64,000 nt of DNA, from positions 672,001 through 736,000 of the forward strand of contig CM000436.1 of NCBI GenBank assembly GCA_000165345.1. The letters are read 5' to 3'. How positions within the stretch are numbered: the stretch's first letter is position 1; every line of letters starts with the position of its first letter. Below the pieces are notes generated by a model. That model was not told the DNA's origin, made no database searches, and saw only the letters and a list, made by a program, of their open reading frames with translations. Positions 1 to 64,000 of this stretch are shown here, piece by piece. A program made the translations under genes and the position numbers.

Positions 1-1326
1 AATATTACATCAACTATTACAGCAAAAAGAAGAAAAGGAGTATTCAGTAAGTGTGTCGAGTTTCATGGCCAAAAAGAAAACTGTGAATCTTCACAAAACT
101 GTTTCTATGATTCAGTCTATGAAATGTGCCTATTTGACTGTACTTTACTAAATAAAAAGGATGCTTGCGAAGAATATTTAGAATGTAGATTTGATTTTGT
201 TGTTCCAAGAAAAGCGTGCGTAAACGATTGTTTCCAAAGTAGGAACTTTGCAAAGCAAGAATTAAATGGGATAATGAGAGGCTGTATGTGGTGCACGCAA
301 GAAGTTATGTGTAATACACTTTCTAGTTTGCAAAGGAAAAAGTTCCCAGATGCATCCCAAAGAGAATTCGACTGTAACTGGCAAATGCAAAATGGTTTAG
401 AAAATAATGATGAAAATGTTGAAAATTCACTCTGTGTCGATAGAAATTTGGGAAGATCAATGACTGATAAGGATTTGATTGCGGCAACATATATTTCGTC
501 CCAAACTAAATTAGTACATGAAGCAGCAGAAAGAATCAAGGTACAAATGGTTAATAGCGGTGAAACTGAAGAGAGTGCAAATTTGCATGTTCAAAACATT
601 AACTTACTTAAAATGAATATTTGTTATCCTCCAAATATTCCTTACTCCCAAGTAAAGCCTGAAAAAAAATACTATTTGAATGATGAAGTTATTGAAGTAG
701 ATTGTGATGATGGATACAAAATTACTGGAGCAAACAATCAACTACGTTGCGAAAATGGCATATTTTCACCAAAAGTATATTGTATTGCTATGAGAGAAAT
801 TGAGAGGCAAAAAAGTTCTATAAGCAAACATTTTAATAAGATCCTTAATTTGTTAATCAACTCAATTACAGGAGGTGGTGAATGGATTAATGTTGGTATT
901 GAAAAGATGAATGAATCTAAAGATCAAGAAAGAGGCGAATTTCCAGATGCTTTAATGGATGAAAGTGAAGAAAAAACTAATGATGAGAATAAAAACACAA
1001 AATCTGAAGAAGATATAGATAAAGCATCTTCCAATGATACTACTACCACTACTAGTACTACTACTTCCACCTCCACTGCTTCTATCAGTGATAAGGATGC
1101 CAAAAGTACTACAAAAGATGAATTAGGTAAAGAATCAGATAATAAAGAAGAAGAGAAAGGAATAAAAGTTAAAGATACAGATCAAGAAGAAAAGAAAAAC
1201 AACGAAACAAACAATGAGAAGGATAGTTTAGAATCATTAGAAGTTTCATCTGAATCTGGTGCAACAGGAAAGAATATTTTATTGGATAGGGTTACAGGAG
1301 CTCCAATTTTAGTGAAAAACAACTAA
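1..1326 (+). CDS. 5'-truncated secreted Cys-rich protein with one Sushi/CCP domain and an acidic Thr/Ser-rich mucin-like C-terminal tail. The reading frame is open from the window edge, so the true start lies upstream of the window.
   Basis: Frame 1 is open from nt 1 through the stop at 1324-1326. The translation has many spaced Cys residues. It contains YPPNIPYSQV...CDDGYKITGANNQLRCENGIFSPKVYC, which matches the CCP/Sushi pattern. Downstream are TTTTTSTTTSTSTAS and a Glu/Lys/Asp-rich tail. Confidence 0.55.
   Translation, partial: NITSTITAKRRKGVFSKCVEFHGQKENCESSQNCFYDSVYEMCLFDCTLLNKKDACEEYLECRFDFVVPRKACVNDCFQSRNFAKQELNGIMRGCMWCTQEVMCNTLSSLQRKKFPDASQREFDCNWQMQNGLENNDENVENSLCVDRNLGRSMTDKDLIAATYISSQTKLVHEAAERIKVQMVNSGETEESANLHVQNINLLKMNICYPPNIPYSQVKPEKKYYLNDEVIEVDCDDGYKITGANNQLRCENGIFSPKVYCIAMREIERQKSSISKHFNKILNLLINSITGGGEWINVGIEKMNESKDQERGEFPDALMDESEEKTNDENKNTKSEEDIDKASSNDTTTTTSTTTSTSTASISDKDAKSTTKDELGKESDNKEEEKGIKVKDTDQEEKKNNETNNEKDSLESLEVSSESGATGKNILLDRVTGAPILVKNN
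1039..1080 (+). repeat. Imperfect (ACT/ACC)n trinucleotide tract encoding the poly-Thr/Ser stretch of the mucin-like tail.
   Basis: Direct reading: tactactaccactactagtactactacttccacctccactgct. Confidence 0.7.
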
Positions 1327-1534
1327 AACTATAATAACTATTATATTTACTAGCACATTAAAATTGACATTTCTGATTAAAGGGTAATTTTCAGCTCTAA
1401 CTAAAAGAGAATAGGTACTTTTTGAACTGAGTTATTAAATAAACATTGGGATTACTAGAAGAACAATAATATATAATACATGAATAAAGAAACAAAATAT
1501 AATTAAAGCTAAGAATAAATATAGATAGGAAAAT

Positions 1535-2332
1535 TCAATTTAAAGCCTCTATTGCAAATTTTTTCTTACCAGCACGGAGTCTACTACCAATATTATCACC
1601 TTCTAGAACTAAAGCAAGCCTTCCTAGAGAATTTGGATCCGAAGATTCAACTCTTTCCCAGGCTTCAGAAAAAGCTGCAGCAAGAATAGCGACCAATGTT
1701 ACTGGTAGTGGATTATGTGGAACTTCTTGCTTTCCAGGTACATTTCTAATTACAAGAAGTAATTCTCCGCGTATTACTTCAAGTAAAGCCCTCCTTGCTG
1801 CTCTTCTAAGATCAACCAGAGAGAGACTTTCAGGTCTTCTTGTAGAGAATTCATCGGGAAGATCATCCAGAAATCCAATCCACATATCTTCTTCTCTTCT
1901 CCAAGTATCAGCAAGTAACACTTCAGTATTTGATTGTGAAAATTCTAAAAGAACCTGAAGCGATGAAATAGGAGTTCCTGACTGGACAGAGAACAACCAT
2001 GGAGCTGTAACACTTTCTTCTCCTGAAAGTAAAAGGCTGAGCTCATTTTTTAATTCTGGAATATTTTTTTCAAATTCATCCTCTTCTGGAAGTTTATATC
2101 CTAAATCTGTTACAATCTTAATTAAACTTTCTAAAGTCCGTTCAATCCTTGAAACTCTGTATTCAAGCCTTAATCTTTCCTTATCTGAAGATTGCAAATG
2201 GTCATTTAATTCTTTAACTATTGAAAGCAGAGGATCAAATTTTGTGACAATAAAACCTTGAATCTCAGGAGAAAAGGACATGGGAGGGAGTCCCGATCCA
2301 CTTAGTTTTGTCGACGATGAATTACCATCCAT
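1535..2332 (-). CDS. Hypothetical conserved-looking alpha-helical protein of about 265 aa. Its codon composition is distinctly GC-richer than its neighbours.
   Basis: Long minus-strand ORF. The track start at 2359 is a TTG. The first in-frame ATG is at 2332-2330, giving MDGNSSSTKLSG... I could not recognise a family. The local GC content of this ORF is visibly higher than that of the flanks. Confidence 0.45.
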   Translation of the reverse strand: MDGNSSSTKLSGSGLPPMSFSPEIQGFIVTKFDPLLSIVKELNDHLQSSDKERLRLEYRVSRIERTLESLIKIVTDLGYKLPEEDEFEKNIPELKNELSLLLSGEESVTAPWLFSVQSGTPISSLQVLLEFSQSNTEVLLADTWRREEDMWIGFLDDLPDEFSTRRPESLSLVDLRRAARRALLEVIRGELLLVIRNVPGKQEVPHNPLPVTLVAILAAAFSEAWERVESSDPNSLGRLALVLEGDNIGSRLRAGKKKFAIEALN

Positions 2333-2610
2333 ACTTTTAAATTTGTTGAGATAAGTCAAAGTATTATGATTATTGTTCTAATATTTTTTTTTTATTTTAG
2401 ATCCACTTAATATAAACTAACTGGAATTATTTTATGTTGGGACAAGTTGATAACCTTTTAGATTATAAATAGTATATGCAGCCGGGAATGGCTCGCCCTA
2501 AATAATTAATCTTTTATTTGTTAAATTAGCTTTTCTTGTATTTATACTATATTAGTCTTTAATTTTTTCCTATTATTTAAATTCTAATGGTCCAAGATCA
2601 TCAAAAATGC

Positions 2611-2662
2611 ATGAGAGCGCGTATTATAGGCGCCGTAGCCGTTTATGAGTAGATGGCGCCAA
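2611..2662. promoter_or_regulatory. GC-rich island with two E2F-like GGCGCC cores (2629-2634 and 2655-2660, the latter as TGGCGCCAA), in a divergent intergenic region.
   Basis: The sequence is ...agagcgcgtattataGGCGCCgtagccgtttatgagtagatGGCGCCaacgg. It sits between the start of the minus-strand gene ending at 2332 and the plus-strand gene starting at 2741/2941. GGCGCC-containing E2F-like elements are known to be over-represented in Cryptosporidium upstream regions. Confidence 0.4.
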
Positions 2663-2740
2663 CGGTACTAGCTGAAAGAGTAAGTATATATTTTAAAATG
2701 AAAGGAAAGGAAAAGGGTTCGTAAGAATGAATGATTGGAG

Positions 2741-2878
2741 ATGATCGATCCATTGGGAATCGGGAAAATAATCAATGATAAGTTTGCTCAAATTGGGGAA
2801 AATGTGTTAGGAACAGTTATTGATCAAATTGTGGACAATTCAAGTGCTCACTTAAGCAGTTTGAATGATTTCCAGTCG
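2741..2878 (+). CDS. Putative 5' exon (46 codons) of the large membrane-protein gene. It joins the main ORF in frame through a 53-nt intron at 2879-2931.
   Basis: ATG at 2741. A GTAAGT donor lies at 2879, immediately after a complete codon (...FQS). A ttatacTTAG acceptor ends at 2931. Exon 2 begins at 2932 (tcc tca att ATG aag...) in the same frame as ORF 2941..6894. The ORF track shows this exon as the separate 2735..2944 ORF. Confidence 0.35.
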
Positions 2879-2940
2879 GTAAGTTTGTGTGCGATTCATC
2901 GAAATAGCAAAATTTATTATTTTATACTTAGTCCTCAATT

Positions 2941-5900
2941 ATGAAGCTTGTACGTAAAGTTGCAGGGTCAAAGTTTTTAAACAAACAGCCAATAGTTGAA
3001 GTTGAGCCAAATATTTATGCAGTAAGGGACGAACAATCGGGTATATATAAATCTGTTCGTGACTCTAGGAGTTTGGGAGTTCTGACAGTCTCTATTGAGA
3101 GAGCAATTATCTCACCTATGGGATTTGATCGTAATATTCGGAATTTTATTACTAAAGAAAATGCAGAATGGGTTTTTGAATTGGCTTTGCAAGGCCAAAT
3201 GCTTGTAAGCCAACCTGTAAGCACTAAAGACTTTATATTGGAGATTCCAGTTAATAGTCCTATGCTTTTGTCCCCAACTAAGAGCTATGGGAATACTTCT
3301 TTAGCTTTTCTGGATGAGAAGCATGAATCAAGGCCAAGTTTTGGAGTTGAAAGTAGGAACTCAAGCGCAGAGAGAGAAAAGGAAAAGGTTTCTGGAGTAG
3401 GTGCCAGAGAGGTTTTCTTTAATTTCAAAGAATCTTTCCAAGTCACTGATATCTCTTCTGATATGAATTTGGATCTGATTTGTAGAGTTCCAATACAATG
3501 TAAACTTACAATAAATCAAAAATTTAACGAAGAAATTGTGGATGAAGATTGCTACTACTCTAAAAACTCTGGATCTATTTTTGTGAATGAATGTGATGAG
3601 GATTCTTCTCTTGTATCAGAAAACATTACTTCTACTAGCTCAGCCAATGCAGATTCTATTTCAAATTTGGGTTCCAACCCTCCAACAAATTTAAACCATT
3701 CTGTTAGTTTACGAATTAACCAAGAACAGAACAATTCATCTGGGACATCTTTTAAGCAGTATAAGATTATTAGAATTGAAAGAAATAAGCCAAACTGTAA
3801 AGAAATATTTGATAAACCGGATGGCGACAATCGCCCTTCTTCTCAGGAAATCCCCTCTCAAGATCAAGAATGGGAAGTCTTATATGAATGTATCCATTTC
3901 GGAAAGGTTACTATTCCAATTTCCTCTGTTTTTCAAGACAAACTTGCCGAACTACCCGTCTTGGACTATTCATTCTACAAAAATTCAACGTTTTATAAGG
4001 CAAATGAGAATCTAGTTTCTGTGTTTTGGAAATCAAGAAACACCAATTGTACTCAAGGCCATGAGAGTAATCTTTTGAAAAGCAATACTGTGGAAGAATG
4101 GACTTTGATTCATGGCAAAAAGGCGGACTCCTGTGATTCAATTGTTGTTAATAGGCCAAATGATTCAAACTTAAAAGATAGCCGAGCATTTCTAAAAGAT
4201 ATAGATCATGAAAGAGAGCCAAAATTAAGGTCCAGATTCAAAAGTGAGAGTAGAATGCATGATGGTTTAATCTCTTCTGGGAATGAAAAAAATGAAAGCA
4301 ATTTTTGTGAATATCAAAATAGAGTTTATAGTGATGAAAGCTCTCAATTTGAGGTCGGATCGAATTTCAAGCATTTAAATTGGTACCATTTATACCCAAG
4401 AACTAGTGAAATGGTTAAATATGTCAGGCCAGTGCCAGGAATCACAGAATACGGGCTTTCAAATCCAATAAAAACTTTAGGATTTATTCAGATCGGACTA
4501 AATTTTGAGACAGAGTGCTGTTCTAAGATTAGCCTTTTAACTAGCTCCTATTTGAGTATGGTAACTGAGAAGCCTATCACAAGGTGGATCCTTCCTTCAG
4601 GGTTTGAGCCACAGTATTTTCAGATGTATGCTGAAAGTTTAAAAATGTTACTAGAGCATTATCCGAGATGGATACCCAAATTCTTCTTCTTACTGAACTT
4701 CAGAATTCCGAGATCTAGGTTTGATAGGGTAATGATTTCCTTATTTTGGGCAATAATTACGTTTGGAGCTTTCAAGGCTAACAGTTTTTTCTTTTTTTCA
4801 TGGATTTTTATGGTTATCCTCCCATTATTAATCTCTTTAACATATAGATTTGGGTCGCAGATTGCTTCTAGAATCCATCAAGACTTCCTTACCAGAATTA
4901 ATATTGAAGAACAAAAGAGAAAGAGTATAACAAGTGCTCTCTCGCAAAAAGGTAATGCTAATATTAAACAGAAAAGTAATATTAGTCAAAATAATAAGAC
5001 GATGAATCTGATAAACTCTACATCTGGAAATATCTGGAAGATGTTCCAGCCTATACTAAATATTAAATATCACTCATCATTAATGATAGGCGATGGAGAC
5101 TTTATTGAGGAGAATATAGATGTAAAACCATTAAATAATGGCACAGGAAAAGAAAAGAAGGATTCTTCCTTTACCAAAATTGTGGATGAAATCTGTGAAA
5201 AGGACTTTTCTAATCTCATTCCCAAAGAAGTATACTTTGGTGATAAAGTAACAAGCAGAGAATACTGTACACAATACGATCTATCCAATGGGGACGGATA
5301 TATATGTTTGGCTAGAACATTAAATAACTCATTGTTAGGGAATAAGGAGAAAGGTAGAGAGGAAGAACTGAGAAGATTGAATTTATCGAACAATGATGCA
5401 TCAAATTTATCTCCACAGTTTGAAAAGCAAAAGTGGGAAAGAGCCCAAGAACATAAAGAAGATTTGAAAACAGAAAAATCAATGGAAGACAAAAATGATG
5501 AGGCAAGGTTTCGACAAAACCTACAAGGAAGTGGAGGAATTGTAGAGACCCCATTTGGAGAGCTAAGATTGGGTCTCAAAATTCCTTATGATAATAAGGT
5601 TGTATCTATTTTCTTTGATGATCAAGATTTGGAGCCTATTCAAACTCAGCTTTCTAACCTATTGGCAATAGTAGAACTTGTTCAGCAATCATTTGCAAGC
5701 TTTTCTACGCTTCTGATGAAGCTTAAGAACTCCCTTAATTTCGAGGATCCTCTACTTCCTTTTTTAACTTTGTCAATTCTTGTTATTCTTACTATTATAC
5801 TGAATCTGGGTCTCTATTTATTTAATCTTATCATGGGGAACCAGAAAATGGCATTCTTATTAAGAGGATTTCTTCTTATTAAGTTTATTCGTTGGGTTAT

Positions 5901-6894
5901 AATGAAGGATCCATTCAATAACGTTCAACTGGAGATATTCAATAAGAAACAAAGAATCGATCCAGACATTTTTGGTCAAAATCGTATTATTAAACCTCTT
6001 TTTAACAGATACTTCAAGCTAATAAGTTCTGAAGACCAAAACATGCTAATTCTTTTAAGCAGTTTGGAAATATACGACTACTACCCAGATAGATTTGTAC
6101 ATAGACAAGGAAATCTATGTAAGCCTGATGACTTAACAGAAAGAAACAAAGAGAAAAGACGAGGAGTTACTGAACCCATCCGAATTTTATCCATTAATAT
6201 GGAAGAGTATTTATTTTTCTACGTAGTAAAGTTTACATGTATCTATGTGCTCTTACTGGGTTCCTTCATTAATACTCTACAGTACATTTTTACTAGTAAA
6301 TTTTCGGCCACCTTTGCGAGGATATTACTTCTTTGGTGGTATTCTATTCCAGATATTAGAGAAATTCAGCATCGTTGCATCGCATCTACCCAGCTGATAG
6401 GAAATCTTGATGATTTACTCAACGATAATGAAGAAAATCCAATACACTTTAAAGTCATAAACGGAAATAGTTACGGTATTGGAGAGAACAAAAAGGCCGA
6501 AGAAAGCAGACCTGAGGCTTCTGGAACCAAAGCAGATCTCTTTTTGAAACAATTCTATTTTGGAAAGAATTCTAATTATATCAAAAAGAGCACTATCACT
6601 ACAAGTTCGATGAGCCAAGGAGAACAACTGGATCAAGAATCTAGTGCACTGAGTAGATCATTGGGAAGCTTACCTAGTAAAAGCAAATATTCTGAAACAG
6701 GTACACCATCAGCAACCTCTAGCAAAAAAAGCCTAATTGAATATATACTCCCAATTAACAAAGAGCAAAATTCAAATGTGAGGCAGGAATCTGATTCAAA
6801 GAGTGAGAAGAACAACACGCAATCTAGCTATGAGGTACTTGAGAGCTTGTTAGAAGGAATCTACCCAATTAATAAGTCTAAAAAACAAGATTAA
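2941..6894 (+). CDS. Large (at least 1317 aa) multi-pass membrane protein of unknown family. It has hydrophobic clusters in the middle and C-terminal third and low-complexity Ser/Asn-rich segments.
   Basis: Uninterrupted 3.95-kb ORF. There are clear TM-like segments (FFFLLNFRIP...WIFMVILPLLISLTY, LPFLTLSILVILTIILNLGLYLFNLIMG, FFYVVKFTCIYVLLLGSFINT). I did not recognise any catalytic motif. Confidence 0.65.
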   Translation: MKLVRKVAGSKFLNKQPIVEVEPNIYAVRDEQSGIYKSVRDSRSLGVLTVSIERAIISPMGFDRNIRNFITKENAEWVFELALQGQMLVSQPVSTKDFILEIPVNSPMLLSPTKSYGNTSLAFLDEKHESRPSFGVESRNSSAEREKEKVSGVGAREVFFNFKESFQVTDISSDMNLDLICRVPIQCKLTINQKFNEEIVDEDCYYSKNSGSIFVNECDEDSSLVSENITSTSSANADSISNLGSNPPTNLNHSVSLRINQEQNNSSGTSFKQYKIIRIERNKPNCKEIFDKPDGDNRPSSQEIPSQDQEWEVLYECIHFGKVTIPISSVFQDKLAELPVLDYSFYKNSTFYKANENLVSVFWKSRNTNCTQGHESNLLKSNTVEEWTLIHGKKADSCDSIVVNRPNDSNLKDSRAFLKDIDHEREPKLRSRFKSESRMHDGLISSGNEKNESNFCEYQNRVYSDESSQFEVGSNFKHLNWYHLYPRTSEMVKYVRPVPGITEYGLSNPIKTLGFIQIGLNFETECCSKISLLTSSYLSMVTEKPITRWILPSGFEPQYFQMYAESLKMLLEHYPRWIPKFFFLLNFRIPRSRFDRVMISLFWAIITFGAFKANSFFFFSWIFMVILPLLISLTYRFGSQIASRIHQDFLTRINIEEQKRKSITSALSQKGNANIKQKSNISQNNKTMNLINSTSGNIWKMFQPILNIKYHSSLMIGDGDFIEENIDVKPLNNGTGKEKKDSSFTKIVDEICEKDFSNLIPKEVYFGDKVTSREYCTQYDLSNGDGYICLARTLNNSLLGNKEKGREEELRRLNLSNNDASNLSPQFEKQKWERAQEHKEDLKTEKSMEDKNDEARFRQNLQGSGGIVETPFGELRLGLKIPYDNKVVSIFFDDQDLEPIQTQLSNLLAIVELVQQSFASFSTLLMKLKNSLNFEDPLLPFLTLSILVILTIILNLGLYLFNLIMGNQKMAFLLRGFLLIKFIRWVIMKDPFNNVQLEIFNKKQRIDPDIFGQNRIIKPLFNRYFKLISSEDQNMLILLSSLEIYDYYPDRFVHRQGNLCKPDDLTERNKEKRRGVTEPIRILSINMEEYLFFYVVKFTCIYVLLLGSFINTLQYIFTSKFSATFARILLLWWYSIPDIREIQHRCIASTQLIGNLDDLLNDNEENPIHFKVINGNSYGIGENKKAEESRPEASGTKADLFLKQFYFGKNSNYIKKSTITTSSMSQGEQLDQESSALSRSLGSLPSKSKYSETGTPSATSSKKSLIEYILPINKEQNSNVRQESDSKSEKNNTQSSYEVLESLLEGIYPINKSKKQD

Positions 6895-7162
6895 AAGGAT
6901 TAAATATTAATAAAGATGTTTAAAATTTCTTACTATATAAATTACGCATAACTGCTAAGTTCCAATAGATTAATTATTTGGAATTAAACTAAATATTTAA
7001 TTTTAACAATCGTTTGAATTGTAAAATTTCCTTTCAGTGAACATTTCTGTATAGAAGTAATAATGAGCTCGACCAATTCATAATCAGTGCAAATGAAGGA
7101 AATATTGTTATGAATTTAACTAAAGAAACGGATATTCAGTTAAATAAAATTTGTCTATACTG

Positions 7163-7423
7163 CTAATCATTACAAATTTTTTGATTATATGCCAAATTAG
7201 AAGAGAAAATTGACTTTGAAATCCACCTCCAGTAAATAAAGTAACAAAATACAATTATTAGAGCCATAAAAAGACCTGAAAAATACCATTTCTGCTTTTC
7301 TTCTTCATATGCTAAAAGGAAAAGCAAAGATATATAGATTACACAAGTTATTATGTAAGCCACTGCCACCCAAAATTTACTATATACTGGAATAGTTCCT
7401 TTAAGTTTGAATTGTGAACTCAT
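7163..7423 (-). CDS. Small (86 aa) two-TM membrane protein. It is hypothetical.
   Basis: The first ATG is at 7423; the track start at 7441 is TTG. Two hydrophobic helices (WVAVAYIITCVIYISLLFLLAY and FSGLFMALIIVFCYFIYWRWI) are separated by a short charged loop. It lies alone in a 1.6-kb AT-rich intergenic stretch. Confidence 0.3.
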   Translation of the reverse strand: MSSQFKLKGTIPVYSKFWVAVAYIITCVIYISLLFLLAYEEEKQKWYFSGLFMALIIVFCYFIYWRWISKSIFSSNLAYNQKICND

Positions 7424-8210
7424 AACGTTATAATTCTTCAAATTTTACGCAAAGAAAGGTTATTTGGGGCCCTTAATAGTGGAATAGTATGCTTGTAACT
7501 ATTTTCGTGTAACAAACTTCGGTAATGTAATAAATGGAGTAACCAAATTTAGTTTAGAAACCATTCAACTCTGATGATGGAATAATCTTTTAGACGTTAC
7601 AGGCTCCTTAACTATAAATTTGTATTAAAAAAAATGAAATAATGTCGAAGTATGATAGATGATTATCTCTAGCCTTGAATTGTTAATTTTTGTTAAAATT
7701 GATTACCTGCTGAAGTTAAATATTTTATTTAAAGTTACTATTCTTTCTGAAAATTTTCTATCCAATAAACTATTTCGCTTACACTCGTTTCAAATAAGCC
7801 AGCGATTTAGATTAAAAAATATATATTCATTAGATATAATTACTTAAGTTTTACAGTAAGTACTCTTAATCTTGTAAGCTTTAATCTCAAATGTAGTTCT
7901 CTTCAAATTTCTATATTAAAGAATAAATTTGCATTTAAATATAGAATAAAAATATATTTATATTTGTTAAAGAAATGTGTGTTCATATATGCAATATTCT
8001 TTTGAAAAAATTGTGCATTTACAACTGGATAAGCTATTTCGATTTAGAAAAGGAAATGCAATTCAATTAATTCAAACGAAAATATGGATCTAAAATTGCA
8101 ACTTATCAGATATAAACTTTACACAGTTGTAACATATACCACCACAATATACTAGTTGCTTTCACTAACAAATTACCAACCACCTTTTCTTTGAAAATAT
8201 TTTATACTTA

Positions 8211-8235
8211 ATTGGCGGGATGAACTGGCGGTACT
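8211..8235. promoter_or_regulatory. Canonical E2F-like element TTGGCGGGA followed by a second TGGCGG, about 300 bp upstream of the HRD1 start.
   Basis: The sequence is aaTTGGCGGGAtgaacTGGCGGtac. It is otherwise embedded in very AT-rich DNA. Confidence 0.35.
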
Positions 8236-8528
8236 TTTAATGAATATTTGGATAAAAAGAGTTGAGAGTATTTAGGTTAAAATAAGGCAGTAAGAACAAG
8301 GCTTATCTGATTTTTTTAAAAAAATATTGATATACTAATAAGATTAGACTACGCTTTGGCTGAATTACAGATTAGCCAAAACTCATCAGTTGTGTAATCG
8401 TATTAATTTAAAATAAAGCTGGATCATGAAAAGGCATTGTTAAGGTCTGTATGAAGTTCTTGCTATAAAGATACTATATTTTTAGGAAAGAACACGAATA
8501 GAACATTGAGAGTACGAAAAGAGTGAAA

Positions 8529-10415
8529 ATGTCTCCTATTACATTGAAGCAATATGTTTTGCTTAGTTTCGGGCTACTTTTGGGGCTTTTTGTACATTTA
8601 TTAAGTGTATACGATTTTTACTTTTACCACATAATCATGCACATAACTATAACCAAAGCGTCCACCATGATAATTACAAATGCAGGTTTATTGACTTTAT
8701 ACTTTTTGGGTAAGGTTATTTTGAATATGTTTGTGGGAAGATTAAGAGATATTGAACTGGAAGAAATCATTGATCAAGGGCGAATGTTTTTATTAGATAC
8801 AATCTTTTTTTTGTTATTTAGTAGCCCAACAATAGATAATATAGAAGTTGGAGCAATGGTCCTTTCAAGATACATTACTCTTATTTTGGTTTTAAAGCTT
8901 TTACATTTAATTTCCCATATTCGAATTAACCACATGTTTGAATTAGACAGACCAAAAACTACTGCAATTGTTAGAATGGCAGCTTTGCTTAATATTCTCC
9001 TGATTATTGACATAAGTTTAGTTTTCAAGTATTATGGCCTATTGTCAAAAGATTCTACTCTGAGGTTGTGGGTATTTTTCGAGAGTGTTTCTTTGCTTGT
9101 TTCATGTAGCACTTCTATTGGTAAATACCTCGTTCATGTTGTAGATTTGAAGCTCCAAGCCATTCAATTATTAATGAGACAAGAGGAGGATGGAACCCCT
9201 GAACAAGGAAATACTCATTCTTCGGGAATGCAAGCTCATAACTTTGTATGGTCGAATAAGAATGCTATATTATTTTATTTGGAGGTGTTTGGCGATATAT
9301 GCTCTTTAATTACTTACCTTCTCTTCATTATTCTCTTCCTTGTGCTAAATCCTTCCAGAATTCCATTATATATTATGGGAGATATCTTCCACGTCTTAAA
9401 AGCTTTGTACAGCAAGCTATCATCATTCAGGAGATATAGAAAGCTCACAAAAAATATTGAAACCAGACTTCAGGAAGCTACACTTGAAGAGATTGAGAGA
9501 ATTGATACTTGTATTGTTTGTAGGGACACTTTGTATATTGGCTCAAAAAAGATTCCTTGCGGTCATGTATTCCATCTGGATTGTCTAAAATCTTGGTTTA
9601 TTCAACAGCAAACTTGTCCAATATGTAGGGCTCCCATAACTATCAGAGATGAAGAGCCTGAACATTCAGCAACTACTGCAGAAGAAGATAACAACTCTCC
9701 ACAAATACCAGAGGACCAGGATGAAACTAATGATATTAAAGATCCCACTTCTTCAGACCAAGCGAAACCCAACATCAATTCAGAGCCTACTAGTGCACCA
9801 TCATCTTCAGCGTTTAATTCAAATGAATCCGGGAGCTCAACTGATGTTAGCTCTGACAGTTTTAAGAAAATCTTCAAGAACTGGATAGTAAGTGAGCATA
9901 AAGCTAAACCTGTTGAAGAAACAACATCAACAAGAATGGCGAAGGACTTGAAAGAAACCAAATTTCAGATATCGAAACACCCTTTGTTTAAAAGCAAGCG
10001 TGATGACTTATATAGAAAGGTTTCAAAAGCTGCAAATAGAGGGGATCATATAAATAGCCTTCCTCCTCAGTTACTTTCACTACAACCTCAAATTTTACTA
10101 GAATTAAATAAAAATTTGGAACAGAGAACATTTGGAAGTGAATATGGAAGTCAAGAGTTTTCTGAAATGATGAGCAAAATGTATAAGAAAAATGCAGATA
10201 TTTGGTTGAATATGGTTAGCGAGCTCATCAAAGCTAAAGAACAAAATTGTATCCAACATTCGGTACCAATTGAACGAAAAAGCAGTATTCACATACAAGG
10301 AGAAAGTTTATCTAATATGTATGAAAGTAGTTCTAGGGCAGACCCCTTGAGAAATCTAATGGATGCTGTCAATAATCAGCTTAACGAAACAAAAAATATT
10401 AATAAGGCTGCTTGA
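8529..10415 (+). CDS. HRD1: HRD1/synoviolin-type ER-associated-degradation RING-H2 E3 ubiquitin ligase. It has N-terminal TM helices, a RING-H2 domain and a long low-complexity C-terminal tail.
   Basis: FLGKVILNMFVGRLR matches the Hrd1 TM1-2 motif LLGKVMGKVFFGQLR. The RING CIVCRDTLYIGSKKIPCGHVFHLDCLKSWFIQQQTCPICR is nearly identical to the Hrd1 RING, including the WFxxQQTCPxCR signature. The start is placed at ATG 8529 because the track start 8523 is GTG. Confidence 0.85.
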   Translation: MSPITLKQYVLLSFGLLLGLFVHLLSVYDFYFYHIIMHITITKASTMIITNAGLLTLYFLGKVILNMFVGRLRDIELEEIIDQGRMFLLDTIFFLLFSSPTIDNIEVGAMVLSRYITLILVLKLLHLISHIRINHMFELDRPKTTAIVRMAALLNILLIIDISLVFKYYGLLSKDSTLRLWVFFESVSLLVSCSTSIGKYLVHVVDLKLQAIQLLMRQEEDGTPEQGNTHSSGMQAHNFVWSNKNAILFYLEVFGDICSLITYLLFIILFLVLNPSRIPLYIMGDIFHVLKALYSKLSSFRRYRKLTKNIETRLQEATLEEIERIDTCIVCRDTLYIGSKKIPCGHVFHLDCLKSWFIQQQTCPICRAPITIRDEEPEHSATTAEEDNNSPQIPEDQDETNDIKDPTSSDQAKPNINSEPTSAPSSSAFNSNESGSSTDVSSDSFKKIFKNWIVSEHKAKPVEETTSTRMAKDLKETKFQISKHPLFKSKRDDLYRKVSKAANRGDHINSLPPQLLSLQPQILLELNKNLEQRTFGSEYGSQEFSEMMSKMYKKNADIWLNMVSELIKAKEQNCIQHSVPIERKSSIHIQGESLSNMYESSSRADPLRNLMDAVNNQLNETKNINKAA

Positions 10416-10508
10416 TTAATTGTAGATGAAAGTTGTGATTAGAATATTGAGATAGAGAGATATAGGTAGTTTATATTATAATATCTGAATAAAGAAGTGT
10501 ATTCATAT

Positions 10509-11726
10509 CTATATAGTTATAACGTAACCGGGGGGAAGTATATCCATTGCAAGATGGATATTACTTCCGATTACTATTGAGACCAATAGGGCAAACCAAT
10601 TAGGGTTTAGCTCAAGAGCCATTGCGAACTTTTCTTTATGTAGAGCAAGGATAAGTGCTTGAATTGCCATCTCTTTCCCTTTTGAAGAGTTATTAAGCTC
10701 AATAAGTCTTCTTGTAAGTACCGGTAATGGCTGATATTTTGCGATTGAAATGATTCCAATAAATGTGGAAGAGCACGGTAGGGTTAGCACCTTAAGAGTA
10801 TCTTGAATGAAAAGAGGAAACTTGGCTAAACTTGGATATAGATTAAATCCAATTACGGACAGATCATTAAAGCATTCTAAATCTGTTGGAGGTGAATCTG
10901 GAGAAAAAATGCTCACGTACTTTTCTGAATAGTAAAAACTATTTATTTCGTTACATATAAAATCCTTGAGAATTTTGTCGGCAGAGCATAGTGGAAGGAG
11001 CGAAACCACCTCAACCTGAGCCTCTGAGAGGTAGACTTTGGATAATCGGTTTTGATCTTGATGATCACCTCCATAATTTAGAAGAAAGTATTTAACTTCT
11101 ACATTAGGGGTTAAACTGCTTTCACTTATATCTTGAAATCTTGGAAATCCACCATTATCCAGCCTTTTGAGGCAACTAGAAGAATCCATGAGCCAGATTA
11201 CAAGTAACTGTCTTTCCTTCCCAATGTTTTGGTGCTCTTCTGTCCAATTTATATTATTTGGTCCTGGAGCACCAAAACTGTTATCAGTTCCATTCTGTAA
11301 TTCAGATCTTTCAATAATAGCACCTTCTTTGAGGAAATCGCTAAAACAATCTGGAATTGGCCTTATTTCTTGTTGATTAATACTATTTTGCACCTCTGAC
11401 TTAATTGGAAAAGAGTCCTGTTCAGTCTTAAGCTCTATATTGCTACTTGTTATTTGCTCCATCAACATATCTATAATCGTAAGCGACGGTACTAATGAAC
11501 AGCTGCCAATTGGATACCAGCTCACCTCCTTAAATCTATGGTTAGCAAAAACTAACTCCCTCTTCATTTCATCCAAGACAAAATAAACAGAAATCAAACA
11601 CTCAGAGTATTCCCTATTAAACTCATCATCTAGAAACAACCGTTTCAGTGCATCTTTGAAATACTCCAGACGCAGAATGGAGTGCTCACTATTAAAATCA
11701 ATGTCAAAAACTATTAAAATCGACAT
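10509..11726 (-). CDS. Hypothetical protein of about 405 aa. Its N-terminus (SILIVFDIDFNSE) weakly resembles a vWA/Rossmann-like beta strand.
   Basis: Long ORF. The first ATG is at 11726; the track start at 11753 is TTG. No confident family assignment was possible. Confidence 0.5.
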   Translation of the reverse strand: MSILIVFDIDFNSEHSILRLEYFKDALKRLFLDDEFNREYSECLISVYFVLDEMKRELVFANHRFKEVSWYPIGSCSLVPSLTIIDMLMEQITSSNIELKTEQDSFPIKSEVQNSINQQEIRPIPDCFSDFLKEGAIIERSELQNGTDNSFGAPGPNNINWTEEHQNIGKERQLLVIWLMDSSSCLKRLDNGGFPRFQDISESSLTPNVEVKYFLLNYGGDHQDQNRLSKVYLSEAQVEVVSLLPLCSADKILKDFICNEINSFYYSEKYVSIFSPDSPPTDLECFNDLSVIGFNLYPSLAKFPLFIQDTLKVLTLPCSSTFIGIISIAKYQPLPVLTRRLIELNNSSKGKEMAIQALILALHKEKFAMALELNPNWFALLVSIVIGSNIHLAMDILPPGYVITI

Positions 11727-11778
11727 CTTACATAAAACAAACGCTCTTAGCAAGCAAGCTTTACAAAATAAAAACTAC

Positions 11779-11787
11779 TTGGCGCCA
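11779..11787. promoter_or_regulatory. E2F-like TTGGCGCCA element about 55 bp upstream of the 10509..11726 gene start.
   Basis: Direct reading: aaactacTTGGCGCCAttaatacc. Confidence 0.35.
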
Positions 11788-11823
11788 TTAATACCGACGC
11801 ACTTCCCACATGTAGGTGGTTAG

Positions 11824-13140
11824 CTAATCAAAATAAATAGTCTCCAGCTCACTGATTATTCCCGAAACCCTATCAAATATCAGCTTTAGCTTATTACTTT
11901 TAGTTATTTCTTCGTGAAAGATGTTTTCCCTAGCCTCAATTGGAATATCTAACTTCCCAACTTTGTTGAAAATCTCTACGCCCACATTTATACAATCTGA
12001 GATCAAATTGCCTAAAATTGTCATCTGTGATACAGAACCTTCTCTAAATGTATAGACAAGGGTCCCAAACATTAAGGAGGATCTATTTTCTCCAAACTTT
12101 CTGTATGTGTGCCTGATCTTGCACTCCGTTAAAATTTTAGAAATCAGCTCGCACGGTACTCCGAGCCTTTCGCAATCAACTGAAACAAGATGTGTATCTG
12201 TTCCATCTCCAAGTAGAGGAATTCCTGAGTCAAGCATTGTCTGCGCTAGAACAGCAGAGTTATCAAGTGCTGCTGCTACAAACTCACTAGTTCGAGAAGT
12301 TAACATTCCTTGAATTTGGACAGCAAATGACCCAATTTGATGATTATGAGGGCCTCCTTGGAGGCCTGGAAATACTGCGGAGTTAACTTTCTGAAATAAT
12401 CCAGGATTTTTGCTGTTGTTCAACATCAAGAAGCCACCTTTAGGACCACCCAAACTGCTTTGAGTGTTAGAATAAATGATGTCGCAATATCTGTATGGAT
12501 TGTTGTCCTCCCTTCCATACCTATCAAATGATATCAAAAGTGCAATTTCGCTAATATCAGCGACTAAAAAGATTTTAAATTCATTGCAAATCTCACTAAG
12601 CAGTCTGTAGTCTATGAATAATGTTAATACATCGGATGGAACAAGTAACAACTTGGGCTTTAATATCTTACATTTCTCCCTCAGGTCAACTATATCAAAC
12701 CCCCTACCTTTTTTATCCAAATTATAATATTCAACTTGGTAATAATTTTCCAATACAGTGTCAGAATCACCCCTAATCCTCAAAATTCGATCCCCCTTAT
12801 TCAGTAATCCCATACAGATGGCCAACTCAGCATGGCTTCCACTATAACACTGGATATTAAATAGCCATTCGTCATTGCTTTTTTTGTCTAATTTTAGAAA
12901 TTGTTTTAATCTACTTGCGCAGAGCGTTTCTATCTTATCAATAACGTGTGTTCCACCATAATACCTTGTTCCAGGAAAACCCTCTGAATATTTGTTTGTA
13001 AGGATACTCCCAAGGACTTTTCTCGCAGCATTAATCATAACATTTTCCTTGGGGTGTAAGTTTAAATGAGAATTCTGAAAATCTTTTTCCTTATTAATAA
13101 TATTGAATAACTCTTGATCAGATTCAATTGTTGTATTCAT
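11824..13140 (-). CDS. Divergent serine hydroxymethyltransferase-like paralog. It has the SHMT fold but has lost the PLP-binding Lys and the HLTHG motif, so it is probably a pseudoenzyme or regulatory subunit.
   Basis: It conserves LTNKYSEGFPGTRYYGG (SHMT: LTNKYSEGYPGxRYYGG), NIQCYSGSHAELA (VNVQPYSGSPANLA), NSAVFPGLQGGPHNHQIG (FAVFPSLQGGPHNHAIA) and GDGTDTHLVSVD (SGGTDNHLVLVD). Where SHMT has TTTHKTLRGPR, this ORF reads SNTQSSLGGPKGG, with no HK. The GGHLTHG motif is absent. Confidence 0.7.
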   Translation of the reverse strand: MNTTIESDQELFNIINKEKDFQNSHLNLHPKENVMINAARKVLGSILTNKYSEGFPGTRYYGGTHVIDKIETLCASRLKQFLKLDKKSNDEWLFNIQCYSGSHAELAICMGLLNKGDRILRIRGDSDTVLENYYQVEYYNLDKKGRGFDIVDLREKCKILKPKLLLVPSDVLTLFIDYRLLSEICNEFKIFLVADISEIALLISFDRYGREDNNPYRYCDIIYSNTQSSLGGPKGGFLMLNNSKNPGLFQKVNSAVFPGLQGGPHNHQIGSFAVQIQGMLTSRTSEFVAAALDNSAVLAQTMLDSGIPLLGDGTDTHLVSVDCERLGVPCELISKILTECKIRHTYRKFGENRSSLMFGTLVYTFREGSVSQMTILGNLISDCINVGVEIFNKVGKLDIPIEARENIFHEEITKSNKLKLIFDRVSGIISELETIYFD

Positions 13141-13398
13141 ACCTAAATGATGACGAAATTAAGTTATTAATATCAAAGATACAGTCTGTTTAGTAATTTA
13201 TTTAAGATTCTTTTTTTTTGTTACTTATTTCTAAAAAAGTGCTCGCCCCCTTTATTTGATTAAATTTTTCCCCACATGCAAGCATGTTTAACAGTGTTAG
13301 TTTCATCGTATTTACATAAATAAAATACTTATATAAATTAATTAAAATAATGAATAATGTGGATGTAAAATAGAACCTCTTATTTTTAATTAATATAA

Positions 13399-14229
13399 TT
13401 AGAAAATGATTCTAAAAATAATTACTAATATTAGAAAAGCAGTTAAATAAAGAACTATTTTAGTTATTCTTCTCCTTCGATCTCTTTCAGAAATTACATT
13501 AATCTCGTGTAGTAGGTGAAAACTGTCTGTATTAATTTCTGTTTCCTTAATTTTATCTTGAAAAGTATCAATAGTAACTTGTTCAGAGGCAATCTCATTT
13601 AATAGAATATTCTGAATACTCATTAACTCTTTCGTGGACTCCTTTAATTTAATTAACTCTGCAAAACAATGATTGGTTAATATTGGGCAATAAATGAGTA
13701 AAATAAAACCAAACCTCTTCGTATAATAATGTCACTTACCTTGGTTTTGTTCAAATAAGAGTTGTTTTTCCAATTCTTTAAAATCTGGTAAAGGCATATA
13801 TTGGGAGGTATGGACGAAAGAAGAAACAGAAGAGACAGAGGTATTTGATAATGAATTCTTTTCTAATTGGTTTCTTAAACAATTATCAACTTCATATCTT
13901 TCTAAGGAGAAAATAGTCTGAAAATGAAATAATAGATTCTCAAATAACAGTTTATAATGAGGATTTATATTGTTTTCCTTTTCCAATAACATAATACAGT
14001 ACTTAAAAAGATGTTGAGTTTCTTTAATTTTGAGATCTCTCTCAATATAACAACTTTCATTGTTTAATGAGTTAATATTTTCTCCAAAGTTTAATTCTTT
14101 CAAGTAATCTATATTTTCCTTAACCTGCTTAAAACATTTGCAAACGATTTCGTCCATTCCTTCTTTAATTAGAGTACTTTTGAAATTTTCAAAGTCACTT
14201 TTCAATGACAAGCAATTACCATAATTCAT
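13399..14229 (-). CDS. Tail-anchored Q-SNARE (syntaxin-like) of about 249 aa. It is encoded in two exons (14229..13740 and 13658..13399) separated by an 81-nt intron (13739..13659).
   Basis: On the minus strand the sequence reads ...caaaaccaaG|GTAAGTGAC...GTTTTGCAG|AGTTAATT. The donor follows 1 base after codon CAA. G+AG restores the frame, so the 165-aa and 74-aa track ORFs join in frame. Exon 2 encodes a heptad SNARE motif with a zero-layer Gln (ASEQVTIDTF). This is followed by RDRRRR and a C-terminal TM (ITKIVLYLTAFLILVIIF) that ends the protein. Confidence 0.6.
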
Positions 14230-14520
14230 TTCACAATTTAGATTTAGAGTAGTTCTTTTATTAATTACTTAAAGAATTTATTGCATTTTATTTCTTGTTT
14301 AATTTAATTATGAGTAATATAGCAATCTCTCCAAACATTCAAACTCTCCAATTCTGACTATCAGGTTTAAACACATACAAAATAGCCTGAAGGATTTCTA
14401 AAGTCTAAACTTGAATAACTTATCTAACTTAATCAGATTTTAACTTTTCTGACTTTTTCACTGGCTATCCATGTATTTTGTGAGGTACAGATAAATTTTG
14501 CGAGCTTAGAAAATGATGCT

Positions 14521-14530
14521 TTGGCGCCAA
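14521..14530. promoter_or_regulatory. Perfect palindromic E2F-like site TTGGCGCCAA, about 290 bp upstream of the SNARE gene start and about 340 bp upstream of the 14871 gene.
   Basis: Direct reading: gatgctTTGGCGCCAAtcgc. Confidence 0.4.
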
Positions 14531-14870
14531 TCGCTTTGCTAATACTGCATTTAGGAGTTGAAAAATTAAATAGTTAAAATTATTTAGACAAGAGCCTGTT
14601 GTTGAAGCTGAAAGGTATTTGATTATCTTAGACCGAATTTTCCTTTTCGTTCCTCTACAAATTACTGGAATAATAAGTCTGCATGCAATTTACATCTTTT
14701 GCGGGAACTGAAAGCAAAATTGTAGAAAAACAAAATTTACTGCTAAAAATAAGAATTAAACAAACTTCTCATTTTAAAGCACTAAAAGAATCAAATAGAG
14801 CGAACTGACCTACATAAATGTGTGTGCTTATTTATGAACCCCGAGTTTGAAAATCTATAAAATTAATCTT

Positions 14871-15290
14871 ATGGAAACAATGCAAAATTGGGAAATTATA
14901 GACGACTACGATATTGAGAAGGAAAATGAAAAGGTTAAAAATAGTGATATCTTATCAGATTTACTAAGTGATTATGAACTTGACAACAGCTTTATGAAAA
15001 AGGATATTAATCAGCAGCTTGAGGAAATTAATATATTGATTAAAGAAGTTAATCAAGAAAAGGTAGAATTATTGAATTCATTTCCATCTTGTTCATTAGC
15101 AATTATTAAGAGCTTAACCAGAGGTGATGAAATTGATGAAGAAAATATGGAGATTGATCAGATGTCACTCTCAAGCAGCGAGATCAACTCTAGCAATGAT
15201 TCACCTTTGTTTGAAACACGAGTAAATATCGACCTGCATCAGAGTCTTACGGACTCTCCAGGAAGCATGAATATATCAGACTTTCTTTAG
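14871..15290 (+). CDS. Small acidic hypothetical protein of about 139 aa.
   Basis: ORF with its first ATG at 14871; the track start at 14847 is TTG. The protein is Asp/Glu/Ser/Asn-rich with no recognisable domain. It may be a spurious ORF. Confidence 0.3.
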   Translation: METMQNWEIIDDYDIEKENEKVKNSDILSDLLSDYELDNSFMKKDINQQLEEINILIKEVNQEKVELLNSFPSCSLAIIKSLTRGDEIDEENMEIDQMSLSSSEINSSNDSPLFETRVNIDLHQSLTDSPGSMNISDFL

Positions 15291-15358
15291 CCATGAAAAA
15301 AATGTAAATATTCAAAAGAAAGAAATTAACAATTCACAAACGAGAGTAAGCAAACGCA

Positions 15359-16696
15359 CTAATACTTATCTACGATAGAAACAAATTCAAACGATGAGGC
15401 AAACTTTCGCACTGTTTGCCTGATATTCTCTATTGCTGGAGAGGCCTTAATATTAGAAACAAACTCTGCAAGAGTCTCCCCATCCTTTTGAATATCTCGA
15501 GCAGTAGTTAAAACTTCTACAATTATCCTTGAAACGAATTTGAAATCATCCAACTCCATCCCTCTGCTCGCAAGGGCTGCAGTTCCAAGTCTGACGCCAC
15601 TGCAATTCATAGTTCTCCCATCACAAGGTAAAGAACTTCTACTTGTTGAAATTTCGCATACTTCTAGTGCTTTCTCAGCCTTAGCCCCAGAAATGTTCAA
15701 TGATCTTGTATCTATTAGAATTTTGTGGGAATCAGTTCCATTTGTAAGAATCTTGATTCCAGACTCCTCGAGCAATTTGCAAAGCAATTGAGAGCTTTCT
15801 AGCACTCTACTTGCATATTTAACCCAAGAAGCAGAAACTACTTGTTTCAGTTGGAAACAAAGGGCTGCAACTTGGTTGAAATGAATACTAGACTGAATTT
15901 CTTTAGAAACTGACTCATCAATCTTAACTCTGATCTTGGACTCTACGTCCTTTCTGTAAAATATTATTGCTGACCTTGGTCCTCTTAATGTCTTGTGAGA
16001 CGTTGTTGTAATGAAATCTGCGTAGTCTTTGGGTGACGGGTACTTCCCTGCAACCACCAAACCAGAGTAGTGAGCGATATCTACCATCAGGTAGGCCTTC
16101 ACTTTGTCGCAGATATCCCTAAACCTCTTAAAGTTGATCATTCTAGGATACCCACTAGCTCCTGCTATTATCATCTTTGGTCTAAATAGTATTGCATTTT
16201 CTTCCAACTTATCGTAATCTATCACTCCTTCTAAATCAGTTACATAAGGGAGTGACTCAAAATAGTGAGATGAACAGTTAACTCTCTTCAAATTTGTATA
16301 GTGTCCGTGAGTCAGGTGGCCTCCATGTTGTAATGACAATCCCATTATTCTATCATTAGGTTTTAATACTGCATTTAATACTGCAAAATTTGCAGGAGAG
16401 CCACTATGAGGCTTTACATTAGCACCCCATACTTCAGGATCTAGTCCATATGCTTTTAAGGCTCTTTCATTTGTGAGCTCTAATAGTTCTTGTGCAGAAG
16501 TTGAGTTTAATTCCATATTTTTATCATTATTAAACATTGAGAATGTACTTGACAAGCTGTCCAAGACTCCCTTCGATACAAAGTTTTCGGATGCTATCAT
16601 TTCTAGTCCATTAATCTGTCTATCATATTCTTCATTGATTAGCTCATACATAATGGGATCCAGCTCTTTTAATGATTTTTCCTGTAAAAATACCAT
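15359..16696 (-). CDS. SHMT: Serine hydroxymethyltransferase, a canonical PLP-dependent enzyme.
   Basis: All SHMT hallmarks are present: LEMIASENFVS, GGHLTHGHYT, VDIAHYSGLVVAG, TTTSHKTLRGPRSAIIF containing the Schiff-base Lys, and GTDSHKILIDTR. It starts with ATG at 16696. Confidence 0.9.
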   Translation of the reverse strand: MVFLQEKSLKELDPIMYELINEEYDRQINGLEMIASENFVSKGVLDSLSSTFSMFNNDKNMELNSTSAQELLELTNERALKAYGLDPEVWGANVKPHSGSPANFAVLNAVLKPNDRIMGLSLQHGGHLTHGHYTNLKRVNCSSHYFESLPYVTDLEGVIDYDKLEENAILFRPKMIIAGASGYPRMINFKRFRDICDKVKAYLMVDIAHYSGLVVAGKYPSPKDYADFITTTSHKTLRGPRSAIIFYRKDVESKIRVKIDESVSKEIQSSIHFNQVAALCFQLKQVVSASWVKYASRVLESSQLLCKLLEESGIKILTNGTDSHKILIDTRSLNISGAKAEKALEVCEISTSRSSLPCDGRTMNCSGVRLGTAALASRGMELDDFKFVSRIIVEVLTTARDIQKDGETLAEFVSNIKASPAIENIRQTVRKFASSFEFVSIVDKY

Positions 16697-17104
16697 TTCT
16701 TAAGTGATTATTTATTACAGTTCTGTATTACACGGTCTTTATATTCCTAAATCTTTAGTAGCTTCACAAATTTTTATTTCTAGCGTTTAAACAAAGCTAT
16801 ATTCGAATTTCAACTTTGTTTTTTATATTTTGGTAATTGTGTTCAATTATTAAACTTTTTTGTCCAAATAAAGTACATGCGCCATGTGTGGGTAATTTAT
16901 CAGTAAATCGTTGAATGAATGCTAACCCAGAAATTTTTCTAATTTATAAAAATATTATTCTCTAAAAATTACTATGATCTCTGAATAAATTTCGCTCTTT
17001 AGATTTCTCAAGATAACTAGGACAGTACTAATCTACCAAAGATAGAATTTTATTACAAATCAATTATTATTGTCCTACTAGAAAAACCGGAAATGTATTG
17101 AAAA

Positions 17105-19741
17105 CTAATAGAAATCAATTAAATCGTGTTGATTAATTGAATTTGAAGCTAACCTCGAAAAAATGTGGCAATAACTCTGAACAGGGAATAAGCTAGCCAG
17201 AAATACATCTAACTTAGAAACCAAGTTCAGTTGGTTGCCGCATAAATTGAATAGTAGATTTCTTTGTTGAAATTTACTAGCAATAAAAATCTCCAGCAAT
17301 AGTGAAAGAGTCAAAAGATTTTCCCAGGTAAAATTGTTTTTGTTTAATATATCTTCTAAAATTTCTTGATCAAAAACGGATAGTTCATTAATGTTCTCAA
17401 TTGCAAGTTTAATAAGACCAGAAGTGGGGAAATGAACACTTTCTCGCTCACCTTGAAAGTTGTCTGACTCTATGAAAGATTTAAAAGAGCAAACCAACCC
17501 AAAAACGTTCTTCCATTCTATTAAAGAGTAAATAAGACGCCTAAAACCTGTTAAACTCTCATCTGCTTCTATATTTGGGTTTCCACTATCTAATACAAAC
17601 TCCATAATGTTTAGTGCAGATTTCATTGGCCTAATGTTACTGGAAACAAAGGCTGAAAGTAACTTTACGTCATTGCCAAGAAATGACAATCCAAGCAGAA
17701 TTTCTAAGTGTTCATTATTCTCTTTAAATCTAAAAATCTTATGGTATGAATCTGACTTGCTTTTCATAATTGCTTTTCTAAGAATAGAAATAACCTCTAC
17801 TGATTGGTTAATAGACCATGAATATAATACATTTGAAAAGTTAGTTAAGTTGTTTTTAGCAAATTCAAATAATCGTTTTTCAATTCCATTTTTGGTATAG
17901 ATATCAATAATGTTGAAAAACAAATTTATATCATTTCTATCCAGATTCTGAAAGTCCTGAATAGTTTTAATCGAATTCAATGCAATCCAAAGAGAAGTAG
18001 GTTTTGTAGATTTTGACTCAGGAGGCAATAAAGTGAGCCTCTTTAGTACATGAAGGTGCATTTGAGGAGTTTTCAAAATTGAATGTAAATTATTACTAAG
18101 GTAATTAAACACTCCCTCATACCAACAAGTGTAATTTACTTTAACGATATTCTGGTTTCCATTAGAGTCGCAAGCAAATGTTTTAATTGTGAAAGACATA
18201 CAGCTGTACCAATCATCTGGTAAATTTGTTATATTTTCGTTAGGTTTAATCCCAAGTACAGGAGGAAAAAAAAAGGGGAGACCAAAAAAGATGAATTGGT
18301 CCATATTCCTTAAAATGAAGTTATCTGAAGCCAAATTGCTTTCTTTTTTATATTTCAATACGGTTTTAGAACAACTTTTCTCACTCAAAAATATTGAGTC
18401 TATAATATTTTTGATCAGCTGTTCTTCTTTCTCAATATCTCTTACTTTAAGTGAATCTGAAAATATTCTACTATGTATCTTCAGAATTTCATTAGTTCTT
18501 TGACTTGAAGAGCTGAACTCAGATTCGTCAATATATATTAATGGAGCATCTCCATAAAGTAAGGATGCTAAATCTCTATAATTTGTCTTGTTAGAAAACT
18601 TTTTACCGTAGCTATCATCGCTTAAATGACTACTATAGTTTAAAAAAGACTTTTGAAAACCGTTGAAAAAATTATTAAAAACATTGACATAAATCTGATT
18701 GTTTGATTCCCAAATAACCCCTAACTGTCCATTTTCAAATACTTTGCATGATAGAATATGACAGAGTTTACCAGCATTCCCAATTGTTGATAATTTATCA
18801 AAGTGATATTCGCAAGCTCTTGAATCAATCTTAACTTTTAGCAAAGATAAATTTTTCAAACCAAAATGCTTTTCATCATCCTGTATTATATATATCAACT
18901 CGAATTGATCGCCATTAATTAATGTTTCATAAGATACTAAGTTATTTATCGATAAATTAAGGGATTTATTGCTTCTTTCTTCATCAATATCTAATATATA
19001 TACCTGTTTTAATTGAAAATCAGAAATTCGTTCTTTGTCTCCTTGTGGAAATTCTAGTTTAAAAATTTCATTGAAGCATGAAAAATAGAATCTTCCTAGT
19101 GATGTAACACAGCATTCTCCTAGCTCCCCATCAAAATCAGGTGTTACTTGTTTGTAATACCTCAATTTAAAGTCTGTTTCATTGATATTAAGGTTTTCCA
19201 TTGAATTTTGAGATTCATTTATCTGGCAAATAGCCTCAAAAGAACTATATTGAAAGTTTGAGATCAAGAATATATCTGAATCAGTCATTACTATCACAAT
19301 CAATATGCTGTTGTTCACTTTAAAAGCAGATACTTTTTTAATCAATCTTCCCACAAGAACCATGCAATTAAACAGAAAGCTTTTCCCATCGCAAAGAGAA
19401 TAAATCTCAACCCCACCATCTTTGTCTTCTATGAAAATTAGATCTCCATAATTTATTTCTTCGTTGAAACTTTTATCTTGATTAATATTTCGGTTACGTA
19501 CAAGATTTATATTTCTTACAGACTTAATACCATTTTTAAATGTTTTAATATGCGAATGGCCGCTAAGTGAGTCGTATATTTCCAAATAATGTTCGCTTGA
19601 CAATTCTTTATATTCTTTCAATGTGATGATGTACGCTCCAGATTGAGAATATCTAGAGTACGGTCTTACTAATGAACTGTCTGAAAATGAACCGCTTCCA
19701 AGCGAAGAACCACTGAATTTAGTTTCCTCAAGTCTTAACAT
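17105..19741 (-). CDS. Hypothetical 878-aa protein. The N-terminal half is probably beta-rich and the C-terminal half helical. The family is not recognised.
   Basis: Uninterrupted 2.6-kb ORF with an ATG start. It has a Ser/Gly-rich N-terminus and no diagnostic motifs. Confidence 0.55.
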   Translation of the reverse strand: MLRLEETKFSGSSLGSGSFSDSSLVRPYSRYSQSGAYIITLKEYKELSSEHYLEIYDSLSGHSHIKTFKNGIKSVRNINLVRNRNINQDKSFNEEINYGDLIFIEDKDGGVEIYSLCDGKSFLFNCMVLVGRLIKKVSAFKVNNSILIVIVMTDSDIFLISNFQYSSFEAICQINESQNSMENLNINETDFKLRYYKQVTPDFDGELGECCVTSLGRFYFSCFNEIFKLEFPQGDKERISDFQLKQVYILDIDEERSNKSLNLSINNLVSYETLINGDQFELIYIIQDDEKHFGLKNLSLLKVKIDSRACEYHFDKLSTIGNAGKLCHILSCKVFENGQLGVIWESNNQIYVNVFNNFFNGFQKSFLNYSSHLSDDSYGKKFSNKTNYRDLASLLYGDAPLIYIDESEFSSSSQRTNEILKIHSRIFSDSLKVRDIEKEEQLIKNIIDSIFLSEKSCSKTVLKYKKESNLASDNFILRNMDQFIFFGLPFFFPPVLGIKPNENITNLPDDWYSCMSFTIKTFACDSNGNQNIVKVNYTCWYEGVFNYLSNNLHSILKTPQMHLHVLKRLTLLPPESKSTKPTSLWIALNSIKTIQDFQNLDRNDINLFFNIIDIYTKNGIEKRLFEFAKNNLTNFSNVLYSWSINQSVEVISILRKAIMKSKSDSYHKIFRFKENNEHLEILLGLSFLGNDVKLLSAFVSSNIRPMKSALNIMEFVLDSGNPNIEADESLTGFRRLIYSLIEWKNVFGLVCSFKSFIESDNFQGERESVHFPTSGLIKLAIENINELSVFDQEILEDILNKNNFTWENLLTLSLLLEIFIASKFQQRNLLFNLCGNQLNLVSKLDVFLASLFPVQSYCHIFSRLASNSINQHDLIDFY

Positions 19742-19977
19742 ATTGTTTTCATCCAGAAAAAGCCGTTAAAACAACAAGGAAGAATAATGACTAAGTATTT
19801 AATTCATCTAAAGCAAAATATTTTTTGAAAATAATTTATACCGGTAAAAATCAGCATACGTATATTACATGAAATATTGGGGAGCTGACAAAATTGTTAA
19901 ATTAATTGAAAAGAAAATCAAAAATAAAGTGTAAAATATTGGTAACAGCTTGATAAAAAGATTTATGTTTTTATTTA

Positions 19978-20706
19978 ATGCAATCTATAACGCATAGATT
20001 AGCAGACCAATTCAGAAGTGTGGTGGGAAACTTTATCCCAATTGACTGTTCCAACTCCAAATTTGAATCTGATGGATTTCTAACTCCTAAAGAATTTGTT
20101 GATTCTGGGGACTATTTGATTCTTCAATTCCCGAACTGGTTTTGGAGAAGCGCTTCTGAAGAATATATTGTGAGGTGGCTTCCTCAAAATAAGCAATATC
20201 TGCATATAGATAACGTACCATGTAGAAAGAGACTTGACTCTTCTAAACTTTGTATTTCAAAAAACTGTCTCGATATTACATCAGATAGTAAAGGAGATGA
20301 ATGGATTTTACCCACAAACGAAAATGTAGAAAAGCTCGGTAACATCAATATAAATGATGATGTCAGATATTATGACATTAGTGTTACATATGACAAATTC
20401 TTTCAAACCCCAAGAATATGGCTTTTTGGATACAATAAGGAGGGATATCCTTTAAGTACTGAGGAAATGGTTGAAGATATCATTAGCGATTACGCAACTA
20501 AAACAATCACACTAGATCCCCATCCATTTACGGGAATATTATGTGTGTCTATTCACCCTTGTAACCACTCAAGCTTGCTTAAAAAAATGGCCAAGAACCA
20601 TCCGCCGCACCTTTCAATAGTTATATTACTGAAATTCATTACTACTGTTATTCCATCAATTGAGTTAGACAATACAATAGATATCGATATTAAGTTTGAT
20701 ACATAG
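19978..20706 (+). CDS. ATG3: Autophagy E2-like enzyme ATG3, in a short 242-aa form that lacks the long flexible acidic insert.
   Basis: [22 protein letters not shown] matches Atg3 [74 protein letters not shown] matches [52 protein letters not shown]. The catalytic HPC motif is present as HPCNH. The C-terminal [14 protein letters not shown] matches LKFVQAVIPTIEYD. Confidence 0.85.
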   Translation: [242 protein letters not shown]

Positions 20707-20733
20707 TTTATTCTTTAAACTTCAATTATTTCT

Positions 20734-21348
20734 CTAGTCTAATAAATTCTGTATACCTTCTTGAACTTCAGACTTAACTGCAGAATCACACTGAATCTGA
20801 TCAAGAACTTCTTGGTCTCTTTTTAAAAACTTCTTAACTACCAGAAAGTTGCATCCTGCAATCGGACAGATTTTTTTTTTGCTACTACCCAAATACTTAA
20901 GAAGGGCGTCCTTCTCGTAAATATGATTTTTGCACATATTCTCAACCTTTTCTGATGTGTCATATCTGTGTGATACAGGGTCCTTGAAAACATCTCTAGT
21001 CAAGCAACATACTTTAGGAAGAACTTTTCTTGATACTACAGAAACCTGGTCTTTTTCTTTATTTCTTCGTGTATTGCATGTTAACTCTAATCGTGCCATC
21101 AACATTTCTTTGAAATATTCAAACTCCGCACTCGGGGAATTAAAATTCTCAAATTGCTGATCATTTTCTCCATATAAAACACTTTTGATCCACAACTTCA
21201 TTCTTTCAAAGCTTACAAACAACTCATATAATTTTTTTCTTTCATCTTGACTCAAGTTTTCACCCAGCTTATATTTCTCTGATAATGAATCGTATTTTAT
21301 TGAAAGCCCATTCAAGCTATTCAAATAATTCCTAAGAATATCGTCCAT
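20734..21348 (-). CDS. NSE2: NSE2/MMS21-like SP-RING SUMO E3 ligase, a component of the SMC5/6 complex. It is 204 aa.
   Basis: The C-terminal CCLTRDVFKDPV...CKNHIYEKDALLKYLGSSKKKICPIAGC matches the NSE2 [53 protein letters not shown]. The match includes the KKK..CP..GC end and the C.H.YE.DA core. The size is typical. Confidence 0.55.
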   Translation of the reverse strand: MDDILRNYLNSLNGLSIKYDSLSEKYKLGENLSQDERKKLYELFVSFERMKLWIKSVLYGENDQQFENFNSPSAEFEYFKEMLMARLELTCNTRRNKEKDQVSVVSRKVLPKVCCLTRDVFKDPVSHRYDTSEKVENMCKNHIYEKDALLKYLGSSKKKICPIAGCNFLVVKKFLKRDQEVLDQIQCDSAVKSEVQEGIQNLLD

Positions 21349-21473
21349 ATTTTTCTTAAAATTTCATTTTAGTAATATTCCTATTCTTAATTTCATGTTC
21401 CCACACAAAATATTTTTTTAGTAAAACTTCCAAATTACCGGCATTAACACGTTTCAATACGTCTCATATACCG

Positions 21474-21493
21474 GTATGCATGTCACATGCAAG
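21474..21493. promoter_or_regulatory. Pair of GCATG-core motifs (TGCATG and CATGCA) in the NSE2 upstream region. The core resembles apicomplexan AP2-type motifs, a match I recall from memory rather than a checked reference.
   Basis: Direct reading: ccggtaTGCATGtcaCATGCAag. It lies about 130-145 bp upstream of the 21348 start. Confidence 0.25.
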
Positions 21494-21622
21494 AGTACTA
21501 AACAACTAAAAAAAATATATTTATTACTAAACTTTTTAAACATAAACTTAAATTAATAACTAAAAAATATGATTATATTCTAATAACTCCAAATAAATCA
21601 GGCCAACGCTTATCGATACTTT

Positions 21623-24600
21623 TTATGGTTTAAAAGAAATATAGACTAAATTGGCAAGAGCCTTTGCAAAACGGTGCCTGCTTGGAGACTGAGATTGAGC
21701 CACAAAAGTTGATATTTGCTTGCATATGGCAGCAACTAATGACTCTAATGAAAGCAACTTATCAATTGTTGCCATTAACTCCTCATTATCCAAACAGTTT
21801 GAAAGTTGTTCTCCGCTCAAGTGCTCTTCTAAATGAAAATCCGAATCTAGGTTAGAGTTTGTGCCTGAAATGGCGTCAACCTTAGAAATTTCTTTACATG
21901 CCATAAGCATGAACACTTCAGACGTGTATAAATGTTGAAATAGTTCAGTAGAAATGTATTTAATAAAAGTAGAAGCTAAGATGGCAGAAATTCCTTCTAT
22001 CTCTGCATTAATTTCTTCATTATCCTCTTTGTACTTTTCTAAGCTTTTAAATATGCTAGGATACTTTATATATTCAGAAATTAGCTCCATTTTTTTAATG
22101 TTTATTTGTTGTTCCAAACTTTCAGGCAGTCTATCGTCCTTTGGGATGAAGCTCAAAGAAACCGGCGAATTTAAGTCTTTATTTGTATTTTTAGAAGCGT
22201 CTTCCAAAAAGAACTCATTAGAAGAGTTCATATCCATTCTTTCATGACCAGAAGTATCTACTTTTCTAGATTCGAGCTCTTCAATTGTATTCAAAGAATT
22301 TGAACTCGATAAGTTATGCCCTAGCTTTTTTTTGTTAGAACAATTCTTGATATCCGTTGTTTCTTTGGATAACTCTGGCTCTATAGCTAAATCTGTGGCT
22401 TTTGCAACTTTTCTGGGTCCATCAAAGTCATCTTTTATAGCTCCTAATGCCTTATTATTGTTCCATAGAGTATTAAACCTAGATAAAGCTGTCTTTGCGA
22501 AAGTTGGAATTGAAATCATCCCAGAATTTGGAGAGTAGTTGCTAAATGAAAAGTGGTTACTTTGCGAATCAGAATACGGAGAAGAGTTTAAATCTGAAGT
22601 TTCAATATCTTTGTTTAGGAAGCTCTTTTGTCCCAAGACTCCAATCCCAACATTTGAGTCAAAGTAATCATTTACCATCTCGCCAAAAATGTTCCTATTA
22701 AACAGTAAATGCTGAGTCTCTGCCTCCTTTCTTATTCTATCCAGCTCCTTTGGAATTGTTGAAAAAGCTGTTTCTGTTATTTCCCAAACTTCCTTTGGGA
22801 AATAATAACGGCATTTATTCAAATACATATGGCAATCATCTATTTTTCTTCCTAGTTCCTTTAGAGTTAACTTGCTTAGTTTTGTTCCAAATCCTGTGAA
22901 ATCTTTCTCGCTCCTATCATGGCGATCCGAAACAGAAACAATCATATTTTTCCCACTTCCCCTTCTGAAATTTTGGTCAGACCTTTGGTATTCTGGCTTC
23001 AATTTCAAGGATCCATCCCTCAAAATCTCTGAATAAATAATGAAAGGAACTATGCAGTTTAGAAATTGCTGATAACTATTTGTTTCTACTGGATTAAGAA
23101 TAGGCAACAAGTAGTCATTTAATACTTCGCATTCACCTGAATACTTAATCTGGATAAACTTGTTTGAAGGATTGGCTTCACTACTTAAATTCGAATCAGT
23201 GATTCCGTTATGGAATATGTCCATTATTGTGCTAACTCCATCTTTAATTATTGTTTTGGAGATCTTACTATATTTACTTGGTAAAATATATTGATACATA
23301 TCATCGCCAAATAACTCATAAGATAAAGCAATGCTATCAACATTAATTACCTGAATATTATCTGCATTCGGCCTTTCGTCAGTCTGTAACCTACTATCAA
23401 TTCTTCTCAATGAGTCACTACTAGATAACTTTTCTGTATTTATTCCAGAAAGGCTTTTCGAGATCCTGACCTTGTTCATTGATGTGGGGCTCAAATTCGT
23501 GGAGATTGGCGAGCCTATTGAATTTTGATACCCCATTAAAGACAATGAGGAAGAGTTCTGAACAATCAGATCATCAAGAATCATCTTCCTATGGATTTCG
23601 TTAACGACTTTTGACCACTCATGTTCATCCAAAATTATTGACAAAATGAGTTGCACTGACCTCCAAACTGACCTACTCAGCTCTAGAGTAGGACCTTCTA
23701 GCCTAACTAAGAGAGGAATCAAAAGCTTTTTTATGCTAGATCTTAATTGTTCAATTTCTCCCAGAGATGGTTTCATCTTCTCCCAATTCTGCTTTATTAA
23801 AATCAAAATATCTAGCAAAAGGTACATTTTTTGGCTAGTTATATTCATATCCATGTCACTATTTGTGATGAAATCAACAAATATTTCCGGAATTTTATTC
23901 TTACATGTCAGAGCTTTAGAGAGTTCTTCAGATTCAAATACAGCAGTTTGGAAGCTTTCAACTTGTACCTGGCCATCATAAGATTCTCCTTGAGATAAAA
24001 ATAGTAGTTCAATGAATTCTATGTAAAAAGAATCCCCTTCTTCTGTACCAGTTGGAACTCTTTCTTCTTGAACATACTTAAGATATATTGTAGGATGATC
24101 TGGAATAAATTGAAGAGAAAATCCTATACTTATTTTTGAAATTAAGCAAACCAAGTATCTAAGACAAACAAGGCACTCCTTCAAATAATCTGCAAATACT
24201 AATCTATTTCTTGTAGTAATTGGAGTTTCTGTTAAATCAAATTTATCCAAACTCGATTTTCTTCTTCCAAACTCTTCCGGATCAATTTCATTTGAGCTTT
24301 CCCCCCCGCTTAAATCTGTAAATGAATTTGACATAGAATCATTTTCATCAGTATCCTTATTAATTGATTCATCAGAATTTTCTTTTTCATGTTCGCTGAC
24401 TCCTAGTTTAATTCTGTTTCTAAAATCTGCATTATCTTCATCATCAGTTCCATTTCTAGATTTATATTCCTCAAAGGTATCAAAATCTCTAGAGCCATTA
24501 AATTCTTCTCGACTTTCGTTAAGTTCTTGGTAATTTTTTTCTTTCAATCTAAAACCTCTCAGATTTAGATTTCCCCTAGCAGTTTTATTTGTTTCTCTTC

Positions 24601-27600
24601 TAAACAGTGAACTTCCTATCACGTTTGTAAAGCAAATATTTACAAACTTGAGTAGAAAGTCTTTGCTCGGGTATCTTCTTGATTCTAAGCAATACCAAAA
24701 GTACCATTGGAAAAATATAAACCCACTCTTTTTTGAATATGGGTTATTTGAAGTCTTGATAATATTCAAAATGCAATCTAAGAAATCCAAATTATAAATA
24801 TTGTCTGGATTATTCTCGTCAGAAGAGACATGGATTTCCGAGTTCGACTCTTCAGTAGCTTTCTCATAAGGCTTTGTGTATTTCATGAAATCCTTATAGT
24901 AAATGCCTAAAGGAGTTGGGGCAAGTAGAATTAATGCACTCATACTGTAAATTGAATTCACTCTTTTTAAGAAAGGCTTAATAAAAGAGATCATGGATGT
25001 TGTGATGTCTGGGTTATGAATGAATAAATAGCACAAAAGCTTTCCAATAGCATAATCAAATTCGTTTGGCTTTATTAATGATAACTTAAGTTGGTTCGCG
25101 TCAAAGAATGTTAGAATTGCGTCCGAATCATTTAAAGCAAGGAACAATGATCTCAAAGCGTTGCTGCTTTCTAAAGCTCCCATATTGATGTATCCCAATG
25201 TTGAACAGCATCTTAAAAGAATGGTTGAAATAAGCTCTGGAAAATGTCGCTTTGCAAGAATTTTAATTGCTGAATCATTTGTCTGAAGAAGGATATCCAA
25301 AGCAAGAGTACTAGACCGAACATTAATATGTTCACTAGATAATATTGAAAATATTGAAAATGGAAAGAGTAAAGACTTATTTGCCAAAGAGAAGGAACCT
25401 GCTGAAGCAACGCCGCCAGCACTAGCAGCAATCCCCATAGAGAAAGTGCCACTAACTACTATTCCAGTTCCAATAAGATTTGTAACAGAATTATGCGTAG
25501 GAGACATTGCAGTGTTTAAAGGTGCTTGAGTACTAGAGTTAGTGCTTGAAATATTAATATTTGAAGACGAAAGTATTTTAATGCACAATTTCTCATTCAT
25601 CTCAATTATATCCAAGTACTTCTGCTCAGTGTTATTTAGCACGTCCGTAAGGTATCGGAAAGACTCCAACAAAAGGGATTTGTCCTTACCAATATAAGAG
25701 ATGGCTTTTGAGTAGATAGGATCTACTATGCAAATTACATTTATCATATTTTTTAGGCCTCTTACCATCGCTGAGTTTGCTGAGCCTTCTAAAGTATTCG
25801 TATTCGATTTTCCATTTTCCAATGGAATTTCCACTGTTGTCCATTCGCTGCTCAGACCTCCACTGTTATTTGTCAAAGCATCTCCAATGAAATCTCCGCT
25901 CAAAGAGTCATTAGCAACAATATGATTGATATACTTTTGAGGCTGGATACATTTCCTAAATATCTCTGATATAGCTGCCTGGAATTTGAAAGAAACAACA
26001 TTTCTTATGAGCAAATAGACAAAGTGCTGAAGTTCAGAATCTTTAATTGATGATATTTCTTCAAATAAAGATGAGACAATTTTGCAAGCAAATGATTCGC
26101 TTTCTAATATATTCTTGTTTATGGAAAAAAGAACTCTAACAGTCTCCACGCTGGAACGAGCAGTTATCTTATCTGCATCGTGGAATGATGGAAGGATATG
26201 TTGGCACAATGGTCTTAAACAGTACGCTGGAATGCAGCTCGCCAAATTATACAATAAGTCCAGATAAGTGGGCGGAAGAATCAGAGATTGGATATCTGAA
26301 AGTATTTTTTGTTGGTCCCCCGTTGGCTCGCCATTTATTCTTTTTTGATCGTTTTCAGATTCAACTTCCAAGTTATTAGAAAATGAAGCCCAAGACATTC
26401 TGTTATTTGAATACTTAAGGCTATCATCCGCTCCAAAATCAATCACCATTATTTGTGACAAATCAATTTTCTGAGTCCATATACATCTCTTCATACATTC
26501 TTTAATACATTCAAAGGCTATTAAGCGTACATATAGACAGGAATCACATGTTCTACCCAAAACTAGAGCTATACAATGCATCCAAGAAACCCATGTTCCT
26601 TTTGGTGGAACTCCTTCAGAGTTTTTATTATTAAACAAGACAGAATCATTTTCAGGCTTTTGGATGATTTGGGATTGCTGGAATATTTCAACAAGAGGGG
26701 CCTCACACAGCAAGCAATACACAACATGGATGCAAATGCACCTTAATACTGAAGAAGTTGATGTAGCTGCAAGTCCAAGTAGACCCTCAAGAAGATGAGT
26801 TAGTCCTGCCCAAGAAGGCATGTGCGACTTATATATGCTCAGATATAGCCTATCAAGAGATTCAAGTATTTTGAATACTGAAACCTCAGAGCTACTAGAT
26901 GGGACAGAAGAGTCTTCAATAATATTCATCATCTCTTCCAACCTGTATCCTCCATCAATAATATTCAATGAAGGAGTTGGAAGATTGAATGTATCAATAT
27001 TCCTTTTGTAAAATATCGAGAAATCCTCTCTTGTTAAACATCTGAACTGAATCCTAGAAGATACAGTTACCAAAATAGTCAGACAAGAGCTAAGAACCAA
27101 AGGGATATGTTGCGGTAAAAGCGGAGAAGGGAATGATATTAGTGATATAGAAGCATCCAATGCATCTAGCAGAAGCTTATTAAAGACAACCGAATTTGCC
27201 TGGCTGTTTGTATTTCCAGTAGCGGAATTATTGTTACTATTTGATAAATTACCTGAACTAGAGATTAGACCACCACTAGTTCCAGTTGTTGTATTATTTC
27301 CTGTTGTATTTCCGCTTGTTGTATTGACATTTGAATTGTTTCCGGAATTCATTGTGTTAGCAGGGCCTATATTAGCACTCCCAGTAGCTGTGTTGTTTGA
27401 TGTATTAAGGTTAATATTACTCAAGTTCTTGGTTTGACCAGAAGTTCCAAGACTATTGGGGAAAGTATTGGATATTCCAGAAGGCTGTTGAGTTGAAGAT
27501 GATATATTCGAATTAATCTTTGAATCGACAGAAGTAAGTCCGCTTATTTCAGTGGAGCCACTACCCGAAAAAGAGTTAGTTTGTTTAAATGTGTCAGAAA

Positions 27601-30600
27601 GCCTCTTATTTCCATCATGAGAACTTTTTGACAGAGAATTACCATTCTGAATTCCGTTGTAATGGTATCTGGCCAATCCTATTTTAGCTCCGCCTGGTGA
27701 GATTTCAATAGAAGAACAGCTATCTCCAAAAGAACCATTCCTGCTGTTAATCCCCAAGCTATTCTTATTTTTCATATAGCTAAGGTTTGAAATCACATTC
27801 TTTAAGGCAGGGTTTGCAGAGATAGTGCTGCTGCCTAGATTGGGAGACATATCTAAAGATGAGCAGAAAACATCTGAAAAATTAACATTTCCAGAATCTG
27901 AAATCATATGTGGGTTTTCACTTAGAACCGATAAGACAGAAAGAGTCAAATTAAAAGGACCAAACTTTGCATCTTCGCTTTCCGAATATTGATTAGAGCC
28001 ACGTCCTAGCTTTTCTGAAGATGGAATTTCCCCACAAGGAGTATCAAAATCATTTATTGTGTTAATAGTTCCCAAATCTTCATGTGAATACTCCAGACTT
28101 TCAAAACTACCTATGGAAATATCTCTATACTTCACCATGCTTCTAATGTAGGAACCAGAGGGATCTGTGTGAATCCTTTGAGAAGAAATTGAACTAGATG
28201 TGCTGTATGGCATTCCAGATGCAGCCTTGAGCAATAACATAGAGTTTAGGGGAGCAGGTGGGAGTTCGATACTAGCTGAAAATACAATAATGGTGAGCAA
28301 ATATGGGAATATACGATCTCTAAAAGAGCTGAATAGTTCCAAGGAAATGTCTCCACAGTCAAGCCCATAAATACCCTTTTTGAGTTTGGTATTTCCTTCT
28401 CCAGAATGGAATCTACTGAGAACTGAATTAATTCTAGATGACAAAGTAAGCTCTTGATTACTCTCAGAAGAGGACAATGCCTGAAAAGCTACTTGGATTG
28501 CCTTCAATGCGGAGCATTGTAATTGTAATTCTTTCTCCTCCTTTACAGCAGTTTCTAGTACTTGAAGTATTTTTCTTACAGTTTCTGTGGCAGAATTGAA
28601 TAATAGAATTGGTACTTCTCCTATCGAATGACCAAGTGAAAGGATTAGTGTAGATCTGAGTTGTTCTGCTTGTACAACCGCTAATGATTTTCCGAAAAAG
28701 CTAAAAGCCCCAGAGCGCTTGTTCGCTGCATCTGACCTAATTAAATCCAATAGATACTCAGATATATGAACGAAATGGTTCTGGTGACTACTTGCATACC
28801 CAATACCCCTGCCACAGCTTCTTTGCAATATAGTTGAGTTGATTCCAATGGCATGGAAGAAATGTTGAAGATCAGAAAATCGCTTAGAAAGATCTTTGAA
28901 TATTTGAATCTCATTTGAACTTAATAAATCTTTGCTTAGTTCACCGCCGCTTCTACCCTGTGATCCAGCCAAACTCCCTCCAGATGCAGCTGCAACATTA
29001 GTCACGTTAGATTCATTTGAATTAATAATATCAGGAGTTAGTAGTCCATCAAGAATATTTGAAATAAGAGTTTCTCTCAAAAAGTTTAAATTTGTTTCCT
29101 CCGGCTTTTCAGAATCTGAAGATTCATGTGAGCTAATTTCTCTTAATAAAAGCCCTAATAGAGAATACATTCCTGCTCTCTGAAGCTCTGTAGGAGTTTC
29201 AGAACTTTTTTGTAATTTATCAGACCTAATGTCTTTGCAGGCAGAAAACAAAGCTAATAACAGATTGGTCAATGTATCGTTAACAATATCAGAGCTTTTA
29301 ATTCCGGCTTTATGTTCCTTCTCAGCTTCTCCAGTAGATGAATCTGTCTTTTTTGTTAGCAAGTCTTGCCTTTCAACTTGATTTAATGGACTGGATGAAA
29401 CTCCACCACCAGAAATCCCTGAAAATATATAGGAAATGCACTCATCAACAAGTGGAAACCAACAGTCAATATCAATTTTTGACGAGAGGTTAGATATTTC
29501 ACTTGCTTCATGTAATGAATTTGAGAATGTTTGAGCAGAAACGCAATTTTGAGAATCTTTAACTTTTGCGGGAGATATTATTGTGTCAGCTATCTCTATA
29601 AGTGATTGAAGTCGTTGGGAAGGAATACAAGCCCAAATACAGCTTGGAGTGGAAACTACCATTGGAGATATCCATTGAAGGCATTGGAGTGACCAATATG
29701 CGAGTACACCATTATAAATATGAGGATCATGTGCATACATGCAAAGCCAAATAAAAATTTTGAATGGGTCGCTAACTGTTAAATATTTCGTACTTTGAAA
29801 CTTAAATGCTCTGATAAACACCTCCGGTGTTGTCTTTCGATACAGGTTCTGGCAGGATTTAGACAGTGATTCGCAAACGGTAGGCATAGCAGATCCAAGC
29901 TTCAAGTGATTAACAGCGTCAATTAATAATGGCCACAGCAAATCTGGAACTAATGCTGTTAACTCTTCAGATAAAATTAACTGCGCATTACACCTGAGAT
30001 CCCAAAGGCTCGGAGGATAAATCACAGGTATTTTAGTTCCCTCGCACCCCTGAATTGTCTTAAGGTAATCTGCCTTTTGTCTTTGTAAATGTCTTAAGTG
30101 TTCATTCTTAGCTTTTTGTTCAGGAACTGCAAGCAATCTTAGAAAATATGTTAACATTTCTGCTGAAGAAGGGGATGGTGAAATCCAAATATCTTTATTT
30201 CCGCCTTTATTTGTTAAATGAATACCTTCTTGCTCTTCTGATTCATTCGCTCCTTGCTCAGTCTTTGAACTTCCTTTTCCTAAATCTTCAACAATAGAAC
30301 ATTCTGAAGTTGCGCCAATATGCAAAAATCCGTGTTGGGATAGCTCGCAAATTATTCTGCATAATATAAATGCTATCGAATAGTCCAATCCCTGTTCAAG
30401 AGTGGTTCTGGCGAGTCGAAACATAAGGCATCCAAAAGGCGAATTAGAGTTTTCTGCAACTGTAATCTCAGATTCACCGATTCTAGAAACTTTTTCAAAT
30501 GGAATATCTTCAATAACATTACTTAATATGAACATTGTCGAGAGACGATTAGCTGACTTTATATCAATATTTTCAAATAAAAACCTAATTACTGTTTCTC

Positions 30601-32089
30601 GAGTATTGTCTTGTTTAATTAGAGACTTCCAACACAAAATTAGTTCATAATGAGCAGTAATAATTTCTCTTACTGCTTGTATATCCCAGCAAAAGTACTT
30701 AAGTCCATTCTTTGATTCAAAAAGCTCTTTTTCAATTACAACTCCTTCATTTGAAGTATCAGTATAAGCTGTGTGCCCAGGTAATATTGCAGGAGCATAA
30801 AGTCTATGGAAAATAGCGCAATACTGAGTAAGCACATTTAATAGCGAGCTGATCGTATCTTGGTCTTGGAAGACACTACTAAAGATGCAGTGGCATCTAT
30901 CTAGAAAAAGCTTAAATCCTGAAAGAATGGAATAATGTAGTGATACTGCAATTGTTTCAGATTTACTATTTAAAAGTGGTGTGAGAGCTGAAGCCGCAAC
31001 TGCATGGTACTGTCTCCACCTAACAGTATAAATGTTGTTTTGTAGTAGATCTTCACATTTATTATTTTCCTTGAGAGGTTCTGAAAACACGCCGACAAAA
31101 GTTGGAAAATATTTGCTTTTCTTACTCAATAAAGAATTCAAAATTTGAAGATAGACTGAAAGAAGCTTTGGAGCATGTTGCTTTAACTGCTCATCATCAA
31201 TTACTTGAGCAAGGTGGCCAAGAGTCTCCAAAGTTGGAAATGAAAGAAAAAAAGCTTCTTTGTCTTTTTGTATTGCTGGAACCCAATCATTTAGAAGTGC
31301 ATCAAAGGCCGTTCCAATTAACCCAGCAAGCGCTGCCCTCTCTATGCTACTGCTTCTAAGTGCGTCTGCAACATCTGCTAAACAACGAACAAGTTCTACC
31401 TTTGAAATAAAATTGACGGATGTGTTCTTAGATCCAGAATCCCCACTGGCAGCTTTGTGTAAAAGTGAGAGTAACTCCACTATTATATCATGGCCTTTTC
31501 TACAAACTAATTCTGGGAAAATCTTAGAAATTGCAGAAATCGCAACAAGAGCCGAAGATACCCCACCGCTTGAACAATTTGTACGTGACTCTTCAGCAAC
31601 AATAAGAAGAATCTCAATTAGTTTGTCTGGAATTAAAAATACCAAGCTAACAATTACCTGTAGAAGTGCAACTCTTCTTGGATCATTATTCTTCAAAAAT
31701 ATGTATTCGTTCAGCACAAATCTGGTAAGACCCTCAAAAAACTCAATATCTTCTGCTGAAATATCACTGTTAATACTAAAATTTGTAGCATTTATTATCC
31801 CAATCCCTTCCACATCTCCTTCTGCCTGATTTAGAACAGCATCACCGGATATTGCGTAGCTAGAAATGATCAAAGATAGAAGTCTAAGTAAACTTAGTTG
31901 ATGATTTACTGAAGTATGGCTAACTTGTAGAAAAGATGTAATCGCATTTGAGACCAACCCCACACAATTAGATGAAGCTGTAGTACTTTTTGCAAAGTCC
32001 ACAACAGTCGAATAAACAGAAGCTTCGGTCACTAAATCACAGTTATCCAACGAGTCCAACAAGCAGAACAAAATTTCCGCTGAATCCAT
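21623..32089 (-). CDS. Giant 3488-aa protein. It is predominantly an alpha-solenoid (HEAT/ARM-like) scaffold with long Asn/Ser/Thr/Gly low-complexity insertions. The family is unresolved.
   Basis: Single uninterrupted 10.5-kb ORF with an ATG start at 32089. There are helical-repeat-like stretches throughout. There is no kinase, AAA, WD or chorein signature that I can see. A low-complexity block lies around aa 1500-1650 (nt about 27200-27650). Confidence 0.7.
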   Translation of the reverse strand: MDSAEILFCLLDSLDNCDLVTEASVYSTVVDFAKSTTASSNCVGLVSNAITSFLQVSHTSVNHQLSLLRLLSLIISSYAISGDAVLNQAEGDVEGIGIINATNFSINSDISAEDIEFFEGLTRFVLNEYIFLKNNDPRRVALLQVIVSLVFLIPDKLIEILLIVAEESRTNCSSGGVSSALVAISAISKIFPELVCRKGHDIIVELLSLLHKAASGDSGSKNTSVNFISKVELVRCLADVADALRSSSIERAALAGLIGTAFDALLNDWVPAIQKDKEAFFLSFPTLETLGHLAQVIDDEQLKQHAPKLLSVYLQILNSLLSKKSKYFPTFVGVFSEPLKENNKCEDLLQNNIYTVRWRQYHAVAASALTPLLNSKSETIAVSLHYSILSGFKLFLDRCHCIFSSVFQDQDTISSLLNVLTQYCAIFHRLYAPAILPGHTAYTDTSNEGVVIEKELFESKNGLKYFCWDIQAVREIITAHYELILCWKSLIKQDNTRETVIRFLFENIDIKSANRLSTMFILSNVIEDIPFEKVSRIGESEITVAENSNSPFGCLMFRLARTTLEQGLDYSIAFILCRIICELSQHGFLHIGATSECSIVEDLGKGSSKTEQGANESEEQEGIHLTNKGGNKDIWISPSPSSAEMLTYFLRLLAVPEQKAKNEHLRHLQRQKADYLKTIQGCEGTKIPVIYPPSLWDLRCNAQLILSEELTALVPDLLWPLLIDAVNHLKLGSAMPTVCESLSKSCQNLYRKTTPEVFIRAFKFQSTKYLTVSDPFKIFIWLCMYAHDPHIYNGVLAYWSLQCLQWISPMVVSTPSCIWACIPSQRLQSLIEIADTIISPAKVKDSQNCVSAQTFSNSLHEASEISNLSSKIDIDCWFPLVDECISYIFSGISGGGVSSSPLNQVERQDLLTKKTDSSTGEAEKEHKAGIKSSDIVNDTLTNLLLALFSACKDIRSDKLQKSSETPTELQRAGMYSLLGLLLREISSHESSDSEKPEETNLNFLRETLISNILDGLLTPDIINSNESNVTNVAAASGGSLAGSQGRSGGELSKDLLSSNEIQIFKDLSKRFSDLQHFFHAIGINSTILQRSCGRGIGYASSHQNHFVHISEYLLDLIRSDAANKRSGAFSFFGKSLAVVQAEQLRSTLILSLGHSIGEVPILLFNSATETVRKILQVLETAVKEEKELQLQCSALKAIQVAFQALSSSESNQELTLSSRINSVLSRFHSGEGNTKLKKGIYGLDCGDISLELFSSFRDRIFPYLLTIIVFSASIELPPAPLNSMLLLKAASGMPYSTSSSISSQRIHTDPSGSYIRSMVKYRDISIGSFESLEYSHEDLGTINTINDFDTPCGEIPSSEKLGRGSNQYSESEDAKFGPFNLTLSVLSVLSENPHMISDSGNVNFSDVFCSSLDMSPNLGSSTISANPALKNVISNLSYMKNKNSLGINSRNGSFGDSCSSIEISPGGAKIGLARYHYNGIQNGNSLSKSSHDGNKRLSDTFKQTNSFSGSGSTEISGLTSVDSKINSNISSSTQQPSGISNTFPNSLGTSGQTKNLSNINLNTSNNTATGSANIGPANTMNSGNNSNVNTTSGNTTGNNTTTGTSGGLISSSGNLSNSNNNSATGNTNSQANSVVFNKLLLDALDASISLISFPSPLLPQHIPLVLSSCLTILVTVSSRIQFRCLTREDFSIFYKRNIDTFNLPTPSLNIIDGGYRLEEMMNIIEDSSVPSSSSEVSVFKILESLDRLYLSIYKSHMPSWAGLTHLLEGLLGLAATSTSSVLRCICIHVVYCLLCEAPLVEIFQQSQIIQKPENDSVLFNNKNSEGVPPKGTWVSWMHCIALVLGRTCDSCLYVRLIAFECIKECMKRCIWTQKIDLSQIMVIDFGADDSLKYSNNRMSWASFSNNLEVESENDQKRINGEPTGDQQKILSDIQSLILPPTYLDLLYNLASCIPAYCLRPLCQHILPSFHDADKITARSSVETVRVLFSINKNILESESFACKIVSSLFEEISSIKDSELQHFVYLLIRNVVSFKFQAAISEIFRKCIQPQKYINHIVANDSLSGDFIGDALTNNSGGLSSEWTTVEIPLENGKSNTNTLEGSANSAMVRGLKNMINVICIVDPIYSKAISYIGKDKSLLLESFRYLTDVLNNTEQKYLDIIEMNEKLCIKILSSSNINISSTNSSTQAPLNTAMSPTHNSVTNLIGTGIVVSGTFSMGIAASAGGVASAGSFSLANKSLLFPFSIFSILSSEHINVRSSTLALDILLQTNDSAIKILAKRHFPELISTILLRCCSTLGYINMGALESSNALRSLFLALNDSDAILTFFDANQLKLSLIKPNEFDYAIGKLLCYLFIHNPDITTSMISFIKPFLKRVNSIYSMSALILLAPTPLGIYYKDFMKYTKPYEKATEESNSEIHVSSDENNPDNIYNLDFLDCILNIIKTSNNPYSKKSGFIFFQWYFWYCLESRRYPSKDFLLKFVNICFTNVIGSSLFRRETNKTARGNLNLRGFRLKEKNYQELNESREEFNGSRDFDTFEEYKSRNGTDDEDNADFRNRIKLGVSEHEKENSDESINKDTDENDSMSNSFTDLSGGESSNEIDPEEFGRRKSSLDKFDLTETPITTRNRLVFADYLKECLVCLRYLVCLISKISIGFSLQFIPDHPTIYLKYVQEERVPTGTEEGDSFYIEFIELLFLSQGESYDGQVQVESFQTAVFESEELSKALTCKNKIPEIFVDFITNSDMDMNITSQKMYLLLDILILIKQNWEKMKPSLGEIEQLRSSIKKLLIPLLVRLEGPTLELSRSVWRSVQLILSIILDEHEWSKVVNEIHRKMILDDLIVQNSSSLSLMGYQNSIGSPISTNLSPTSMNKVRISKSLSGINTEKLSSSDSLRRIDSRLQTDERPNADNIQVINVDSIALSYELFGDDMYQYILPSKYSKISKTIIKDGVSTIMDIFHNGITDSNLSSEANPSNKFIQIKYSGECEVLNDYLLPILNPVETNSYQQFLNCIVPFIIYSEILRDGSLKLKPEYQRSDQNFRRGSGKNMIVSVSDRHDRSEKDFTGFGTKLSKLTLKELGRKIDDCHMYLNKCRYYFPKEVWEITETAFSTIPKELDRIRKEAETQHLLFNRNIFGEMVNDYFDSNVGIGVLGQKSFLNKDIETSDLNSSPYSDSQSNHFSFSNYSPNSGMISIPTFAKTALSRFNTLWNNNKALGAIKDDFDGPRKVAKATDLAIEPELSKETTDIKNCSNKKKLGHNLSSSNSLNTIEELESRKVDTSGHERMDMNSSNEFFLEDASKNTNKDLNSPVSLSFIPKDDRLPESLEQQINIKKMELISEYIKYPSIFKSLEKYKEDNEEINAEIEGISAILASTFIKYISTELFQHLYTSEVFMLMACKEISKVDAISGTNSNLDSDFHLEEHLSGEQLSNCLDNEELMATIDKLLSLESLVAAICKQISTFVAQSQSPSRHRFAKALANLVYISFKP

Positions 32090-32290
32090 ACCTATAAATC
32101 AAATTTGCCTTGACTCTCCGCTCGTCAAAATACTGCAAATTTAATCCAGAATATTGTATTTGGCTATTACTTTATATTTTAAATATTCATTAATATGTAT
32201 TTCCAAATGTTCTACTCGAAATGAAAACTATAAATTCCTTTGTATTCGCCTCTTCATATTTGCCCCCCTTTAAATAATTGTATGACATTT

Positions 32291-32297
32291 GGGCGCC
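32291..32297. promoter_or_regulatory. E2F-like GGGCGCC element about 200 bp upstream of the giant gene start, in the divergent region shared with the 32793 gene.
   Basis: Direct reading: gacatttGGGCGCCtgaatc. Confidence 0.3.
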
Positions 32298-32792
32298 TGA
32301 ATCTTCAAAATTTCTTTGAATACATGCAAGTAAAAATAGAATTCAAAACTAATGGGATACTATAGTAACACTATCATAAAATATAAAGGTTTAAATTTCA
32401 TGAAAATTTTGAAGAAGTGTCATTTAATTTATGACGACAATCGTCTCATTAACCCAAATGATATTGTTGGATCTTTTTCTCAACTAGTTTAATAATAGAA
32501 TATTCAAGGATTAGCTTAAAAAGCTGAAATTAATTTAAATATTTAAAGCTTAGACTTTATTAGATACAAATTTATTGTTTTTATGCTTAAAACTTGACAT
32601 TATGTTAATGTAGTTTCTGTATTTGATTCTTTAAATCACTAGAAAAAAAAATAAAAATAAATTAATGTCAGATGTGATATGCCGCTTGCGGTATTTTAAA
32701 TTGATTGTAGGATTTTATATAAGTAACTTTCGATATCCAAGTATAAGTGAAAAGGAGTGAAGTATTCACATACAAAACCAAATTATTGTATA

Positions 32793-34079
32793 ATGAGGCA
32801 GTATTCTCCTATAGATATTGCACTAGATGATGACCTATTTTACTCTTTTAGGATATCTATGGGTATATTTGACTCGTTAATTTCCAAAGATGAAGAGGAA
32901 AAGGTCAAACGTATATTTCAGAATAAGAAATCCTTAAAGGTTAATGATATTGACTTATACAGACAAGGTTTTTTGAAGAAAATTGATTTAGGTGAAAATG
33001 ATCTGACTTCTGAGGTGTTTACAGAAACCAATAATTTTCTGTCCTGTATTGGGAAACTTGACGATGAATTTATACATCTTCTATTTCAGTTTAGTGAAAT
33101 AATCATATTGGATAATTCTAGTTCAAAACTAGTGTTGGCTGTGAATGAATCAATTTCATATAATTCAGGTATAGATGAAAGTTGCGAATGCAAAGTTTTA
33201 CCCATAAACTCTTCAATATTTGGTTTTGTAGATTATATTGATACGAGAAATGATACCATAAAAAGTTTTATATCCAAATTTAATAAGAAAATGTTTGACT
33301 CATCCCCATTCTTAGATAATAAACATAAACACAATAAAAATGAATTTATTACATATATTAAACTCCTCCTCAGAGTTTCATTTATAAAATCGATTTGTCT
33401 TTTAAAAATGTACGGGAAAAAACTTCCGATTTATTTGTTTGATGGAAGTCAGCTATTAATTAAAATTGAACCGATATTTAATTCTTTGAATGAGAACTGT
33501 ATGATTTCGTACAAAGTGATTGATGGGCAAATAGATTCATCAATAGTGAAGGTAGATTTAGATTACTACCAATTCAAATGGTTTCATTCATGGAAAAAAA
33601 TGCTTAGGAACTCAAGTGGCTATTTATTCCCTCACAAAAATAGCATGTCTCAATTTCTACCGAATAAAAAACTGTGTTTGCAAAACACCAACAACTTTGA
33701 ACACACTTTAACCCCATTAAGAAAATCCTTATCTAATTTGAATTATGAGGATTCAAATTTTAGTCCTAATAATGAAAAACCAAGTAAAAAAACGTCCAAA
33801 TCTAATCAAGTTCACACGCAAAACAAAGATATTGATACTGAAGAAGAAAATGATAGTTCCTTGAAAACAAATGATGAAAGCAATCCTAATTCTCCATCTT
33901 TGTCCAAGACGACTAATGACGTTATAAACGAATTGCTAAATAAGCCCAACCCTAATATACAATCTTCTAAACAAAAAAAAAAGAGATCTAAACAAAGTGA
34001 ATCTTCAGATATTGAAAATTCCCAAGACTACGTGGATAAATTGATTCAACAACAAACAATGCAGCTCTTTAACCTTTAA
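32793..34079 (+). CDS. Hypothetical protein of about 428 aa with an Asn/Lys/Ser-rich basic C-terminal tail.
   Basis: ORF with its first ATG at 32793; the track start at 32757 is GTG. The C-terminus (KQKKKRSKQSESS) looks like an NLS or low complexity. Confidence 0.5.
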   Translation: MRQYSPIDIALDDDLFYSFRISMGIFDSLISKDEEEKVKRIFQNKKSLKVNDIDLYRQGFLKKIDLGENDLTSEVFTETNNFLSCIGKLDDEFIHLLFQFSEIIILDNSSSKLVLAVNESISYNSGIDESCECKVLPINSSIFGFVDYIDTRNDTIKSFISKFNKKMFDSSPFLDNKHKHNKNEFITYIKLLLRVSFIKSICLLKMYGKKLPIYLFDGSQLLIKIEPIFNSLNENCMISYKVIDGQIDSSIVKVDLDYYQFKWFHSWKKMLRNSSGYLFPHKNSMSQFLPNKKLCLQNTNNFEHTLTPLRKSLSNLNYEDSNFSPNNEKPSKKTSKSNQVHTQNKDIDTEEENDSSLKTNDESNPNSPSLSKTTNDVINELLNKPNPNIQSSKQKKKRSKQSESSDIENSQDYVDKLIQQQTMQLFNL

Positions 34080-34323
34080 AATATTTAAAAACTACCAAAA
34101 TACAATCTTAACACTTTTTTGTCAGTTATGTTTAACCAAAATTCCATCTTGATTACTTTAAACTGCATTGTCTTATTGCATGTATTATTAATTAATTTGA
34201 TGCCCCCCATTATGTAAATATTATAACTTATCTCGAACAAAAGTTCAAAGAAGTAGAAATAAATATAATAGATAAACATGATTAATTTACTAGTATTTTC
34301 AAGGTATCTTGTTAAATGTAAAA

Positions 34324-36420
34324 ATGGGTTTTAATATTTTTTTTCTTGGGATTTGTATCTCAATATTAATATTCTCCATAAGCGGCGTAAAATGTAGATT
34401 ATACTATGAAGATAATTTACTTGTTACTGATGAAGAATACGATGTAATTATTATTGGAGCAGGAGTTTCAGGCTGTTCAATGGCTAATGTTTATGCTAAT
34501 AATGGGAAAAAGGTTCTCCTTTTAGAAAGAGGTGGGCCAAGAGAGAAACATCCAAAAACCTTATTGACAAAGGGAGCTCCAGGAGTAATCACAGATGAAT
34601 CTATAAGTGAAGCTATTACGACATCAAACGGAACTCTGATGAATGTTGCAAACATTGTTGGAGGTGGGGCCAGTATTAATGGAGGATTTTATGTTGAACC
34701 ATCTACAGAATTTATGCGCAAAACTATTGAAAGCAGCGGTGCTACGTTTGATCAAGAGAAATACCTAAATGCAAAGGAAATTATTCGTAACTCAGGTATT
34801 TTAAACACCGACAACCGTCTCGAAGATAACACTTTTCCAAAAGCAATGTTTGAGGCTATGAAAAATATTAAAGAGTACTCTGGAAATGTTAGCGAAGTTC
34901 CTATTTATTATCCTGAAGGAAGTAATACATTTGTTACTGTTTCCCAGTTTAACGAAACAAATAGGTCATCAGCAGATATTCTTCTTTCTCATGAAAATAT
35001 AAAAATTTACCCCTATGCAGTTGTAGAATCCATACAGTTTAACACGACGGATGAAAACCGTGATCCGTATAGCTTAAAAAAGAAAGTAACTGCTCAATGC
35101 ATTTTGGGAAGAATGAGGTCCGAAAGTGATGGTTTTGTAAGTGTAAGTTCTGGAATGACACATAGAACTATTTATAACAATAATGGCCCTAAGTTCAAAA
35201 TTTGTCTCAATAAACCTGATTCATTTATCGTTCTTGCTTCAGGTGCTATTTACAGTCCTGCGATACTTATGAAAAGTGGTATTGGCCCAACTGAAGTTCT
35301 TAGAAAGCATGGCATTCCTCCAATTAAAATTCTAGAACAAGTTGGTAAAAATTATCATGATCATTTACAATTCGGTTTGTTTGGAATTTTGAAAGAAAAG
35401 CAGCCTATGTCTATTCAAAAAGTATATAGTTATAGCAATTGTTCAAAATATTATCCAGATCCTCCTAATATTTATGATGAACTCAGTCTATTCCACCATA
35501 AGGAGTCTGAACAAAAAAATGGTAGTTCAACTCTTTCTAAAAATTCGTTTGATTTACTACTAGAACCAATTTTAAGTAACCCCGAATCGCCATTGTTTGT
35601 TCCACCGGAACCAACTGGGCCACAATACGAAGATGGAAATTGCTACTCTACAATACTGAACGAAGTTTCTGGAGAATTGTGGATTCCTTTTGCAATATCT
35701 CAAATAATTTATAGAAAGTCTAAAGTTTTAATGAATCCTCTCTTGAATTATCTTTCTCTTTCACTTAGGACCAAAATTCTTAATGCTTTGGAAAGCAATA
35801 ATACAAGAATTTCTGATGATGGTTTTAATAAAATGTTACAGCCTATGAATGATTGTTTTGAAAATGGATCAGCCGCATTATCCTTCCTTACAATACCAAA
35901 GAGTAGAGGATCAATCACTCTAGACGAGATGGGACTCCCAGAAATTAATAGTTCAGACTTTTCAGATCCCATGGATGTTGAGGCAGCAATTGTTGGAATG
36001 AAACACTTAATTCAAGTAATGACTTCACAAAGTGTCTCCTCAATTCTTGAGAGTGAATTGAACTCATGTATCGCATCTATTAGAAATATTTGGGATTCTT
36101 TCCCATTGTTTGGAGGAATCAACGAGAATAATGTTATTGGATTTTCTTCAAGAGAACAAAATGTACCAGCTCTTATTCCCCCTCTACCGAAGATTATAAA
36201 TGATAAAACAGCATTTGATATGGTTAAGGAGTCTTACTCAACAATTTGGCACCCAACCGGTACCTGTTCATTAGGTTCTGTTGTTGATAGTGATTTTAAC
36301 GTGAGAGGGACTACAAATTTGAAAATAGGTGATGCATCTATTTTCCCCGAAGTTTCAGATGTAAGCCCACTTGGATCAGTATTTCTTTTGGCAACGTATA
36401 TTGCTTTAGTAACATCTTAA
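34324..36420 (+). CDS. Secreted GMC-family FAD oxidoreductase (choline dehydrogenase / glucose oxidase / aryl-alcohol oxidase superfamily) with an N-terminal signal peptide.
   Basis: Signal-like N-terminus MGFNIFFLGICISILIFSISGVKC. FAD Rossmann motif DVIIIGAGVSGCSMA...KVLLLERGG. GGGASINGGFY matches the GMC GGGSSIN motif. The C-terminal active-site region WHPTGTCSLGSVVDSDFNVRGTTNLKIGDASIFP matches the GMC H..GTC..G...D..V.G...L.VVDASVMP. The first ATG is at 34324. Confidence 0.8.
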   Translation: MGFNIFFLGICISILIFSISGVKCRLYYEDNLLVTDEEYDVIIIGAGVSGCSMANVYANNGKKVLLLERGGPREKHPKTLLTKGAPGVITDESISEAITTSNGTLMNVANIVGGGASINGGFYVEPSTEFMRKTIESSGATFDQEKYLNAKEIIRNSGILNTDNRLEDNTFPKAMFEAMKNIKEYSGNVSEVPIYYPEGSNTFVTVSQFNETNRSSADILLSHENIKIYPYAVVESIQFNTTDENRDPYSLKKKVTAQCILGRMRSESDGFVSVSSGMTHRTIYNNNGPKFKICLNKPDSFIVLASGAIYSPAILMKSGIGPTEVLRKHGIPPIKILEQVGKNYHDHLQFGLFGILKEKQPMSIQKVYSYSNCSKYYPDPPNIYDELSLFHHKESEQKNGSSTLSKNSFDLLLEPILSNPESPLFVPPEPTGPQYEDGNCYSTILNEVSGELWIPFAISQIIYRKSKVLMNPLLNYLSLSLRTKILNALESNNTRISDDGFNKMLQPMNDCFENGSAALSFLTIPKSRGSITLDEMGLPEINSSDFSDPMDVEAAIVGMKHLIQVMTSQSVSSILESELNSCIASIRNIWDSFPLFGGINENNVIGFSSREQNVPALIPPLPKIINDKTAFDMVKESYSTIWHPTGTCSLGSVVDSDFNVRGTTNLKIGDASIFPEVSDVSPLGSVFLLATYIALVTS

Positions 36421-36665
36421 CAAAAAGTTATTCTTGATATATTAGTTAATGCATTGTAATGAAACAAACATATCTTTTATTTAACAAAAATAATTATTGA
36501 TTTCTTCTTTAAGTTTAATTATTTGATTAATAATATTAGATATTTGCTGATGCAAAATTTTGATATTTTTTTGATATTTTAGATCCTTCCCTCGTGCATT
36601 ACTCGAAAAACGCAATTTCAATAACAAAAATATTCCAACAAAACAAAAATTTACTTATTAGAAAA

Positions 36666-37562
36666 ATGAAAAATTTGAAATATAAATTTCTTTTATTTAT
36701 TGCAATTAGTCTTTTGTTTATTTCTAAAGTTAAGAGCAGCCGTATAATCTATTTAGATGAAAATGCAACAAGACTAGAAAGTAATGCAACTGAACCTATA
36801 TCTAACAATAAATTTCCATATCTTCCTAATATTAGTAATGATACTTTTAATAATATGCAAGAGAATATTATTAAAGCAGTTGTCGGATTCGATAGCTTTA
36901 TCTTCGATATTGCTAAAAATATTACAAGCGGAATGAGAATAGCACAATTTTTCATTTTAAACAAGACGAAGACTTTTATTCTTCCATTTGTTATGTTTCC
37001 AGACGAAAAAAGTTTTGAAAATTTTAAAAATTCTACTTCGAATGAGACAGAAGTTGACAATCTCAAGTTAGAGAAACTTTTTCCAATAAATATTAATTTA
37101 CTAAGTCCTAACAAAAGTAATTTCACAAATTCCACTCTTGAAGAAACTTTAATTAAACCTGAAATGCTCATTCCATATCTGAGAGGTAGTCACAAAACGA
37201 TAAGATACAATGACACAACAAATGAAAATTTAAAGAATTTTACAACTGTAAATTCAACGGATGATTCAGAAAAAATAATCAATTCAACATTGATCCGGCT
37301 GAATAAGTACTTATTAACACCAAATAATGGTTCATTGAACATAAATAATCAAACAAGTAGACTTAGATTTCTTCAGTTTACTTCAGCTTATGGATTAGAA
37401 GATATTAGTGATCAGCAATTTGGACAAGATTTAAATTATTTAGATGGAATCCCAAATGTAGGAGGTATTTCTTCATTTGCTCAAGATTATGATCAGTGGA
37501 TACCTTCTAATAATTTCGATTTTTATAATGGTTACGGATTTGACTTTTTGTTCATGGAATGA
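36666..37562 (+). CDS. Secreted, heavily N-glycosylated hypothetical protein with a signal peptide and about 20 NxS/T sequons.
   Basis: The first ATG at 36666 gives MKNLKYKFLLFIAISLLFISKVKS. The sequence is dense in NAT/NIS/NDT/NST/NET/NKS/NFT/NGS motifs. Confidence 0.5.
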   Translation: MKNLKYKFLLFIAISLLFISKVKSSRIIYLDENATRLESNATEPISNNKFPYLPNISNDTFNNMQENIIKAVVGFDSFIFDIAKNITSGMRIAQFFILNKTKTFILPFVMFPDEKSFENFKNSTSNETEVDNLKLEKLFPININLLSPNKSNFTNSTLEETLIKPEMLIPYLRGSHKTIRYNDTTNENLKNFTTVNSTDDSEKIINSTLIRLNKYLLTPNNGSLNINNQTSRLRFLQFTSAYGLEDISDQQFGQDLNYLDGIPNVGGISSFAQDYDQWIPSNNFDFYNGYGFDFLFME

Positions 37563-37570
37563 AAATAACG

Positions 37571-38107
37571 TCATCTTCTAAGTGAGATATCACTAACTAT
37601 AGAATCATAGGTGTTTTTATAAGTTTTGAATTCTTCTCCTAAGCTTTCAGCTACTAATTCTGTAAATTCGGCAAATAATTTATCTTTATCTTTGGAATCC
37701 TCATCCATAATAAGTGCCAAAGCTTCCGTTTTATTTTCAGAATGTTCAATAAACTTTATCATTTCCACTAATCTCGGGTTATTTCTTAAAAGAGATGAAA
37801 GTCTTTCGTTAGAATTCAATGCTTCTTTTTCCTTTTCAGTCAAATCGAATTGCTCTGTTTCCTCAATAGCGCTTTCTAATTTCATTTCATTGCATATTTC
37901 TTCAAAATTTTGATCTGATTGAAGTGAGTCACTTATTTGATTACTTTTAAGGCTACATTCTTCTCTTGAGTGAATCTGAAAACATTCCAACGAACAAAAT
38001 TTCCTTAAACAACACTTAAATTTATATTTTCCTATGTTAACTCCACAAATCACACAAATTTTATCATTGATAAGAGATCCTGTCTCAGATCCTTCCATTT
38101 TACTCAT
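37571..38107 (-). CDS. zf-HIT zinc-finger protein, Hit1/ZNHIT3-like, a box C/D snoRNP assembly factor family. It is 178 aa.
   Basis: The N-terminal CVICGVNIGKYKFKCCLRKFCSLECFQIHS fits the zf-HIT consensus C..C...YKCP.C...YCSL.C...H. The remainder is acidic and helical. Confidence 0.55.
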   Translation of the reverse strand: MSKMEGSETGSLINDKICVICGVNIGKYKFKCCLRKFCSLECFQIHSREECSLKSNQISDSLQSDQNFEEICNEMKLESAIEETEQFDLTEKEKEALNSNERLSSLLRNNPRLVEMIKFIEHSENKTEALALIMDEDSKDKDKLFAEFTELVAESLGEEFKTYKNTYDSIVSDISLRR

Positions 38108-38624
38108 TTTTATTGATGTTTATTACCATTTTTTTAATTATAACTAAAATGAAAAGTATCTTACCATCTTTATTACAAATTTTTAGTTCGGCGGTTTGGA
38201 AATCAAAATATAATTTTGATTTATTGATCCTAAATGTGTTTTATTCTTAACGAAAGATGTTAGTAATAAGGAATTATCCGAACCAAAAGGAAATAAATAT
38301 AAAAGCAGTGATTTACTATCTTATCAAAAATTAAAATAATAAAATATTACAAGCCTTTTTAATATTCAGGGTATTTTTACTTGATTAGCATGTAATTTGC
38401 ATGCAAACTAATTAGATTTTAATGAAATTAAATTATGATTTTAGAAATAAAACAAGCAAAAAAATAAATTAAAACTTTAAGATTTTAACTTATTCGTATT
38501 TTATTTGAAAAATAAAAATGTTTTGAAGGCGCTGTAATATAATTCAGTTAAAATTAAAACTAAATGAATTTGTAAATAGGTTAATCAAAGAGATAAGATA
38601 TGATTTTGGAGATTGCTCATAAAT

Positions 38625-40376
38625 ATGGGTGTTATAAAAAGAACTCAGGTATTGATTGTTGGGATGGGCCCCGTAGGTATGACATTAAGCAATTTGCTTA
38701 ATTTATATAAAGTCGACAATATTATTGTTGACAAATTGACACAATTTTCGCCTATTCCAAAAGCCCACTACATTTCAAATCGCTCAATGGAGATATTTAG
38801 ATTCTGTAACAACTTAGATCAAGAAATATATAGGCTTCAACAACCTTTAGAATTTTGGAGAAGAATAACTTATCTAACTTATTTTAATAACTGCAAATTT
38901 GGTATTTTAGGAACTAAAGATGAATTCAGTAATTATAAGACAATTAATGGTTACTACTTAGATTTGGATAGCCAATCAGGAGTGGCAAATTATGATCAAA
39001 GCAAACTAAATAATTTATTGTACAAAAATTTGAAACAGTGTAAATATTCGCAGATAATGCTTGGAACATCTTGGAAAGGATATGAATTTGTTTCTAAAAG
39101 TGGAAAAGAAAAGGTAATTTCAAAGTTAGAGAAATCAAATTCAAATTTGGAATTTACTATAGAGAGCGATTTTTTAGTGGGAGCGGATGGAGCAAAGAGC
39201 CAGGTAAGGAAAGCTTTAAATAAAAATTTTAAAGGGCATGAATCTCTTCAAAAACTTCTAAATATTAATTTTATCTCAAAAGATTTGGCAAAAGTTTGTC
39301 TGGAACTCAAGCAAGAAATTATTGATGAGTGTAATAATATTAAATTAGTTCCCACCACAAGTATGTTATACTTTATTCTAAATCCAAGTTTAATAGGCGT
39401 AATGGTACTTCACGATATTAGTCAAGGCAACTTCGTGATCCATATTCCTTTAGTTGGTTCAAGCTCCGAGAAATTTGATTTAGATTTTTTTAAGCATATT
39501 TTCCCAAGTTTAATTAGCCAAGTATGCAAGAAAAACATTAATTTAGAGGTAAAATCTATTGAAACATGGAATATGTCAGCTCAAGTACTTGATTCGTTTG
39601 TTGATGAAAAAACAAATCGAATAGTTTTAATAGGAGATTCTGCTCATAGACTTCCCCCATCTGGAGGATTTGGGATGAATTTAGGAATTCAAGATTCCCT
39701 TAACTTAGCATGGAGATTAGCATTTGTATTAAAAAACAAATACGAAGAAGATATTAAAAAACAATTGAATGAGTTTAACATGGAGAGAATCCAACATGCG
39801 CAATATGCCTGTAATAACTCTATTCGGAATTTTTATAGGTCCCTATTTATTCCTAAAGCTATCGGATTGGACTGGAAAATAATATCTAGTATGCAGAAGT
39901 TAATATCTAATGCCGATAAATATATTCCTAATAAAATTTTAGAAGAGAAACCAGTCATGGATTACATTTATAAGTTAGGAATGTTTAGATTTTCAAAAAT
40001 ACTAAGGAATGAAAATAAAATGGAAAAGATAAAGATGCTTATTCAGGTTAGTTTAGTACTCCAGCTATATTAATATAAAACACTTTTTTAGGGATATATT
40101 AATTCAAGGGAAAATTCTTTATCTATCAACTTCAAAGGTCTTGATCTTGCATATGCATATAACTTTAATGCAGGAAATACAAAAGCATCTTTTGTGGCTC
40201 CAAAATCGCCGTTTAATTATTCCCCAAATACTTTACTAGGAATGAGAATCCCTCATGAATATGTTTATTTTCAAAGCCTAGATAAAATATTCAGAATCTC
40301 AACAGTAGACATTCCAATTGTATTTTCAGAAAGAGAGCCAAAGAATGTAATACTGATGTTTAGTGAAAAAAGGTAA
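38625..40376 (+). CDS. PheA/TfdB-type FAD-dependent aromatic-ring monooxygenase (FAD_binding_3 family), about 572 aa. It has two exons (38625..40046 and 40092..40376) separated by a 45-nt intron.
   Basis: N-terminal Rossmann motif VLIVGMGPVGMTLSNLL. Flavin signature GDSAHRLPPSGGFGMNLGIQDSLNLAWRLA matches GDAAH..P..GQG.N.G..DA.NLAWKLA. A CAG|GTTAGT donor lies at 40047 and a ttttttAG acceptor ends at 40091. The 45-nt intron keeps the frame. Exon 2 encodes the conserved C-terminal region APKSPFNYSPNTLLGMRIPHEYVYF, matching AP..P.Y.P....G.R.PH.WL of phenol hydroxylases. Confidence 0.7.
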
Positions 40377-40708
40377 GCAAAAAAAAGTATTACACAAAAA
40401 TTATTTGACTAAAAAATTAGTCTCGATAAAGTTAGAAAAACTTTTCCGAATCACGTTGTTGTATTTTGGACGTTAAAAAATGAAATCAATCAAAGTCAAT
40501 CAAAAATTTACACAAATCTAGAAATTTTGCCAACTGGAAAAATTAATAAAATTTGGACCTCAAAGCAGGTTAGAGAAAAATATTTGGAGAAATTGAATAA
40601 TATAAACAAAAATTCTATAATAAAAAATTATCGAGAACTAAATTTAAAAGATTTAGATAATTTATTTTTTGAAATTAGACCAGATGGTCATATAAAAAAT
40701 ATAGGATG

Positions 40709-42316
40709 CTAAGCTTCAACATTCTTAGGAGGCATTTTTTTTAGCAAACTTAATATTTCATTACCAAGTGTGAGTGATTTTTGAAGCGCAATATTAAGAT
40801 CTCCTTTACTATTAGTTTCCATCCAACCAGTTTTAAAAATAGGACAGGGAAAACAATTATTTTCAAATGAATAATCTTTATTTCCATTAAAAATATAATC
40901 ATATTTTGGTTTGAATCCCAATGATGTGATCAATAATTGGCAAGGTAAATAATATTTCTCCTTCTCATTTAACTTTGTTTTATCAGTAATTGGTTTAGAA
41001 TCACGAATATTTCTCGCTAATTCTATTCCTTTGATAAACGGGATTGATTTTTTTTTCACATTATTCTCTGGAATATTGACTTCTTCAGTTTTAATATTTA
41101 CAGTAGAGAAGAGGTTTTTAAAATGTATGTTTATTGTTTTATCATTATGGAATATGTTATCATTATTGGCTATGTATTCTTGGTGATTATTAACCATTTC
41201 CTGAAATATAGACTTCATTTTCAAAAATCTTCTTTTTATTTCTGGTCCGCTTCTTTCTAATTCGAATAAGCTAGTTCGGTCCTGTGAAAGCTCAAAATCT
41301 TCTTGAGACATCATTACTCTGATATTCATTCCATTAGTAGAATTGTATTTTGATTTCCTAGACTTATCAATAAATTCCTTTAATAATGGATATTTAAAGG
41401 AATTTTGAATCCAACCTCTCCGTCCAATAATAAATATGTTTTTGAACAAAGGTCGATAGATATCGGAGTTTGAATATTTAGATGATGTGTCAATTAAATT
41501 TAAATAATCAGGATTCAAATATTTGTTTTTTGAAAGTTGTTCATGGGTATAGAAAGATAAAAGTCTAGTAATATCCAATGAAACATTGCCATTTCCAATG
41601 ATAACCGCATTCCTCTCACTGGAGTTTAATATATAATTTCTAAGTATATCAGAACCATATCCATATTTAAAGTCTTCATTTTCGTTTTTAAATGGGACGC
41701 TAATTTCAGTAGAAGATAAAGGACTCTTATATTCAAAAAATTGATTGTTTTTTTTTTTAAGGTAATTCAACTCTATATCCATATCAATTCTCTCATTATC
41801 AATAAGTTTATTATTGATCGAATTAGAGTGTTCATTTTTTGTTGGATATAGCATTTTTTTAAACATTGGGTGGCTATTATAATAAAACACCCAATCTCTA
41901 GAAGAAAATACTCCTCCTATAATTTTATTCTGTAATTCATTATTCATATATTTCACTGGAAGAGTATGGAAACTTTGTAATCCACCAACTGCTAAAACCA
42001 CTACATCGTATTTCCTCTTTAATTCTTCTAATTTAACATCATATCCCAAAGTCACATTTCCATAGAATTTAATATCATCAGAATATTTTTTAAAAAGAGA
42101 GTTATCAATACTAGAAATCGATTTTTTTAGATCATGTCTATCTGGTGCAATTCCATATCTGAGTAGCCCAAATGGTTTATCTAAGGAATCTAATAAATCT
42201 ATTTTGATTGCAATGTTTTCCTTTTTTGATCTTGCCAGCAAATATTTGGCCAAGTAACAACCTGATGGGCCTGCACCAACAATACATAACTTATATATTG
42301 GCTTGTAAGGTCTCAT
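40709..42316 (-). CDS. ARH1: Adrenodoxin reductase-type (mitochondrial/mitosomal) ferredoxin-NADP+ reductase.
   Basis: KLCIVGAGPSGCYLAKYLL, PFGLLRYGIAPDRHDLK, FYGNVTLGYDVKLEELKRKYDVVVLAVGG, GVFSSRDWVFYYNSHP, AVIIGNGNVSLDITRLL, IFIIGRRG and GWMETNSKGDLNIALQKS all align to the adrenodoxin reductase family. The first ATG is at 42316; the track start at 42406 is TTG. Confidence 0.85.
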   Translation of the reverse strand: MRPYKPIYKLCIVGAGPSGCYLAKYLLARSKKENIAIKIDLLDSLDKPFGLLRYGIAPDRHDLKKSISSIDNSLFKKYSDDIKFYGNVTLGYDVKLEELKRKYDVVVLAVGGLQSFHTLPVKYMNNELQNKIIGGVFSSRDWVFYYNSHPMFKKMLYPTKNEHSNSINNKLIDNERIDMDIELNYLKKKNNQFFEYKSPLSSTEISVPFKNENEDFKYGYGSDILRNYILNSSERNAVIIGNGNVSLDITRLLSFYTHEQLSKNKYLNPDYLNLIDTSSKYSNSDIYRPLFKNIFIIGRRGWIQNSFKYPLLKEFIDKSRKSKYNSTNGMNIRVMMSQEDFELSQDRTSLFELERSGPEIKRRFLKMKSIFQEMVNNHQEYIANNDNIFHNDKTINIHFKNLFSTVNIKTEEVNIPENNVKKKSIPFIKGIELARNIRDSKPITDKTKLNEKEKYYLPCQLLITSLGFKPKYDYIFNGNKDYSFENNCFPCPIFKTGWMETNSKGDLNIALQKSLTLGNEILSLLKKMPPKNVEA

Positions 42317-42534
42317 TTTTATAAATGATCCAAAAACAAATTCAAATTCATTTCCTAGATTTAATATAATTATTACAACTACTTCACTAATCAAATCAAA
42401 AAGCAAACATATATTTCTGAAAGATTAACAAAATTAATTAGTGATGAAGTTGTCGATATATTTTGAATTTTTATGTTTAGAATGAAGTTAGAAAATTTGT
42501 TAGATTGGAAAACTGCATATTCCCCACATACCGC

Positions 42535-45500
42535 CTAAATTTCAACATTTTTTAGTGTTTCTTTTAAAAATTCAGAGTATGAAATGACACTAAATCTAAA
42601 ATTTGGGTAATCTTTTAGAACTTCCATTGCATCAATAGCAGAATTTTCTCCACCGCAAAGAGCTATGCAACTTGAAGGCATCATATTTGTGGTATTAGGT
42701 AAGAAATGTTTAAGGTACTTGATTGAAACTCTTTTTATATCTTCAACTGTAACTTCAGATATTTTCTTTATAATAAAACTGTCAAACTTTGGAGAAATAC
42801 CAACATTAAGATCAAAATTTAGCTGTTTTGCCCAAGAATTGAATTTTTTGTGCTTTGAAATAAATTTATAAGCAGCGATCCTTTTTGCTTCATCAAGATC
42901 TAGACTGTTATAAAAGCTTTCATAGTAATTAGGTAATTTGTTAGTTTTCTTAATCTCTTCATAAACCTCATTTTCATCCATTGATAACTCTCTGAAAATT
43001 TCCCAAGTCTTGATTAAAGACTGACCAATTGATGTTGATTCATACACACAATTTGAAAACTGACCAGTAGTCATACAAAGATCCAAACTTCCACTATATG
43101 CTAAACCACTGCCCCTAATTGAATCAAAGAGTAGTGAGCAAGGATCCCAAAGATAGTTTGAAAGTACGAGAAGAGCTGGAACATCTGGATTGAAAAAATG
43201 AGATCCTTTTGGGAAGAAAGTACCAAATGTATTTAAATTGATTGACTGAATAAAGCACGCTGTATTTGAGCTTGGAACCTTTAGGTAAATTGAATAGCCA
43301 TATTTTTCAGGTATTCTAAATTTTTGTGAGCTGTTTGAATTAAAGTCTATACCTAGATCCAATGGGAGTGCTCTTGAAAGTATTTCCCATGGAAGTAAAT
43401 TTATGTTGGGGGTGTTCTGTATTTGGTTATTAATTAAGTATTGGCTTTTGTAGTTTTTATTGATAGAAAAATATTTAAATAAATTTATTTTGTTGGCCTC
43501 CTCTTTTCCAATAACAAATAACGAAAACTTTGTGTTACTAGCTGGAATAACTTCTGATTTCCCAAGAGCGAATGGTCTAATAAGAACTGAATGAAGCCTT
43601 TCTAGTTCAACCAAGTAATTTTTTGGTTCTTTTATCAATCTTTTGGAAATATGATCAAAGTTTGGAATATTTGAAATATTAAAAATTGATTGATCGCAGA
43701 AACAAAGAGAGTTCGAAACAGAAGTAATTAAACCTTCTTCACTCAATTTTAGTTCGCTGATTGTTCCTTTGATAGTTCTGGCTATTGTAGAAATTCTTTC
43801 AGCATTCAATCTCATGCCACAAATTCCACTCATAATTAATATTGAGGAAAACTCAGTATATTCTATTGGGGTTGTCCAATTTACTTTAATTTGGTTTGGA
43901 ATTGTATTAGAATCCAAAATCCATCCATCGCTGAATTCTGCATAGTAATCGATACAAAAAGTATTTAAAAGTTTATCAAAATCATCGAAGTTAATTAGTT
44001 CTCCGTCTGACCAATTAACATCAGGTAGGAAGACTTTTGACTCTCTCAATTTTGAATATTTTTCAGAAATTTGTGGGCCAATTAAATTTATAACTTTAAC
44101 AGATGTTTGAAATAATAATTCTACTAGAAGGGATGAAAGTAGTTTTTCAGTGTTAGATAGATTTTCGTTCAAATTAATCCTCAGTTGTGCGTGTACAAAC
44201 TCAGTATTTGAGTTTTCTAAAAAAAAGTACAAACAATTATCTATTGTTTGTGATTCTAAGTCATGGTCCATATTTAACTTTTTAAATATTATGTCGCTCC
44301 CTTCATTAATCTCTGCTAGTTTGGCTTCTGAGTAATTCACATTTGTGGTAATATTTGCTTTATTAAGACCAATACAGTTTAAATCGAAAGATATATTAAA
44401 ATTATTAAGTATTTCGAGACTAATAGCACGTTTTTTATTATTTATTATGGACTCCTCCAACTTCGCCTTACAAATCTGAAAAAAACGTTTACCTTTCTTA
44501 CTTATTCTTTCTTTTCTTTCTTCCTTGAATCTCTTTGTCATTTCTTTTGATAATTTTTTGCTTGGAACAAATTCAAGTATGTTCATTTTTTGTAAACAAA
44601 AGGCTTTGTTAAAAAGCGTTTTCCAATATTCTAATCCCTCTGAAAGTAATTTTTTGAGAATAAAATGCAGATTACAGTATTCGGTGAGATCATCCATATT
44701 ATTAATTCCATAGTTAATAAAACCAGATAGCTGGTTAAATACTGTATCAATTGTCTTATTTTCCAATGAAACAAGGTGTCCGTAGTATAGACCTTCTATC
44801 TTACATTTTAAGTCATTAATATCAAAACTTCGTTCACCATTGTGGAATTCAGAAATTATTCTCTTAAATAAATCCACTATCTTATTAATCTTTGTTGTTT
44901 CTACCCCATGAAGTAAAATTTGGTGGTACCTATTTTTTTCGCAAACATTTGACATGTCTACATCTGAGCAGTAAGATTTACCTTCTACGAGTTCTTTCAT
45001 CAATGGGGAGTCGTTTCCAATACATAAATAATGCAATAATACGGTAATTGATAACATTTCTTTAAAGTTCGAAAATGCTCCAAATCTCCATGAAAAACTA
45101 ATGGTACTTAAATCCTCTTCTTCGCTAGGGAATGGGATCTCTAGATGCCATGGAAAAGATTGTTCTTTTAAATTTTCATTAAAACAAAGCTTTTTATTTA
45201 ATGGTCTTTGGTTTATTGGGGAATCTGAAATTCGAATTTTCTTACAGGTTTTATGATCATTAACAAGTTCTGCTTCGCTAATAAATTTCCCAATTGTTCC
45301 AAAAATATTATTTATATTAATACTTTCATTCCCATGTATGAAGATTAACATATTATCCAAACTATAAAAGTTTGCATGAAATTCCTTTAGTTCATCTAAT
45401 GAAAGTTTTTGAAGTCCAGTTGTTCGACCAGTGCATGAAAATACACTAGATTGGCTTCCATCATATTTTTCAGTGATTTCATCGTAAAGCTCCCATGTAG

Positions 45501-46140
45501 AGTGAAGCTTGATTTTTTTTTTCTCAGTAGGGCTCTCACATAAAGTATGAAACTTAGAAAGAGTTGTGACAACCTCATCATAGTTTCTCTCGAAAGAAGA
45601 AACTTCTGAATAAACTACTCCATGGTACTCTGCATTTTCATTTAAATGTACGATCTCTGTAAGAAATGATTCTTCCGACAAAATTGGATGAAATAAATGA
45701 TCTAGCCAAACTTCCAACATTCGTAAAAGGCTCCATTCTGTTGTACATTCAAATTCAAATGTAGTCGAATCATCTATAGTGAAAGCATTTGTGTATGGAC
45801 AACACAGTCTGTTAGAGATCTTATCAATGCTATCATTATATGGAAAGCGTTTGCTACCATTAAAAATGACATGCTCTAGCGCATGCGGTATCCCTTTATT
45901 GTTGTTTGGCACAGTTGTAAAACTTAATTTACAGTGAGTAAAAGATGGCCCACAAATAGTAAAAGTCTTCATGAATGCTACAATGACTCCCTTTTGGTGC
46001 TGGTAGAGTTCCAATATTCCAACATTTGAGACTTTGATCGATTTAATAAAAGAGAAGTTATATTTTGTTTCATCTCGAATAAATTCCTCTTTATTTAGGT
46101 CTCCAAGTTTAACTTTAAATAAATTAGCCACTTCATTCAT
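42535..46140 (-). CDS. M16C-family zinc metallopeptidase, an insulinase-like presequence protease (PreP)/falcilysin homolog. It is 1201 aa.
   Basis: Inverted zinc motif in IPHALEHVIFNGSKRFPYNDSIDKISNRL...TNAFTIDDSTTFEF. This matches PreP/falcilysin [42 protein letters not shown]. The length is typical for M16C. It starts with ATG at 46140. Confidence 0.8.
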   Translation of the reverse strand: MNEVANLFKVKLGDLNKEEFIRDETKYNFSFIKSIKVSNVGILELYQHQKGVIVAFMKTFTICGPSFTHCKLSFTTVPNNNKGIPHALEHVIFNGSKRFPYNDSIDKISNRLCCPYTNAFTIDDSTTFEFECTTEWSLLRMLEVWLDHLFHPILSEESFLTEIVHLNENAEYHGVVYSEVSSFERNYDEVVTTLSKFHTLCESPTEKKKIKLHSTWELYDEITEKYDGSQSSVFSCTGRTTGLQKLSLDELKEFHANFYSLDNMLIFIHGNESININNIFGTIGKFISEAELVNDHKTCKKIRISDSPINQRPLNKKLCFNENLKEQSFPWHLEIPFPSEEEDLSTISFSWRFGAFSNFKEMLSITVLLHYLCIGNDSPLMKELVEGKSYCSDVDMSNVCEKNRYHQILLHGVETTKINKIVDLFKRIISEFHNGERSFDINDLKCKIEGLYYGHLVSLENKTIDTVFNQLSGFINYGINNMDDLTEYCNLHFILKKLLSEGLEYWKTLFNKAFCLQKMNILEFVPSKKLSKEMTKRFKEERKERISKKGKRFFQICKAKLEESIINNKKRAISLEILNNFNISFDLNCIGLNKANITTNVNYSEAKLAEINEGSDIIFKKLNMDHDLESQTIDNCLYFFLENSNTEFVHAQLRINLNENLSNTEKLLSSLLVELLFQTSVKVINLIGPQISEKYSKLRESKVFLPDVNWSDGELINFDDFDKLLNTFCIDYYAEFSDGWILDSNTIPNQIKVNWTTPIEYTEFSSILIMSGICGMRLNAERISTIARTIKGTISELKLSEEGLITSVSNSLCFCDQSIFNISNIPNFDHISKRLIKEPKNYLVELERLHSVLIRPFALGKSEVIPASNTKFSLFVIGKEEANKINLFKYFSINKNYKSQYLINNQIQNTPNINLLPWEILSRALPLDLGIDFNSNSSQKFRIPEKYGYSIYLKVPSSNTACFIQSINLNTFGTFFPKGSHFFNPDVPALLVLSNYLWDPCSLLFDSIRGSGLAYSGSLDLCMTTGQFSNCVYESTSIGQSLIKTWEIFRELSMDENEVYEEIKKTNKLPNYYESFYNSLDLDEAKRIAAYKFISKHKKFNSWAKQLNFDLNVGISPKFDSFIIKKISEVTVEDIKRVSIKYLKHFLPNTTNMMPSSCIALCGGENSAIDAMEVLKDYPNFRFSVISYSEFLKETLKNVEI

Positions 46141-46221
46141 CGATTATTATTAAACTACAAGAATTTAGGAATAAACTCAAGCAACAAAAATAGTAATTTT
46201 CAAGTCTGTCAAATTGAAATG

Positions 46222-46337
46222 TGGCGCCTATTAGTTTGGATAAAATACATATTAACGAGTAGATAACAGTGCTGTGAGTAAATAGAGAATTAAATAAACA
46301 TATTTAAAAGTTTCAAACGATGTAGAAAAGGCGCACC
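46222..46337. promoter_or_regulatory. Bidirectional promoter region between the M16C peptidase and SET1. It contains TGGCGCC (46222-46228) and AGGCGCACC (46329-46337).
   Basis: It lies in the 249-bp divergent intergenic region. GC-rich E2F-like cores sit in an otherwise AT-rich spacer. Confidence 0.35.
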
Positions 46338-46389
46338 TGTTTATCACACAGTATTTGCAGCATAACCAAAGAATACCGTCGTAGAATAA

Positions 46390-49300
46390 ATGACGGTAGA
46401 AAGTGCTAGGAATTCAAAGAGAAAGGGTGCCAATACTAATTTTAGAGACGGGGAACTTGTTGGAGAGAATAAAAAGAGAAGATGCTCTCATTCCTCATCA
46501 AGCAAGAATTCTAATTTGCAATCTAAAAGAAGGGTTCAGTCAAGATCAAGGAAAAATGAAAGCTGCATGAATGTTTTTGTTCAAGCCGATGACAATAATG
46601 AAACTGAATTAGTTAAACTGAATACAATAGAGATAAAAAATTTAAAGGATGGGTTTAAATATGTAGGTTATAGATGTAGAGTTGCTGTATCCAGACAAAA
46701 AACGAAGGAATTAAAAAACAACTCTCCTAATGCATTCAACTGGGTGGAGGGAATAATTAAATTTTGGGATCCAAAATTTAAGTTATTCTTTATACACTTT
46801 TTGCTTTCACCTTCAATAAATTCATTCAGAAACATTAACAATACTCCCAAACATGAATGGAAATACTTGGCTACTCAAAATAATTCTCCCCCAGCAAATA
46901 CTGATATAAGAAATCTTGTACTTTCACCTTTTGCAATTGATAGAGGCTGGTTTGATCCAAATCCAATAACTATGAAATTATATGGGAGTCTTCCTTTAAA
47001 AGATATCTCTTCTATTTCATTTCAAGACAAAGCGGAACTAACTAAATCTGAAAAATTTTCCAGCGAAGTCTGCACAAGATGTAAATTACCAATAGTTGAG
47101 GAAGAAGTAATTTACTCATGTGAGCTTTGTTCCAGGAAGTTTCATCAAAATTGTGTAAATATGAGCAATACAAGTATACAGGATCTAAAAGATTCAGATA
47201 TTACTACATTGAGACAATACAACTCCCCAAATAACTTGGAATTGTTATTAATTGCAAATGAGCATAACCAATATATCCGTGAAAGAAAAAGACTTTGGAA
47301 GCGTAATTATAATGTATCTCACGATTCTGAAGGAAATTTAAGTTTATATAACAAGTGTTTTAATGATGGGCAACTTCCATATGATCTCGTTGACGTAGAA
47401 GAACTGGAGAGAGCTCTGCCAAATGAAGTAAAAAAAATCATTTTGGAAAATTATAATATGTCTCATACTGGTATAAGAAAATTACTCTCCAAATTGCCCG
47501 ATAAAATGGGTTCTATAATTGGTGATCATCAAGTTAAGCTTTTGTGCAGGAATTACAGATATAACAAAAGAAATAAGTCAATTATGCTCACACAGTCATA
47601 TAAGGAAGAAGACTATTCAAGTACAATCACATCATTGGAATCGACACCTTCAAAAATTTGTTCGAGAAACGAGCCTAGTGTTCAAAAAAGTGATTTAATT
47701 GATGATATTGATTCAAAATCGGTTTTTAATAAGGGCGAATATAATTCCGAATCATCTTTTATTGAAACTATGGAATTGGAAAAAACTGATTTCACAAAAG
47801 ATGAAAATAATCCTATTCAAATATCTATAGACGATGCAAAAGACGAGCAGCTAAAAACAAATGAGTACAAATATAGATGTAAGGACTGTATACCCTGTAT
47901 TTATTGTAAAGAGCCACTATTGCGCATTCCGGTGATTCTTAAACCAAACGAATTACCAAATAGATCGTTGGTATATTCACAAATTCCTACAAAGTTGGAG
48001 GAATTTGTTGTTTGTGGAACTTGTGGGATTTGTTACCATGGTAGCTGCGGAAATTCTTTTGTTCCACCATTGTTATTTGGTGGAAATAATTTCAATTGTT
48101 CCAATTGTTGTAAGTGTATACACTGCGGATATAGAGATAATGGTTTCATGGATTATGCTTCTTGGGACTCAACCTTTTCGAGCTGTATTAGGTGCTGTAA
48201 AGGTTTTGAAAGGGGGCAATTCTGTTCAATTTGCAGAAAAATATGGACATCTTCATGGGAAGGAGAATGGCTCCAATGCGACATTTGCAAGTTTTGGGTC
48301 CACTATGATTGCGATAAGGATTTAAATGAGCCAATAGAATTCTATTCAAATGTTAAAAACCTTTATAACTGTCCAGCATGTAGAAGCAATGATAACTCAG
48401 TTAAATATCAAAGGATTCTGGATCATTTTATTTGTTTGGACAAAAACAAAGACTTTGCCTCAACTCCTCTTCCTTCATACCAAAATTATTGGAAAGTGGT
48501 AAAAATTCCAATGGATATTATGACGGTCACAAACAATTTAGAAAGTAAAAAGTATGATTCAGATGAATATTCATTTATTAGGGATATATTCAGAATAATA
48601 TACAATGCCCAAATATCTCATATGCCTAACCATAGGATTTTCAAACTTGCAGCAAATATTTTAAAGAAAATAACCCATTTATTTAAGCTCTTATTTGGGG
48701 AAAATTTATTGTTGAGATTTTTCAACGTTATAAAAAAAGAGGAATCTTCGATGTCAATTTTGGTAGAACAAATAGATACTAATGATCTTAGAAGTAAAAT
48801 AGGCGATGAAATATTTGAAAATACAAATTCAAATATAAATGTTAAGCTTTCCCAAGATTATAGAGCTAACAATTTATCATGTGAGAACAACGTTGAAAAT
48901 GAGCTCGCTATTGATCTAGCCGAAGCTGTGTTAAATCATACAAAGCTGAACTTAGATATTAGCGGTAACTTGAGAAATACAATATCCAGAAAGCAATTTT
49001 CATGCTTAAAGGGCGATAATAATCTGAATTCAGTATTTGGAAAGCTCTTTGCTGAATTTAAGAAGTGCACAATTTGCCAACAAAAAAGTGATGAACTCCT
49101 TCATTGCTTAAAATGCGGAGTAAATATCCACTCTAAGTGTTCAGAAGTAGTAAATGGTTCATTTGTTTGCAACTCATGTACAGCTTGTCATATTTGTTCT
49201 GAGCTAATGGCTGATTCAAGTATACCAGTTATTTCATGTTATACATGCAATAAAAGAGTACATTATACATGTATTTGGCAGGATTATGAGAGGTTTATAG

Positions 49301-52300
49301 AGCAATCAAAATATTCAGACATACCTTCAAGGAATAAGAAAAGAAATGAAGGTGGGTATAATTTTGCTAATTTATCCGGAAATTTGAAAGATAATAGGGA
49401 TTATATCTGTCTTTGGAAAATTATTTCTTCCACTGCATCTCCAAACAAATCTAAAGTTTTGATTAATTCTCCGCTTACAGCAGTTTTTGGCAAAGGGTAT
49501 TATCAATATTTGATCAATGAGATTTATTTATGCACAGAATGCTTTGAAGCAAAGAGATATTTACATTCGAATCTGTTTATGCAGAAGTACGCAAATGAAT
49601 ACAACAGATTCTTATTTACTAAGGTGGTAGAGTTCCAAAAGTTGATTGACGAAATCATTACAAAAGATTTTTCAGAAATATATTTTAGTGAGGGAACAAA
49701 AGAAAGAGAAATAAATAAAATTTTAGAGACAATTTCAAGGGTAGAGTTGAAGCCTTTTGATATGTCTTTCAAAGAAGAAAATATTATCATTTGTAATTTA
49801 TGCTCTGATCGCTTTTATTGCAAAGATTTTGAGGATCTAGTTGAAATTGCGAATGATAACGCTATTTGTTCGGTTTCCCTCAATTACATTTGTAATAACT
49901 GTAATAAATTGTCAAATAAGATTTCAAAAAATCAATACTATAAGAAAAATGTTGAATTACCACAAGCAAACATTATTACAATGGCACAAGAAAGCTTGAA
50001 AGAACCAACATATCCAAACAGTAATTTTCCTTTGATTTTAAATACATTGATTTCTGCATCACAATTCAGAGTAACTTTATCTAAGGACGTTGATCTACTT
50101 CTAAGAGTCATTTTGAGCCCTTTTCTTGATCAATCAATCTCAGTTATAAAGAAGTATGAATTGTACTTAGAAATTGATAAAGAAAATATTAGAAGCGACA
50201 TAATTAATAAGTATTTCAATTCTGTATATTTTGCAAGAATAATAAAACAGACTTTACAATCTTCTTTATTACAATGGTTTCTGTTTTATATCCACCAAAA
50301 TGGCTTATTTGATTTTTCCAACTTGAGAAAAGACTATCTTCAACACTTTTACAAACAAAATAATGTAAGCTTGGATGATTTGATTCAAAACAACACTATA
50401 TCCGTAATTATTGCCTCTATTGAAAAGATGGTCCTTTCTAACGACTTGAATAGTAAAACTAACCAAAATAAATTGATTAAAAATAATCTGTACGATCCAG
50501 ATTACTTGTCTTTTCTAGGATTATATTCAAATTTATTATTTCCAGCAAGTAATTTTCAGATGTTTGGATTAGGGAACTTAAACTTGATGAATTACCAAGC
50601 TATAATTGATACAAAAATGTACCTTGAAATTAATGATTCTTTTAAAGAATATGTATTGAATTACCAAAACTCGCAAAGAAATTCTATTTTAGTTACTAAA
50701 CATAAAGCTTTGAAGGATGAAATAACGCAAGGATTAACTCTAATAAAAGACCAAATAGAAATGGACAAACAAGAATTTAAATTACCTAAATTATCATTTT
50801 TTGTATTAATTTATAGCTTCATTCTAAGCAAATTAAGCAAAATAGATGATAATTTCAGCGGTGTCGATTCTAATAGATGTAAATATTGTGGAAGGAGCCA
50901 AAACTTATTACTTGGGGATCAGTTGATTAATGTTCTTGAAAATGTTGCTCTACACAAAGAATGCGTATTATGGTCTCTCCCATTTGTTTTAGAACCAATT
51001 TTAAATAATTTAGATATGGGTTATGAGTCAAAGTTTGAAACAAATAAAAAAAAAAGTGAGATTTATTCACCTAAGTACCCCACTTTCGGAAGTATTTCTT
51101 GGCCAATTCTCAGGAAACCAATTCACGTAGATATCAATGACATTATAATAACATTGAACGATTTAAACGCTCTTAAATGTTTCTTCTGTGGGAATTCGGG
51201 TGCTACCATCAAATGTTCTGGAAATGATAAATGTTTTAAATATTATCATATTGATTGTATTTTTAAAGGTTTTCAAAAGAATAATTTTGAATATTATTCC
51301 AGTTACCAATTTAATAATATATTTCGAGAGGAAAGCAATAGTAATTTAGATTTGAGTATTAGTACAGATAAGGAATCGATGATTCATATTAGATTAAAAT
51401 ATAGAAGAGTTTGGTGTAATGAGTGCTGGGGAATCTACAAAACAATAATTGAGCCAGAAACTAGTTTTTCAGAGGGATTAACTGGCGGAATCTTAAATAC
51501 ATTTGTTAGTATGTTATTGGTCGATATTAAAATTGTAAATAATTTTGAATTTCAAGAGAGATTACAAATAGTTAATAAAAACACAATTATTGATTCGTTT
51601 ATAGAAAAGATAATTACTGTTTTTAGTACAAAGAAAAAATATAACTCAAAGATAAAGACCCTAATTCAGAAATTAAAAAGAATCCGTGATTCTATTCAAT
51701 ATAGCGATTTAAAATTTGAATCAAATATAGTCAATAATTCAATTATTTTATTGGACCCAGGTGTAATTATTGAAAATAAGGATTTCGTAGATGGGAAAGA
51801 AATAATGATTTTCCTTGTTAACTATAGGGCACTTCGAATTTGGAAGAGTTGCAGAATAATAAATAATATATTTGAAATCGACAATGCTCTTTCTTTATAT
51901 CTCTGTTCAACATTTGAGATTAATGGAAGCGTCAGATTTCAAATAGATTGGATCCCAACTACCCATTTCGAAATGAAGAAAGTGAATGAATGGTTGATTA
52001 CAAATGATTTTAAAGATGATGAATTCTGGAGTAAAATTTACATTAATGGAATTTGCCATAAATTATTCGGCATTCCATTGCTTAGAGATATAAATTTGAA
52101 AAATTTATTTAACAGTTTTTCTGAATTACTATGCTCAGAATCTCTTAAAGATGTAAGCCGTAGTACATTTGAATGCATTATTTATCCAAATTATTTATCA
52201 AGTAATTCTTACTTGGACTACTCTAACACAAAAAAAATGCAATTCGTAAGTGATTGTGATGCAAGATCACAAATATTCTTTGGGTTTAGAGAGGAATTCA

Positions 52301-53124
52301 TTTACAGTTTGGTCAAACGTAAAATAGACAGATTCAGTATAAAAAAGCTCATTTCTGTATTTTACTATAGGAAGATATTCGCTGATATAATGCATCCTGA
52401 GTTATGGACTAGTCACAGGCAATATCCTTACCCTGACAAGTTGTCAAAGTATAAAGGATTCGAATTTGAATACTGTAAACTTGGAAGAAATGAAATGAAA
52501 GGAGGCAGAATAAACGAGGATTTATTTACTATCATACATGCAGGCAATAATAAAGATCCTGATAACGTGGAATTGATGAATTCTATTCACCAAAGTTTCC
52601 AAGAGTCATCTAAAAGAAATAAGATTCTGCTGGAGGATATGGGTCCCACAAAGTTATATAGATATTTAGACTCACTTCCTTATGATAAACGCTTAAATAT
52701 CAAGAAATCAAGTATTCATGGATTTGGGCTCTTTGCAAAAGAACTGATTAAAACAGGAGAGCCAATTATTGAATATGTTGGCGAGCTAATACGTAATAGC
52801 GTTGCAGATAAAAGAGAAAGTCTTTATAAGTCAAACGGAAATCGGGATGGGTCATGCTATATGTTTAGGCTAGATGAATCCAGCGTAATAGATGCGACTA
52901 ATATTGGAAATCATGCCAGATTTATGAATCATTGCTGTGATCCAAATTCAATTTGTAAAGTTATAAGTATTGATTCGCAAAACAAGCATATTGTAATATT
53001 CTCCAAAAAAACAATTAATAAGGATGAAGAGATTACTTATGACTATCAGTTCAATGTTGAGGAGGCTTCAGAGAAAATTATATGCCATTGCGGTGCAAGC
53101 AATTGCCTTGGAAGGATGAACTAA
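46390..53124 (+). CDS. SET1: SET1/MLL-family histone H3K4 methyltransferase, 2244 aa. It has multiple PHD/ePHD fingers, a bromodomain-like module, and a C-terminal SET plus post-SET domain.
   Basis: The C-terminus GFGLFAKELIKTGEPIIEYVGELIRNSVADKRESLYK...YMFRLDESSVIDATNIGNHARFMNHCCDPNSICKVI...ITYDYQF...ICHCGASNCLGRMN aligns to the SET1/MLL SET domain, including the terminal CHCGA.NC...MN. The PHD-type Cys/His clusters are CTRCKLP...CELCSRKFHQNC, CTICQQKSDELLHCLKCGVNIHSKC and CFFCGNSGATIKCSGNDKCFKYYHIDC. The bromodomain-like segment is YWKVVKIPMDIMTVTNNLESKKYDSDEYSFIRDIFRIIYNAQ. Confidence 0.85.
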   Translation: MTVESARNSKRKGANTNFRDGELVGENKKRRCSHSSSSKNSNLQSKRRVQSRSRKNESCMNVFVQADDNNETELVKLNTIEIKNLKDGFKYVGYRCRVAVSRQKTKELKNNSPNAFNWVEGIIKFWDPKFKLFFIHFLLSPSINSFRNINNTPKHEWKYLATQNNSPPANTDIRNLVLSPFAIDRGWFDPNPITMKLYGSLPLKDISSISFQDKAELTKSEKFSSEVCTRCKLPIVEEEVIYSCELCSRKFHQNCVNMSNTSIQDLKDSDITTLRQYNSPNNLELLLIANEHNQYIRERKRLWKRNYNVSHDSEGNLSLYNKCFNDGQLPYDLVDVEELERALPNEVKKIILENYNMSHTGIRKLLSKLPDKMGSIIGDHQVKLLCRNYRYNKRNKSIMLTQSYKEEDYSSTITSLESTPSKICSRNEPSVQKSDLIDDIDSKSVFNKGEYNSESSFIETMELEKTDFTKDENNPIQISIDDAKDEQLKTNEYKYRCKDCIPCIYCKEPLLRIPVILKPNELPNRSLVYSQIPTKLEEFVVCGTCGICYHGSCGNSFVPPLLFGGNNFNCSNCCKCIHCGYRDNGFMDYASWDSTFSSCIRCCKGFERGQFCSICRKIWTSSWEGEWLQCDICKFWVHYDCDKDLNEPIEFYSNVKNLYNCPACRSNDNSVKYQRILDHFICLDKNKDFASTPLPSYQNYWKVVKIPMDIMTVTNNLESKKYDSDEYSFIRDIFRIIYNAQISHMPNHRIFKLAANILKKITHLFKLLFGENLLLRFFNVIKKEESSMSILVEQIDTNDLRSKIGDEIFENTNSNINVKLSQDYRANNLSCENNVENELAIDLAEAVLNHTKLNLDISGNLRNTISRKQFSCLKGDNNLNSVFGKLFAEFKKCTICQQKSDELLHCLKCGVNIHSKCSEVVNGSFVCNSCTACHICSELMADSSIPVISCYTCNKRVHYTCIWQDYERFIEQSKYSDIPSRNKKRNEGGYNFANLSGNLKDNRDYICLWKIISSTASPNKSKVLINSPLTAVFGKGYYQYLINEIYLCTECFEAKRYLHSNLFMQKYANEYNRFLFTKVVEFQKLIDEIITKDFSEIYFSEGTKEREINKILETISRVELKPFDMSFKEENIIICNLCSDRFYCKDFEDLVEIANDNAICSVSLNYICNNCNKLSNKISKNQYYKKNVELPQANIITMAQESLKEPTYPNSNFPLILNTLISASQFRVTLSKDVDLLLRVILSPFLDQSISVIKKYELYLEIDKENIRSDIINKYFNSVYFARIIKQTLQSSLLQWFLFYIHQNGLFDFSNLRKDYLQHFYKQNNVSLDDLIQNNTISVIIASIEKMVLSNDLNSKTNQNKLIKNNLYDPDYLSFLGLYSNLLFPASNFQMFGLGNLNLMNYQAIIDTKMYLEINDSFKEYVLNYQNSQRNSILVTKHKALKDEITQGLTLIKDQIEMDKQEFKLPKLSFFVLIYSFILSKLSKIDDNFSGVDSNRCKYCGRSQNLLLGDQLINVLENVALHKECVLWSLPFVLEPILNNLDMGYESKFETNKKKSEIYSPKYPTFGSISWPILRKPIHVDINDIIITLNDLNALKCFFCGNSGATIKCSGNDKCFKYYHIDCIFKGFQKNNFEYYSSYQFNNIFREESNSNLDLSISTDKESMIHIRLKYRRVWCNECWGIYKTIIEPETSFSEGLTGGILNTFVSMLLVDIKIVNNFEFQERLQIVNKNTIIDSFIEKIITVFSTKKKYNSKIKTLIQKLKRIRDSIQYSDLKFESNIVNNSIILLDPGVIIENKDFVDGKEIMIFLVNYRALRIWKSCRIINNIFEIDNALSLYLCSTFEINGSVRFQIDWIPTTHFEMKKVNEWLITNDFKDDEFWSKIYINGICHKLFGIPLLRDINLKNLFNSFSELLCSESLKDVSRSTFECIIYPNYLSSNSYLDYSNTKKMQFVSDCDARSQIFFGFREEFIYSLVKRKIDRFSIKKLISVFYYRKIFADIMHPELWTSHRQYPYPDKLSKYKGFEFEYCKLGRNEMKGGRINEDLFTIIHAGNNKDPDNVELMNSIHQSFQESSKRNKILLEDMGPTKLYRYLDSLPYDKRLNIKKSSIHGFGLFAKELIKTGEPIIEYVGELIRNSVADKRESLYKSNGNRDGSCYMFRLDESSVIDATNIGNHARFMNHCCDPNSICKVISIDSQNKHIVIFSKKTINKDEEITYDYQFNVEEASEKIICHCGASNCLGRMN

Positions 53125-53170
53125 ATATGGAAAATATTTATTTCTCATAGATTTTCTCAGATATTCAGAA

Positions 53171-54196
53171 TTAGGTTTGGTTTGCACTAATATTTTCTTT
53201 GATTTCAGTAGATTTTGTGAGTCCTTTGTAGCTTTCAATTAACTTCAAATATTTGTCTTTATCAAGTTTTGCGTCTGAAATAATAGATGAATTATTTCCA
53301 TTAATAACCGTTCCTGCTCTTCTGTATAGTTTATGCATTCTATTTTTATTGATAATTGGTTCAGACTTCTGAGAAATATCTGAGTCAACATCATCTATAT
53401 TGCTATTGTCACTGGAGTCATTTTCAGTTCCATTCATAATTTGTTCACCTCCGATTGCTGATCTTAGGGAAGAATTATCGTTTAGATCGAAGTGATTCAT
53501 TTCTTTATCCGGGCTAGTGTTGCCTTGATAATCTTGAGTCTTTTTAGATGCAGCTAATTCAATAATCTTGTTATTGCTGCTGATATCATGGATCTTTTGC
53601 TCAAAGCTAACTTCAGATTCTATTTGAGATGAACCTTTAAATCCATCATTGACTTTGGACTCACTCTTAACCTTATTTAAATTAAAAAATTCTTCAGTTT
53701 CACTTTCAGAACAATGAAAGTCTGTTTTTTTTTTCAATAACCAATAAATAAAGTCGATTGACTTTTGGATTTTTTTCTTATACTCTATGTTAGGACCAAA
53801 CTTTTTAATATTATTTTCGAAGTTTGAAGTTATAAAAATTTTCAAATTCTCTATTTCTTTATTAATTGAACCTATTTTCTGAAGAAAGTCGACGTCCAAA
53901 GATAAAAACTCATTTATCATTTCTTTAAGCCGATTCAAGTTTAATGGTATGTTCAAGTTGGATGTTTTTATATAAGTTTTAAGTAAATTAATCCTTTTCA
54001 ATAAAATTTGCGAAGGAAATCGATGATAATTTTCTGAATCATCAATAAACTCAGTTCTTTGATATATATAATAGTAACTACCCAAGTTTAGTTTAATAGC
54101 CTCTTCAAATTCCCTATCATTGCTACATTCATCTTTGTGCAATATTATTAAATAATCGTCCTCTTGATAAGTTTTATCATTGTTCGAACAGGACAT
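53171..54196 (-). CDS. Hypothetical protein of about 341 aa with an acidic/Ser-Asn-rich C-terminal half.
   Basis: ORF with its first ATG at 54196; the track start at 54223 is TTG. No family was recognised. Confidence 0.45.
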   Translation of the reverse strand: MSCSNNDKTYQEDDYLIILHKDECSNDREFEEAIKLNLGSYYYIYQRTEFIDDSENYHRFPSQILLKRINLLKTYIKTSNLNIPLNLNRLKEMINEFLSLDVDFLQKIGSINKEIENLKIFITSNFENNIKKFGPNIEYKKKIQKSIDFIYWLLKKKTDFHCSESETEEFFNLNKVKSESKVNDGFKGSSQIESEVSFEQKIHDISSNNKIIELAASKKTQDYQGNTSPDKEMNHFDLNDNSSLRSAIGGEQIMNGTENDSSDNSNIDDVDSDISQKSEPIINKNRMHKLYRRAGTVINGNNSSIISDAKLDKDKYLKLIESYKGLTKSTEIKENISANQT

Positions 54197-54520
54197 TTTA
54201 AATCTATTTGTATTACCCCACAATAGATAATTACAGGAAACGTAAAGGGTTTTCTCTAATTTTGTTTGTCGAATCCTTTGATTTTTTTGTTGACCTTTTA
54301 AGTGGATTAAATGGCCTTTTAATTTTAATAGACATATAACTTTACACTAATTCCAGATTTGTCCACATGAAAATTATTGTCAATAATGCCAATAATAAAT
54401 TTACACAAAGAAAAAATAGATAGCTTTTATATATGCACCGAATTAATTCTTTGATGCCTTATTAATCCTTGAAATGATTTCTACTGATTGAAATGGCTTT
54501 TTGTTTCGAGAAAAAAGTGG

Positions 54521-55468
54521 ATGAACGTGATTTTTGAATTAATTAGAAATGGAATAAGGCTAGTTCGACTAAAAGTTGGGTCCTTTTCAAGGGACAATTT
54601 CGAAGAGTTTACGAGAGTTGTTTATGACGAATATTCAGGATTCCATATAGTTGAAGAATTTGATATTGCTGAAAGTGAGTCTTTTTTAATAGTTTCTAAG
54701 GAATGTTTAATACAAAACTGCGAATTTAAATGTTGTTCTTCTAATTCTTCTGAATATGTCAGGGAAATTAAAAGTGGAGCAAATCAAATAAATTTGGATC
54801 CAAATTGTAAAAGCTTATCAAGACAACAACAATTTCTTGATTTTGAATCCACTAAGATAAATGCGCATGAAAGCGGAAGCGCATTAGCATGCATTACCCC
54901 CACAAAAACGAGTAGCATGGATATAAGTAGGAATAGGAGGGATGATTTTTTAATAAACTCAATATTTGAAGATACAAATGAGCCATATTTTTTAAAAGGT
55001 TTAATAAATTCTGAAAAAGAAAAGTTTGAATTAACTAACTTTGTAGATACACCTATTTTATTTCGAGAAGATTGCGTGACTCCGAAGCTCCCAGATTCAA
55101 AATATAGACAAAATTTAAAAAATGATAAAATTTGTTTTACTCCAGATGGCTTTGATTGCCACTTTGACGATAATACAAAACTAAACGATGATTTTAAAAA
55201 GTCTGATATATTACTGCTTCTGAGATTAAAGAGAAAAAAACTGGCTATGCTCGAAAGCCAGTTAAAAAGAGATGTAAAACTATTAAATATAAACGGTTCT
55301 TCTGAAAATGAAAGCAAACCTGATAACCTCAGCTCAATAGAAAAAATGGTGAGGTGCCCTGCTCAGCTTTATTTCATTAAAAGAAGGATTGAAAATATTA
55401 AGGAAAATATTGAAAATACAGAAAGGGATATTGCTATATTAGAAGAAAAGACTTCTGAAACTTACTAG
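54521..55468 (+). CDS. Hypothetical protein of about 315 aa with a coiled-coil C-terminus.
   Basis: ORF with its first ATG at 54521; the track start at 54488 is TTG. The C-terminal end looks like heptad repeats (KLAMLESQLKRDVKLL...IENIKENIENTERDIAILEEK). Confidence 0.4.
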   Translation: MNVIFELIRNGIRLVRLKVGSFSRDNFEEFTRVVYDEYSGFHIVEEFDIAESESFLIVSKECLIQNCEFKCCSSNSSEYVREIKSGANQINLDPNCKSLSRQQQFLDFESTKINAHESGSALACITPTKTSSMDISRNRRDDFLINSIFEDTNEPYFLKGLINSEKEKFELTNFVDTPILFREDCVTPKLPDSKYRQNLKNDKICFTPDGFDCHFDDNTKLNDDFKKSDILLLLRLKRKKLAMLESQLKRDVKLLNINGSSENESKPDNLSSIEKMVRCPAQLYFIKRRIENIKENIENTERDIAILEEKTSETY

Positions 55469-55469
55469 G

Positions 55470-56573
55470 TTATTCAGGGCCAAATATGTATGTTAGTATG
55501 CAGTAGGTAACTAATTCTGACTCAAAATTGCGAAAAGTGTACTTATTTTTATTTAAATCAGCTATTACCAGCTTATCGTCAGATAATTCAAGTTCTACTG
55601 ATTTTTTTGTTTTGTTGTTTTGGCAATTAATTTTTATTTTTTCTTTACAGGAGAAGTAAATTATTCCTATTTTACTCCCTGGAATAAAAGATTCTGAATC
55701 TTTTCCTATAATAAACCCGGTATTTGCAGGCTCTATTGATAAAATATAAATAGATTTTGATAAGATATTTAGATTTCTCCCAAGCTTGGCATTCAGCTCG
55801 TTTGGAAGATATTCTATTGCGTTAAAATAAACAAGCATTTCATCTTGAATCTCGTCGCTTTCTAATACAGCATATCTGAAATTTGAACTAAAACTGGATT
55901 TTGAAACTGAATTATTGGTCAATAAACCTTGATAATCCATCTTAATTAAAGCTTTGTTAATTTTATTTCTCATCTCTTCACCGAACCAAGTCGATTTCAT
56001 AGTTATTCCAAATTCATTAAGTTCATATAACATTTGATTGTCAATGATATTCACTATATCTTTAATTATATATGGAGATGCCCACCTAGAAATATCGCAA
56101 GTTTTAGAGCTGTAATTGTTTTTCACTTCATCCATAATTTTATCAACACAGTAGTAAATAATTGATTCTGAAAATACCGTAATCATCAGGTTGTACTCCG
56201 AAATATCTAATTCATTCTCTTTGTAAATATTATTCGATTTTCCAGTACATATTTCCTTGAGAGAATTGTATGCAAGAAATGCCTTTTTGATTATCATAGG
56301 TAATAACATATAAATAAAGTTTTTTTTCAAATATTTATCGATCAAGTTCCCAATTTTGTCTTCTTTTGATCTACTAAAATTTTTTATCCCAATAAAGCCT
56401 TCAATCTTTGAATTACAACTTGAATCTTGATGGTAGGAGCTGCATCTTGTCCCCGTCCTTTTTTGAACTCTCTCCATTATTTTATTTCGGGTTTCACAAC
56501 CGTTAAGCAATTTAACAACCAATTGGAATATCTTCTCAGTTTCCTCATCACTCCATACCATTAATTTATCCAT
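55470..56573 (-). CDS. Hypothetical 367-aa protein with a possible N-terminal SANT/Myb-like motif.
   Basis: ATG start at 56573. The N-terminal VWSDEETEKIFQLVVKLLNGCETRNKIMERVQKRTGTRC loosely fits the SANT pattern W..EE...F...V.....W..I...V..RT..QC. The stop is 1 nt from the stop of the convergent 54521..55468 gene. Confidence 0.45.
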   Translation of the reverse strand: MDKLMVWSDEETEKIFQLVVKLLNGCETRNKIMERVQKRTGTRCSSYHQDSSCNSKIEGFIGIKNFSRSKEDKIGNLIDKYLKKNFIYMLLPMIIKKAFLAYNSLKEICTGKSNNIYKENELDISEYNLMITVFSESIIYYCVDKIMDEVKNNYSSKTCDISRWASPYIIKDIVNIIDNQMLYELNEFGITMKSTWFGEEMRNKINKALIKMDYQGLLTNNSVSKSSFSSNFRYAVLESDEIQDEMLVYFNAIEYLPNELNAKLGRNLNILSKSIYILSIEPANTGFIIGKDSESFIPGSKIGIIYFSCKEKIKINCQNNKTKKSVELELSDDKLVIADLNKNKYTFRNFESELVTYCILTYIFGPE

Positions 56574-56869
56574 GATTTTTAACTTAAATAAAATATGTTA
56601 GCATGTGCGAATGTAAGGAAAAATTTGTTAAATTATATTTCAAGACTTCGAATATTAAAAATTTCCCTCATAAGCGCCTGTATTGTTTGCATGCGGACTG
56701 ATTTTTCAACTATATTACATGTAAAATTGAAAATTGTTACTAAGAACCTCATTCATGGGATTTCTAAATAAAAAAAGACTTAAAGAAACAAGCGAAAATG
56801 AGTAAGTAAATTATTTGGATAATTAGTGATTATTATTACTCGTACAGAAAAAGAGGCATTTGTAATAAT

Positions 56870-57785
56870 ATGACTCATATTAAGTCAAAAATAACAGGAA
56901 TGATAATTGAAACTAGTAATCAGGCAGGAAACAACTCACCAATGTCTCTAGAAGATCCAGATGAACCATCTCCTTCACCAATAAATCCAATTACTCTTAA
57001 GCACACTCTTAGACTTGCTTCAAGAGTAAGTATTTCGAATAATGCTAAGGTAAGTCAAAAAAATTTAGTTGACGCGTTTATTTTAATTATTAAAATGATA
57101 AAACTTTTAGATTGAAGAAAAATATTTTGAAGAATATCCTAATTCATCTTTGCTTACAGAACTTGGCGAGACTTTGAAGGCGATTTCAGTCAATGATTTT
57201 TCATTTTCTCCATCTCCAACAAAGTTATCTAAACTACCAGAAGATACAGAAGCTAAATTTATAAAGTCAATATTACCTAAAAGTAATTATAGAGAAAAGG
57301 TAAAGAAGTCTCAAAAGTTGTGCAAAAAAAATAATAGAAGGTCAAAGCTTGAGGAGGAAAAAACAAAGAAACATATCAGAAAAGATTCGCTAAATGAAAA
57401 CATTGAATGTTGCGAAATATTTGATTTAAATGTTCAAGAAACTGCTGGCGAAGTTGAAATCCAAAGTTATGAGAGTATATTGGGTCAAACTATAAATAAA
57501 TCTCAGTCTACCGATGGAAAAGAAACAAATGATTCAGAAATTAAAAAATCCACTCCATTATCATTCGGGAGTAATGAATCATTCAGATATTCGAGATGGA
57601 TAAAAAAAAATAGTATTAAAAATTTCATTAGTAGGTATATACCAAGGTTCTTGATTCCTGCATTTAAGGCAATCGAAAATTTAAGGATAAAATTTGCAAT
57701 TCCAACAAAAATAGTAGAATATCGACGAGAAGTAGGGCAAAAAAAAGAAAAAGTAAAAAAGAAAATAAAGCTCAAGAGGAAATAA
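56870..57785 (+). CDS. Hypothetical basic, Lys-rich protein encoded in two exons (exon 1 from 56870, exon 2 ending at 57785). The intron is either 57050..57110 (61 nt) or 57027..57159 (133 nt), and both are in frame.
   Basis: ATG at 56870. Two GTAAGT donors lie at 57027 and 57050. The acceptors are aaacttttAG ending at 57110 (phase 0, matching donor 57050) and ttgcttacAG ending at 57159 (phase 1, matching donor 57027). Either splice joins the 81-aa and 211-aa track ORFs in frame. The C-terminus is a KKEKVKKKIKLKRK basic tail. Confidence 0.4.
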
Positions 57786-57920
57786 TTTAGGACAAGAACC
57801 CGCCTATAGTTGGAAATCGAAGTCCTTAATAACTGATAATTAGAATAGAAGAGGCTGAAACTATTACATAGTTTGCTGATAGCAAAGAATTCCAACTATT
57901 TAGTTTATCCAGCTTTATGT

Positions 57921-61847
<3,927 letters not shown>

Positions 61848-62053
61848 ATTCACTCACTAGTTAATACCTTTGGTTTTTAGAGAGTCTTTAAGTGCTTTTT
61901 TAATTTTAATATTTTCTTATGTTACTCAGACTAGTAAAATAAACATTGCGCGAATTTTTTTGTTTTCTGTAACTAATGAGGGCCAAAAGCACTGGAGGCT
62001 GAATATAACAAAAGAGTTTAAGATAAAGTAAAAAAATAGAGTGGGTTCAAGTA

Positions 62054-63011
62054 ATGTACCTGGATAAGAAAATACTATATTGGTGTACAATTCCCGTTAC
62101 CATATTAGTTTTTTGTGGAGTTATTTTAAGAACAATTCTTCAAACATCCTCGCAAAAAAAGAAAAAGAAAAGGTTGCCTTTTAAGAATGAGAAAAATTTG
62201 AATGATTGCTTGATGTCCACTCAACGCGTGTCTTTGAGAAATCAAGAGTTCCAAAATCACCTCAATAGGAGTGCATTAATAAGGTCTAGAAGATTTTTAA
62301 TTCCAGAAGATTCATTTTTGAAAAGAAAGCTGTTTTATTGTGAACTAGAGAGTGGATATTTTCATAACTCTCCAGAATCTCCAAGCCCATTGGCTGCACT
62401 CTCAAACCCAGGTATGTTTACGTGCTTAATTCTTATGACTTCATAATTTTTCAACAATTTAGACCACTCTGCACTTACAGATATGATGAAAAACCAATTT
62501 GGGTTTCTGATTTTGAATGGAGGGATGGGATACTTAGTCAACACATTATTTTCGGGATTTCTAGTTGTTTATATTCCTTTCCCACTTTCTTATTCATTTA
62601 AGGGAATGCTTCAAAGAGGAATAGAATCAAATCCAAATATAAGCGCCTCATTTTTGTCAGCTCTATCATTTTATTTCATTGCATTACTCTGTTGTGGAGA
62701 GGTTGTTCATCTTTTCCTTTCTATTATTGGGTTTGAAGGAGTTTCAGGTCCGCAAATTGATCTACCAATGATGAATCAGCAAGGTAAGTAAATCATAAAA
62801 TTTTCTTAAAAAAAAAAATTTGCCGTAGTTTCTCCTCTGGGGAATCAAACAGATTACTCTAAGCTCTTTAAAGAAGAGGTAGAGTCATTACAGATTACTG
62901 TAAGTTTTTGATAGATAATTGCAAGGCATTTTAACTTAAATTTACCTACAGCCAATAGAATGCGCGCTAGACCAAATGGAAGAGATGGCAATAAAACTGC
63001 TAGAAATTTGA
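62054..63011 (+). CDS. EMC3: ER membrane protein complex subunit 3 (EMC3/TMEM111), about 263 aa. It has four exons: 62054..62411, 62481..62783, 62829..62899 and 62952..63011. The introns are 69, 45 and 52 nt.
   Basis: The translation ALIRSRRFLIPEDSFLKRKLFYCELESGYFHNSPESPSPLAALSNP|D|MMKNQFGFLILNGGMGYLVNTLFSGFLVVYIPFPLSYSFKGMLQRGIESNPNISASFLSALSFYFIALL aligns to human EMC3 [37 protein letters not shown]...[83 protein letters not shown]. The introns have GTATGT/GTAAGT donors and YAG acceptors, and phases match at every junction. The spliced C-terminus TDYSKLFKEEVESLQITPIECALDQMEEMAIKLLEI matches EMC3 [33 protein letters not shown]. Confidence 0.7.
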
Positions 63012-63176
63012 GTTAACGTGTACACGGATTGAATTGCTCTATTTTTCGTGTGCTAGTTAACGAATTTTTTAATTGCTATAAAATACTAACCTATTTCTGT
63101 TTTAACCCCGTTGAATTTTAAAAGCTTCCAAATAACTTTTGAATTGGTGTTTTTTGGATTCAATTGCATGTATAAT

Positions 63177-63184
63177 GGCGCCCC
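63177..63184. promoter_or_regulatory. E2F-like TGGCGCC core followed by a C5 run, in the intergenic region downstream of EMC3 and upstream of the next gene.
   Basis: Direct reading: tataaTGGCGCCccccaaaac. Confidence 0.25.
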
Positions 63185-63901
63185 CCAAAACTAATAATTC
63201 CCAATTGCTAACTAAAATTTTAAAAAATGATTTAGTATTTATATATTTAAATGCATAGCTTACGATATATCTAATTTCTTTCTGCATTTTTCACGGCCCT
63301 ATAGCTATTAGAAATTTGAATTTATTTGAATGTGCCAGTAACAAGGAATTAGTAGAACACTATAAAGATGTAAGGGCTTAGACATGTAATGCACGCAGTT
63401 CTTGTCTTGTCTAACTTAACCACACTTTTTATCGAATAAATTGATAAATAATACCCCATTAACGCCATATCGTGGGATAGTTGGAATATTCCATTTAATT
63501 TGAATTTTTGTTCGTTTTATTCATATTAAAACATATTTTGAGGAGATACAATTTACGCTATTCGAGATTGTACACTTTTTAAAGTGAATTGCCAGATTCT
63601 TACTACATTGAATATTTCTGGATAATTCCGGTGAAAAAGTCTAACAACTTATTTTTCAGAAAGCAGTACATATTCTCTAAACTATTAATAACTTTAATAG
63701 CTTTAAACAATTTTCATCTATTGCTTTTGGCGAATCTTGAAATTTGAATAATTTCTAGATCTAAGAGTTTTGCAGTTTGATATAAAGCGTTCGTTATTAA
63801 TCCAATAAAAATTTCAATTTCTGGTAAACTTGAATATTGTATAAGCTAATATTTATATACAAACTTAAAAATAAAAAAAAATATATTTAAAGCTATTAAC
63901 T

Positions 63902-64000
63902 ATGAGCGACAATTTACAATCAGAAAAAATTAATCAAGACTCCAGCCCGAGAGAGTCTAAATTTACCGAAATAAAAATCAATTCTGGTGAAAACCCAGTA
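63902..64000 (+). CDS. Possible 5' end of a gene that continues beyond the window (MSDNLQSEKINQDSSPRESKFTEIKINSGENPV...).
   Basis: ATG at 63902 with an open frame to the window end. There is no other support. Confidence 0.2.
   Translation, partial: MSDNLQSEKINQDSSPRESKFTEIKINSGENPV

Follow-up and report, generated by a model that had tools for sequence, protein, structure and literature searches.

Short GC-rich islands punctuate the intergenic DNA of this locus, and they raise the question of whether they form one class of promoter element and whether that element ties its genes to a common expression programme. The window, i.e., the whole stretch of 64,000 nucleotides analysed here, belongs to Cryptosporidium parvum chromosome 8 and extends from cgd8_2530 to about cgd8_2790 (locus tags). 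Its SHMT is 100% identical to that of C. parvum Iowa II, which bears out the Cryptosporidium origin proposed in an earlier note on this DNA; the literature searched yielded no paper tying SHMT to a cgd8 identifier. We divided the window into 10.06 kb between genes and 53.9 kb of genes, with 18 promoter-bearing intervals (8 divergent and 10 tandem). Intergenic AT content averaged 74%, short of the 75–80% that the note had given. Pfam supported its labels for SHMT, HRD1, the giant gene, SET and M16, but not its SNARE label, for which neither exon 1 of C. parvum nor the chipmunk orthologue gave Pfam support. A SNARE-like coiled-coil and a tail-anchor C-terminus, and nothing more, are visible in the product of that gene.

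The earlier note had described the islands as E2F-like. Published E2F-like upstream motifs take the forms TGGCGCCA, a core [C/G]GCGC[G/C], and GGCGGG (PMC3734150; review PMC12246861), and the two E2F consensus forms were designated motif 3 ([C/G]GCGC[G/C] or TGGCGCCA) and motif 4 (GGCGGG) by Oberstaller et al. 2013 (PMC3734150). All ten motif instances named in the note exist within 1 bp of the position given: seven are exact, and TTGGCGGGA, ATGCGCCAT and a TGGCGCC proved to start 1 bp away, at 8212, 16877 and 63176, respectively. The published core, [C/G]GCGC[G/C] or GGCGGG, is matched by seven GGCGCC sites and one GGCGGG site, while 16877 (TGCGCC), 38528 (GGCGCT) and 46329 (GGCGCA) are near-matches that fall outside it.

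Enrichment and intergenic restriction of GGCGCC

GGCGCC occurs seven times in the window (at 2629, 2655, 11781, 14523, 32292, 46223 and 63177); dinucleotide shuffles of the whole window gave an expectation of 0.83, and none of the 100 shuffles reached seven. All seven sites lie in the 10.06 kb of intergenic DNA and none in the 53.9 kb of genes (binomial P = 2.4e-6). An unbiased scan placed GGCGCC first among 1,672 intergenic hexamers (7 versus 0.15 expected, Poisson P about 3e-10; a 47-fold excess over dinucleotide shuffles), followed by GCGCCA and AGGCGC. The control all-GC hexamers GCCGGC, CCGCGG, GGGCCC, CGGCCG, GCGCGC and CGCGCG had 0–1 sites each and showed no enrichment. The background-corrected comparison of upstream with coding sequence, which the note had named as one possible refutation, gave a strong upstream enrichment and did not refute it. 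CATGCA is likewise enriched between genes (12 versus 3 expected) and is often found near E2F-like sites.

GC hexamers are conspicuous in AT-rich DNA, and with just seven sites in such a window they might reflect chance or composition, or might have been scattered by a dispersed repeat or by RNA genes; we regard such an artefact as extremely improbable. Chance and composition were rejected on the strength of the shuffles, the unbiased hexamer ranking and the unenriched control GC palindromes. Nor are the sites a dispersed repeat, since their flanks are unrelated (33% identity among the seven sites versus 34%, the random level, for random intergenic pairs) and the cores are conserved islands in diverged flanks. 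RNA genes and tRNA internal promoters were discarded because neither ARAGORN (tRNA) nor Rfam gave a match anywhere in the window.

The claim that such motifs mark most promoters holds under a relaxed definition only. Strict GGCGCC is present in 6 of the 18 promoter-bearing intervals (4/8 divergent, 2/10 tandem), and 10 of the 18 are reached when the variants GGCGGG, TGCGCC, GGCGCT and GCGCC are included. Convergent (promoter-free) intervals had zero sites in any species, in a total of <1 kb on which a depletion test is powerless.

Conservation of individual sites

We compared six GGCGCC sites (2629, 2655, 11781, 14523, 32292 and 46223) across four species, namely C. parvum, chipmunk genotype I, C. 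ubiquitum or Logan species, and C. canis. Thirty-two of 36 GGCGCC bases are invariant, against a background of 33% of intergenic bases; three sites are fully invariant, two retain 5/6 bases and one retains 4/6. Fully invariant hexamer windows make up 2.2%, giving a binomial P of about 2e-4 for at least three of six sites. Invariant runs of ≥8 bp number 20, of which 5 contain the core or part of it. No GGCGCC was found in genes of five other species, for which each full locus offered 17–19 kb of genes and the shorter C. felis locus 11.9 kb. Judged by this phylogenetic footprint, the GGCGCC core is under purifying selection. Positional conservation over 4–6 species was unreported for the window sites in the literature searched, except for a C. 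hominis comparison section (PMC1779779).

The divergent interval between cgd8_2540 and cgd8_2550 carries a pair of sites. The distal member, GGCGCC at 2629–2634, precedes the annotated ATG of cgd8_2550 (2741) by 112 bp, and its distance to the ATG of cgd8_2540 is 297 bp; 5/6 of its bases are invariant in the four species, and chipmunk genotype I, C. ubiquitum and C. canis all keep a GCGC core where their sequences align with it. Its neighbour TGGCGCCA (2654–2661) agrees in full with the published consensus and precedes the cgd8_2550 ATG by 86 bp; it falls within the conserved block AGATGGCGCCAACGGTACTAG, where 5/6 core bases and 100% of the 3' flank are invariant. An intragenic location for 2629 and 2655 was rejected: annotated cgd8_2550 has an extra 5' exon that begins at 2741, so both sites stay upstream. 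The GGCGGG-type variant is represented by TTGGCGGGA followed by TGGCGGT (8212–8232, plus strand), some 310 bp ahead of the ATG of HRD1 (cgd8_2560). The matching position is GGCGCC in chipmunk genotype I, C. ubiquitum and C. canis, and hence the two forms are interchangeable; the C. andersoni HRD1-upstream interval also has GGCGCC. Exchange between GGCGCC and GGCGGG at orthologous positions was seen not only at HRD1 but also in the C. felis cgd8_2590/2600 and C. canis giant-gene promoters.

TTGGCGCCA (11779–11787) is located in the 97-bp spacer that separates the stop of the SHMT paralogue cgd8_2580 from cgd8_2570, whose ATG it precedes by 55 bp. Its core is 6/6 invariant in the four species, with merely 0–20% of flanking bases invariant. 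The interval 11727–11823 was rejected as an intron or coding sequence, as the orthologue annotation in four species gives two genes with an 87–137 bp spacer. GGCGCC also occurs in the corresponding spacer of C. andersoni. The perfect palindrome TTGGCGCCAA (14521–14530) lies in the divergent cgd8_2590/cgd8_2600 interval, 294 and 348 bp from the respective ATGs. Within it, TTGGCGCCA is invariant in four species, and as C. felis reads CCCCGCCAAA there, CGCCAAA is invariant in five.

TTTGGGCGCC (32289–32297) lies in a divergent interval, 203 bp from the giant gene cgd8_2650 and 501 bp from cgd8_2660, within a conserved module of roughly 50 bp that has a poly-C run on its upstream side and TACATGCAA on its downstream side; the site is identical in chipmunk genotype I and Logan species and reads TTTGGGCGGT in C. 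canis. TGGCGCC (46222–46228) occupies the 249-bp divergent interval of M16 (cgd8_2720, 83 bp away) and SET (cgd8_2730, 167 bp away), where GTGGCGCCT is invariant in four species. The last site, TGGCGCC followed by CCCC (63176–63186), lies in an ORF-free 1.1-kb interval, 385 bp downstream of an EMC3-like gene, with the next ATG (63906) a further 729 bp on.

The near-matches differ in standing. A GGCGCT variant (38528–38533, plus strand), which precedes the ATG of the FAD monooxygenase (cgd8_2700) by 97 bp, has an invariant AAGGCG and is identical in 3/4 species. The invariant 17-bp block CATGCGCCATGTGTGGG (16876–16892, minus strand), 182 bp upstream of the SHMT (cgd8_2610) ATG, combines a half-site-like GCGCC with an ApiAP2-type CACACA on the minus strand; because ATGCGCCAT at 16877 is without the [C/G]GCGC[G/C] core and CACACA is in the same block, its E2F assignment is ambiguous. 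AGGCGCACC (46329–46337, plus strand) is conserved in 0/3 orthologues (per-base counts 3,1,0,0,0,0) and is probably a lineage-specific or chance match rather than a functional member. E2F-like membership, as the note had assigned it, stands for the seven GGCGCC sites and 8212, is ambiguous at 16877 and is improbable at the unconserved 46329.

Candidate binding factor and expression of the linked genes

Taken together, the window sites are probably the published E2F-like promoter elements, likely bound by E2F/DP and in general use rather than in one cell-cycle regulon. Enrichment, intergenic restriction, positional conservation and variant turnover are direct observations on the window. The proposed elements would be short palindromic sequences with a GGCGCC core, extended to (T)TGGCGCCA(A) and interchangeable with GGCGGG, kept by purifying selection at fixed positions 55–350 bp upstream of start codons, and often common to two divergent genes. 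Binding by winged-helix E2F/DP heterodimers of the parasite is the most likely mechanism; each subunit would read one GCGC half, and binding would keep the promoter accessible and active, such that the element would activate transcription. The published E2F genes (cgd1_1560, cgd6_1430) and DP genes (cgd7_3650, cgd8_1850) (Xiao et al. 2025; PMC12246861) all lie outside the window, and Pfam scans of the window found no E2F_TDP domain.

Several results count against this explanation. No E2F-like core was found in 8 of the 18 promoter-bearing intervals, so the element is not needed by every promoter. The W-core-W flanks of the published 8-mer are present at 4/7 GGCGCC sites and no more, and T at −1, in 8/14 half-sites, is a modest preference; full TTT-type flanks occur only at 32289, with partial ones at 8212, 11779 and 14521. 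In the gastric species C. andersoni, sites are kept in the SHMT region, but none were found in the second region. Lastly, Rb and most E2F partner proteins are missing from C. parvum (PMC3734150).

The sites might instead be conserved functional promoter sites with another reader (a zinc-finger, Myb or unrecognised factor), or a chromatin or boundary element acting mainly through its own sequence, which we consider unlikely. This alternative draws on the missing Rb pathway (PMC3734150) and on the frequent lack, in the commonest form GGCGCC, of the TTT flank of canonical TTTSSCGC. Neither direct binding data for Cryptosporidium E2F/DP (EMSA, protein-binding microarray, ChIP or CUT&RUN) nor mutagenesis data were found in the literature searched, and the negative result on binding weighs against E2F/DP and in favour of another factor. 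Nonetheless, a palindromic core of this sequence, in which GGCGCC and GGCGGG interchange, is what E2F/DP specificity would lead one to expect; the overrepresented motifs to which the tested C. parvum ApiAP2 domains bind do not include this one (PMC4117751), and the sole apicomplexan genus reported with over-representation of the motif is also the sole one keeping E2F/DP (Xiao et al. 2025; PMC12246861).

Expression data bear on a further claim of the earlier note, that the carriers (SHMT, HRD1, the giant gene, SET, M16 and others) are co-expressed in a cell-cycle or replication-stage regulon. In animals and plants, S-phase genes are under E2F/DP control, which would agree with such a regulon. 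Moreover, transcript levels of E2F and DP are highest early in asexual development (PMC3734150; Xiao et al. 2025), the first report of E2F-like motifs placed them upstream of subsets of replication and glycolysis genes (PMC3734150), and cgd8_2550 and cgd8_2600 share cluster 53. Against this, the motif is over-represented upstream of about 161–163 of 200 published expression clusters, with peaks at every time point and no particular expression pattern (161: PMC4117751), and is too widespread to mark a single co-regulated gene set. Among the genes listed in published Table S2, motif-bearing window genes fall into at least five clusters: 53 as above, 50 (cgd8_2570), 52 (cgd8_2610), 72 (cgd8_2660) and 4 (cgd8_2720). 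Of the listed window genes, one alone groups with replication genes: cgd8_2620 falls in cluster 88 alongside CDC45 and a DNA polymerase subunit, and the interval upstream of it lacks an E2F-like core. The published cluster data thus point against co-expression of the motif-bearing genes; shared cell-cycle-linked expression is not supported, and we consider the regulon quite improbable. Because a large share of genes with every temporal profile carries the motif, a general, widely used promoter element is the better description.

Such general use could go further. It is conceivable, if still tentative, that GGCGCC is the main core-promoter and open-chromatin determinant of Cryptosporidium rather than a stage-specific switch, an idea already raised by the ATAC-seq study (Xiao et al. 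2025). An Rb-less E2F/DP would then be a general, pioneer-like promoter factor that organises bidirectional promoters as well as promoters internal to tightly packed or polycistronic gene pairs, the 97-bp cgd8_2580/2570 spacer, with a site retained even in C. andersoni, being one example. Strong site-by-site conservation and GGCGCC/GGCGGG turnover agree with this possibility.

Relation to published motifs and known E2F systems

The window islands are the already published C. parvum E2F-like motif and nothing new in kind, so that what the earlier note took as a match to known over-representation in Cryptosporidium is indeed the same motif class (PMC3734150, PMC12246861). Its author correctly re-discovered, from raw sequence alone, the most abundant putative cis-regulatory element of C. 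parvum. The motif matters for transcription control in the parasite because Cryptosporidium is the only apicomplexan genus keeping E2F/DP. Bankier et al. 2003 were reportedly the first to note it; Mullapudi 2007 contains neither the term E2F nor the string GGCGCC, and the DiCre paper merely uses an 'E2F' gene promoter. The motif is the most abundant upstream motif of C. parvum, over-represented genome-wide, and the dominant motif of sporozoite open chromatin (ATAC-seq peaks), an association seen across the genome rather than at the window sites in particular (Xiao et al. 2025). To this we add site-level evidence for purifying selection across Cryptosporidium species, together with the interchange of the two consensus forms, and a clear negative: co-regulation cannot be inferred from motif presence.

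The window sites agree with the C. parvum E2F-like family in organism, core sequence and upstream location, and share its variable distance and orientation and frequent bidirectional promoters; there is no difference in kind, the addition being positional conservation over 4–6 species. The site in the cgd8_2580/2570 spacer resembles the reported enrichment between genes of polycistronic transcripts (PMC3734150; Xiao et al. 2025; PMC12246861). ApiAP2 cis-elements (TGCATGCA, CACACA, G-box) are also short over-represented upstream motifs of the same intergenic regions, but differ in sequence. The canonical animal and plant E2F/DP site is TTTSSCGC, e.g., TTTGGCGGG or TTTCCCGCC. Like it, the window sites have a symmetric GCGC-centred core and a promoter-proximal position, include a GGCGGG variant (8212, TTGGCGGGA) and, in some cases, have T-rich 5' flanks (32289, TTTGGGCGCC; 14521, TTGGCGCCAA). 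Unlike it, the fully palindromic GGCGCC prevails in the window and binding is putative; moreover, Cryptosporidium is without the Rb/pocket-protein pathway (PMC3734150), and its motif serves most expression classes rather than an S-phase regulon.

Gene content and intergenic GGCGCC

The window is AT-rich (26%–39% GC per kb), and both strands are densely filled by long open reading frames (ORFs), mostly without introns. An ORF at 15359–16696 on the minus strand shares 100% identity with cytosolic serine hydroxymethyltransferase (SHMT) from Cryptosporidium parvum Iowa II, and exact or near-exact cluster members provided three locus-tag anchors (405 aa, cgd8_2570; 878 aa, cgd8_2620; 428 aa, cgd8_2660). 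Together with Table S2 of Oberstaller et al. 2013 (PMC3734150), in which cgd8_2610 is cytosolic SHMT and cgd8_2550 an "apicomplexan specific membrane protein", these matches place the window on C. parvum chromosome 8, from approximately cgd8_2530 to cgd8_2790; the remaining cgd8 numbers were inferred from gene order, with each successive gene between anchors taken as an increment of ten. Pfam supported most gene labels proposed in the earlier note, with matches to HRD1/synoviolin (8529–10415), two SHMT paralogues (11824–13140 and 15359–16696, both minus strand), an M16 insulinase (42535–46140), and a SET/PHD/bromodomain protein (46390–53124), but not the label "SNARE"; the second exon of that candidate gene shows a SNARE-like heptad region and a tail anchor. 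A giant protein of 3,488 aa had no Pfam domain matches. The SHMT paralogues, spaced 2.2 kb apart, are both retained in all Cryptosporidium species examined, C. andersoni included; cgd8_2580 (438 aa) covers the Pfam SHMT model at positions 3–372 only (252 bits vs 409 for cgd8_2610). Orthologue annotation gave cgd8_2550 (annotated protein, 1,366 aa) a 5' exon from 2741, followed by a short intron and a long ORF, which the ORF-based start (2941) omits, and refined 62054–62791 to a single EMC3-like gene.

All motif instances named in the earlier note were found, three of them with coordinates off by 1 bp. GGCGCC occurs seven times in the whole window, compared with 0.83 expected from dinucleotide shuffles, and all seven copies lie in the 10.06 kb of intergenic DNA, with none in the 53.9 kb of genes (P = 2.4e-6), which upholds the enrichment over coding sequence. 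When the 1,672 strand-collapsed hexamers present between genes were ranked against dinucleotide shuffles of intergenic DNA, GGCGCC came first (7 vs 0.15 expected, P about 3e-10), followed by GCGCCA (9 vs 0.67 expected) and AGGCGC (6 vs 0.61 expected); the ApiAP2-type CATGCA also ranked highly (12 vs 3 expected, intergenic). Six control all-GC hexamers of equal composition occurred 0–1 times each, and CpG itself showed no intergenic enrichment. Similarity among the 25-bp flanks of the seven GGCGCC sites was not above that of random intergenic pairs (0.33 vs 0.34), and no RNA genes were detected in the whole window by Rfam or ARAGORN. Hence, the shuffles, hexamer rank, GC controls, flanks, and lack of RNA genes together indicate that the enrichment of GGCGCC is real and word-specific.

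Gene models refined with orthologue annotation define 18 promoter-bearing intervals, of which 8 are divergent and 10 tandem. Of these, 6/18 hold strict GGCGCC (4/8 divergent, 2/10 tandem); a relaxed count, with GGCGGG (8214) and three near-matches (16878, 38528, and 56674) included, gives 10/18. The proposal that such motifs mark most promoters is therefore sustained under the relaxed definition but not for strict GGCGCC. GGCGC, GCGCC, and GGCGG cores are absent from five short tandem intervals (21349, 34080, 36421, 42317, and 61848) and two divergent intervals (19742 and 54197). Distances from site to closest start codon are 55–350 bp, apart from the site at 63177 (729 bp).

Conservation across Cryptosporidium species

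Syntenic loci were compared for the SHMT region (C. sp. chipmunk genotype I, C. ubiquitum, C. canis, C. felis, and C. andersoni), the FAD-monooxygenase region (chipmunk genotype I, a Logan assembly, C. canis, and C. andersoni), and the cgd8_2550 region (chipmunk genotype I, C. ubiquitum, and C. canis). Gene order is kept at all compared loci. No species has GGCGCC within the genes at these loci (17–19 kb per full locus; 11.9 kb for the shorter C. felis locus) or in their convergent intervals, and where other species carry it, it occupies the same promoter intervals as in C. parvum at near-equal distance to genes.

Footprints were assessed in a MAFFT alignment of 14 promoter intervals (6,133 bp) from four species, in which 33% of bases were invariant and 2.2% of hexamer windows fully so. 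Three of the six GGCGCC sites assessed are fully invariant (11781, 14523, and 46223; P about 2e-4 for at least 3/6 at the 2.2% rate), those at 2629 and 2655 are each invariant at 5/6 bases, and that at 32292 at 4/6, giving 32/36 invariant core bases. Conserved cores are often islands amid diverged flanks (flank invariance of 0–20% at 11781), and a core or part-core is found in 5 of the 20 invariant runs of at least 8 bp. As judged from aligned sequence, these footprints show the sites to be functional elements. Conservation was not seen for AGGCGCACC at 46329 in the aligned orthologues. At 16877, ATGCGCCAT falls within an invariant 17-bp block, CATGCGCCATGTGTGGG; what reads it is uncertain because the block also holds CACACA.

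At 8212, C. parvum TTGGCGGGA is aligned to GGCGCC in three other species, and at 32292 C. canis has GGGCGG (in the context TTTGGGCGG). At 14523, C. felis has CCCGCC vs GGCGCC in four species, with CGCCAAA invariant in five. In these alignments, the two consensus forms, GGCGCC and GGCGGG, interchange at orthologous positions, as one TTTSSCGC-type binding specificity would predict. In the gastric species C. andersoni, GGCGCC occurs in three SHMT-region intervals, and no E2F-like core was found in any of the eight FAD-monooxygenase-region intervals. This indicates motif turnover at larger evolutionary distance, and suggests that in the gastric clade either much of the turnover is lineage-specific or motif usage differs.

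Neighbouring elements

A palindromic TACCGGTA / CCGGTA element was observed at 19839–19846, 21436–21441, and 21469–21476, and also at 2662–2667 and 8229–8234. It occupies two promoter intervals without an E2F-like core (the Atg3/cgd8_2620 divergent interval and the Nse2 promoter), its copies at 19841 and 21436 are invariant in four species, and CGGTAC directly adjoins E2F-like cores at 2655 and 8227. This element may be a second promoter motif; its counts give weak statistics (5 intergenic vs 4 genic, P = 0.007). In the cgd8_2590/2600 divergent promoter, the GGCGCC palindrome has a highly conserved block, TGTACCTCACAAAATACATGGAT (minus strand, 14477–14489, extended to ~14440–14500), ~35 bp away. 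The core of this block, TGTACCTCAC, is unchanged even in C. felis, and the block matched no recognised motif family. GGCGCC at 32292 is part of a conserved composite module (32262–32330) with a poly-C run (a G-box on the other strand), TGACATTTGGGCGCCTGAATCTT, and then TACATGCAA (TGCATGCA-like).

Two long ORF-free intervals also stand out. The unusually long 1.6-kb interval between cgd8_2550 and HRD1 contains a 16-bp invariant run, TTGAAATCCACCTCCA (7216–7231), distant from both start codons and with conserved runs nearby (7279–7288 and 6960–6967); possible explanations are a small exon missing from the annotation, a 3' UTR element, or a non-coding transcript. A 1.1-kb interval (62792–63905) that follows the EMC3-like gene carries GCGCGC at 62962 and TGGCGCCCCCC at 63176, with the next ATG 729 bp off, and may hold a 5' exon missing from the annotation, a non-coding transcript, or a long 5' UTR.

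Expression clusters and the known E2F-like family

The earlier note had further proposed that motif-bearing genes share a cell-cycle programme, which is contradicted by published expression clusters. Compared by cluster number only, the motif-bearing window genes listed in Table S2 fall into clusters 53 (cgd8_2550 and cgd8_2600), 50 (cgd8_2570), 52 (cgd8_2610), 72 (cgd8_2660), and 4 (cgd8_2720). Only cgd8_2620, among the window genes listed, shares a cluster (88) with CDC45 and a DNA polymerase subunit, and no E2F-like core was found upstream of it. The original interpretation was half right: the motif identity stands, but co-regulation and "most" were overstated.

The identity is borne out by the published C. 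parvum motif family. E2F is the most over-represented upstream family (5'-TGGCGCCA-3'; motif 3, [C/G]GCGC[G/C]; motif 4, GGCGGG; Oberstaller et al. 2013, PMC3734150), a paper that credits first notice of the motif to Bankier et al. 2003 and its occurrence upstream of replication and glycolysis genes to Mullapudi et al. 2007. A 2014 ApiAP2 paper reported the E2F-like motif upstream of 161/200 expression clusters and stated that many overrepresented upstream motifs, this one included, are not AP2 binding motifs (PMC4117751). The sites described here are members of this class, and the window feature is already known; the modest addition is evidence, at the site level, for purifying selection and for turnover of the consensus form across Cryptosporidium species. 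The most likely mechanism, and one we consider probable, is that E2F/DP heterodimers would bind a promoter-proximal, orientation-independent site and hold the promoter open. This reading draws on motif similarity, the GGCGCC/GGCGGG interchange, and the co-occurrence, in Cryptosporidium alone, of motif abundance with E2F/DP retention. A 2025 review assigned [A/T][C/G]GCGC[G/C][A/T] to two E2F and two DP genes and stressed that very few regulatory components are experimentally validated (PMC12246861); no binding or mutagenesis experiments on Cryptosporidium E2F/DP were found in the literature searched.

According to a 2025 preprint, E2F stands out above all other motifs in the ATAC-seq peaks of sporozoites, over half of these peaks are bidirectional promoters, and the inter-gene spacers of polycistronic transcripts are also enriched in E2F motifs. 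In the window, only 97 bp (11727–11823) separate the cgd8_2580 stop from the cgd8_2570 ATG, and this spacer carries a fully conserved GGCGCC, resembling the E2F motif in the spacers of those reported polycistronic transcripts.

Follow-up and report, generated by a model that had tools for sequence, protein, structure and literature searches.

Two reciprocally degenerate SHMT paralogues of Cryptosporidium as probable subunits of one enzyme

Background

SHMT is, to our knowledge, one of the best conserved and most intensively studied PLP enzymes and is treated as a homo-oligomer of complete subunits; every characterised SHMT that we know of is an obligate dimer, each of whose two sites combines PLP-binding residues with the partner's Tyr55, Glu57, Tyr64 and Tyr65 and its Gly262/263 loop. 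In E. coli GlyA the subunit holding the PLP lysine (here termed cis, 16 residues) provides S35, G98, S99, L121, G125, H126, L127, S175, D200, H203, T226, H228, K229, R235, N347 and R363, and the partner subunit (trans, five residues) provides Y55, E57, Y64, Y65 and G263 (PMC7916883). In the T. thermophilus enzyme acid-base catalysis is the task of the Glu, and the other protomer contributes the counterpart of Y65 (PMC11323337).

Comparable paralogue pairs have been described. In trypanosomatid deoxyhypusine synthase (DHSc/DHSp), with its interface sites, each heterodimer works through one site and its other site is dead (Nguyen 2013, PMC3663545), and shared active-site complementation is documented there by biochemistry and crystallography (PMC3663545; Afanador 2018, as cited in PMC7581365). 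Eukaryotic serine palmitoyltransferase, LCB1/LCB2 (SPTLC1/SPTLC2), is PLP-dependent, one subunit carrying the PLP lysine and the other lacking it while giving residues predicted to be catalytic (PMC3794620). In P. falciparum, SHMTc is complete and active alone, and a (c)2(m)2 tetramer of homodimers has been proposed for the hetero-oligomer (PMC3014972), and T. brucei AdoMetDC/prozyme works by allosteric activation, through relief of autoinhibition (PMC5201418).

For SHMT, no description of a split-site pair was found in the literature searched. The two Cryptosporidium parvum genes considered here, A and B, probably (at roughly 70%, judging from their sequences) encode the two subunits of one such enzyme, an obligate A:B heterodimer in which one site is composite and the other dead.

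The locus

The window (the whole 64,000-nucleotide stretch of contig CM000436.1 that was analysed) holds two uninterrupted SHMT-fold ORFs separated by 2,219 bp, in agreement with the original prediction of two such genes 2.2 kb apart on the same strand:

11824..13140, minus strand: gene A (EAK89612.1 / CPATCC_004084), 438 aa, database label 'mitochondrial SHMT'; SHMT fold, residues predicted to be donated in trans
15359..16696, minus strand: gene B (EAK89448.1 / CPATCC_004087), 445 aa, database label 'cytosolic SHMT'; predicted PLP-carrying subunit

Against the Pfam profile PF00464 (cut-off 27), A scores 252 bits over profile positions 3-372 of 399 and B 409 bits over positions 1-399 of 399. 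The arrangement had been called tandem, which is not strictly so, since two further genes intervene: one of 249 aa with two exons, and an ORF of 147 aa on the opposite strand (related species have annotated orthologous genes).

Division of the active-site residues

Both proteins were scored against the E. coli GlyA residue set, the reference sequence having been checked as identical to PDB 1DFO. The full set (16/16 cis and 5/5 trans) is present in 212 of the 219 other SHMTs compared. A retains all five trans residues and 3/16 of the cis residues, and B 15/16 of the cis residues and none of the five trans residues (Fisher p=0.003 for the skew in A, p=0.0003 in B). Neither polypeptide has the full set; together they hold 20/21 positions, Asn347 alone being missing from both, with Ser in its place in the Cryptosporidium pair. 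B had been taken for a canonical, self-sufficient SHMT, but it has none of the residues that are donated to a partner's site, and the pair is therefore a reciprocal 'half plus half' rather than an 'enzyme plus dead partner'.

The relevant segments of B are as follows:

16304..16324, minus strand: residues 125-131, GGHLTHG; His127 stacks on PLP, Leu122/Gly126/Leu128 belong to the folate pocket
16061..16084, minus strand: residues 205-212, VDIAHYSG; Asp206 contacts PLP N1, His209 contacts O3'
15974..16009, minus strand: residues 230-241, TTTSHKTLRGPR; Lys235 is the Schiff-base lysine, with Thr232, His234 and Arg241 also there
15581..15601, minus strand: residues 366-372, SGVRLGT; Arg369 is the substrate carboxylate binder
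16499..16549, minus strand: residues 50-66, STFSMFNNDKNMELNST, remnant of NKYxEGYPGxRYYGG; Tyr55, Glu57, Tyr64 and Tyr65 lost, four residues shorter
15872..15910, minus strand: residues 263-275, VSKEIQSSIHFNQ, degenerate FPxxQGGPHN trans loop; pLDDT 55

The claim that B has 'every catalytic hallmark' thus stands for the cis motifs (GGHLTHG, VDIAHYSG, TTTSHK and GVRLGT are all present) and falls for Tyr55, Glu57, Tyr64, Tyr65 and Gly263, which are gone, the FPxxQGGPHN loop reading SKEIQSSIHFN. In a six-frame translation of the window, GGHLTHG, the Schiff-base Lys segment and the two trans motifs occur once each. The AF2 model of B has pLDDT 87.8 and pTM 0.88, with pLDDT 64 in the STFSMFNNDKNMELNST segment, of which the B family keeps just 5/21 positions unchanged, compared with 50% elsewhere. 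A B-like protein of C. serpentis carries Met at the Lys229 position.

Gene A presents the opposite picture:

12952..13002, minus strand: residues 47-63, LTNKYSEGFPGTRYYGG; Tyr51, Glu53, Tyr60 and Tyr61 correspond to E. coli Tyr55, Glu57, Tyr64 and Tyr65
12331..12375, minus strand: residues 256-270, VFPGLQGGPHNHQIG, trans loop; corresponds to E. coli 256-270 with Gly262/Gly263, which closes the partner's PLP phosphate pocket
12433..12471, minus strand: residues 224-236, SNTQSSLGGPKGG, former TTTHK-LxGPR segment; Thr226->Asn, His228->Gln, Lys229->Ser, Arg235->Lys

In canonical SHMT the equivalents of Tyr51, Glu53, Tyr60 and Tyr61 are given to the PLP and folate site of the partner subunit. Across the A family 16/21 positions of the LTNKYSEGFPGTRYYGG segment are invariant, compared with 27% elsewhere (p=9e-6), as are 13/17 positions of the VFPGLQGGPHNHQIG loop (p=7e-5). 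The retained LTNKYSEGFPGTRYYGG and FPGLQGGPHNH agree with the prediction that A keeps a binding scaffold. Its losses were also called correctly: TTTHK has become SNTQSS (Ser228 at the position of the Schiff-base Lys), the GGHLTHG loop is deleted and His203 is replaced by Glu; in addition, the carboxylate Arg363 has become Met. The Asp at PLP N1 (Asp195) is kept. No PLP Schiff base can form at A's own site. The cis half of its folate pocket (Leu121, Gly125, Leu127, Asn347) is deleted or replaced, which leaves the suggested RNA/folate-binding role for A alone without support.

The same division appears in an unbiased test on the 103 columns whose conservation reaches 95% or more in 219 canonical SHMTs. 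Both proteins keep 29 of them, B alone keeps 37, A alone 22, and 6 are lost from both (odds ratio 0.21, Fisher p=0.003). Those kept by A alone are concentrated at E. coli 53-75 and 257-264. Three folate-loop residues are lost in A and B alike: Asn345 and Asn347 (the NKN folate motif) and Pro359.

Conservation and origin of the pair

The A pattern is shared by every A orthologue (tyzzeri, chipmunk genotype I, ubiquitum, canis, bovis and muris), the B pattern recurs in B orthologues from felis through andersoni, and gene order is unchanged in the five related genomes compared. In the A family conservation is highest in the trans segments (76% invariant versus 27-28% elsewhere); in the B family these fall below average conservation, with 80-94% invariance in the cis segments. 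Both genes are under strong purifying selection throughout the sampled species, C. muris included, with dN/dS of 0.079 for A (against chipmunk genotype I) and 0.083 for B, compared with 0.13-0.16 for neighbouring genes.

A local duplication followed by neofunctionalisation had been proposed; the comparisons do not bear it out. The identity between A and B is only 23%, and the two are therefore not a recent duplicate; the split is older than the genus. They come out as sisters in 1/200 bootstraps of a neighbour-joining (NJ) tree, in which long-branch artefacts are likely. As far as the retained residues tell, the pattern is one of complementary degeneration, a subfunctionalisation of one active site and not a new function.

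The proposed A:B heterodimer

In the proposed heterodimer, Lys235-PLP, His127, Asp206, His209 and Arg369 of B would combine with Tyr51, Glu53, Tyr60, Tyr61 and Gly263 of A into an essentially complete composite site, and the cis residues of A with the trans residues of B would make up the dead one. Neither A:A nor B:B dimers would contain a complete site, and the heterodimer would supply 5,10-methylene-THF for DHFR-TS. Physical heterodimerisation, catalysis at the composite site and inactivity of the homodimers are what we infer from these residue sets. The loss of Asn345, Asn347 and Pro359 from both proteins means that folate binding in the composite site would be altered and might be impaired.

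Neither A nor B extends beyond GlyA at the N-terminus, and both are therefore plausibly cytosolic. The database label 'mitochondrial' of A counts against the heterodimer, and the model would fail if A were targeted to the mitosome.

Upstream of the two genes lies a candidate shared promoter element:

13270..13278, minus strand: CATGTGGGG, candidate cis-element, 130 nt upstream of the A ATG; kept in three other species
16883..16892, plus strand: CATGTGTGGG within conserved block CCCACACATGGCGCATG, 187 nt upstream of the B ATG

The pattern, which was defined post hoc, matches in the window only upstream of A and of B.

A complementary pair is also found on an unrelated bacterial metagenome contig, where two SHMT genes lie at most 5 nt apart or overlap. 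The upstream gene has 16/16 cis residues and destroyed trans motifs, the downstream one 5/5 trans and 1/16 cis. This pair comes from a single contig, and close relatives were absent from the databases searched; it looks like convergence. The indirect support for a heteromer in Cryptosporidium consists of conserved linkage, equal selective constraint, the shared promoter motif and this operonic analogue. The best 120 matches to A or B include no canonical third Cryptosporidium SHMT. On balance we favour, a little less firmly than the heterodimer itself, the wider view that Cryptosporidium has no SHMT other than this obligate heterodimer, in which reciprocally degenerate paralogues share one composite and one dead site, and that a bacterium evolved the same arrangement independently.

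Alternative explanations

The best-surviving alternative, though an improbable one, is that A and B, alone or together, are no longer a THF-dependent SHMT and have drifted to another PLP reaction (for instance a THF-independent aldolase or transaldolase) or to a non-catalytic role. The absence of Asn345, Asn347 (the NKN folate motif) and Pro359 from both proteins would agree with this, as would the C. serpentis B-like protein without Lys229 and the existence of SHMT-like families with altered trans residues, e.g. threonine-transaldolase-like 'TEYHT' patterns. However, the heterodimer offers 20/21 active-site residues, including the folate-specific Glu57, Tyr64, Leu121, Gly125 and Leu127, and both genes are under strong purifying selection. 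Cryptosporidium DHFR-TS, moreover, is expected to require a methylene-THF source, which speaks against such drift; had it occurred, the parasite would lean on thymidine kinase salvage.

Marginally less probable still is that B is a self-sufficient homodimeric SHMT and A a dead accessory (a regulator or an RNA/folate binder), like PfSHMTm or the AdoMetDC prozyme. B does hold all PLP-contacting cis motifs, the lysine is missing from A, and dead-paralogue regulators are known in parasites (PMC3014972, PMC5201418). Asp occupies the Glu57 position in every B orthologue and may allow some residual B:B chemistry. A B:B dimer would nevertheless have neither the Glu for acid-base catalysis nor the Tyr that binds the substrate, and its phosphate pocket would be incomplete; an accessory role gives no reason for the trans residues of A to stay genus-invariant while its own site was destroyed. 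The suggested analogue, PfSHMTm, lacks 16/21 active-site residues, including both cis and trans motifs. A is not a fully dead pseudoenzyme of that type, as its trans set is complete and B, too, falls short of a full site; the resemblance to the inactive Plasmodium paralogue noted in the original prediction is superficial, PfSHMTm having lost both halves and PfSHMTc being complete. Of the 'regulatory or heteromerising subunit' imagined for A, heteromerising pointed in the right direction.

That A is a pseudogene decaying after duplication, which its lack of the catalytic lysine and of the GGHLTHG loop might suggest, is effectively refuted by ORFs intact across species (447 aa in C. muris and 438 aa in all five species compared from the intestinal clade), dN/dS of 0.05-0.10 in unsaturated comparisons, 117 positions invariant genus-wide and a confident AF2 fold model (pLDDT 92.3, pTM 0.92; TM 0.89 to P. 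vivax SHMT 4oyt in Foldseek), so that A is a retained protein, as the original prediction held.

Significance and comparison with known systems

If true, a natural obligate heterodimeric split-site SHMT would be a first for the family, and a clear instance of how complementary degeneration (constructive neutral evolution) can act inside a single active site. With its bacterial counterpart, the pair would illustrate how a homodimer with shared sites becomes a locked heterodimer through reciprocal loss, and would allow subfunctionalisation to be tested directly within one catalytic centre. The Cryptosporidium 'cytosolic SHMT' expressed alone should then yield inactive protein, and the database labels 'cytosolic' and 'mitochondrial' would be misleading. 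The folate/inhibitor pocket of SHMT is the target of antimalarial pyrazolopyran inhibitors; in this parasite it would be built from two gene products, with Ser for Asn347, a parasite-specific drug-target geometry.

Canonical SHMTs (GlyA 1DFO, human SHMT1/2, Plasmodium SHMTc 4o6z/4oyt) share with A plus B the fold, the Pfam family and the 21-residue set, but they carry all 21 residues per subunit and two sites per dimer, whereas in A/B the set is divided, with one predicted site per dimer and Asn347->Ser. PfSHMTm/SHMTc is likewise apicomplexan, with two SHMT-fold genes of which one lacks the PLP lysine; its (c)2(m)2 tetramer, however, would not rebuild any site. In AdoMetDC/prozyme the partner's activity needs the dead paralogue, as proposed here, but that paralogue donates no active-site residues. 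LCB1/LCB2, which we take to be a fold-type I PLP enzyme and which descended from homodimeric bacterial enzymes, resembles the arrangement proposed for A/B in its single active site per heterodimer; it differs in belonging to the alpha-oxoamine synthases and in being membrane-bound, with extra small subunits, and eukaryote-wide rather than lineage-specific. DHSc/DHSp are likewise parasitic-protist paralogues; neither is competent alone, and a heterodimer has one live and one dead site, as is proposed for A/B; they differ in having an NAD-dependent Rossmann-type fold and other chemistry, DHSc is weakly active alone, and their arrangement comes from biochemistry and crystallography, whereas that of A/B is read from sequence. 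By their retained sets, which are complementary, and by a parent enzyme whose sites are built from two subunits, A and B are candidate members of the class of shared complementation.

The SHMT gene pair and its locus

The two SHMT-fold genes, here called A and B, were predicted to be same-strand neighbours about 2.2 kb apart, and indeed both lie on the minus strand with 2,219 bp and two other features between them:

11824..13140, minus strand: A, an uninterrupted ORF of 438 aa
15359..16696, minus strand: B, an uninterrupted ORF of 445 aa
13399-14229, minus strand: intervening gene with two exons, encoding a 249-aa tail-anchored protein
13740-14229, minus strand: exon 1 of the 249-aa gene
13659-13739, minus strand: its 81-nt intron (GTAAGT...TTGCAG)
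13399-13658, minus strand: exon 2 of the 249-aa gene
8523-10415 (plus strand) and 10509-11753 (minus strand): the two genes downstream of A, one of them a 400-aa gene and the other an Hrd1/synoviolin-type RING E3 ligase gene

The window comes from Cryptosporidium parvum. Protein B matches C. parvum Iowa II EAK89448.1 at 100% identity, named 'cytosolic serine hydroxymethyl transferase', and protein A is EAK89612.1, named 'mitochondrial serine hydroxymethyl transferase'. Both match the Pfam SHMT profile far above threshold, and their identity to each other is only 23%. Neither is extended at the N-terminus relative to E. coli GlyA (A even begins later than GlyA in the alignment), so the two proteins could meet in the cytosol; the database labels 'mitochondrial' and 'cytosolic' are unsupported at the sequence level.

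The 249-aa protein carries a transmembrane anchor at its C-terminus, gives a loose impression of a SNARE-like layout, and has positional orthologues of 249-279 aa in other species. The second intervening feature is a 147-aa ORF on the opposite strand, at a position for which a gene is annotated in related species; a Pfam search of both intervening genes returned no matches. Downstream of A, the E3 ligase has TPR_SYVN1_N and zf-RING_2 domains, while the conserved 400-aa gene has no Pfam match. This downstream neighbourhood is kept from C. parvum to C. muris.

Complementary loss of active-site residues

SHMT is an obligate dimer with both active sites at the subunit interface. [quoted passage not shown] The Glu is taken to act as the universal acid-base catalyst, and the Tyr65 equivalent of T. 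thermophilus SHMT is marked as belonging to the other protomer (PMC11323337). Residues from the subunit with the PLP lysine (n=16) are called cis and those from its partner (n=5) trans, in GlyA numbering (reference sequence identical to PDB 1DFO chain A).

The original prediction, a dead SHMT-like protein beside a canonical enzyme, was partly confirmed as an observation and partly supported as an interpretation. Its motif reading of A is correct: the Schiff-base segment TTTHKTLRGPR is replaced by SNTQSSLGGPKGG and the GGHLTHG loop is deleted. In addition, His203 is replaced by Glu and the carboxylate-binding Arg363 by Met, and LTNKYSEGFPGTRYYGG and FPGLQGGPHNH are both intact. For B, said to have every catalytic hallmark, the statement holds for GGHLTHG, VDIAHYSG, TTTSHK and GVRLGT, but both trans motifs are degenerate: STFSMFNNDKNMELNST stands in place of the NKY(S/A)EGYPGxRYYGG found in every other SHMT, and SKEIQSSIHFN in place of the FPxxQGGPHN of other SHMTs. 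A conserved Asp occupies the Glu57 position of B. In a six-frame translation of the 64-kb window each hallmark motif occurs only once, those of the cis set in B and those of the trans set in A.

Scored on the 21 residues in an alignment of 243 sequences, A retains 3/16 cis and 5/5 trans residues and B 15/16 cis and 0/5 trans (Fisher p=0.003 and 0.0003, respectively, for such a split by chance), whereas all 21 are kept in 212 of the 219 other SHMTs. Only Asn347 is absent from A and B alike, with Ser354 in its stead. A second comparison, free of any residue list, took the 103 alignment columns that reach at least 95% conservation among 219 canonical SHMTs. Both proteins keep 29 of these columns, B alone keeps 37, A alone 22 and neither keeps the remaining 6 scored (odds ratio 0.21, p=0.003). 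The A-only columns concentrate at E. coli positions 53-75 and 257-264, which are the two stretches that extend into the site of the partner. In both proteins the folate loop lacks Asn345, Asn347 and Pro359, which implies altered folate binding.

Conservation and constraint within Cryptosporidium

The complementary pattern is found in every A orthologue recovered (C. tyzzeri, chipmunk genotype I, C. ubiquitum, C. canis, C. bovis and C. muris) and also in B orthologues, from C. felis through C. andersoni. The gene order B, small genes, A, 400-aa gene, Hrd1-like E3 ligase is shared by the five species compared (C. muris, C. bovis, chipmunk genotype I, C. ubiquitum and C. canis), so the arrangement is older than the radiation of the genus. 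No third, canonical Cryptosporidium SHMT was present among the best matches to A or B.

A and B have dN/dS values of 0.079 and 0.083 between C. parvum and chipmunk genotype I, below those of the two flanking genes (0.126 and 0.160). In the A family, constraint peaks in the trans segments, which are 76% invariant versus 27-28% elsewhere (p ~1e-5); in the B family the cis segments are 80-94% invariant and the trans-equivalent segments fall below average constraint (24-29% versus 50%). Selection in A maintains exactly the part that acts on the partner. AlphaFold2 models give an intact SHMT fold for A (pLDDT 92.3, TM 0.89 to P. vivax SHMT) and for B (pLDDT 87.8); in the B model, confidence is low in the 131-144 flap and in both degenerate trans segments. 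Taken together, constraint and intact folds indicate that A is a maintained protein; a pseudogene is ruled out by dN/dS and ORF integrity.

A B-like protein of 559 aa from C. serpentis (L089:9842-11521, JBHPOL010000098.1) carries Met (ATG) in place of the Schiff-base Lys, along with Ser35Ala and Ser99Thr, and its trans-loop region is enlarged by an insertion of about 100 aa. Its contig is not syntenic with C. muris and carries no copy of A, but at 17 kb it is too short to serve as a test of joint loss. The Lys to Met change could reflect pathway loss, a gene-model error or a sequencing error.

A proposed split-site heterodimeric enzyme

The most likely explanation, to which we assign a probability of roughly 70%, is that A and B form a split-site, obligate heterodimeric SHMT, with heterodimerisation, PLP stoichiometry and activity all inferred from sequence. 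The obligate dimer would consist of A plus B. A site built from the cis residues of B and the trans residues of A would hold 20 of the 21 canonical residues; with PLP on Lys235 of B, it should run the SHMT reaction, while the reciprocal site (A cis, B trans) would be dead. Neither an A:A nor a B:B dimer would contain a complete site, and a Plasmodium-type tetramer of homodimers would rebuild nothing.

The GC-rich pattern CATGTG(N0-2)GGG has just two matches in the 64-kb window, in opposite orientations, against a chance expectation of 0.27 for this pattern, which was defined post hoc:

13270-13278, minus strand: the match 130 nt upstream of gene A
16883-16892, plus strand: the match 187 nt upstream of gene B, within the block CCCACACATGGCGCATG

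Both matches are kept in chipmunk genotype I, C. ubiquitum and C. canis. The pattern is a candidate cis-element common to A and B that hints at co-regulation.

Origin of the pair

A neighbour-joining tree (200 bootstraps) was built to ask if the two genes are duplicates specific to the genus or paralogues of greater age. The A and B clades were each recovered in 200/200 replicates, and the two were sisters in 1/200, both being on long branches. Both grouped with AT-rich metagenome sequences in a clade of weak support (59%), a placement for which long-branch or compositional attraction is likely. The metagenome SHMT contigs concerned (L006 and that of protein P0075) are large, gene-dense and ORFan-rich, with mostly unannotated ORFs, and carry a GIY-YIG nuclease and glycosyltransferases; from this gene content they may be giant-virus genomes that include SHMT genes.

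Two histories fit the conserved linkage: an ancient duplication on the stem lineage of Cryptosporidium with later reciprocal loss, or recruitment of two paralogues that already existed. The local duplication originally proposed, if recent, is ruled out by 23% identity and genus-wide conservation, and the residues speak against the neofunctionalisation said to have followed it.

Lysine-less SHMTs elsewhere

Searching 1.84 billion representative proteins with an A-family profile yielded a few further SHMT homologues without the lysine in which all or nearly all trans residues are kept. One of them, P0379, belongs to a bacterial gene pair (L007:8766-11185, ENA ERZ26050963 contig_3) adjoining rpiB on a 104-kb bacterial metagenome contig of 36.8% GC. 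The P0379 gene lies directly 3' of a second SHMT gene, with a gap of at most 5 nt or an overlap, and this operon-like layout implies co-expression. The upstream gene (L007:8766-10010) keeps 16/16 cis residues and has its trans motifs destroyed (LFNSRNEVPYNKEQD; AV-NSIQDDTFTQ); the downstream gene (L007:10001-11185) keeps NKYAEGYPFKRYYGG and FPGLQGGP, with 1/16 cis residues. Both are of bacterial GlyA type (50% and 40% identity to E. coli GlyA, 32% to each other), and the pair appears to be a separate origin of the same reciprocal split, which lends the split-site model independent support. The only relatives of the downstream protein found in prokaryotic genomes were ordinary glyA (33-42% identity), and in the databases searched it was a singleton with no close relatives.

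A further lysine-less SHMT (L008:1417-2742, Logan SRR32380747; cis 3/16, trans 5/5) comes from an AT-rich contig of eukaryote-like character, and its N-terminus resembles a presequence. In two poppy (Papaver) proteins, P0276 and P0280, Lys229 is replaced by Arg, the loop is deleted and 4/5 trans residues remain.

Comparison with known systems

Literature searches found no Cryptosporidium SHMT heterodimer or pseudoenzyme (matches concerned host SHMT2) and no description of such a split arrangement for any SHMT. The suggested analogy with the mitochondrial SHMT of Plasmodium fails, as PfSHMTm lacks both cis and trans motifs in the published alignment (PMC3014972). It is inactive and without 16 of 21 active-site residues, while PfSHMTc is complete and active (PMC3014972); Plasmodium pairs a completely dead paralogue with an intact enzyme, whereas A and B of Cryptosporidium are a reciprocal pair. 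The closest mechanistic parallels lie in two other enzymes. Trypanosomatid deoxyhypusine synthase is described in PMC3663545 and PMC7581365 (citing Afanador 2018) as a DHSc/DHSp heterodimer with one functional and one dead site. In eukaryotic serine palmitoyltransferase, the PLP lysine is present only in LCB2 and other residues come from LCB1, the working hypothesis being a single active site per heterodimer (PMC3794620).

What the first reader, a model, noticed from the sequence alone, without database searches (positions are those of the whole stretch)
40709..46140. Tandem adrenodoxin reductase and PreP/falcilysin-like M16C protease, a reduced-mitochondrion module
A mitochondrial-type ferredoxin-NADP+ reductase of the ARH1 family and a 1201-aa M16C presequence-protease-like peptidase with HALEH lie head-to-tail on the minus strand, only about 220 bp apart. 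If this is a Cryptosporidium-like organism with a mitosome, both products are candidate components of the relict organelle: Fe-S cluster assembly electron supply and presequence peptide clearance. The FNR model starting at the first ATG has no obvious presequence (MRPYKPIYKLCIVGAGPSG). This raises the question of how it is targeted, or whether an upstream exon exists (the TTG-extended ORF adds 30 aa).
Basis: partly seen in the sequence, partly recalled or inferred. Interest (0 to 1): 0.5.

Follow-up and report, generated by a model that had tools for sequence, protein, structure and literature searches.

The report
Two adjacent, unrelated Cryptosporidium housekeeping genes
Two neighbouring, already annotated Cryptosporidium parvum genes are real, but they are not a mitosome module: one is the known Arh1-type ferredoxin reductase that has lost its import presequence, and the other is an Sdd3/C05D11.1-type peptidase, probably cytosolic, not a presequence protease.

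Summary
Both ORFs lie at the stated coordinates, head-to-tail and 218 bp apart, in Cryptosporidium parvum chromosome 8, and both are already annotated.

The FNR is a genuine adrenodoxin-reductase/Arh1/FprA-type enzyme. It is already listed as the ISC-pathway Arh1, and published predictors already score it as lacking a presequence. No upstream exon exists: the open upstream frame is unique to C. parvum. Gastric Cryptosporidium species keep a roughly 23-residue longer, basic N-terminus that intestinal species have lost.

The peptidase has an M16C clamshell fold with intact HALEH, Glu179 and an R1009/Y1015 pair. It is not a PreP/falcilysin orthologue. It belongs to the paralogous Sdd3/C05D11.1 clade (412 vs 112 bits; PreP-type references excluded in 100/100 bootstraps). 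Its nearest named relative is a Plasmodium 'insulinase, putative', and Plasmodium also has falcilysin. It has no targeting extension or signal peptide, even in species where Arh1 keeps one, so it is most likely cytosolic.

The adjacency carries no functional signal. The gap equals the local median, the whole block is syntenic across the genus, and Toxoplasma lacks the pairing.

Verdict: ordinary, already-known genes. The 'module' reading is not supported.

The parts
40709..42316 (-). Arh1/adrenodoxin-reductase-type NADPH:ferredoxin reductase gene (535 aa; stop codon included). FAD motif GAGPSG at aa 14, NADP motif GNGNVS at aa 241, GRRG at aa 298, TGW at aa 496. A Cryptosporidium-specific disordered insert spans about aa 159-215.
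   Evidence: PMC6282951 Table S1 lists the C. hominis orthologue XP_666594 as FDXR/Arh1.
42317..42534 (-). 218 bp intergenic spacer between the M16 stop codon and the FNR start codon. It contains the non-coding 'TTG extension' (42317-42406) and a splice-like GTATGT...TTTCAG pair that is not conserved.
   Evidence: There is no in-frame ATG. The in-frame open stretch is 36 codons in C. parvum but 1-17 codons in six other species.
42535..46140 (-). Sdd3/C05D11.1-clade M16C-fold zinc metallopeptidase gene (1201 aa; stop codon included). Proposed Zn ligands are H86, H90 and E179, with catalytic E89 and a D4 R1009/Y1015 pair. A hinge helix spans about aa 528-570. Low-confidence inserts lie at aa 293-323, 599-780 and 849-940.

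Best explanation
These are two independent, already annotated C. parvum chromosome 8 genes that happen to be neighbours in a compact, highly syntenic genome.

Gene 1 is the orthologue of yeast Arh1 / mammalian adrenodoxin reductase. By inference from its family, it moves electrons from NADPH via FAD to the mitochondrial-type [2Fe-2S] ferredoxin (Yah1 homologue), which feeds Fe-S cluster assembly on IscS/IscU in the mitosome. In intestinal Cryptosporidium the protein starts within one residue of where mature bovine AdR starts, so the cleavable presequence retained by gastric species has been lost. If it enters the mitosome, import must rely on an uncleaved or internal signal. One speculative candidate is the acid-free, basic first 32 residues that overlap the Rossmann beta-alpha-beta unit.

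Gene 2 is a single-chain, four-domain clamshell zinc oligopeptidase of the Sdd3 (yeast) / C05D11.1 (C. elegans) clade. This clade is an ancient eukaryotic paralogue of PreP/falcilysin within the M16C-fold group. Its catalytic residues are intact, so it is probably an active peptidase that encloses and cleaves unstructured oligopeptides. It lacks any N-terminal extension or signal peptide, so it most likely acts in the cytosol rather than clearing presequences in the mitosome.

Shown here: gene structures, family and clade assignment, motif conservation, N-terminal comparisons, synteny. Inferred: catalytic activity, substrates, localisation.
For: Identity and prior annotation.

FNR family: PDB phmmer hits AdR at 2e-22 and FprA at 5e-22. 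The fold search gives 1cjc at 9e-26 with TMt 0.66, against 1e-15 for the next class. Cofactor motifs are intact. The protein is listed as Arh1 in PMC6282951 Table S1.

FNR N-terminus: query residue 9 aligns to residue 8 of mature AdR. There are 8-10 residues before beta1 in intestinal species and 31 basic, acid-free residues in gastric species. Published MitoFates/Predotar/MitoProt/TargetP scores are 0/0/0.19/0.01 for C. parvum and 0.77-0.92 for C. andersoni and C. muris. No upstream exon exists.

Peptidase fold: full-length Foldseek matches to hPreP, AtPreP and falcilysin at about 1e-30 with TMt 0.65-0.72, against IDE at 1e-19 with TMt about 0.55. H86, E89, H90, E179, R1009 and Y1015 are invariant against PreP-type proteins.

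Peptidase clade: the genus profile hits more than 280 proteins at E<1e-30, the best 150 listed at about 160-300 bits, against 86 bits for hPreP and 22 bits for falcilysin. The top hits are named C05D11.1 or are Babesia, Cardiosporidium and Chromera proteins. The C05D11.1-like HMM scores 412 bits against 112 bits for the PreP-type HMM. The reference sets were validated against the PDB. In the NJ tree the PreP-type set is excluded in 100/100 bootstraps, and Cryptosporidium sits next to a Plasmodium ovale 'insulinase, putative' and other alveolates. K. lactis Sdd3p is in the same family.

No targeting signal: HxxEH sits at a median position of 62 in 120 family members, at 64 in C. muris and at 86 in C. 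parvum, with 6 acidic residues in the first 40. There is no hydrophobic N-terminus.

No module.
Against: No experimental localisation of either protein could be retrieved. The C. parvum hyperLOPIT paper is not held, so the cytosolic placement of the peptidase and the mitosomal placement of the FNR remain inferences.

Many proven mitosomal proteins in reduced organelles lack recognisable presequences. Frataxin in C. parvum is localised to the mitosome despite poor predictions (PMC6282951). Absence of a presequence therefore does not exclude import.

The literature counts only one M16C among the 22 M16 genes of C. parvum (PMC8175991). If the mitosome needs a presequence-degrading enzyme, this protein would be the only M16C-fold candidate.

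The tree is a distance tree on very divergent sequences, and the internal placement of Cryptosporidium within the clade has weak support (57-69%).
Confidence: 0.8

Rival explanations
1. One reading: both proteins are mitosomal. The M16C-fold enzyme acts as the organelle's presequence-clearing peptidase (a functional PreP) and the FNR supplies electrons for Fe-S assembly, so the pair forms a relict-organelle module.
For: The peptidase has the M16C clamshell fold with an intact active site. The literature counts only one M16C in C. parvum (PMC8175991), so no other PreP-like candidate is known. Several C. parvum ISC proteins (IscS, IscU, Yah1, Mge1) carry predicted presequences whose cleaved peptides would need clearing. 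The adjacency is conserved throughout the genus.
Against: The protein is orthologous to the Sdd3/C05D11.1 clade, not to PreP/falcilysin. It has no N-terminal extension in any Cryptosporidium species, including C. muris (HxxEH at 64, family median 62), where the neighbouring Arh1 keeps a strong presequence. Its N-terminus is acidic. The only functional report retrieved for this family concerns C. albicans Sdd3, described as a putative metalloprotease that binds the Rho1 GAP Bem2 (PMC11796410); its membership of this clade rests on its name. The conserved adjacency is part of a larger syntenic block that includes an unrelated SET-domain gene and a flavin monooxygenase. The gap is the median size, and Toxoplasma lacks the pairing.
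Confidence: 0.1
2. In intestinal Cryptosporidium the FNR has been relocated to the cytosol after losing its presequence. It would then no longer work with the mitosomal ferredoxin in situ.
For: The protein begins at the mature N-terminus of AdR. Four predictors give near-zero scores in C. parvum, C. hominis and C. ubiquitum but 0.77-0.92 in gastric species. The loss coincides with the intestinal clade, which has the more reduced mitosome (PMC5146892 abstract).
Against: Its only known class of partner, the Yah1-type ferredoxin, is strongly predicted to be organellar in C. parvum (0.91-0.99), and ISC assembly needs this electron supply. The first 32 residues are basic with no acidic residue, which is compatible with an uncleaved signal. 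Presequence-independent import is common in mitosomes (PMC7465240 abstract). The cofactor motifs remain under constraint.
Confidence: 0.15
3. The peptidase is one of the secreted, invasion-related insulinase-like (INS, M16A) proteases of Cryptosporidium.
For: GenBank names it 'insulinase like metalloprotease'. It is presumably counted among the 22 INS/M16 genes, as the single M16C (PMC8175991); no gene identifier linking this locus to that count was retrieved.
Against: It has no signal peptide or hydrophobic N-terminus (max KD-10 of 0.89 in the first 35 aa). The fold is clearly closer to M16C than to IDE/M16A (1e-30 vs 1e-19, TMt 0.65-0.72 vs about 0.55). It has one-to-one orthologues in free-living and non-apicomplexan eukaryotes. 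The gene is not subtelomeric-like and is not expanded.
Confidence: 0.03

Closest known systems
Adrenodoxin reductase / yeast Arh1 / M. tuberculosis FprA (glutathione-reductase-fold NADPH:ferredoxin reductases)
   Same: It is the best sequence and fold match. It has the FAD GxGxxG motif, the NADP GxGxxS motif, the GRRG arginine pair and the C-terminal GW motif. It is assigned the same role as the ISC electron donor in published Cryptosporidium inventories (PMC6282951).
   Different: Intestinal species have no cleavable presequence. A disordered insert of about 57 to about 70 residues, specific to Cryptosporidium, lies after the YYNxHP motif. The C-terminal ~40 residues present in yeast, ciliate and Toxoplasma homologues are missing. 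The Pfam Pyr_redox_2 score is below the gathering threshold (23.7 vs 26.1), which reflects strong divergence.
Sdd3 (fungi) / C05D11.1 (C. elegans and arthropods) / Plasmodium 'insulinase, putative' clade of M16 peptidases
   Same: It gives the highest profile scores and the tree places the protein there. The Pfam pattern is the same: M16 plus M16_C, with weak or no M16C_assoc and no PreP_C. It shares the HxxEH, distal Glu and R/Y pair, and has no N-terminal extension.
   Different: It is about 185 residues longer than typical members (~1015 aa) because of three low-confidence inserts. It is only about 20-23% identical to non-Cryptosporidium members. The biochemical function of the clade itself is essentially uncharacterised.
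Presequence protease PreP / Cym1 / PITRM1 and falcilysin (M16C sensu stricto)
   Same: It has the same overall four-domain clamshell with a long helical hinge and the same catalytic residues, so it probably works in the same way mechanistically.
   Different: It is a paralogue, not an orthologue. The profile scores 86, 71 and 22 bits to hPreP, AtPreP and falcilysin, whereas true PreP-type proteins score 280-550 bits to each other. M16C_assoc and PreP_C are not detected. There is no presequence or transit peptide: HxxEH is at 86, against 104, 162 and 129 in hPreP, AtPreP and falcilysin (PMC12731061 table).

Membership tests
Adrenodoxin reductase / Arh1 / FprA-type FNR | N-terminal FAD-binding Rossmann motif GxGxxG | tested here: met
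   GAGPSG at aa 14-19; G14, G16 and P17 are invariant across 13 homologues, G19 nearly so.
Adrenodoxin reductase / Arh1 / FprA-type FNR | Second dinucleotide (NADP) motif and the Arg pair for the 2'-phosphate | tested here: met
   GNGNVS at 241 and GRRG at 298; G241, N242, G243, N244, R299 and R300 are invariant. Assigning the Arg pair to the 2'-phosphate rests on my knowledge of the AdR structure.
Adrenodoxin reductase / Arh1 / FprA-type FNR | Closest by sequence and by fold to AdR/FprA rather than to other flavoprotein reductases | tested here: met
   phmmer gives 1cjc 2e-22 and FprA 5e-22, with the next class at 3e-8. Foldseek gives 1cjc 9e-26 with TMt 0.66, with Nfn at 8e-16.
Adrenodoxin reductase / Arh1 / FprA-type FNR | Cleavable N-terminal mitochondrial presequence (eukaryotic members) | tested here: not met
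   Only 8 residues precede beta1, and the start aligns with mature bovine AdR. Published predictor scores are 0/0/0.19/0.01. The feature is met in C. andersoni and C. muris. It concerns localisation, not the enzyme family.
Adrenodoxin reductase / Arh1 / FprA-type FNR | NADPH-dependent reduction of a [2Fe-2S] ferredoxin | not testable with these tools
   This needs an enzyme assay with recombinant CpFNR and CpFd.
PreP / Cym1 / falcilysin (M16C sensu stricto) | Single ~100 kDa chain, four domains, long helical hinge between the halves | tested here: met
   The AF2 model has pTM 0.72 and a 43-residue helix at 528-570. It aligns over its full length to PreP and falcilysin structures. Domain 3 is poorly modelled.
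PreP / Cym1 / falcilysin (M16C sensu stricto) | HxxEH plus distal Glu, and the R/Y pair in D4 | tested here: met
   H86, E89, H90, E179, R1009 and Y1015 are invariant in the alignment with PreP-type proteins.
PreP / Cym1 / falcilysin (M16C sensu stricto) | Pfam M16C_assoc (PF08367) and PreP_C (PF22516) domains | tested here: not met
   Neither is reported at E<=0.01 for the window protein. Genuine PreP-type proteins score 172-221 and 108-163 bits.
PreP / Cym1 / falcilysin (M16C sensu stricto) | Closer to PreP/falcilysin than to any other M16 clade (orthology) | tested here: not met
   The PreP-type HMM scores 112 bits and the C05D11.1-like HMM 412 bits. PreP-type proteins are excluded in 100/100 bootstraps. 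The profile scores 86 bits to hPreP and 22 bits to falcilysin, against up to about 300 bits for C05D11.1-like proteins.
PreP / Cym1 / falcilysin (M16C sensu stricto) | N-terminal organellar targeting peptide | tested here: not met
   HxxEH is at 86 in C. parvum and 64 in C. muris. The first acidic residue is at position 3, and there are 6 D/E in the first 40 residues.
Sdd3 / C05D11.1-like M16 clade | Best profile match and phylogenetic placement within the clade | tested here: met
   Named members include C05D11.1-like proteins of arthropods, K. lactis Sdd3p, a Plasmodium ovale 'insulinase, putative', and Babesia, Cardiosporidium, Chromera and Digyalum proteins.
Sdd3 / C05D11.1-like M16 clade | Catalytic domain starting near the N-terminus (no targeting extension) and the M16 + M16_C-only Pfam pattern | tested here: met
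   The median HxxEH position is 62 in 120 members. The Pfam pattern is shared.
Sdd3 / C05D11.1-like M16 clade | Cytosolic localisation | not testable with these tools
   This is inferred from the absence of signals. The only support retrieved is that C. albicans Sdd3 interacts with the Rho1 GAP Bem2 (PMC11796410). Yeast YOL098C = SDD3 being cytoplasmic is from my memory only.
Secreted Cryptosporidium INS proteases (M16A) | Signal peptide and M16A (IDE-like) architecture | tested here: not met
   There is no hydrophobic N-terminus. IDE matches are ten orders of magnitude weaker than M16C matches.
Functional gene pair / 'module' | Adjacency closer than background and conserved beyond general synteny | tested here: not met
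   The gap is 218 bp against a median of 242 bp. The whole SET-M16-FNR-monooxygenase block is conserved in the genus. The Toxoplasma orthologue has Rrp44 and dynein genes as neighbours.

The most novel reading that the evidence does not exclude
The intestinal Cryptosporidium lineage lost the cleavable presequence of Arh1, while gastric species retain it. Its ferredoxin partner shows the opposite prediction pattern in the published table. This could mean that the electron-supply arm of Fe-S assembly has been rewired in the most reduced mitosomes. Either the FNR enters by a presequence-independent, uncleaved N-terminal or internal signal, or it has moved to the cytosol. In parallel, the genus would lack any true PreP, leaving open how cleaved presequences are cleared, with the Sdd3-type enzyme as a possible recruit.
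Probability: 0.15. Interest if true: 0.5.

Novelty: already known. Interest (0 to 1): 0.15.

Why it matters
It matters mainly as a correction. Labelling this peptidase PreP- or falcilysin-like would wrongly add a presequence protease to the Cryptosporidium mitosome inventory. The evidence instead places it in the uncharacterised Sdd3/C05D11.1 clade, and suggests, via the literature count of a single M16C, that the genus may have no true PreP.

The FNR is a legitimate ISC component whose missing presequence is already tabulated. The clean contrast between gastric and intestinal species offers a small, tractable natural experiment on how import signals decay as mitochondria reduce to mitosomes. 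Nothing here is surprising to a specialist.

Tried and rejected
1. Upstream exon for the FNR. I noticed a GTATGT donor directly after the M16 stop codon and a TTTCAG acceptor that would splice in frame into the 36-codon upstream ORF. I rejected this because in six other species an in-frame stop lies 1-17 codons upstream, none has an in-frame ATG, and the splice-like motifs are not conserved together.

2. FNR paired functionally with the downstream FAD_binding_3 monooxygenase as an Arh1-dependent Coq6. Rejected: it is of the phenol / 2-hydroxybiphenyl monooxygenase type (184 bits), and the COQ6 model scores 51 bits against a cutoff of 489.

3. A third indexed homologue search with a mixed profile returned only the same candidates and gave no named relatives.

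5. The hyperLOPIT source paper (Guerin et al. 2023) is not held, and other papers citing it did not mention these genes. I never recovered the cgd8 gene identifiers.

6. Literature on the Plasmodium orthologue was uninformative.

7. A first NJ tree was corrupted by saturated distances and was redone with a distance cap and bootstraps.
Full report
OBSERVATION. An ORF at 40709..42406(-) is 565 aa from a TTG, or 535 aa from the first ATG at 42316 (MRPYKPIYKLCIVGAGPSG...). An ORF at 42535..46140(-) is 1201 aa with HALEH at residues 86-90. The two are head-to-tail and 218 bp apart. The window is about 30% G+C and about 82% covered by long ORFs. Exact-sequence look-up shows it is Cryptosporidium parvum chromosome 8. 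The peptidase is EAK89457.1/QOY40029.1, 'insulinase like metalloprotease'. The reductase is QOY40028.1 / UniRef Q8IS94, 'putative NADPH:ferredoxin oxidoreductase'. Both genes are therefore already annotated.

THE REDUCTASE. Against the PDB, the protein best matches bovine adrenodoxin reductase (2e-22) and M. tuberculosis FprA (5e-22). The next class, Nfn/GltD-type, scores 3e-8 or worse. An AlphaFold model (pTM 0.75) best matches the same structures (E about 1e-25, TMt 0.65-0.67), with Nfn at 1e-15. The FAD motif GAGPSG, the NADP motif GNGNVS, the GRRG pair and the C-terminal TGW are present, and most of their residues are invariant across 13 homologues. It looks like a competent Arh1/AdR-type enzyme. 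Two features are specific to Cryptosporidium: a disordered insert at about aa 159-215, and loss of the C-terminal ~40 residues seen in yeast, ciliate and Toxoplasma homologues. Miller et al. 2018 list the C. hominis orthologue (XP_666594, in the same 90% cluster) as FDXR/Arh1 of the ISC pathway.

ITS N-TERMINUS. Residue 9 of the C. parvum protein aligns with residue 8 of mature bovine AdR, so there is no room for a cleavable presequence. Across the genus, intestinal species have 8-10 residues before strand beta1, and the bovis/ryanae group has 15. Gastric species (C. andersoni, C. serpentis) have 31 residues with 5-6 basic and no acidic residues, MIRFPLGYARQLHSRRIGLSLNCLHLKRGYF. Published predictions agree. 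MitoFates/Predotar/MitoProt/TargetP give 0/0/0.19/0.01 for C. parvum Arh1, low values for C. hominis and C. ubiquitum, and 0.77-0.92 for C. andersoni and C. muris. It is already tabulated in the literature, and it is a derived trait of the intestinal clade.

THE UPSTREAM-EXON QUESTION. The old 571-aa GenBank model simply runs back to the preceding stop codon and has no Met. There is no in-frame ATG upstream, and a TTG start is a bacterial-code artefact of ORF listing. I noticed a splice-like GTATGT immediately after the M16 stop codon and a TTTCAG that would join in frame. Comparison with other species rules this out. The in-frame open stretch upstream of the conserved ATG is 36 codons in C. 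parvum. It is 3 codons in chipmunk genotype I, 1 in a ubiquitum-like assembly, 3 in C. canis, 17 in C. felis, 9 in C. muris and 4 in C. andersoni. None has an in-frame ATG, and the two splice-like motifs are not conserved together. The ATG at 42316 is the start.

THE PEPTIDASE: FOLD. Pfam finds Peptidase_M16 and Peptidase_M16_C only. An AlphaFold model (pTM 0.72; the N-terminal half and D4 are confident, D3 is poor) aligns over its full length with human and Arabidopsis PreP and with falcilysin (E about 1e-30, TMt 0.65-0.72). It aligns clearly less well with insulin-degrading enzyme (1e-19, TMt about 0.55). A 43-residue helix at 528-570 sits where the long M16C hinge is expected. H86, E89, H90, E179, R1009 and Y1015 are invariant in an alignment with PreP-type proteins. 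These correspond to the HxxEH motif, the distal Glu and the R/Y pair that define an active M16 chamber (features as summarised in PMC12731061). At the level of fold and mechanism, 'M16C-like' is right.

THE PEPTIDASE: ORTHOLOGY. The sequence signal to PreP is weak: 86, 71 and 22 bits from the genus profile to hPreP, AtPreP and falcilysin. An exhaustive profile search of 1.84 billion representatives found more than 280 proteins at E<1e-30, the best 150 listed scoring about 160-300 bits. The named ones are 'uncharacterized protein C05D11.1(-like)' from a spider, a tick and insects, along with proteins from Babesia, Cardiosporidium, Chromera, Digyalum, Anaeramoeba, Willaertia and a chytrid, a Plasmodium ovale 'insulinase, putative', and a cluster containing Kluyveromyces lactis Sdd3p. 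These proteins share the window protein's Pfam pattern. Genuine PreP-type proteins carry M16C_assoc at 172-221 bits and PreP_C at 108-163 bits. An HMM built from eight non-Cryptosporidium members of this clade scores the C. parvum protein at 412 bits, against 112 bits for a PreP-type HMM. I checked the reference sets against the PDB. The PreP-type reference scores 554, 323 and 284 bits to AtPreP, hPreP and falcilysin. The spider C05D11.1 protein scores 95, 77 and 42 bits, the same distant pattern as Cryptosporidium. In a 65-taxon NJ tree (941 columns) the PreP-type set is separated from everything else in 100/100 bootstraps. Cryptosporidium is nested eight nodes deep, next to an unnamed metagenomic protein, the Plasmodium 'insulinase' and the other alveolates, though with weak internal support of 57-69%. 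Plasmodium has falcilysin as well, so this is paralogy. The Cryptosporidium gene is the Sdd3/C05D11.1-type gene, not the PreP/falcilysin-type gene.

THE PEPTIDASE: LOCALISATION (INFERRED). In 120 full-length members of the clade the HxxEH motif sits at a median position of 62, so the catalytic domain starts at the N-terminus. It is at 64 in C. muris and at 86 in C. parvum. The extra C. parvum residues include six acidic ones, the first at position 3. By contrast the motif is at 104, 162 and 129 in hPreP, AtPreP and falcilysin (PMC12731061 table). There is no hydrophobic N-terminus or transmembrane-like segment. C. muris and C. andersoni provide a useful internal control. They keep a strong presequence on the neighbouring Arh1, yet their M16 orthologue has none. 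The only functional report I found for this family describes C. albicans Sdd3 as a putative metalloprotease that binds the Rho1 GAP Bem2 (PMC11796410); its membership of this clade rests on its name. I conclude the enzyme is most likely a cytosolic oligopeptidase, with moderate confidence and no direct localisation data.

THE 'MODULE'. The 218 bp spacer is indistinguishable from the window's median inter-ORF gap of 242 bp, and 10 of 24 gaps are as small or smaller. The M16-FNR order is conserved in C. muris, C. andersoni, chipmunk genotype I, a ubiquitum-like assembly, C. canis and C. felis. The flanking SET/PHD/bromodomain gene upstream and the FAD_binding_3 monooxygenase downstream are also conserved where the fetched flank reaches them, so this is genus-wide synteny rather than selection on a pair. 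In Toxoplasma the Arh1-type gene lies between an Rrp44/Dis3 gene and a dynein heavy chain. Nothing links the two products functionally once the peptidase is removed from the PreP family. I also tested whether the FNR might instead be paired with its downstream neighbour as an Arh1-dependent Coq6. That gene is of the phenol / 2-hydroxybiphenyl monooxygenase type, and the COQ6 model scores 51 bits against a cutoff of 489, so I rejected this.

COMPARISON WITH THE KNOWN, AND NOVELTY. The literature already counts one M16C among the 22 C. parvum M16 genes (PMC8175991). It lists the FNR as Arh1 and gives its near-zero targeting scores (PMC6282951). What this analysis adds is modest. The single 'M16C' is of the Sdd3/C05D11.1 type rather than the PreP/falcilysin type, which suggests the genus has no true PreP; I could not test this genome-wide. 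The FNR presequence loss follows the split between intestinal and gastric species, and the upstream ORF is non-coding. The finding as submitted is ordinary and already known.

LIMITS. No experimental localisation was retrievable. The hyperLOPIT paper is not held and AFDB50 was unavailable. The tree is a distance tree on highly divergent sequences. The equation of yeast YOL098C with SDD3, and its cytoplasmic location, come from memory and are supported here only by the K. lactis 'Sdd3p' label.

Noticed in passing
window 42227-42316 (-) versus L001 12142-12240 and L002 8001-8100: The FNR N-terminus differs by clade. Gastric Cryptosporidium species keep a 31-residue basic, acid-free leader before the Rossmann strand. 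Intestinal species keep only 8-10 residues, and the bovis/ryanae group 15. This matches published predictor scores (0.77-0.92 vs <=0.41).
   Followed up: yes
PMC6282951 Table S2 (not in the window): The ferredoxin partner Yah1 shows the opposite pattern to Arh1. It is strongly predicted mitochondrial in C. parvum (0.91-0.99) but near zero in C. andersoni and C. muris (0-0.18). This may reflect wrong start codons in the gastric gene models, or genuinely complementary signal loss.
   Followed up: no
window 41672-41842 (-), FNR aa ~159-215: A disordered insert specific to Cryptosporidium (pLDDT <50) lies between the YYNSHP motif and the NADP-binding GNGNVS motif. It is absent from Toxoplasma, yeast and ciliate homologues. 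The C-terminal ~40 residues of those homologues are also missing.
   Followed up: partly
window 38613-40073 (+): The convergent neighbour is a FAD_binding_3 aromatic hydroxylase of the phenol / 2-hydroxybiphenyl monooxygenase type, not Coq6. Public gene models for it range from 482 to 664 aa across assemblies, so its true exon structure and ends are unsettled.
   Followed up: partly
window 46141-46389: A 249 bp divergent spacer separates the M16 gene from a 2244-aa PHD/bromodomain/SET-domain gene (46390-53124, +). It is a probable bidirectional promoter region. The arrangement is conserved in C. muris and C. andersoni.
   Followed up: no
window 42424-42534 (-): A consensus-like splice donor GTATGT lies directly after the M16 stop codon, and a TTTCAG acceptor about 105 nt downstream would join in frame to the FNR upstream ORF. 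The pair is not conserved in other species and is probably chance in AT-rich DNA.
   Followed up: yes
window 42535-46140 (-), M16 aa 293-323, 599-780, 849-940: Three low-confidence segments make the Cryptosporidium peptidase about 185 aa longer than typical Sdd3/C05D11.1-clade members (~1015 aa). Domain 3 is the most divergent part.
   Followed up: no
window 37571-38107 (-): A small 178-aa ORF has a weak zf-HIT match (20.9 bits, below the gathering score of 24.7). A 201-aa gene occupies the equivalent position in C. muris and C. andersoni.
   Followed up: no
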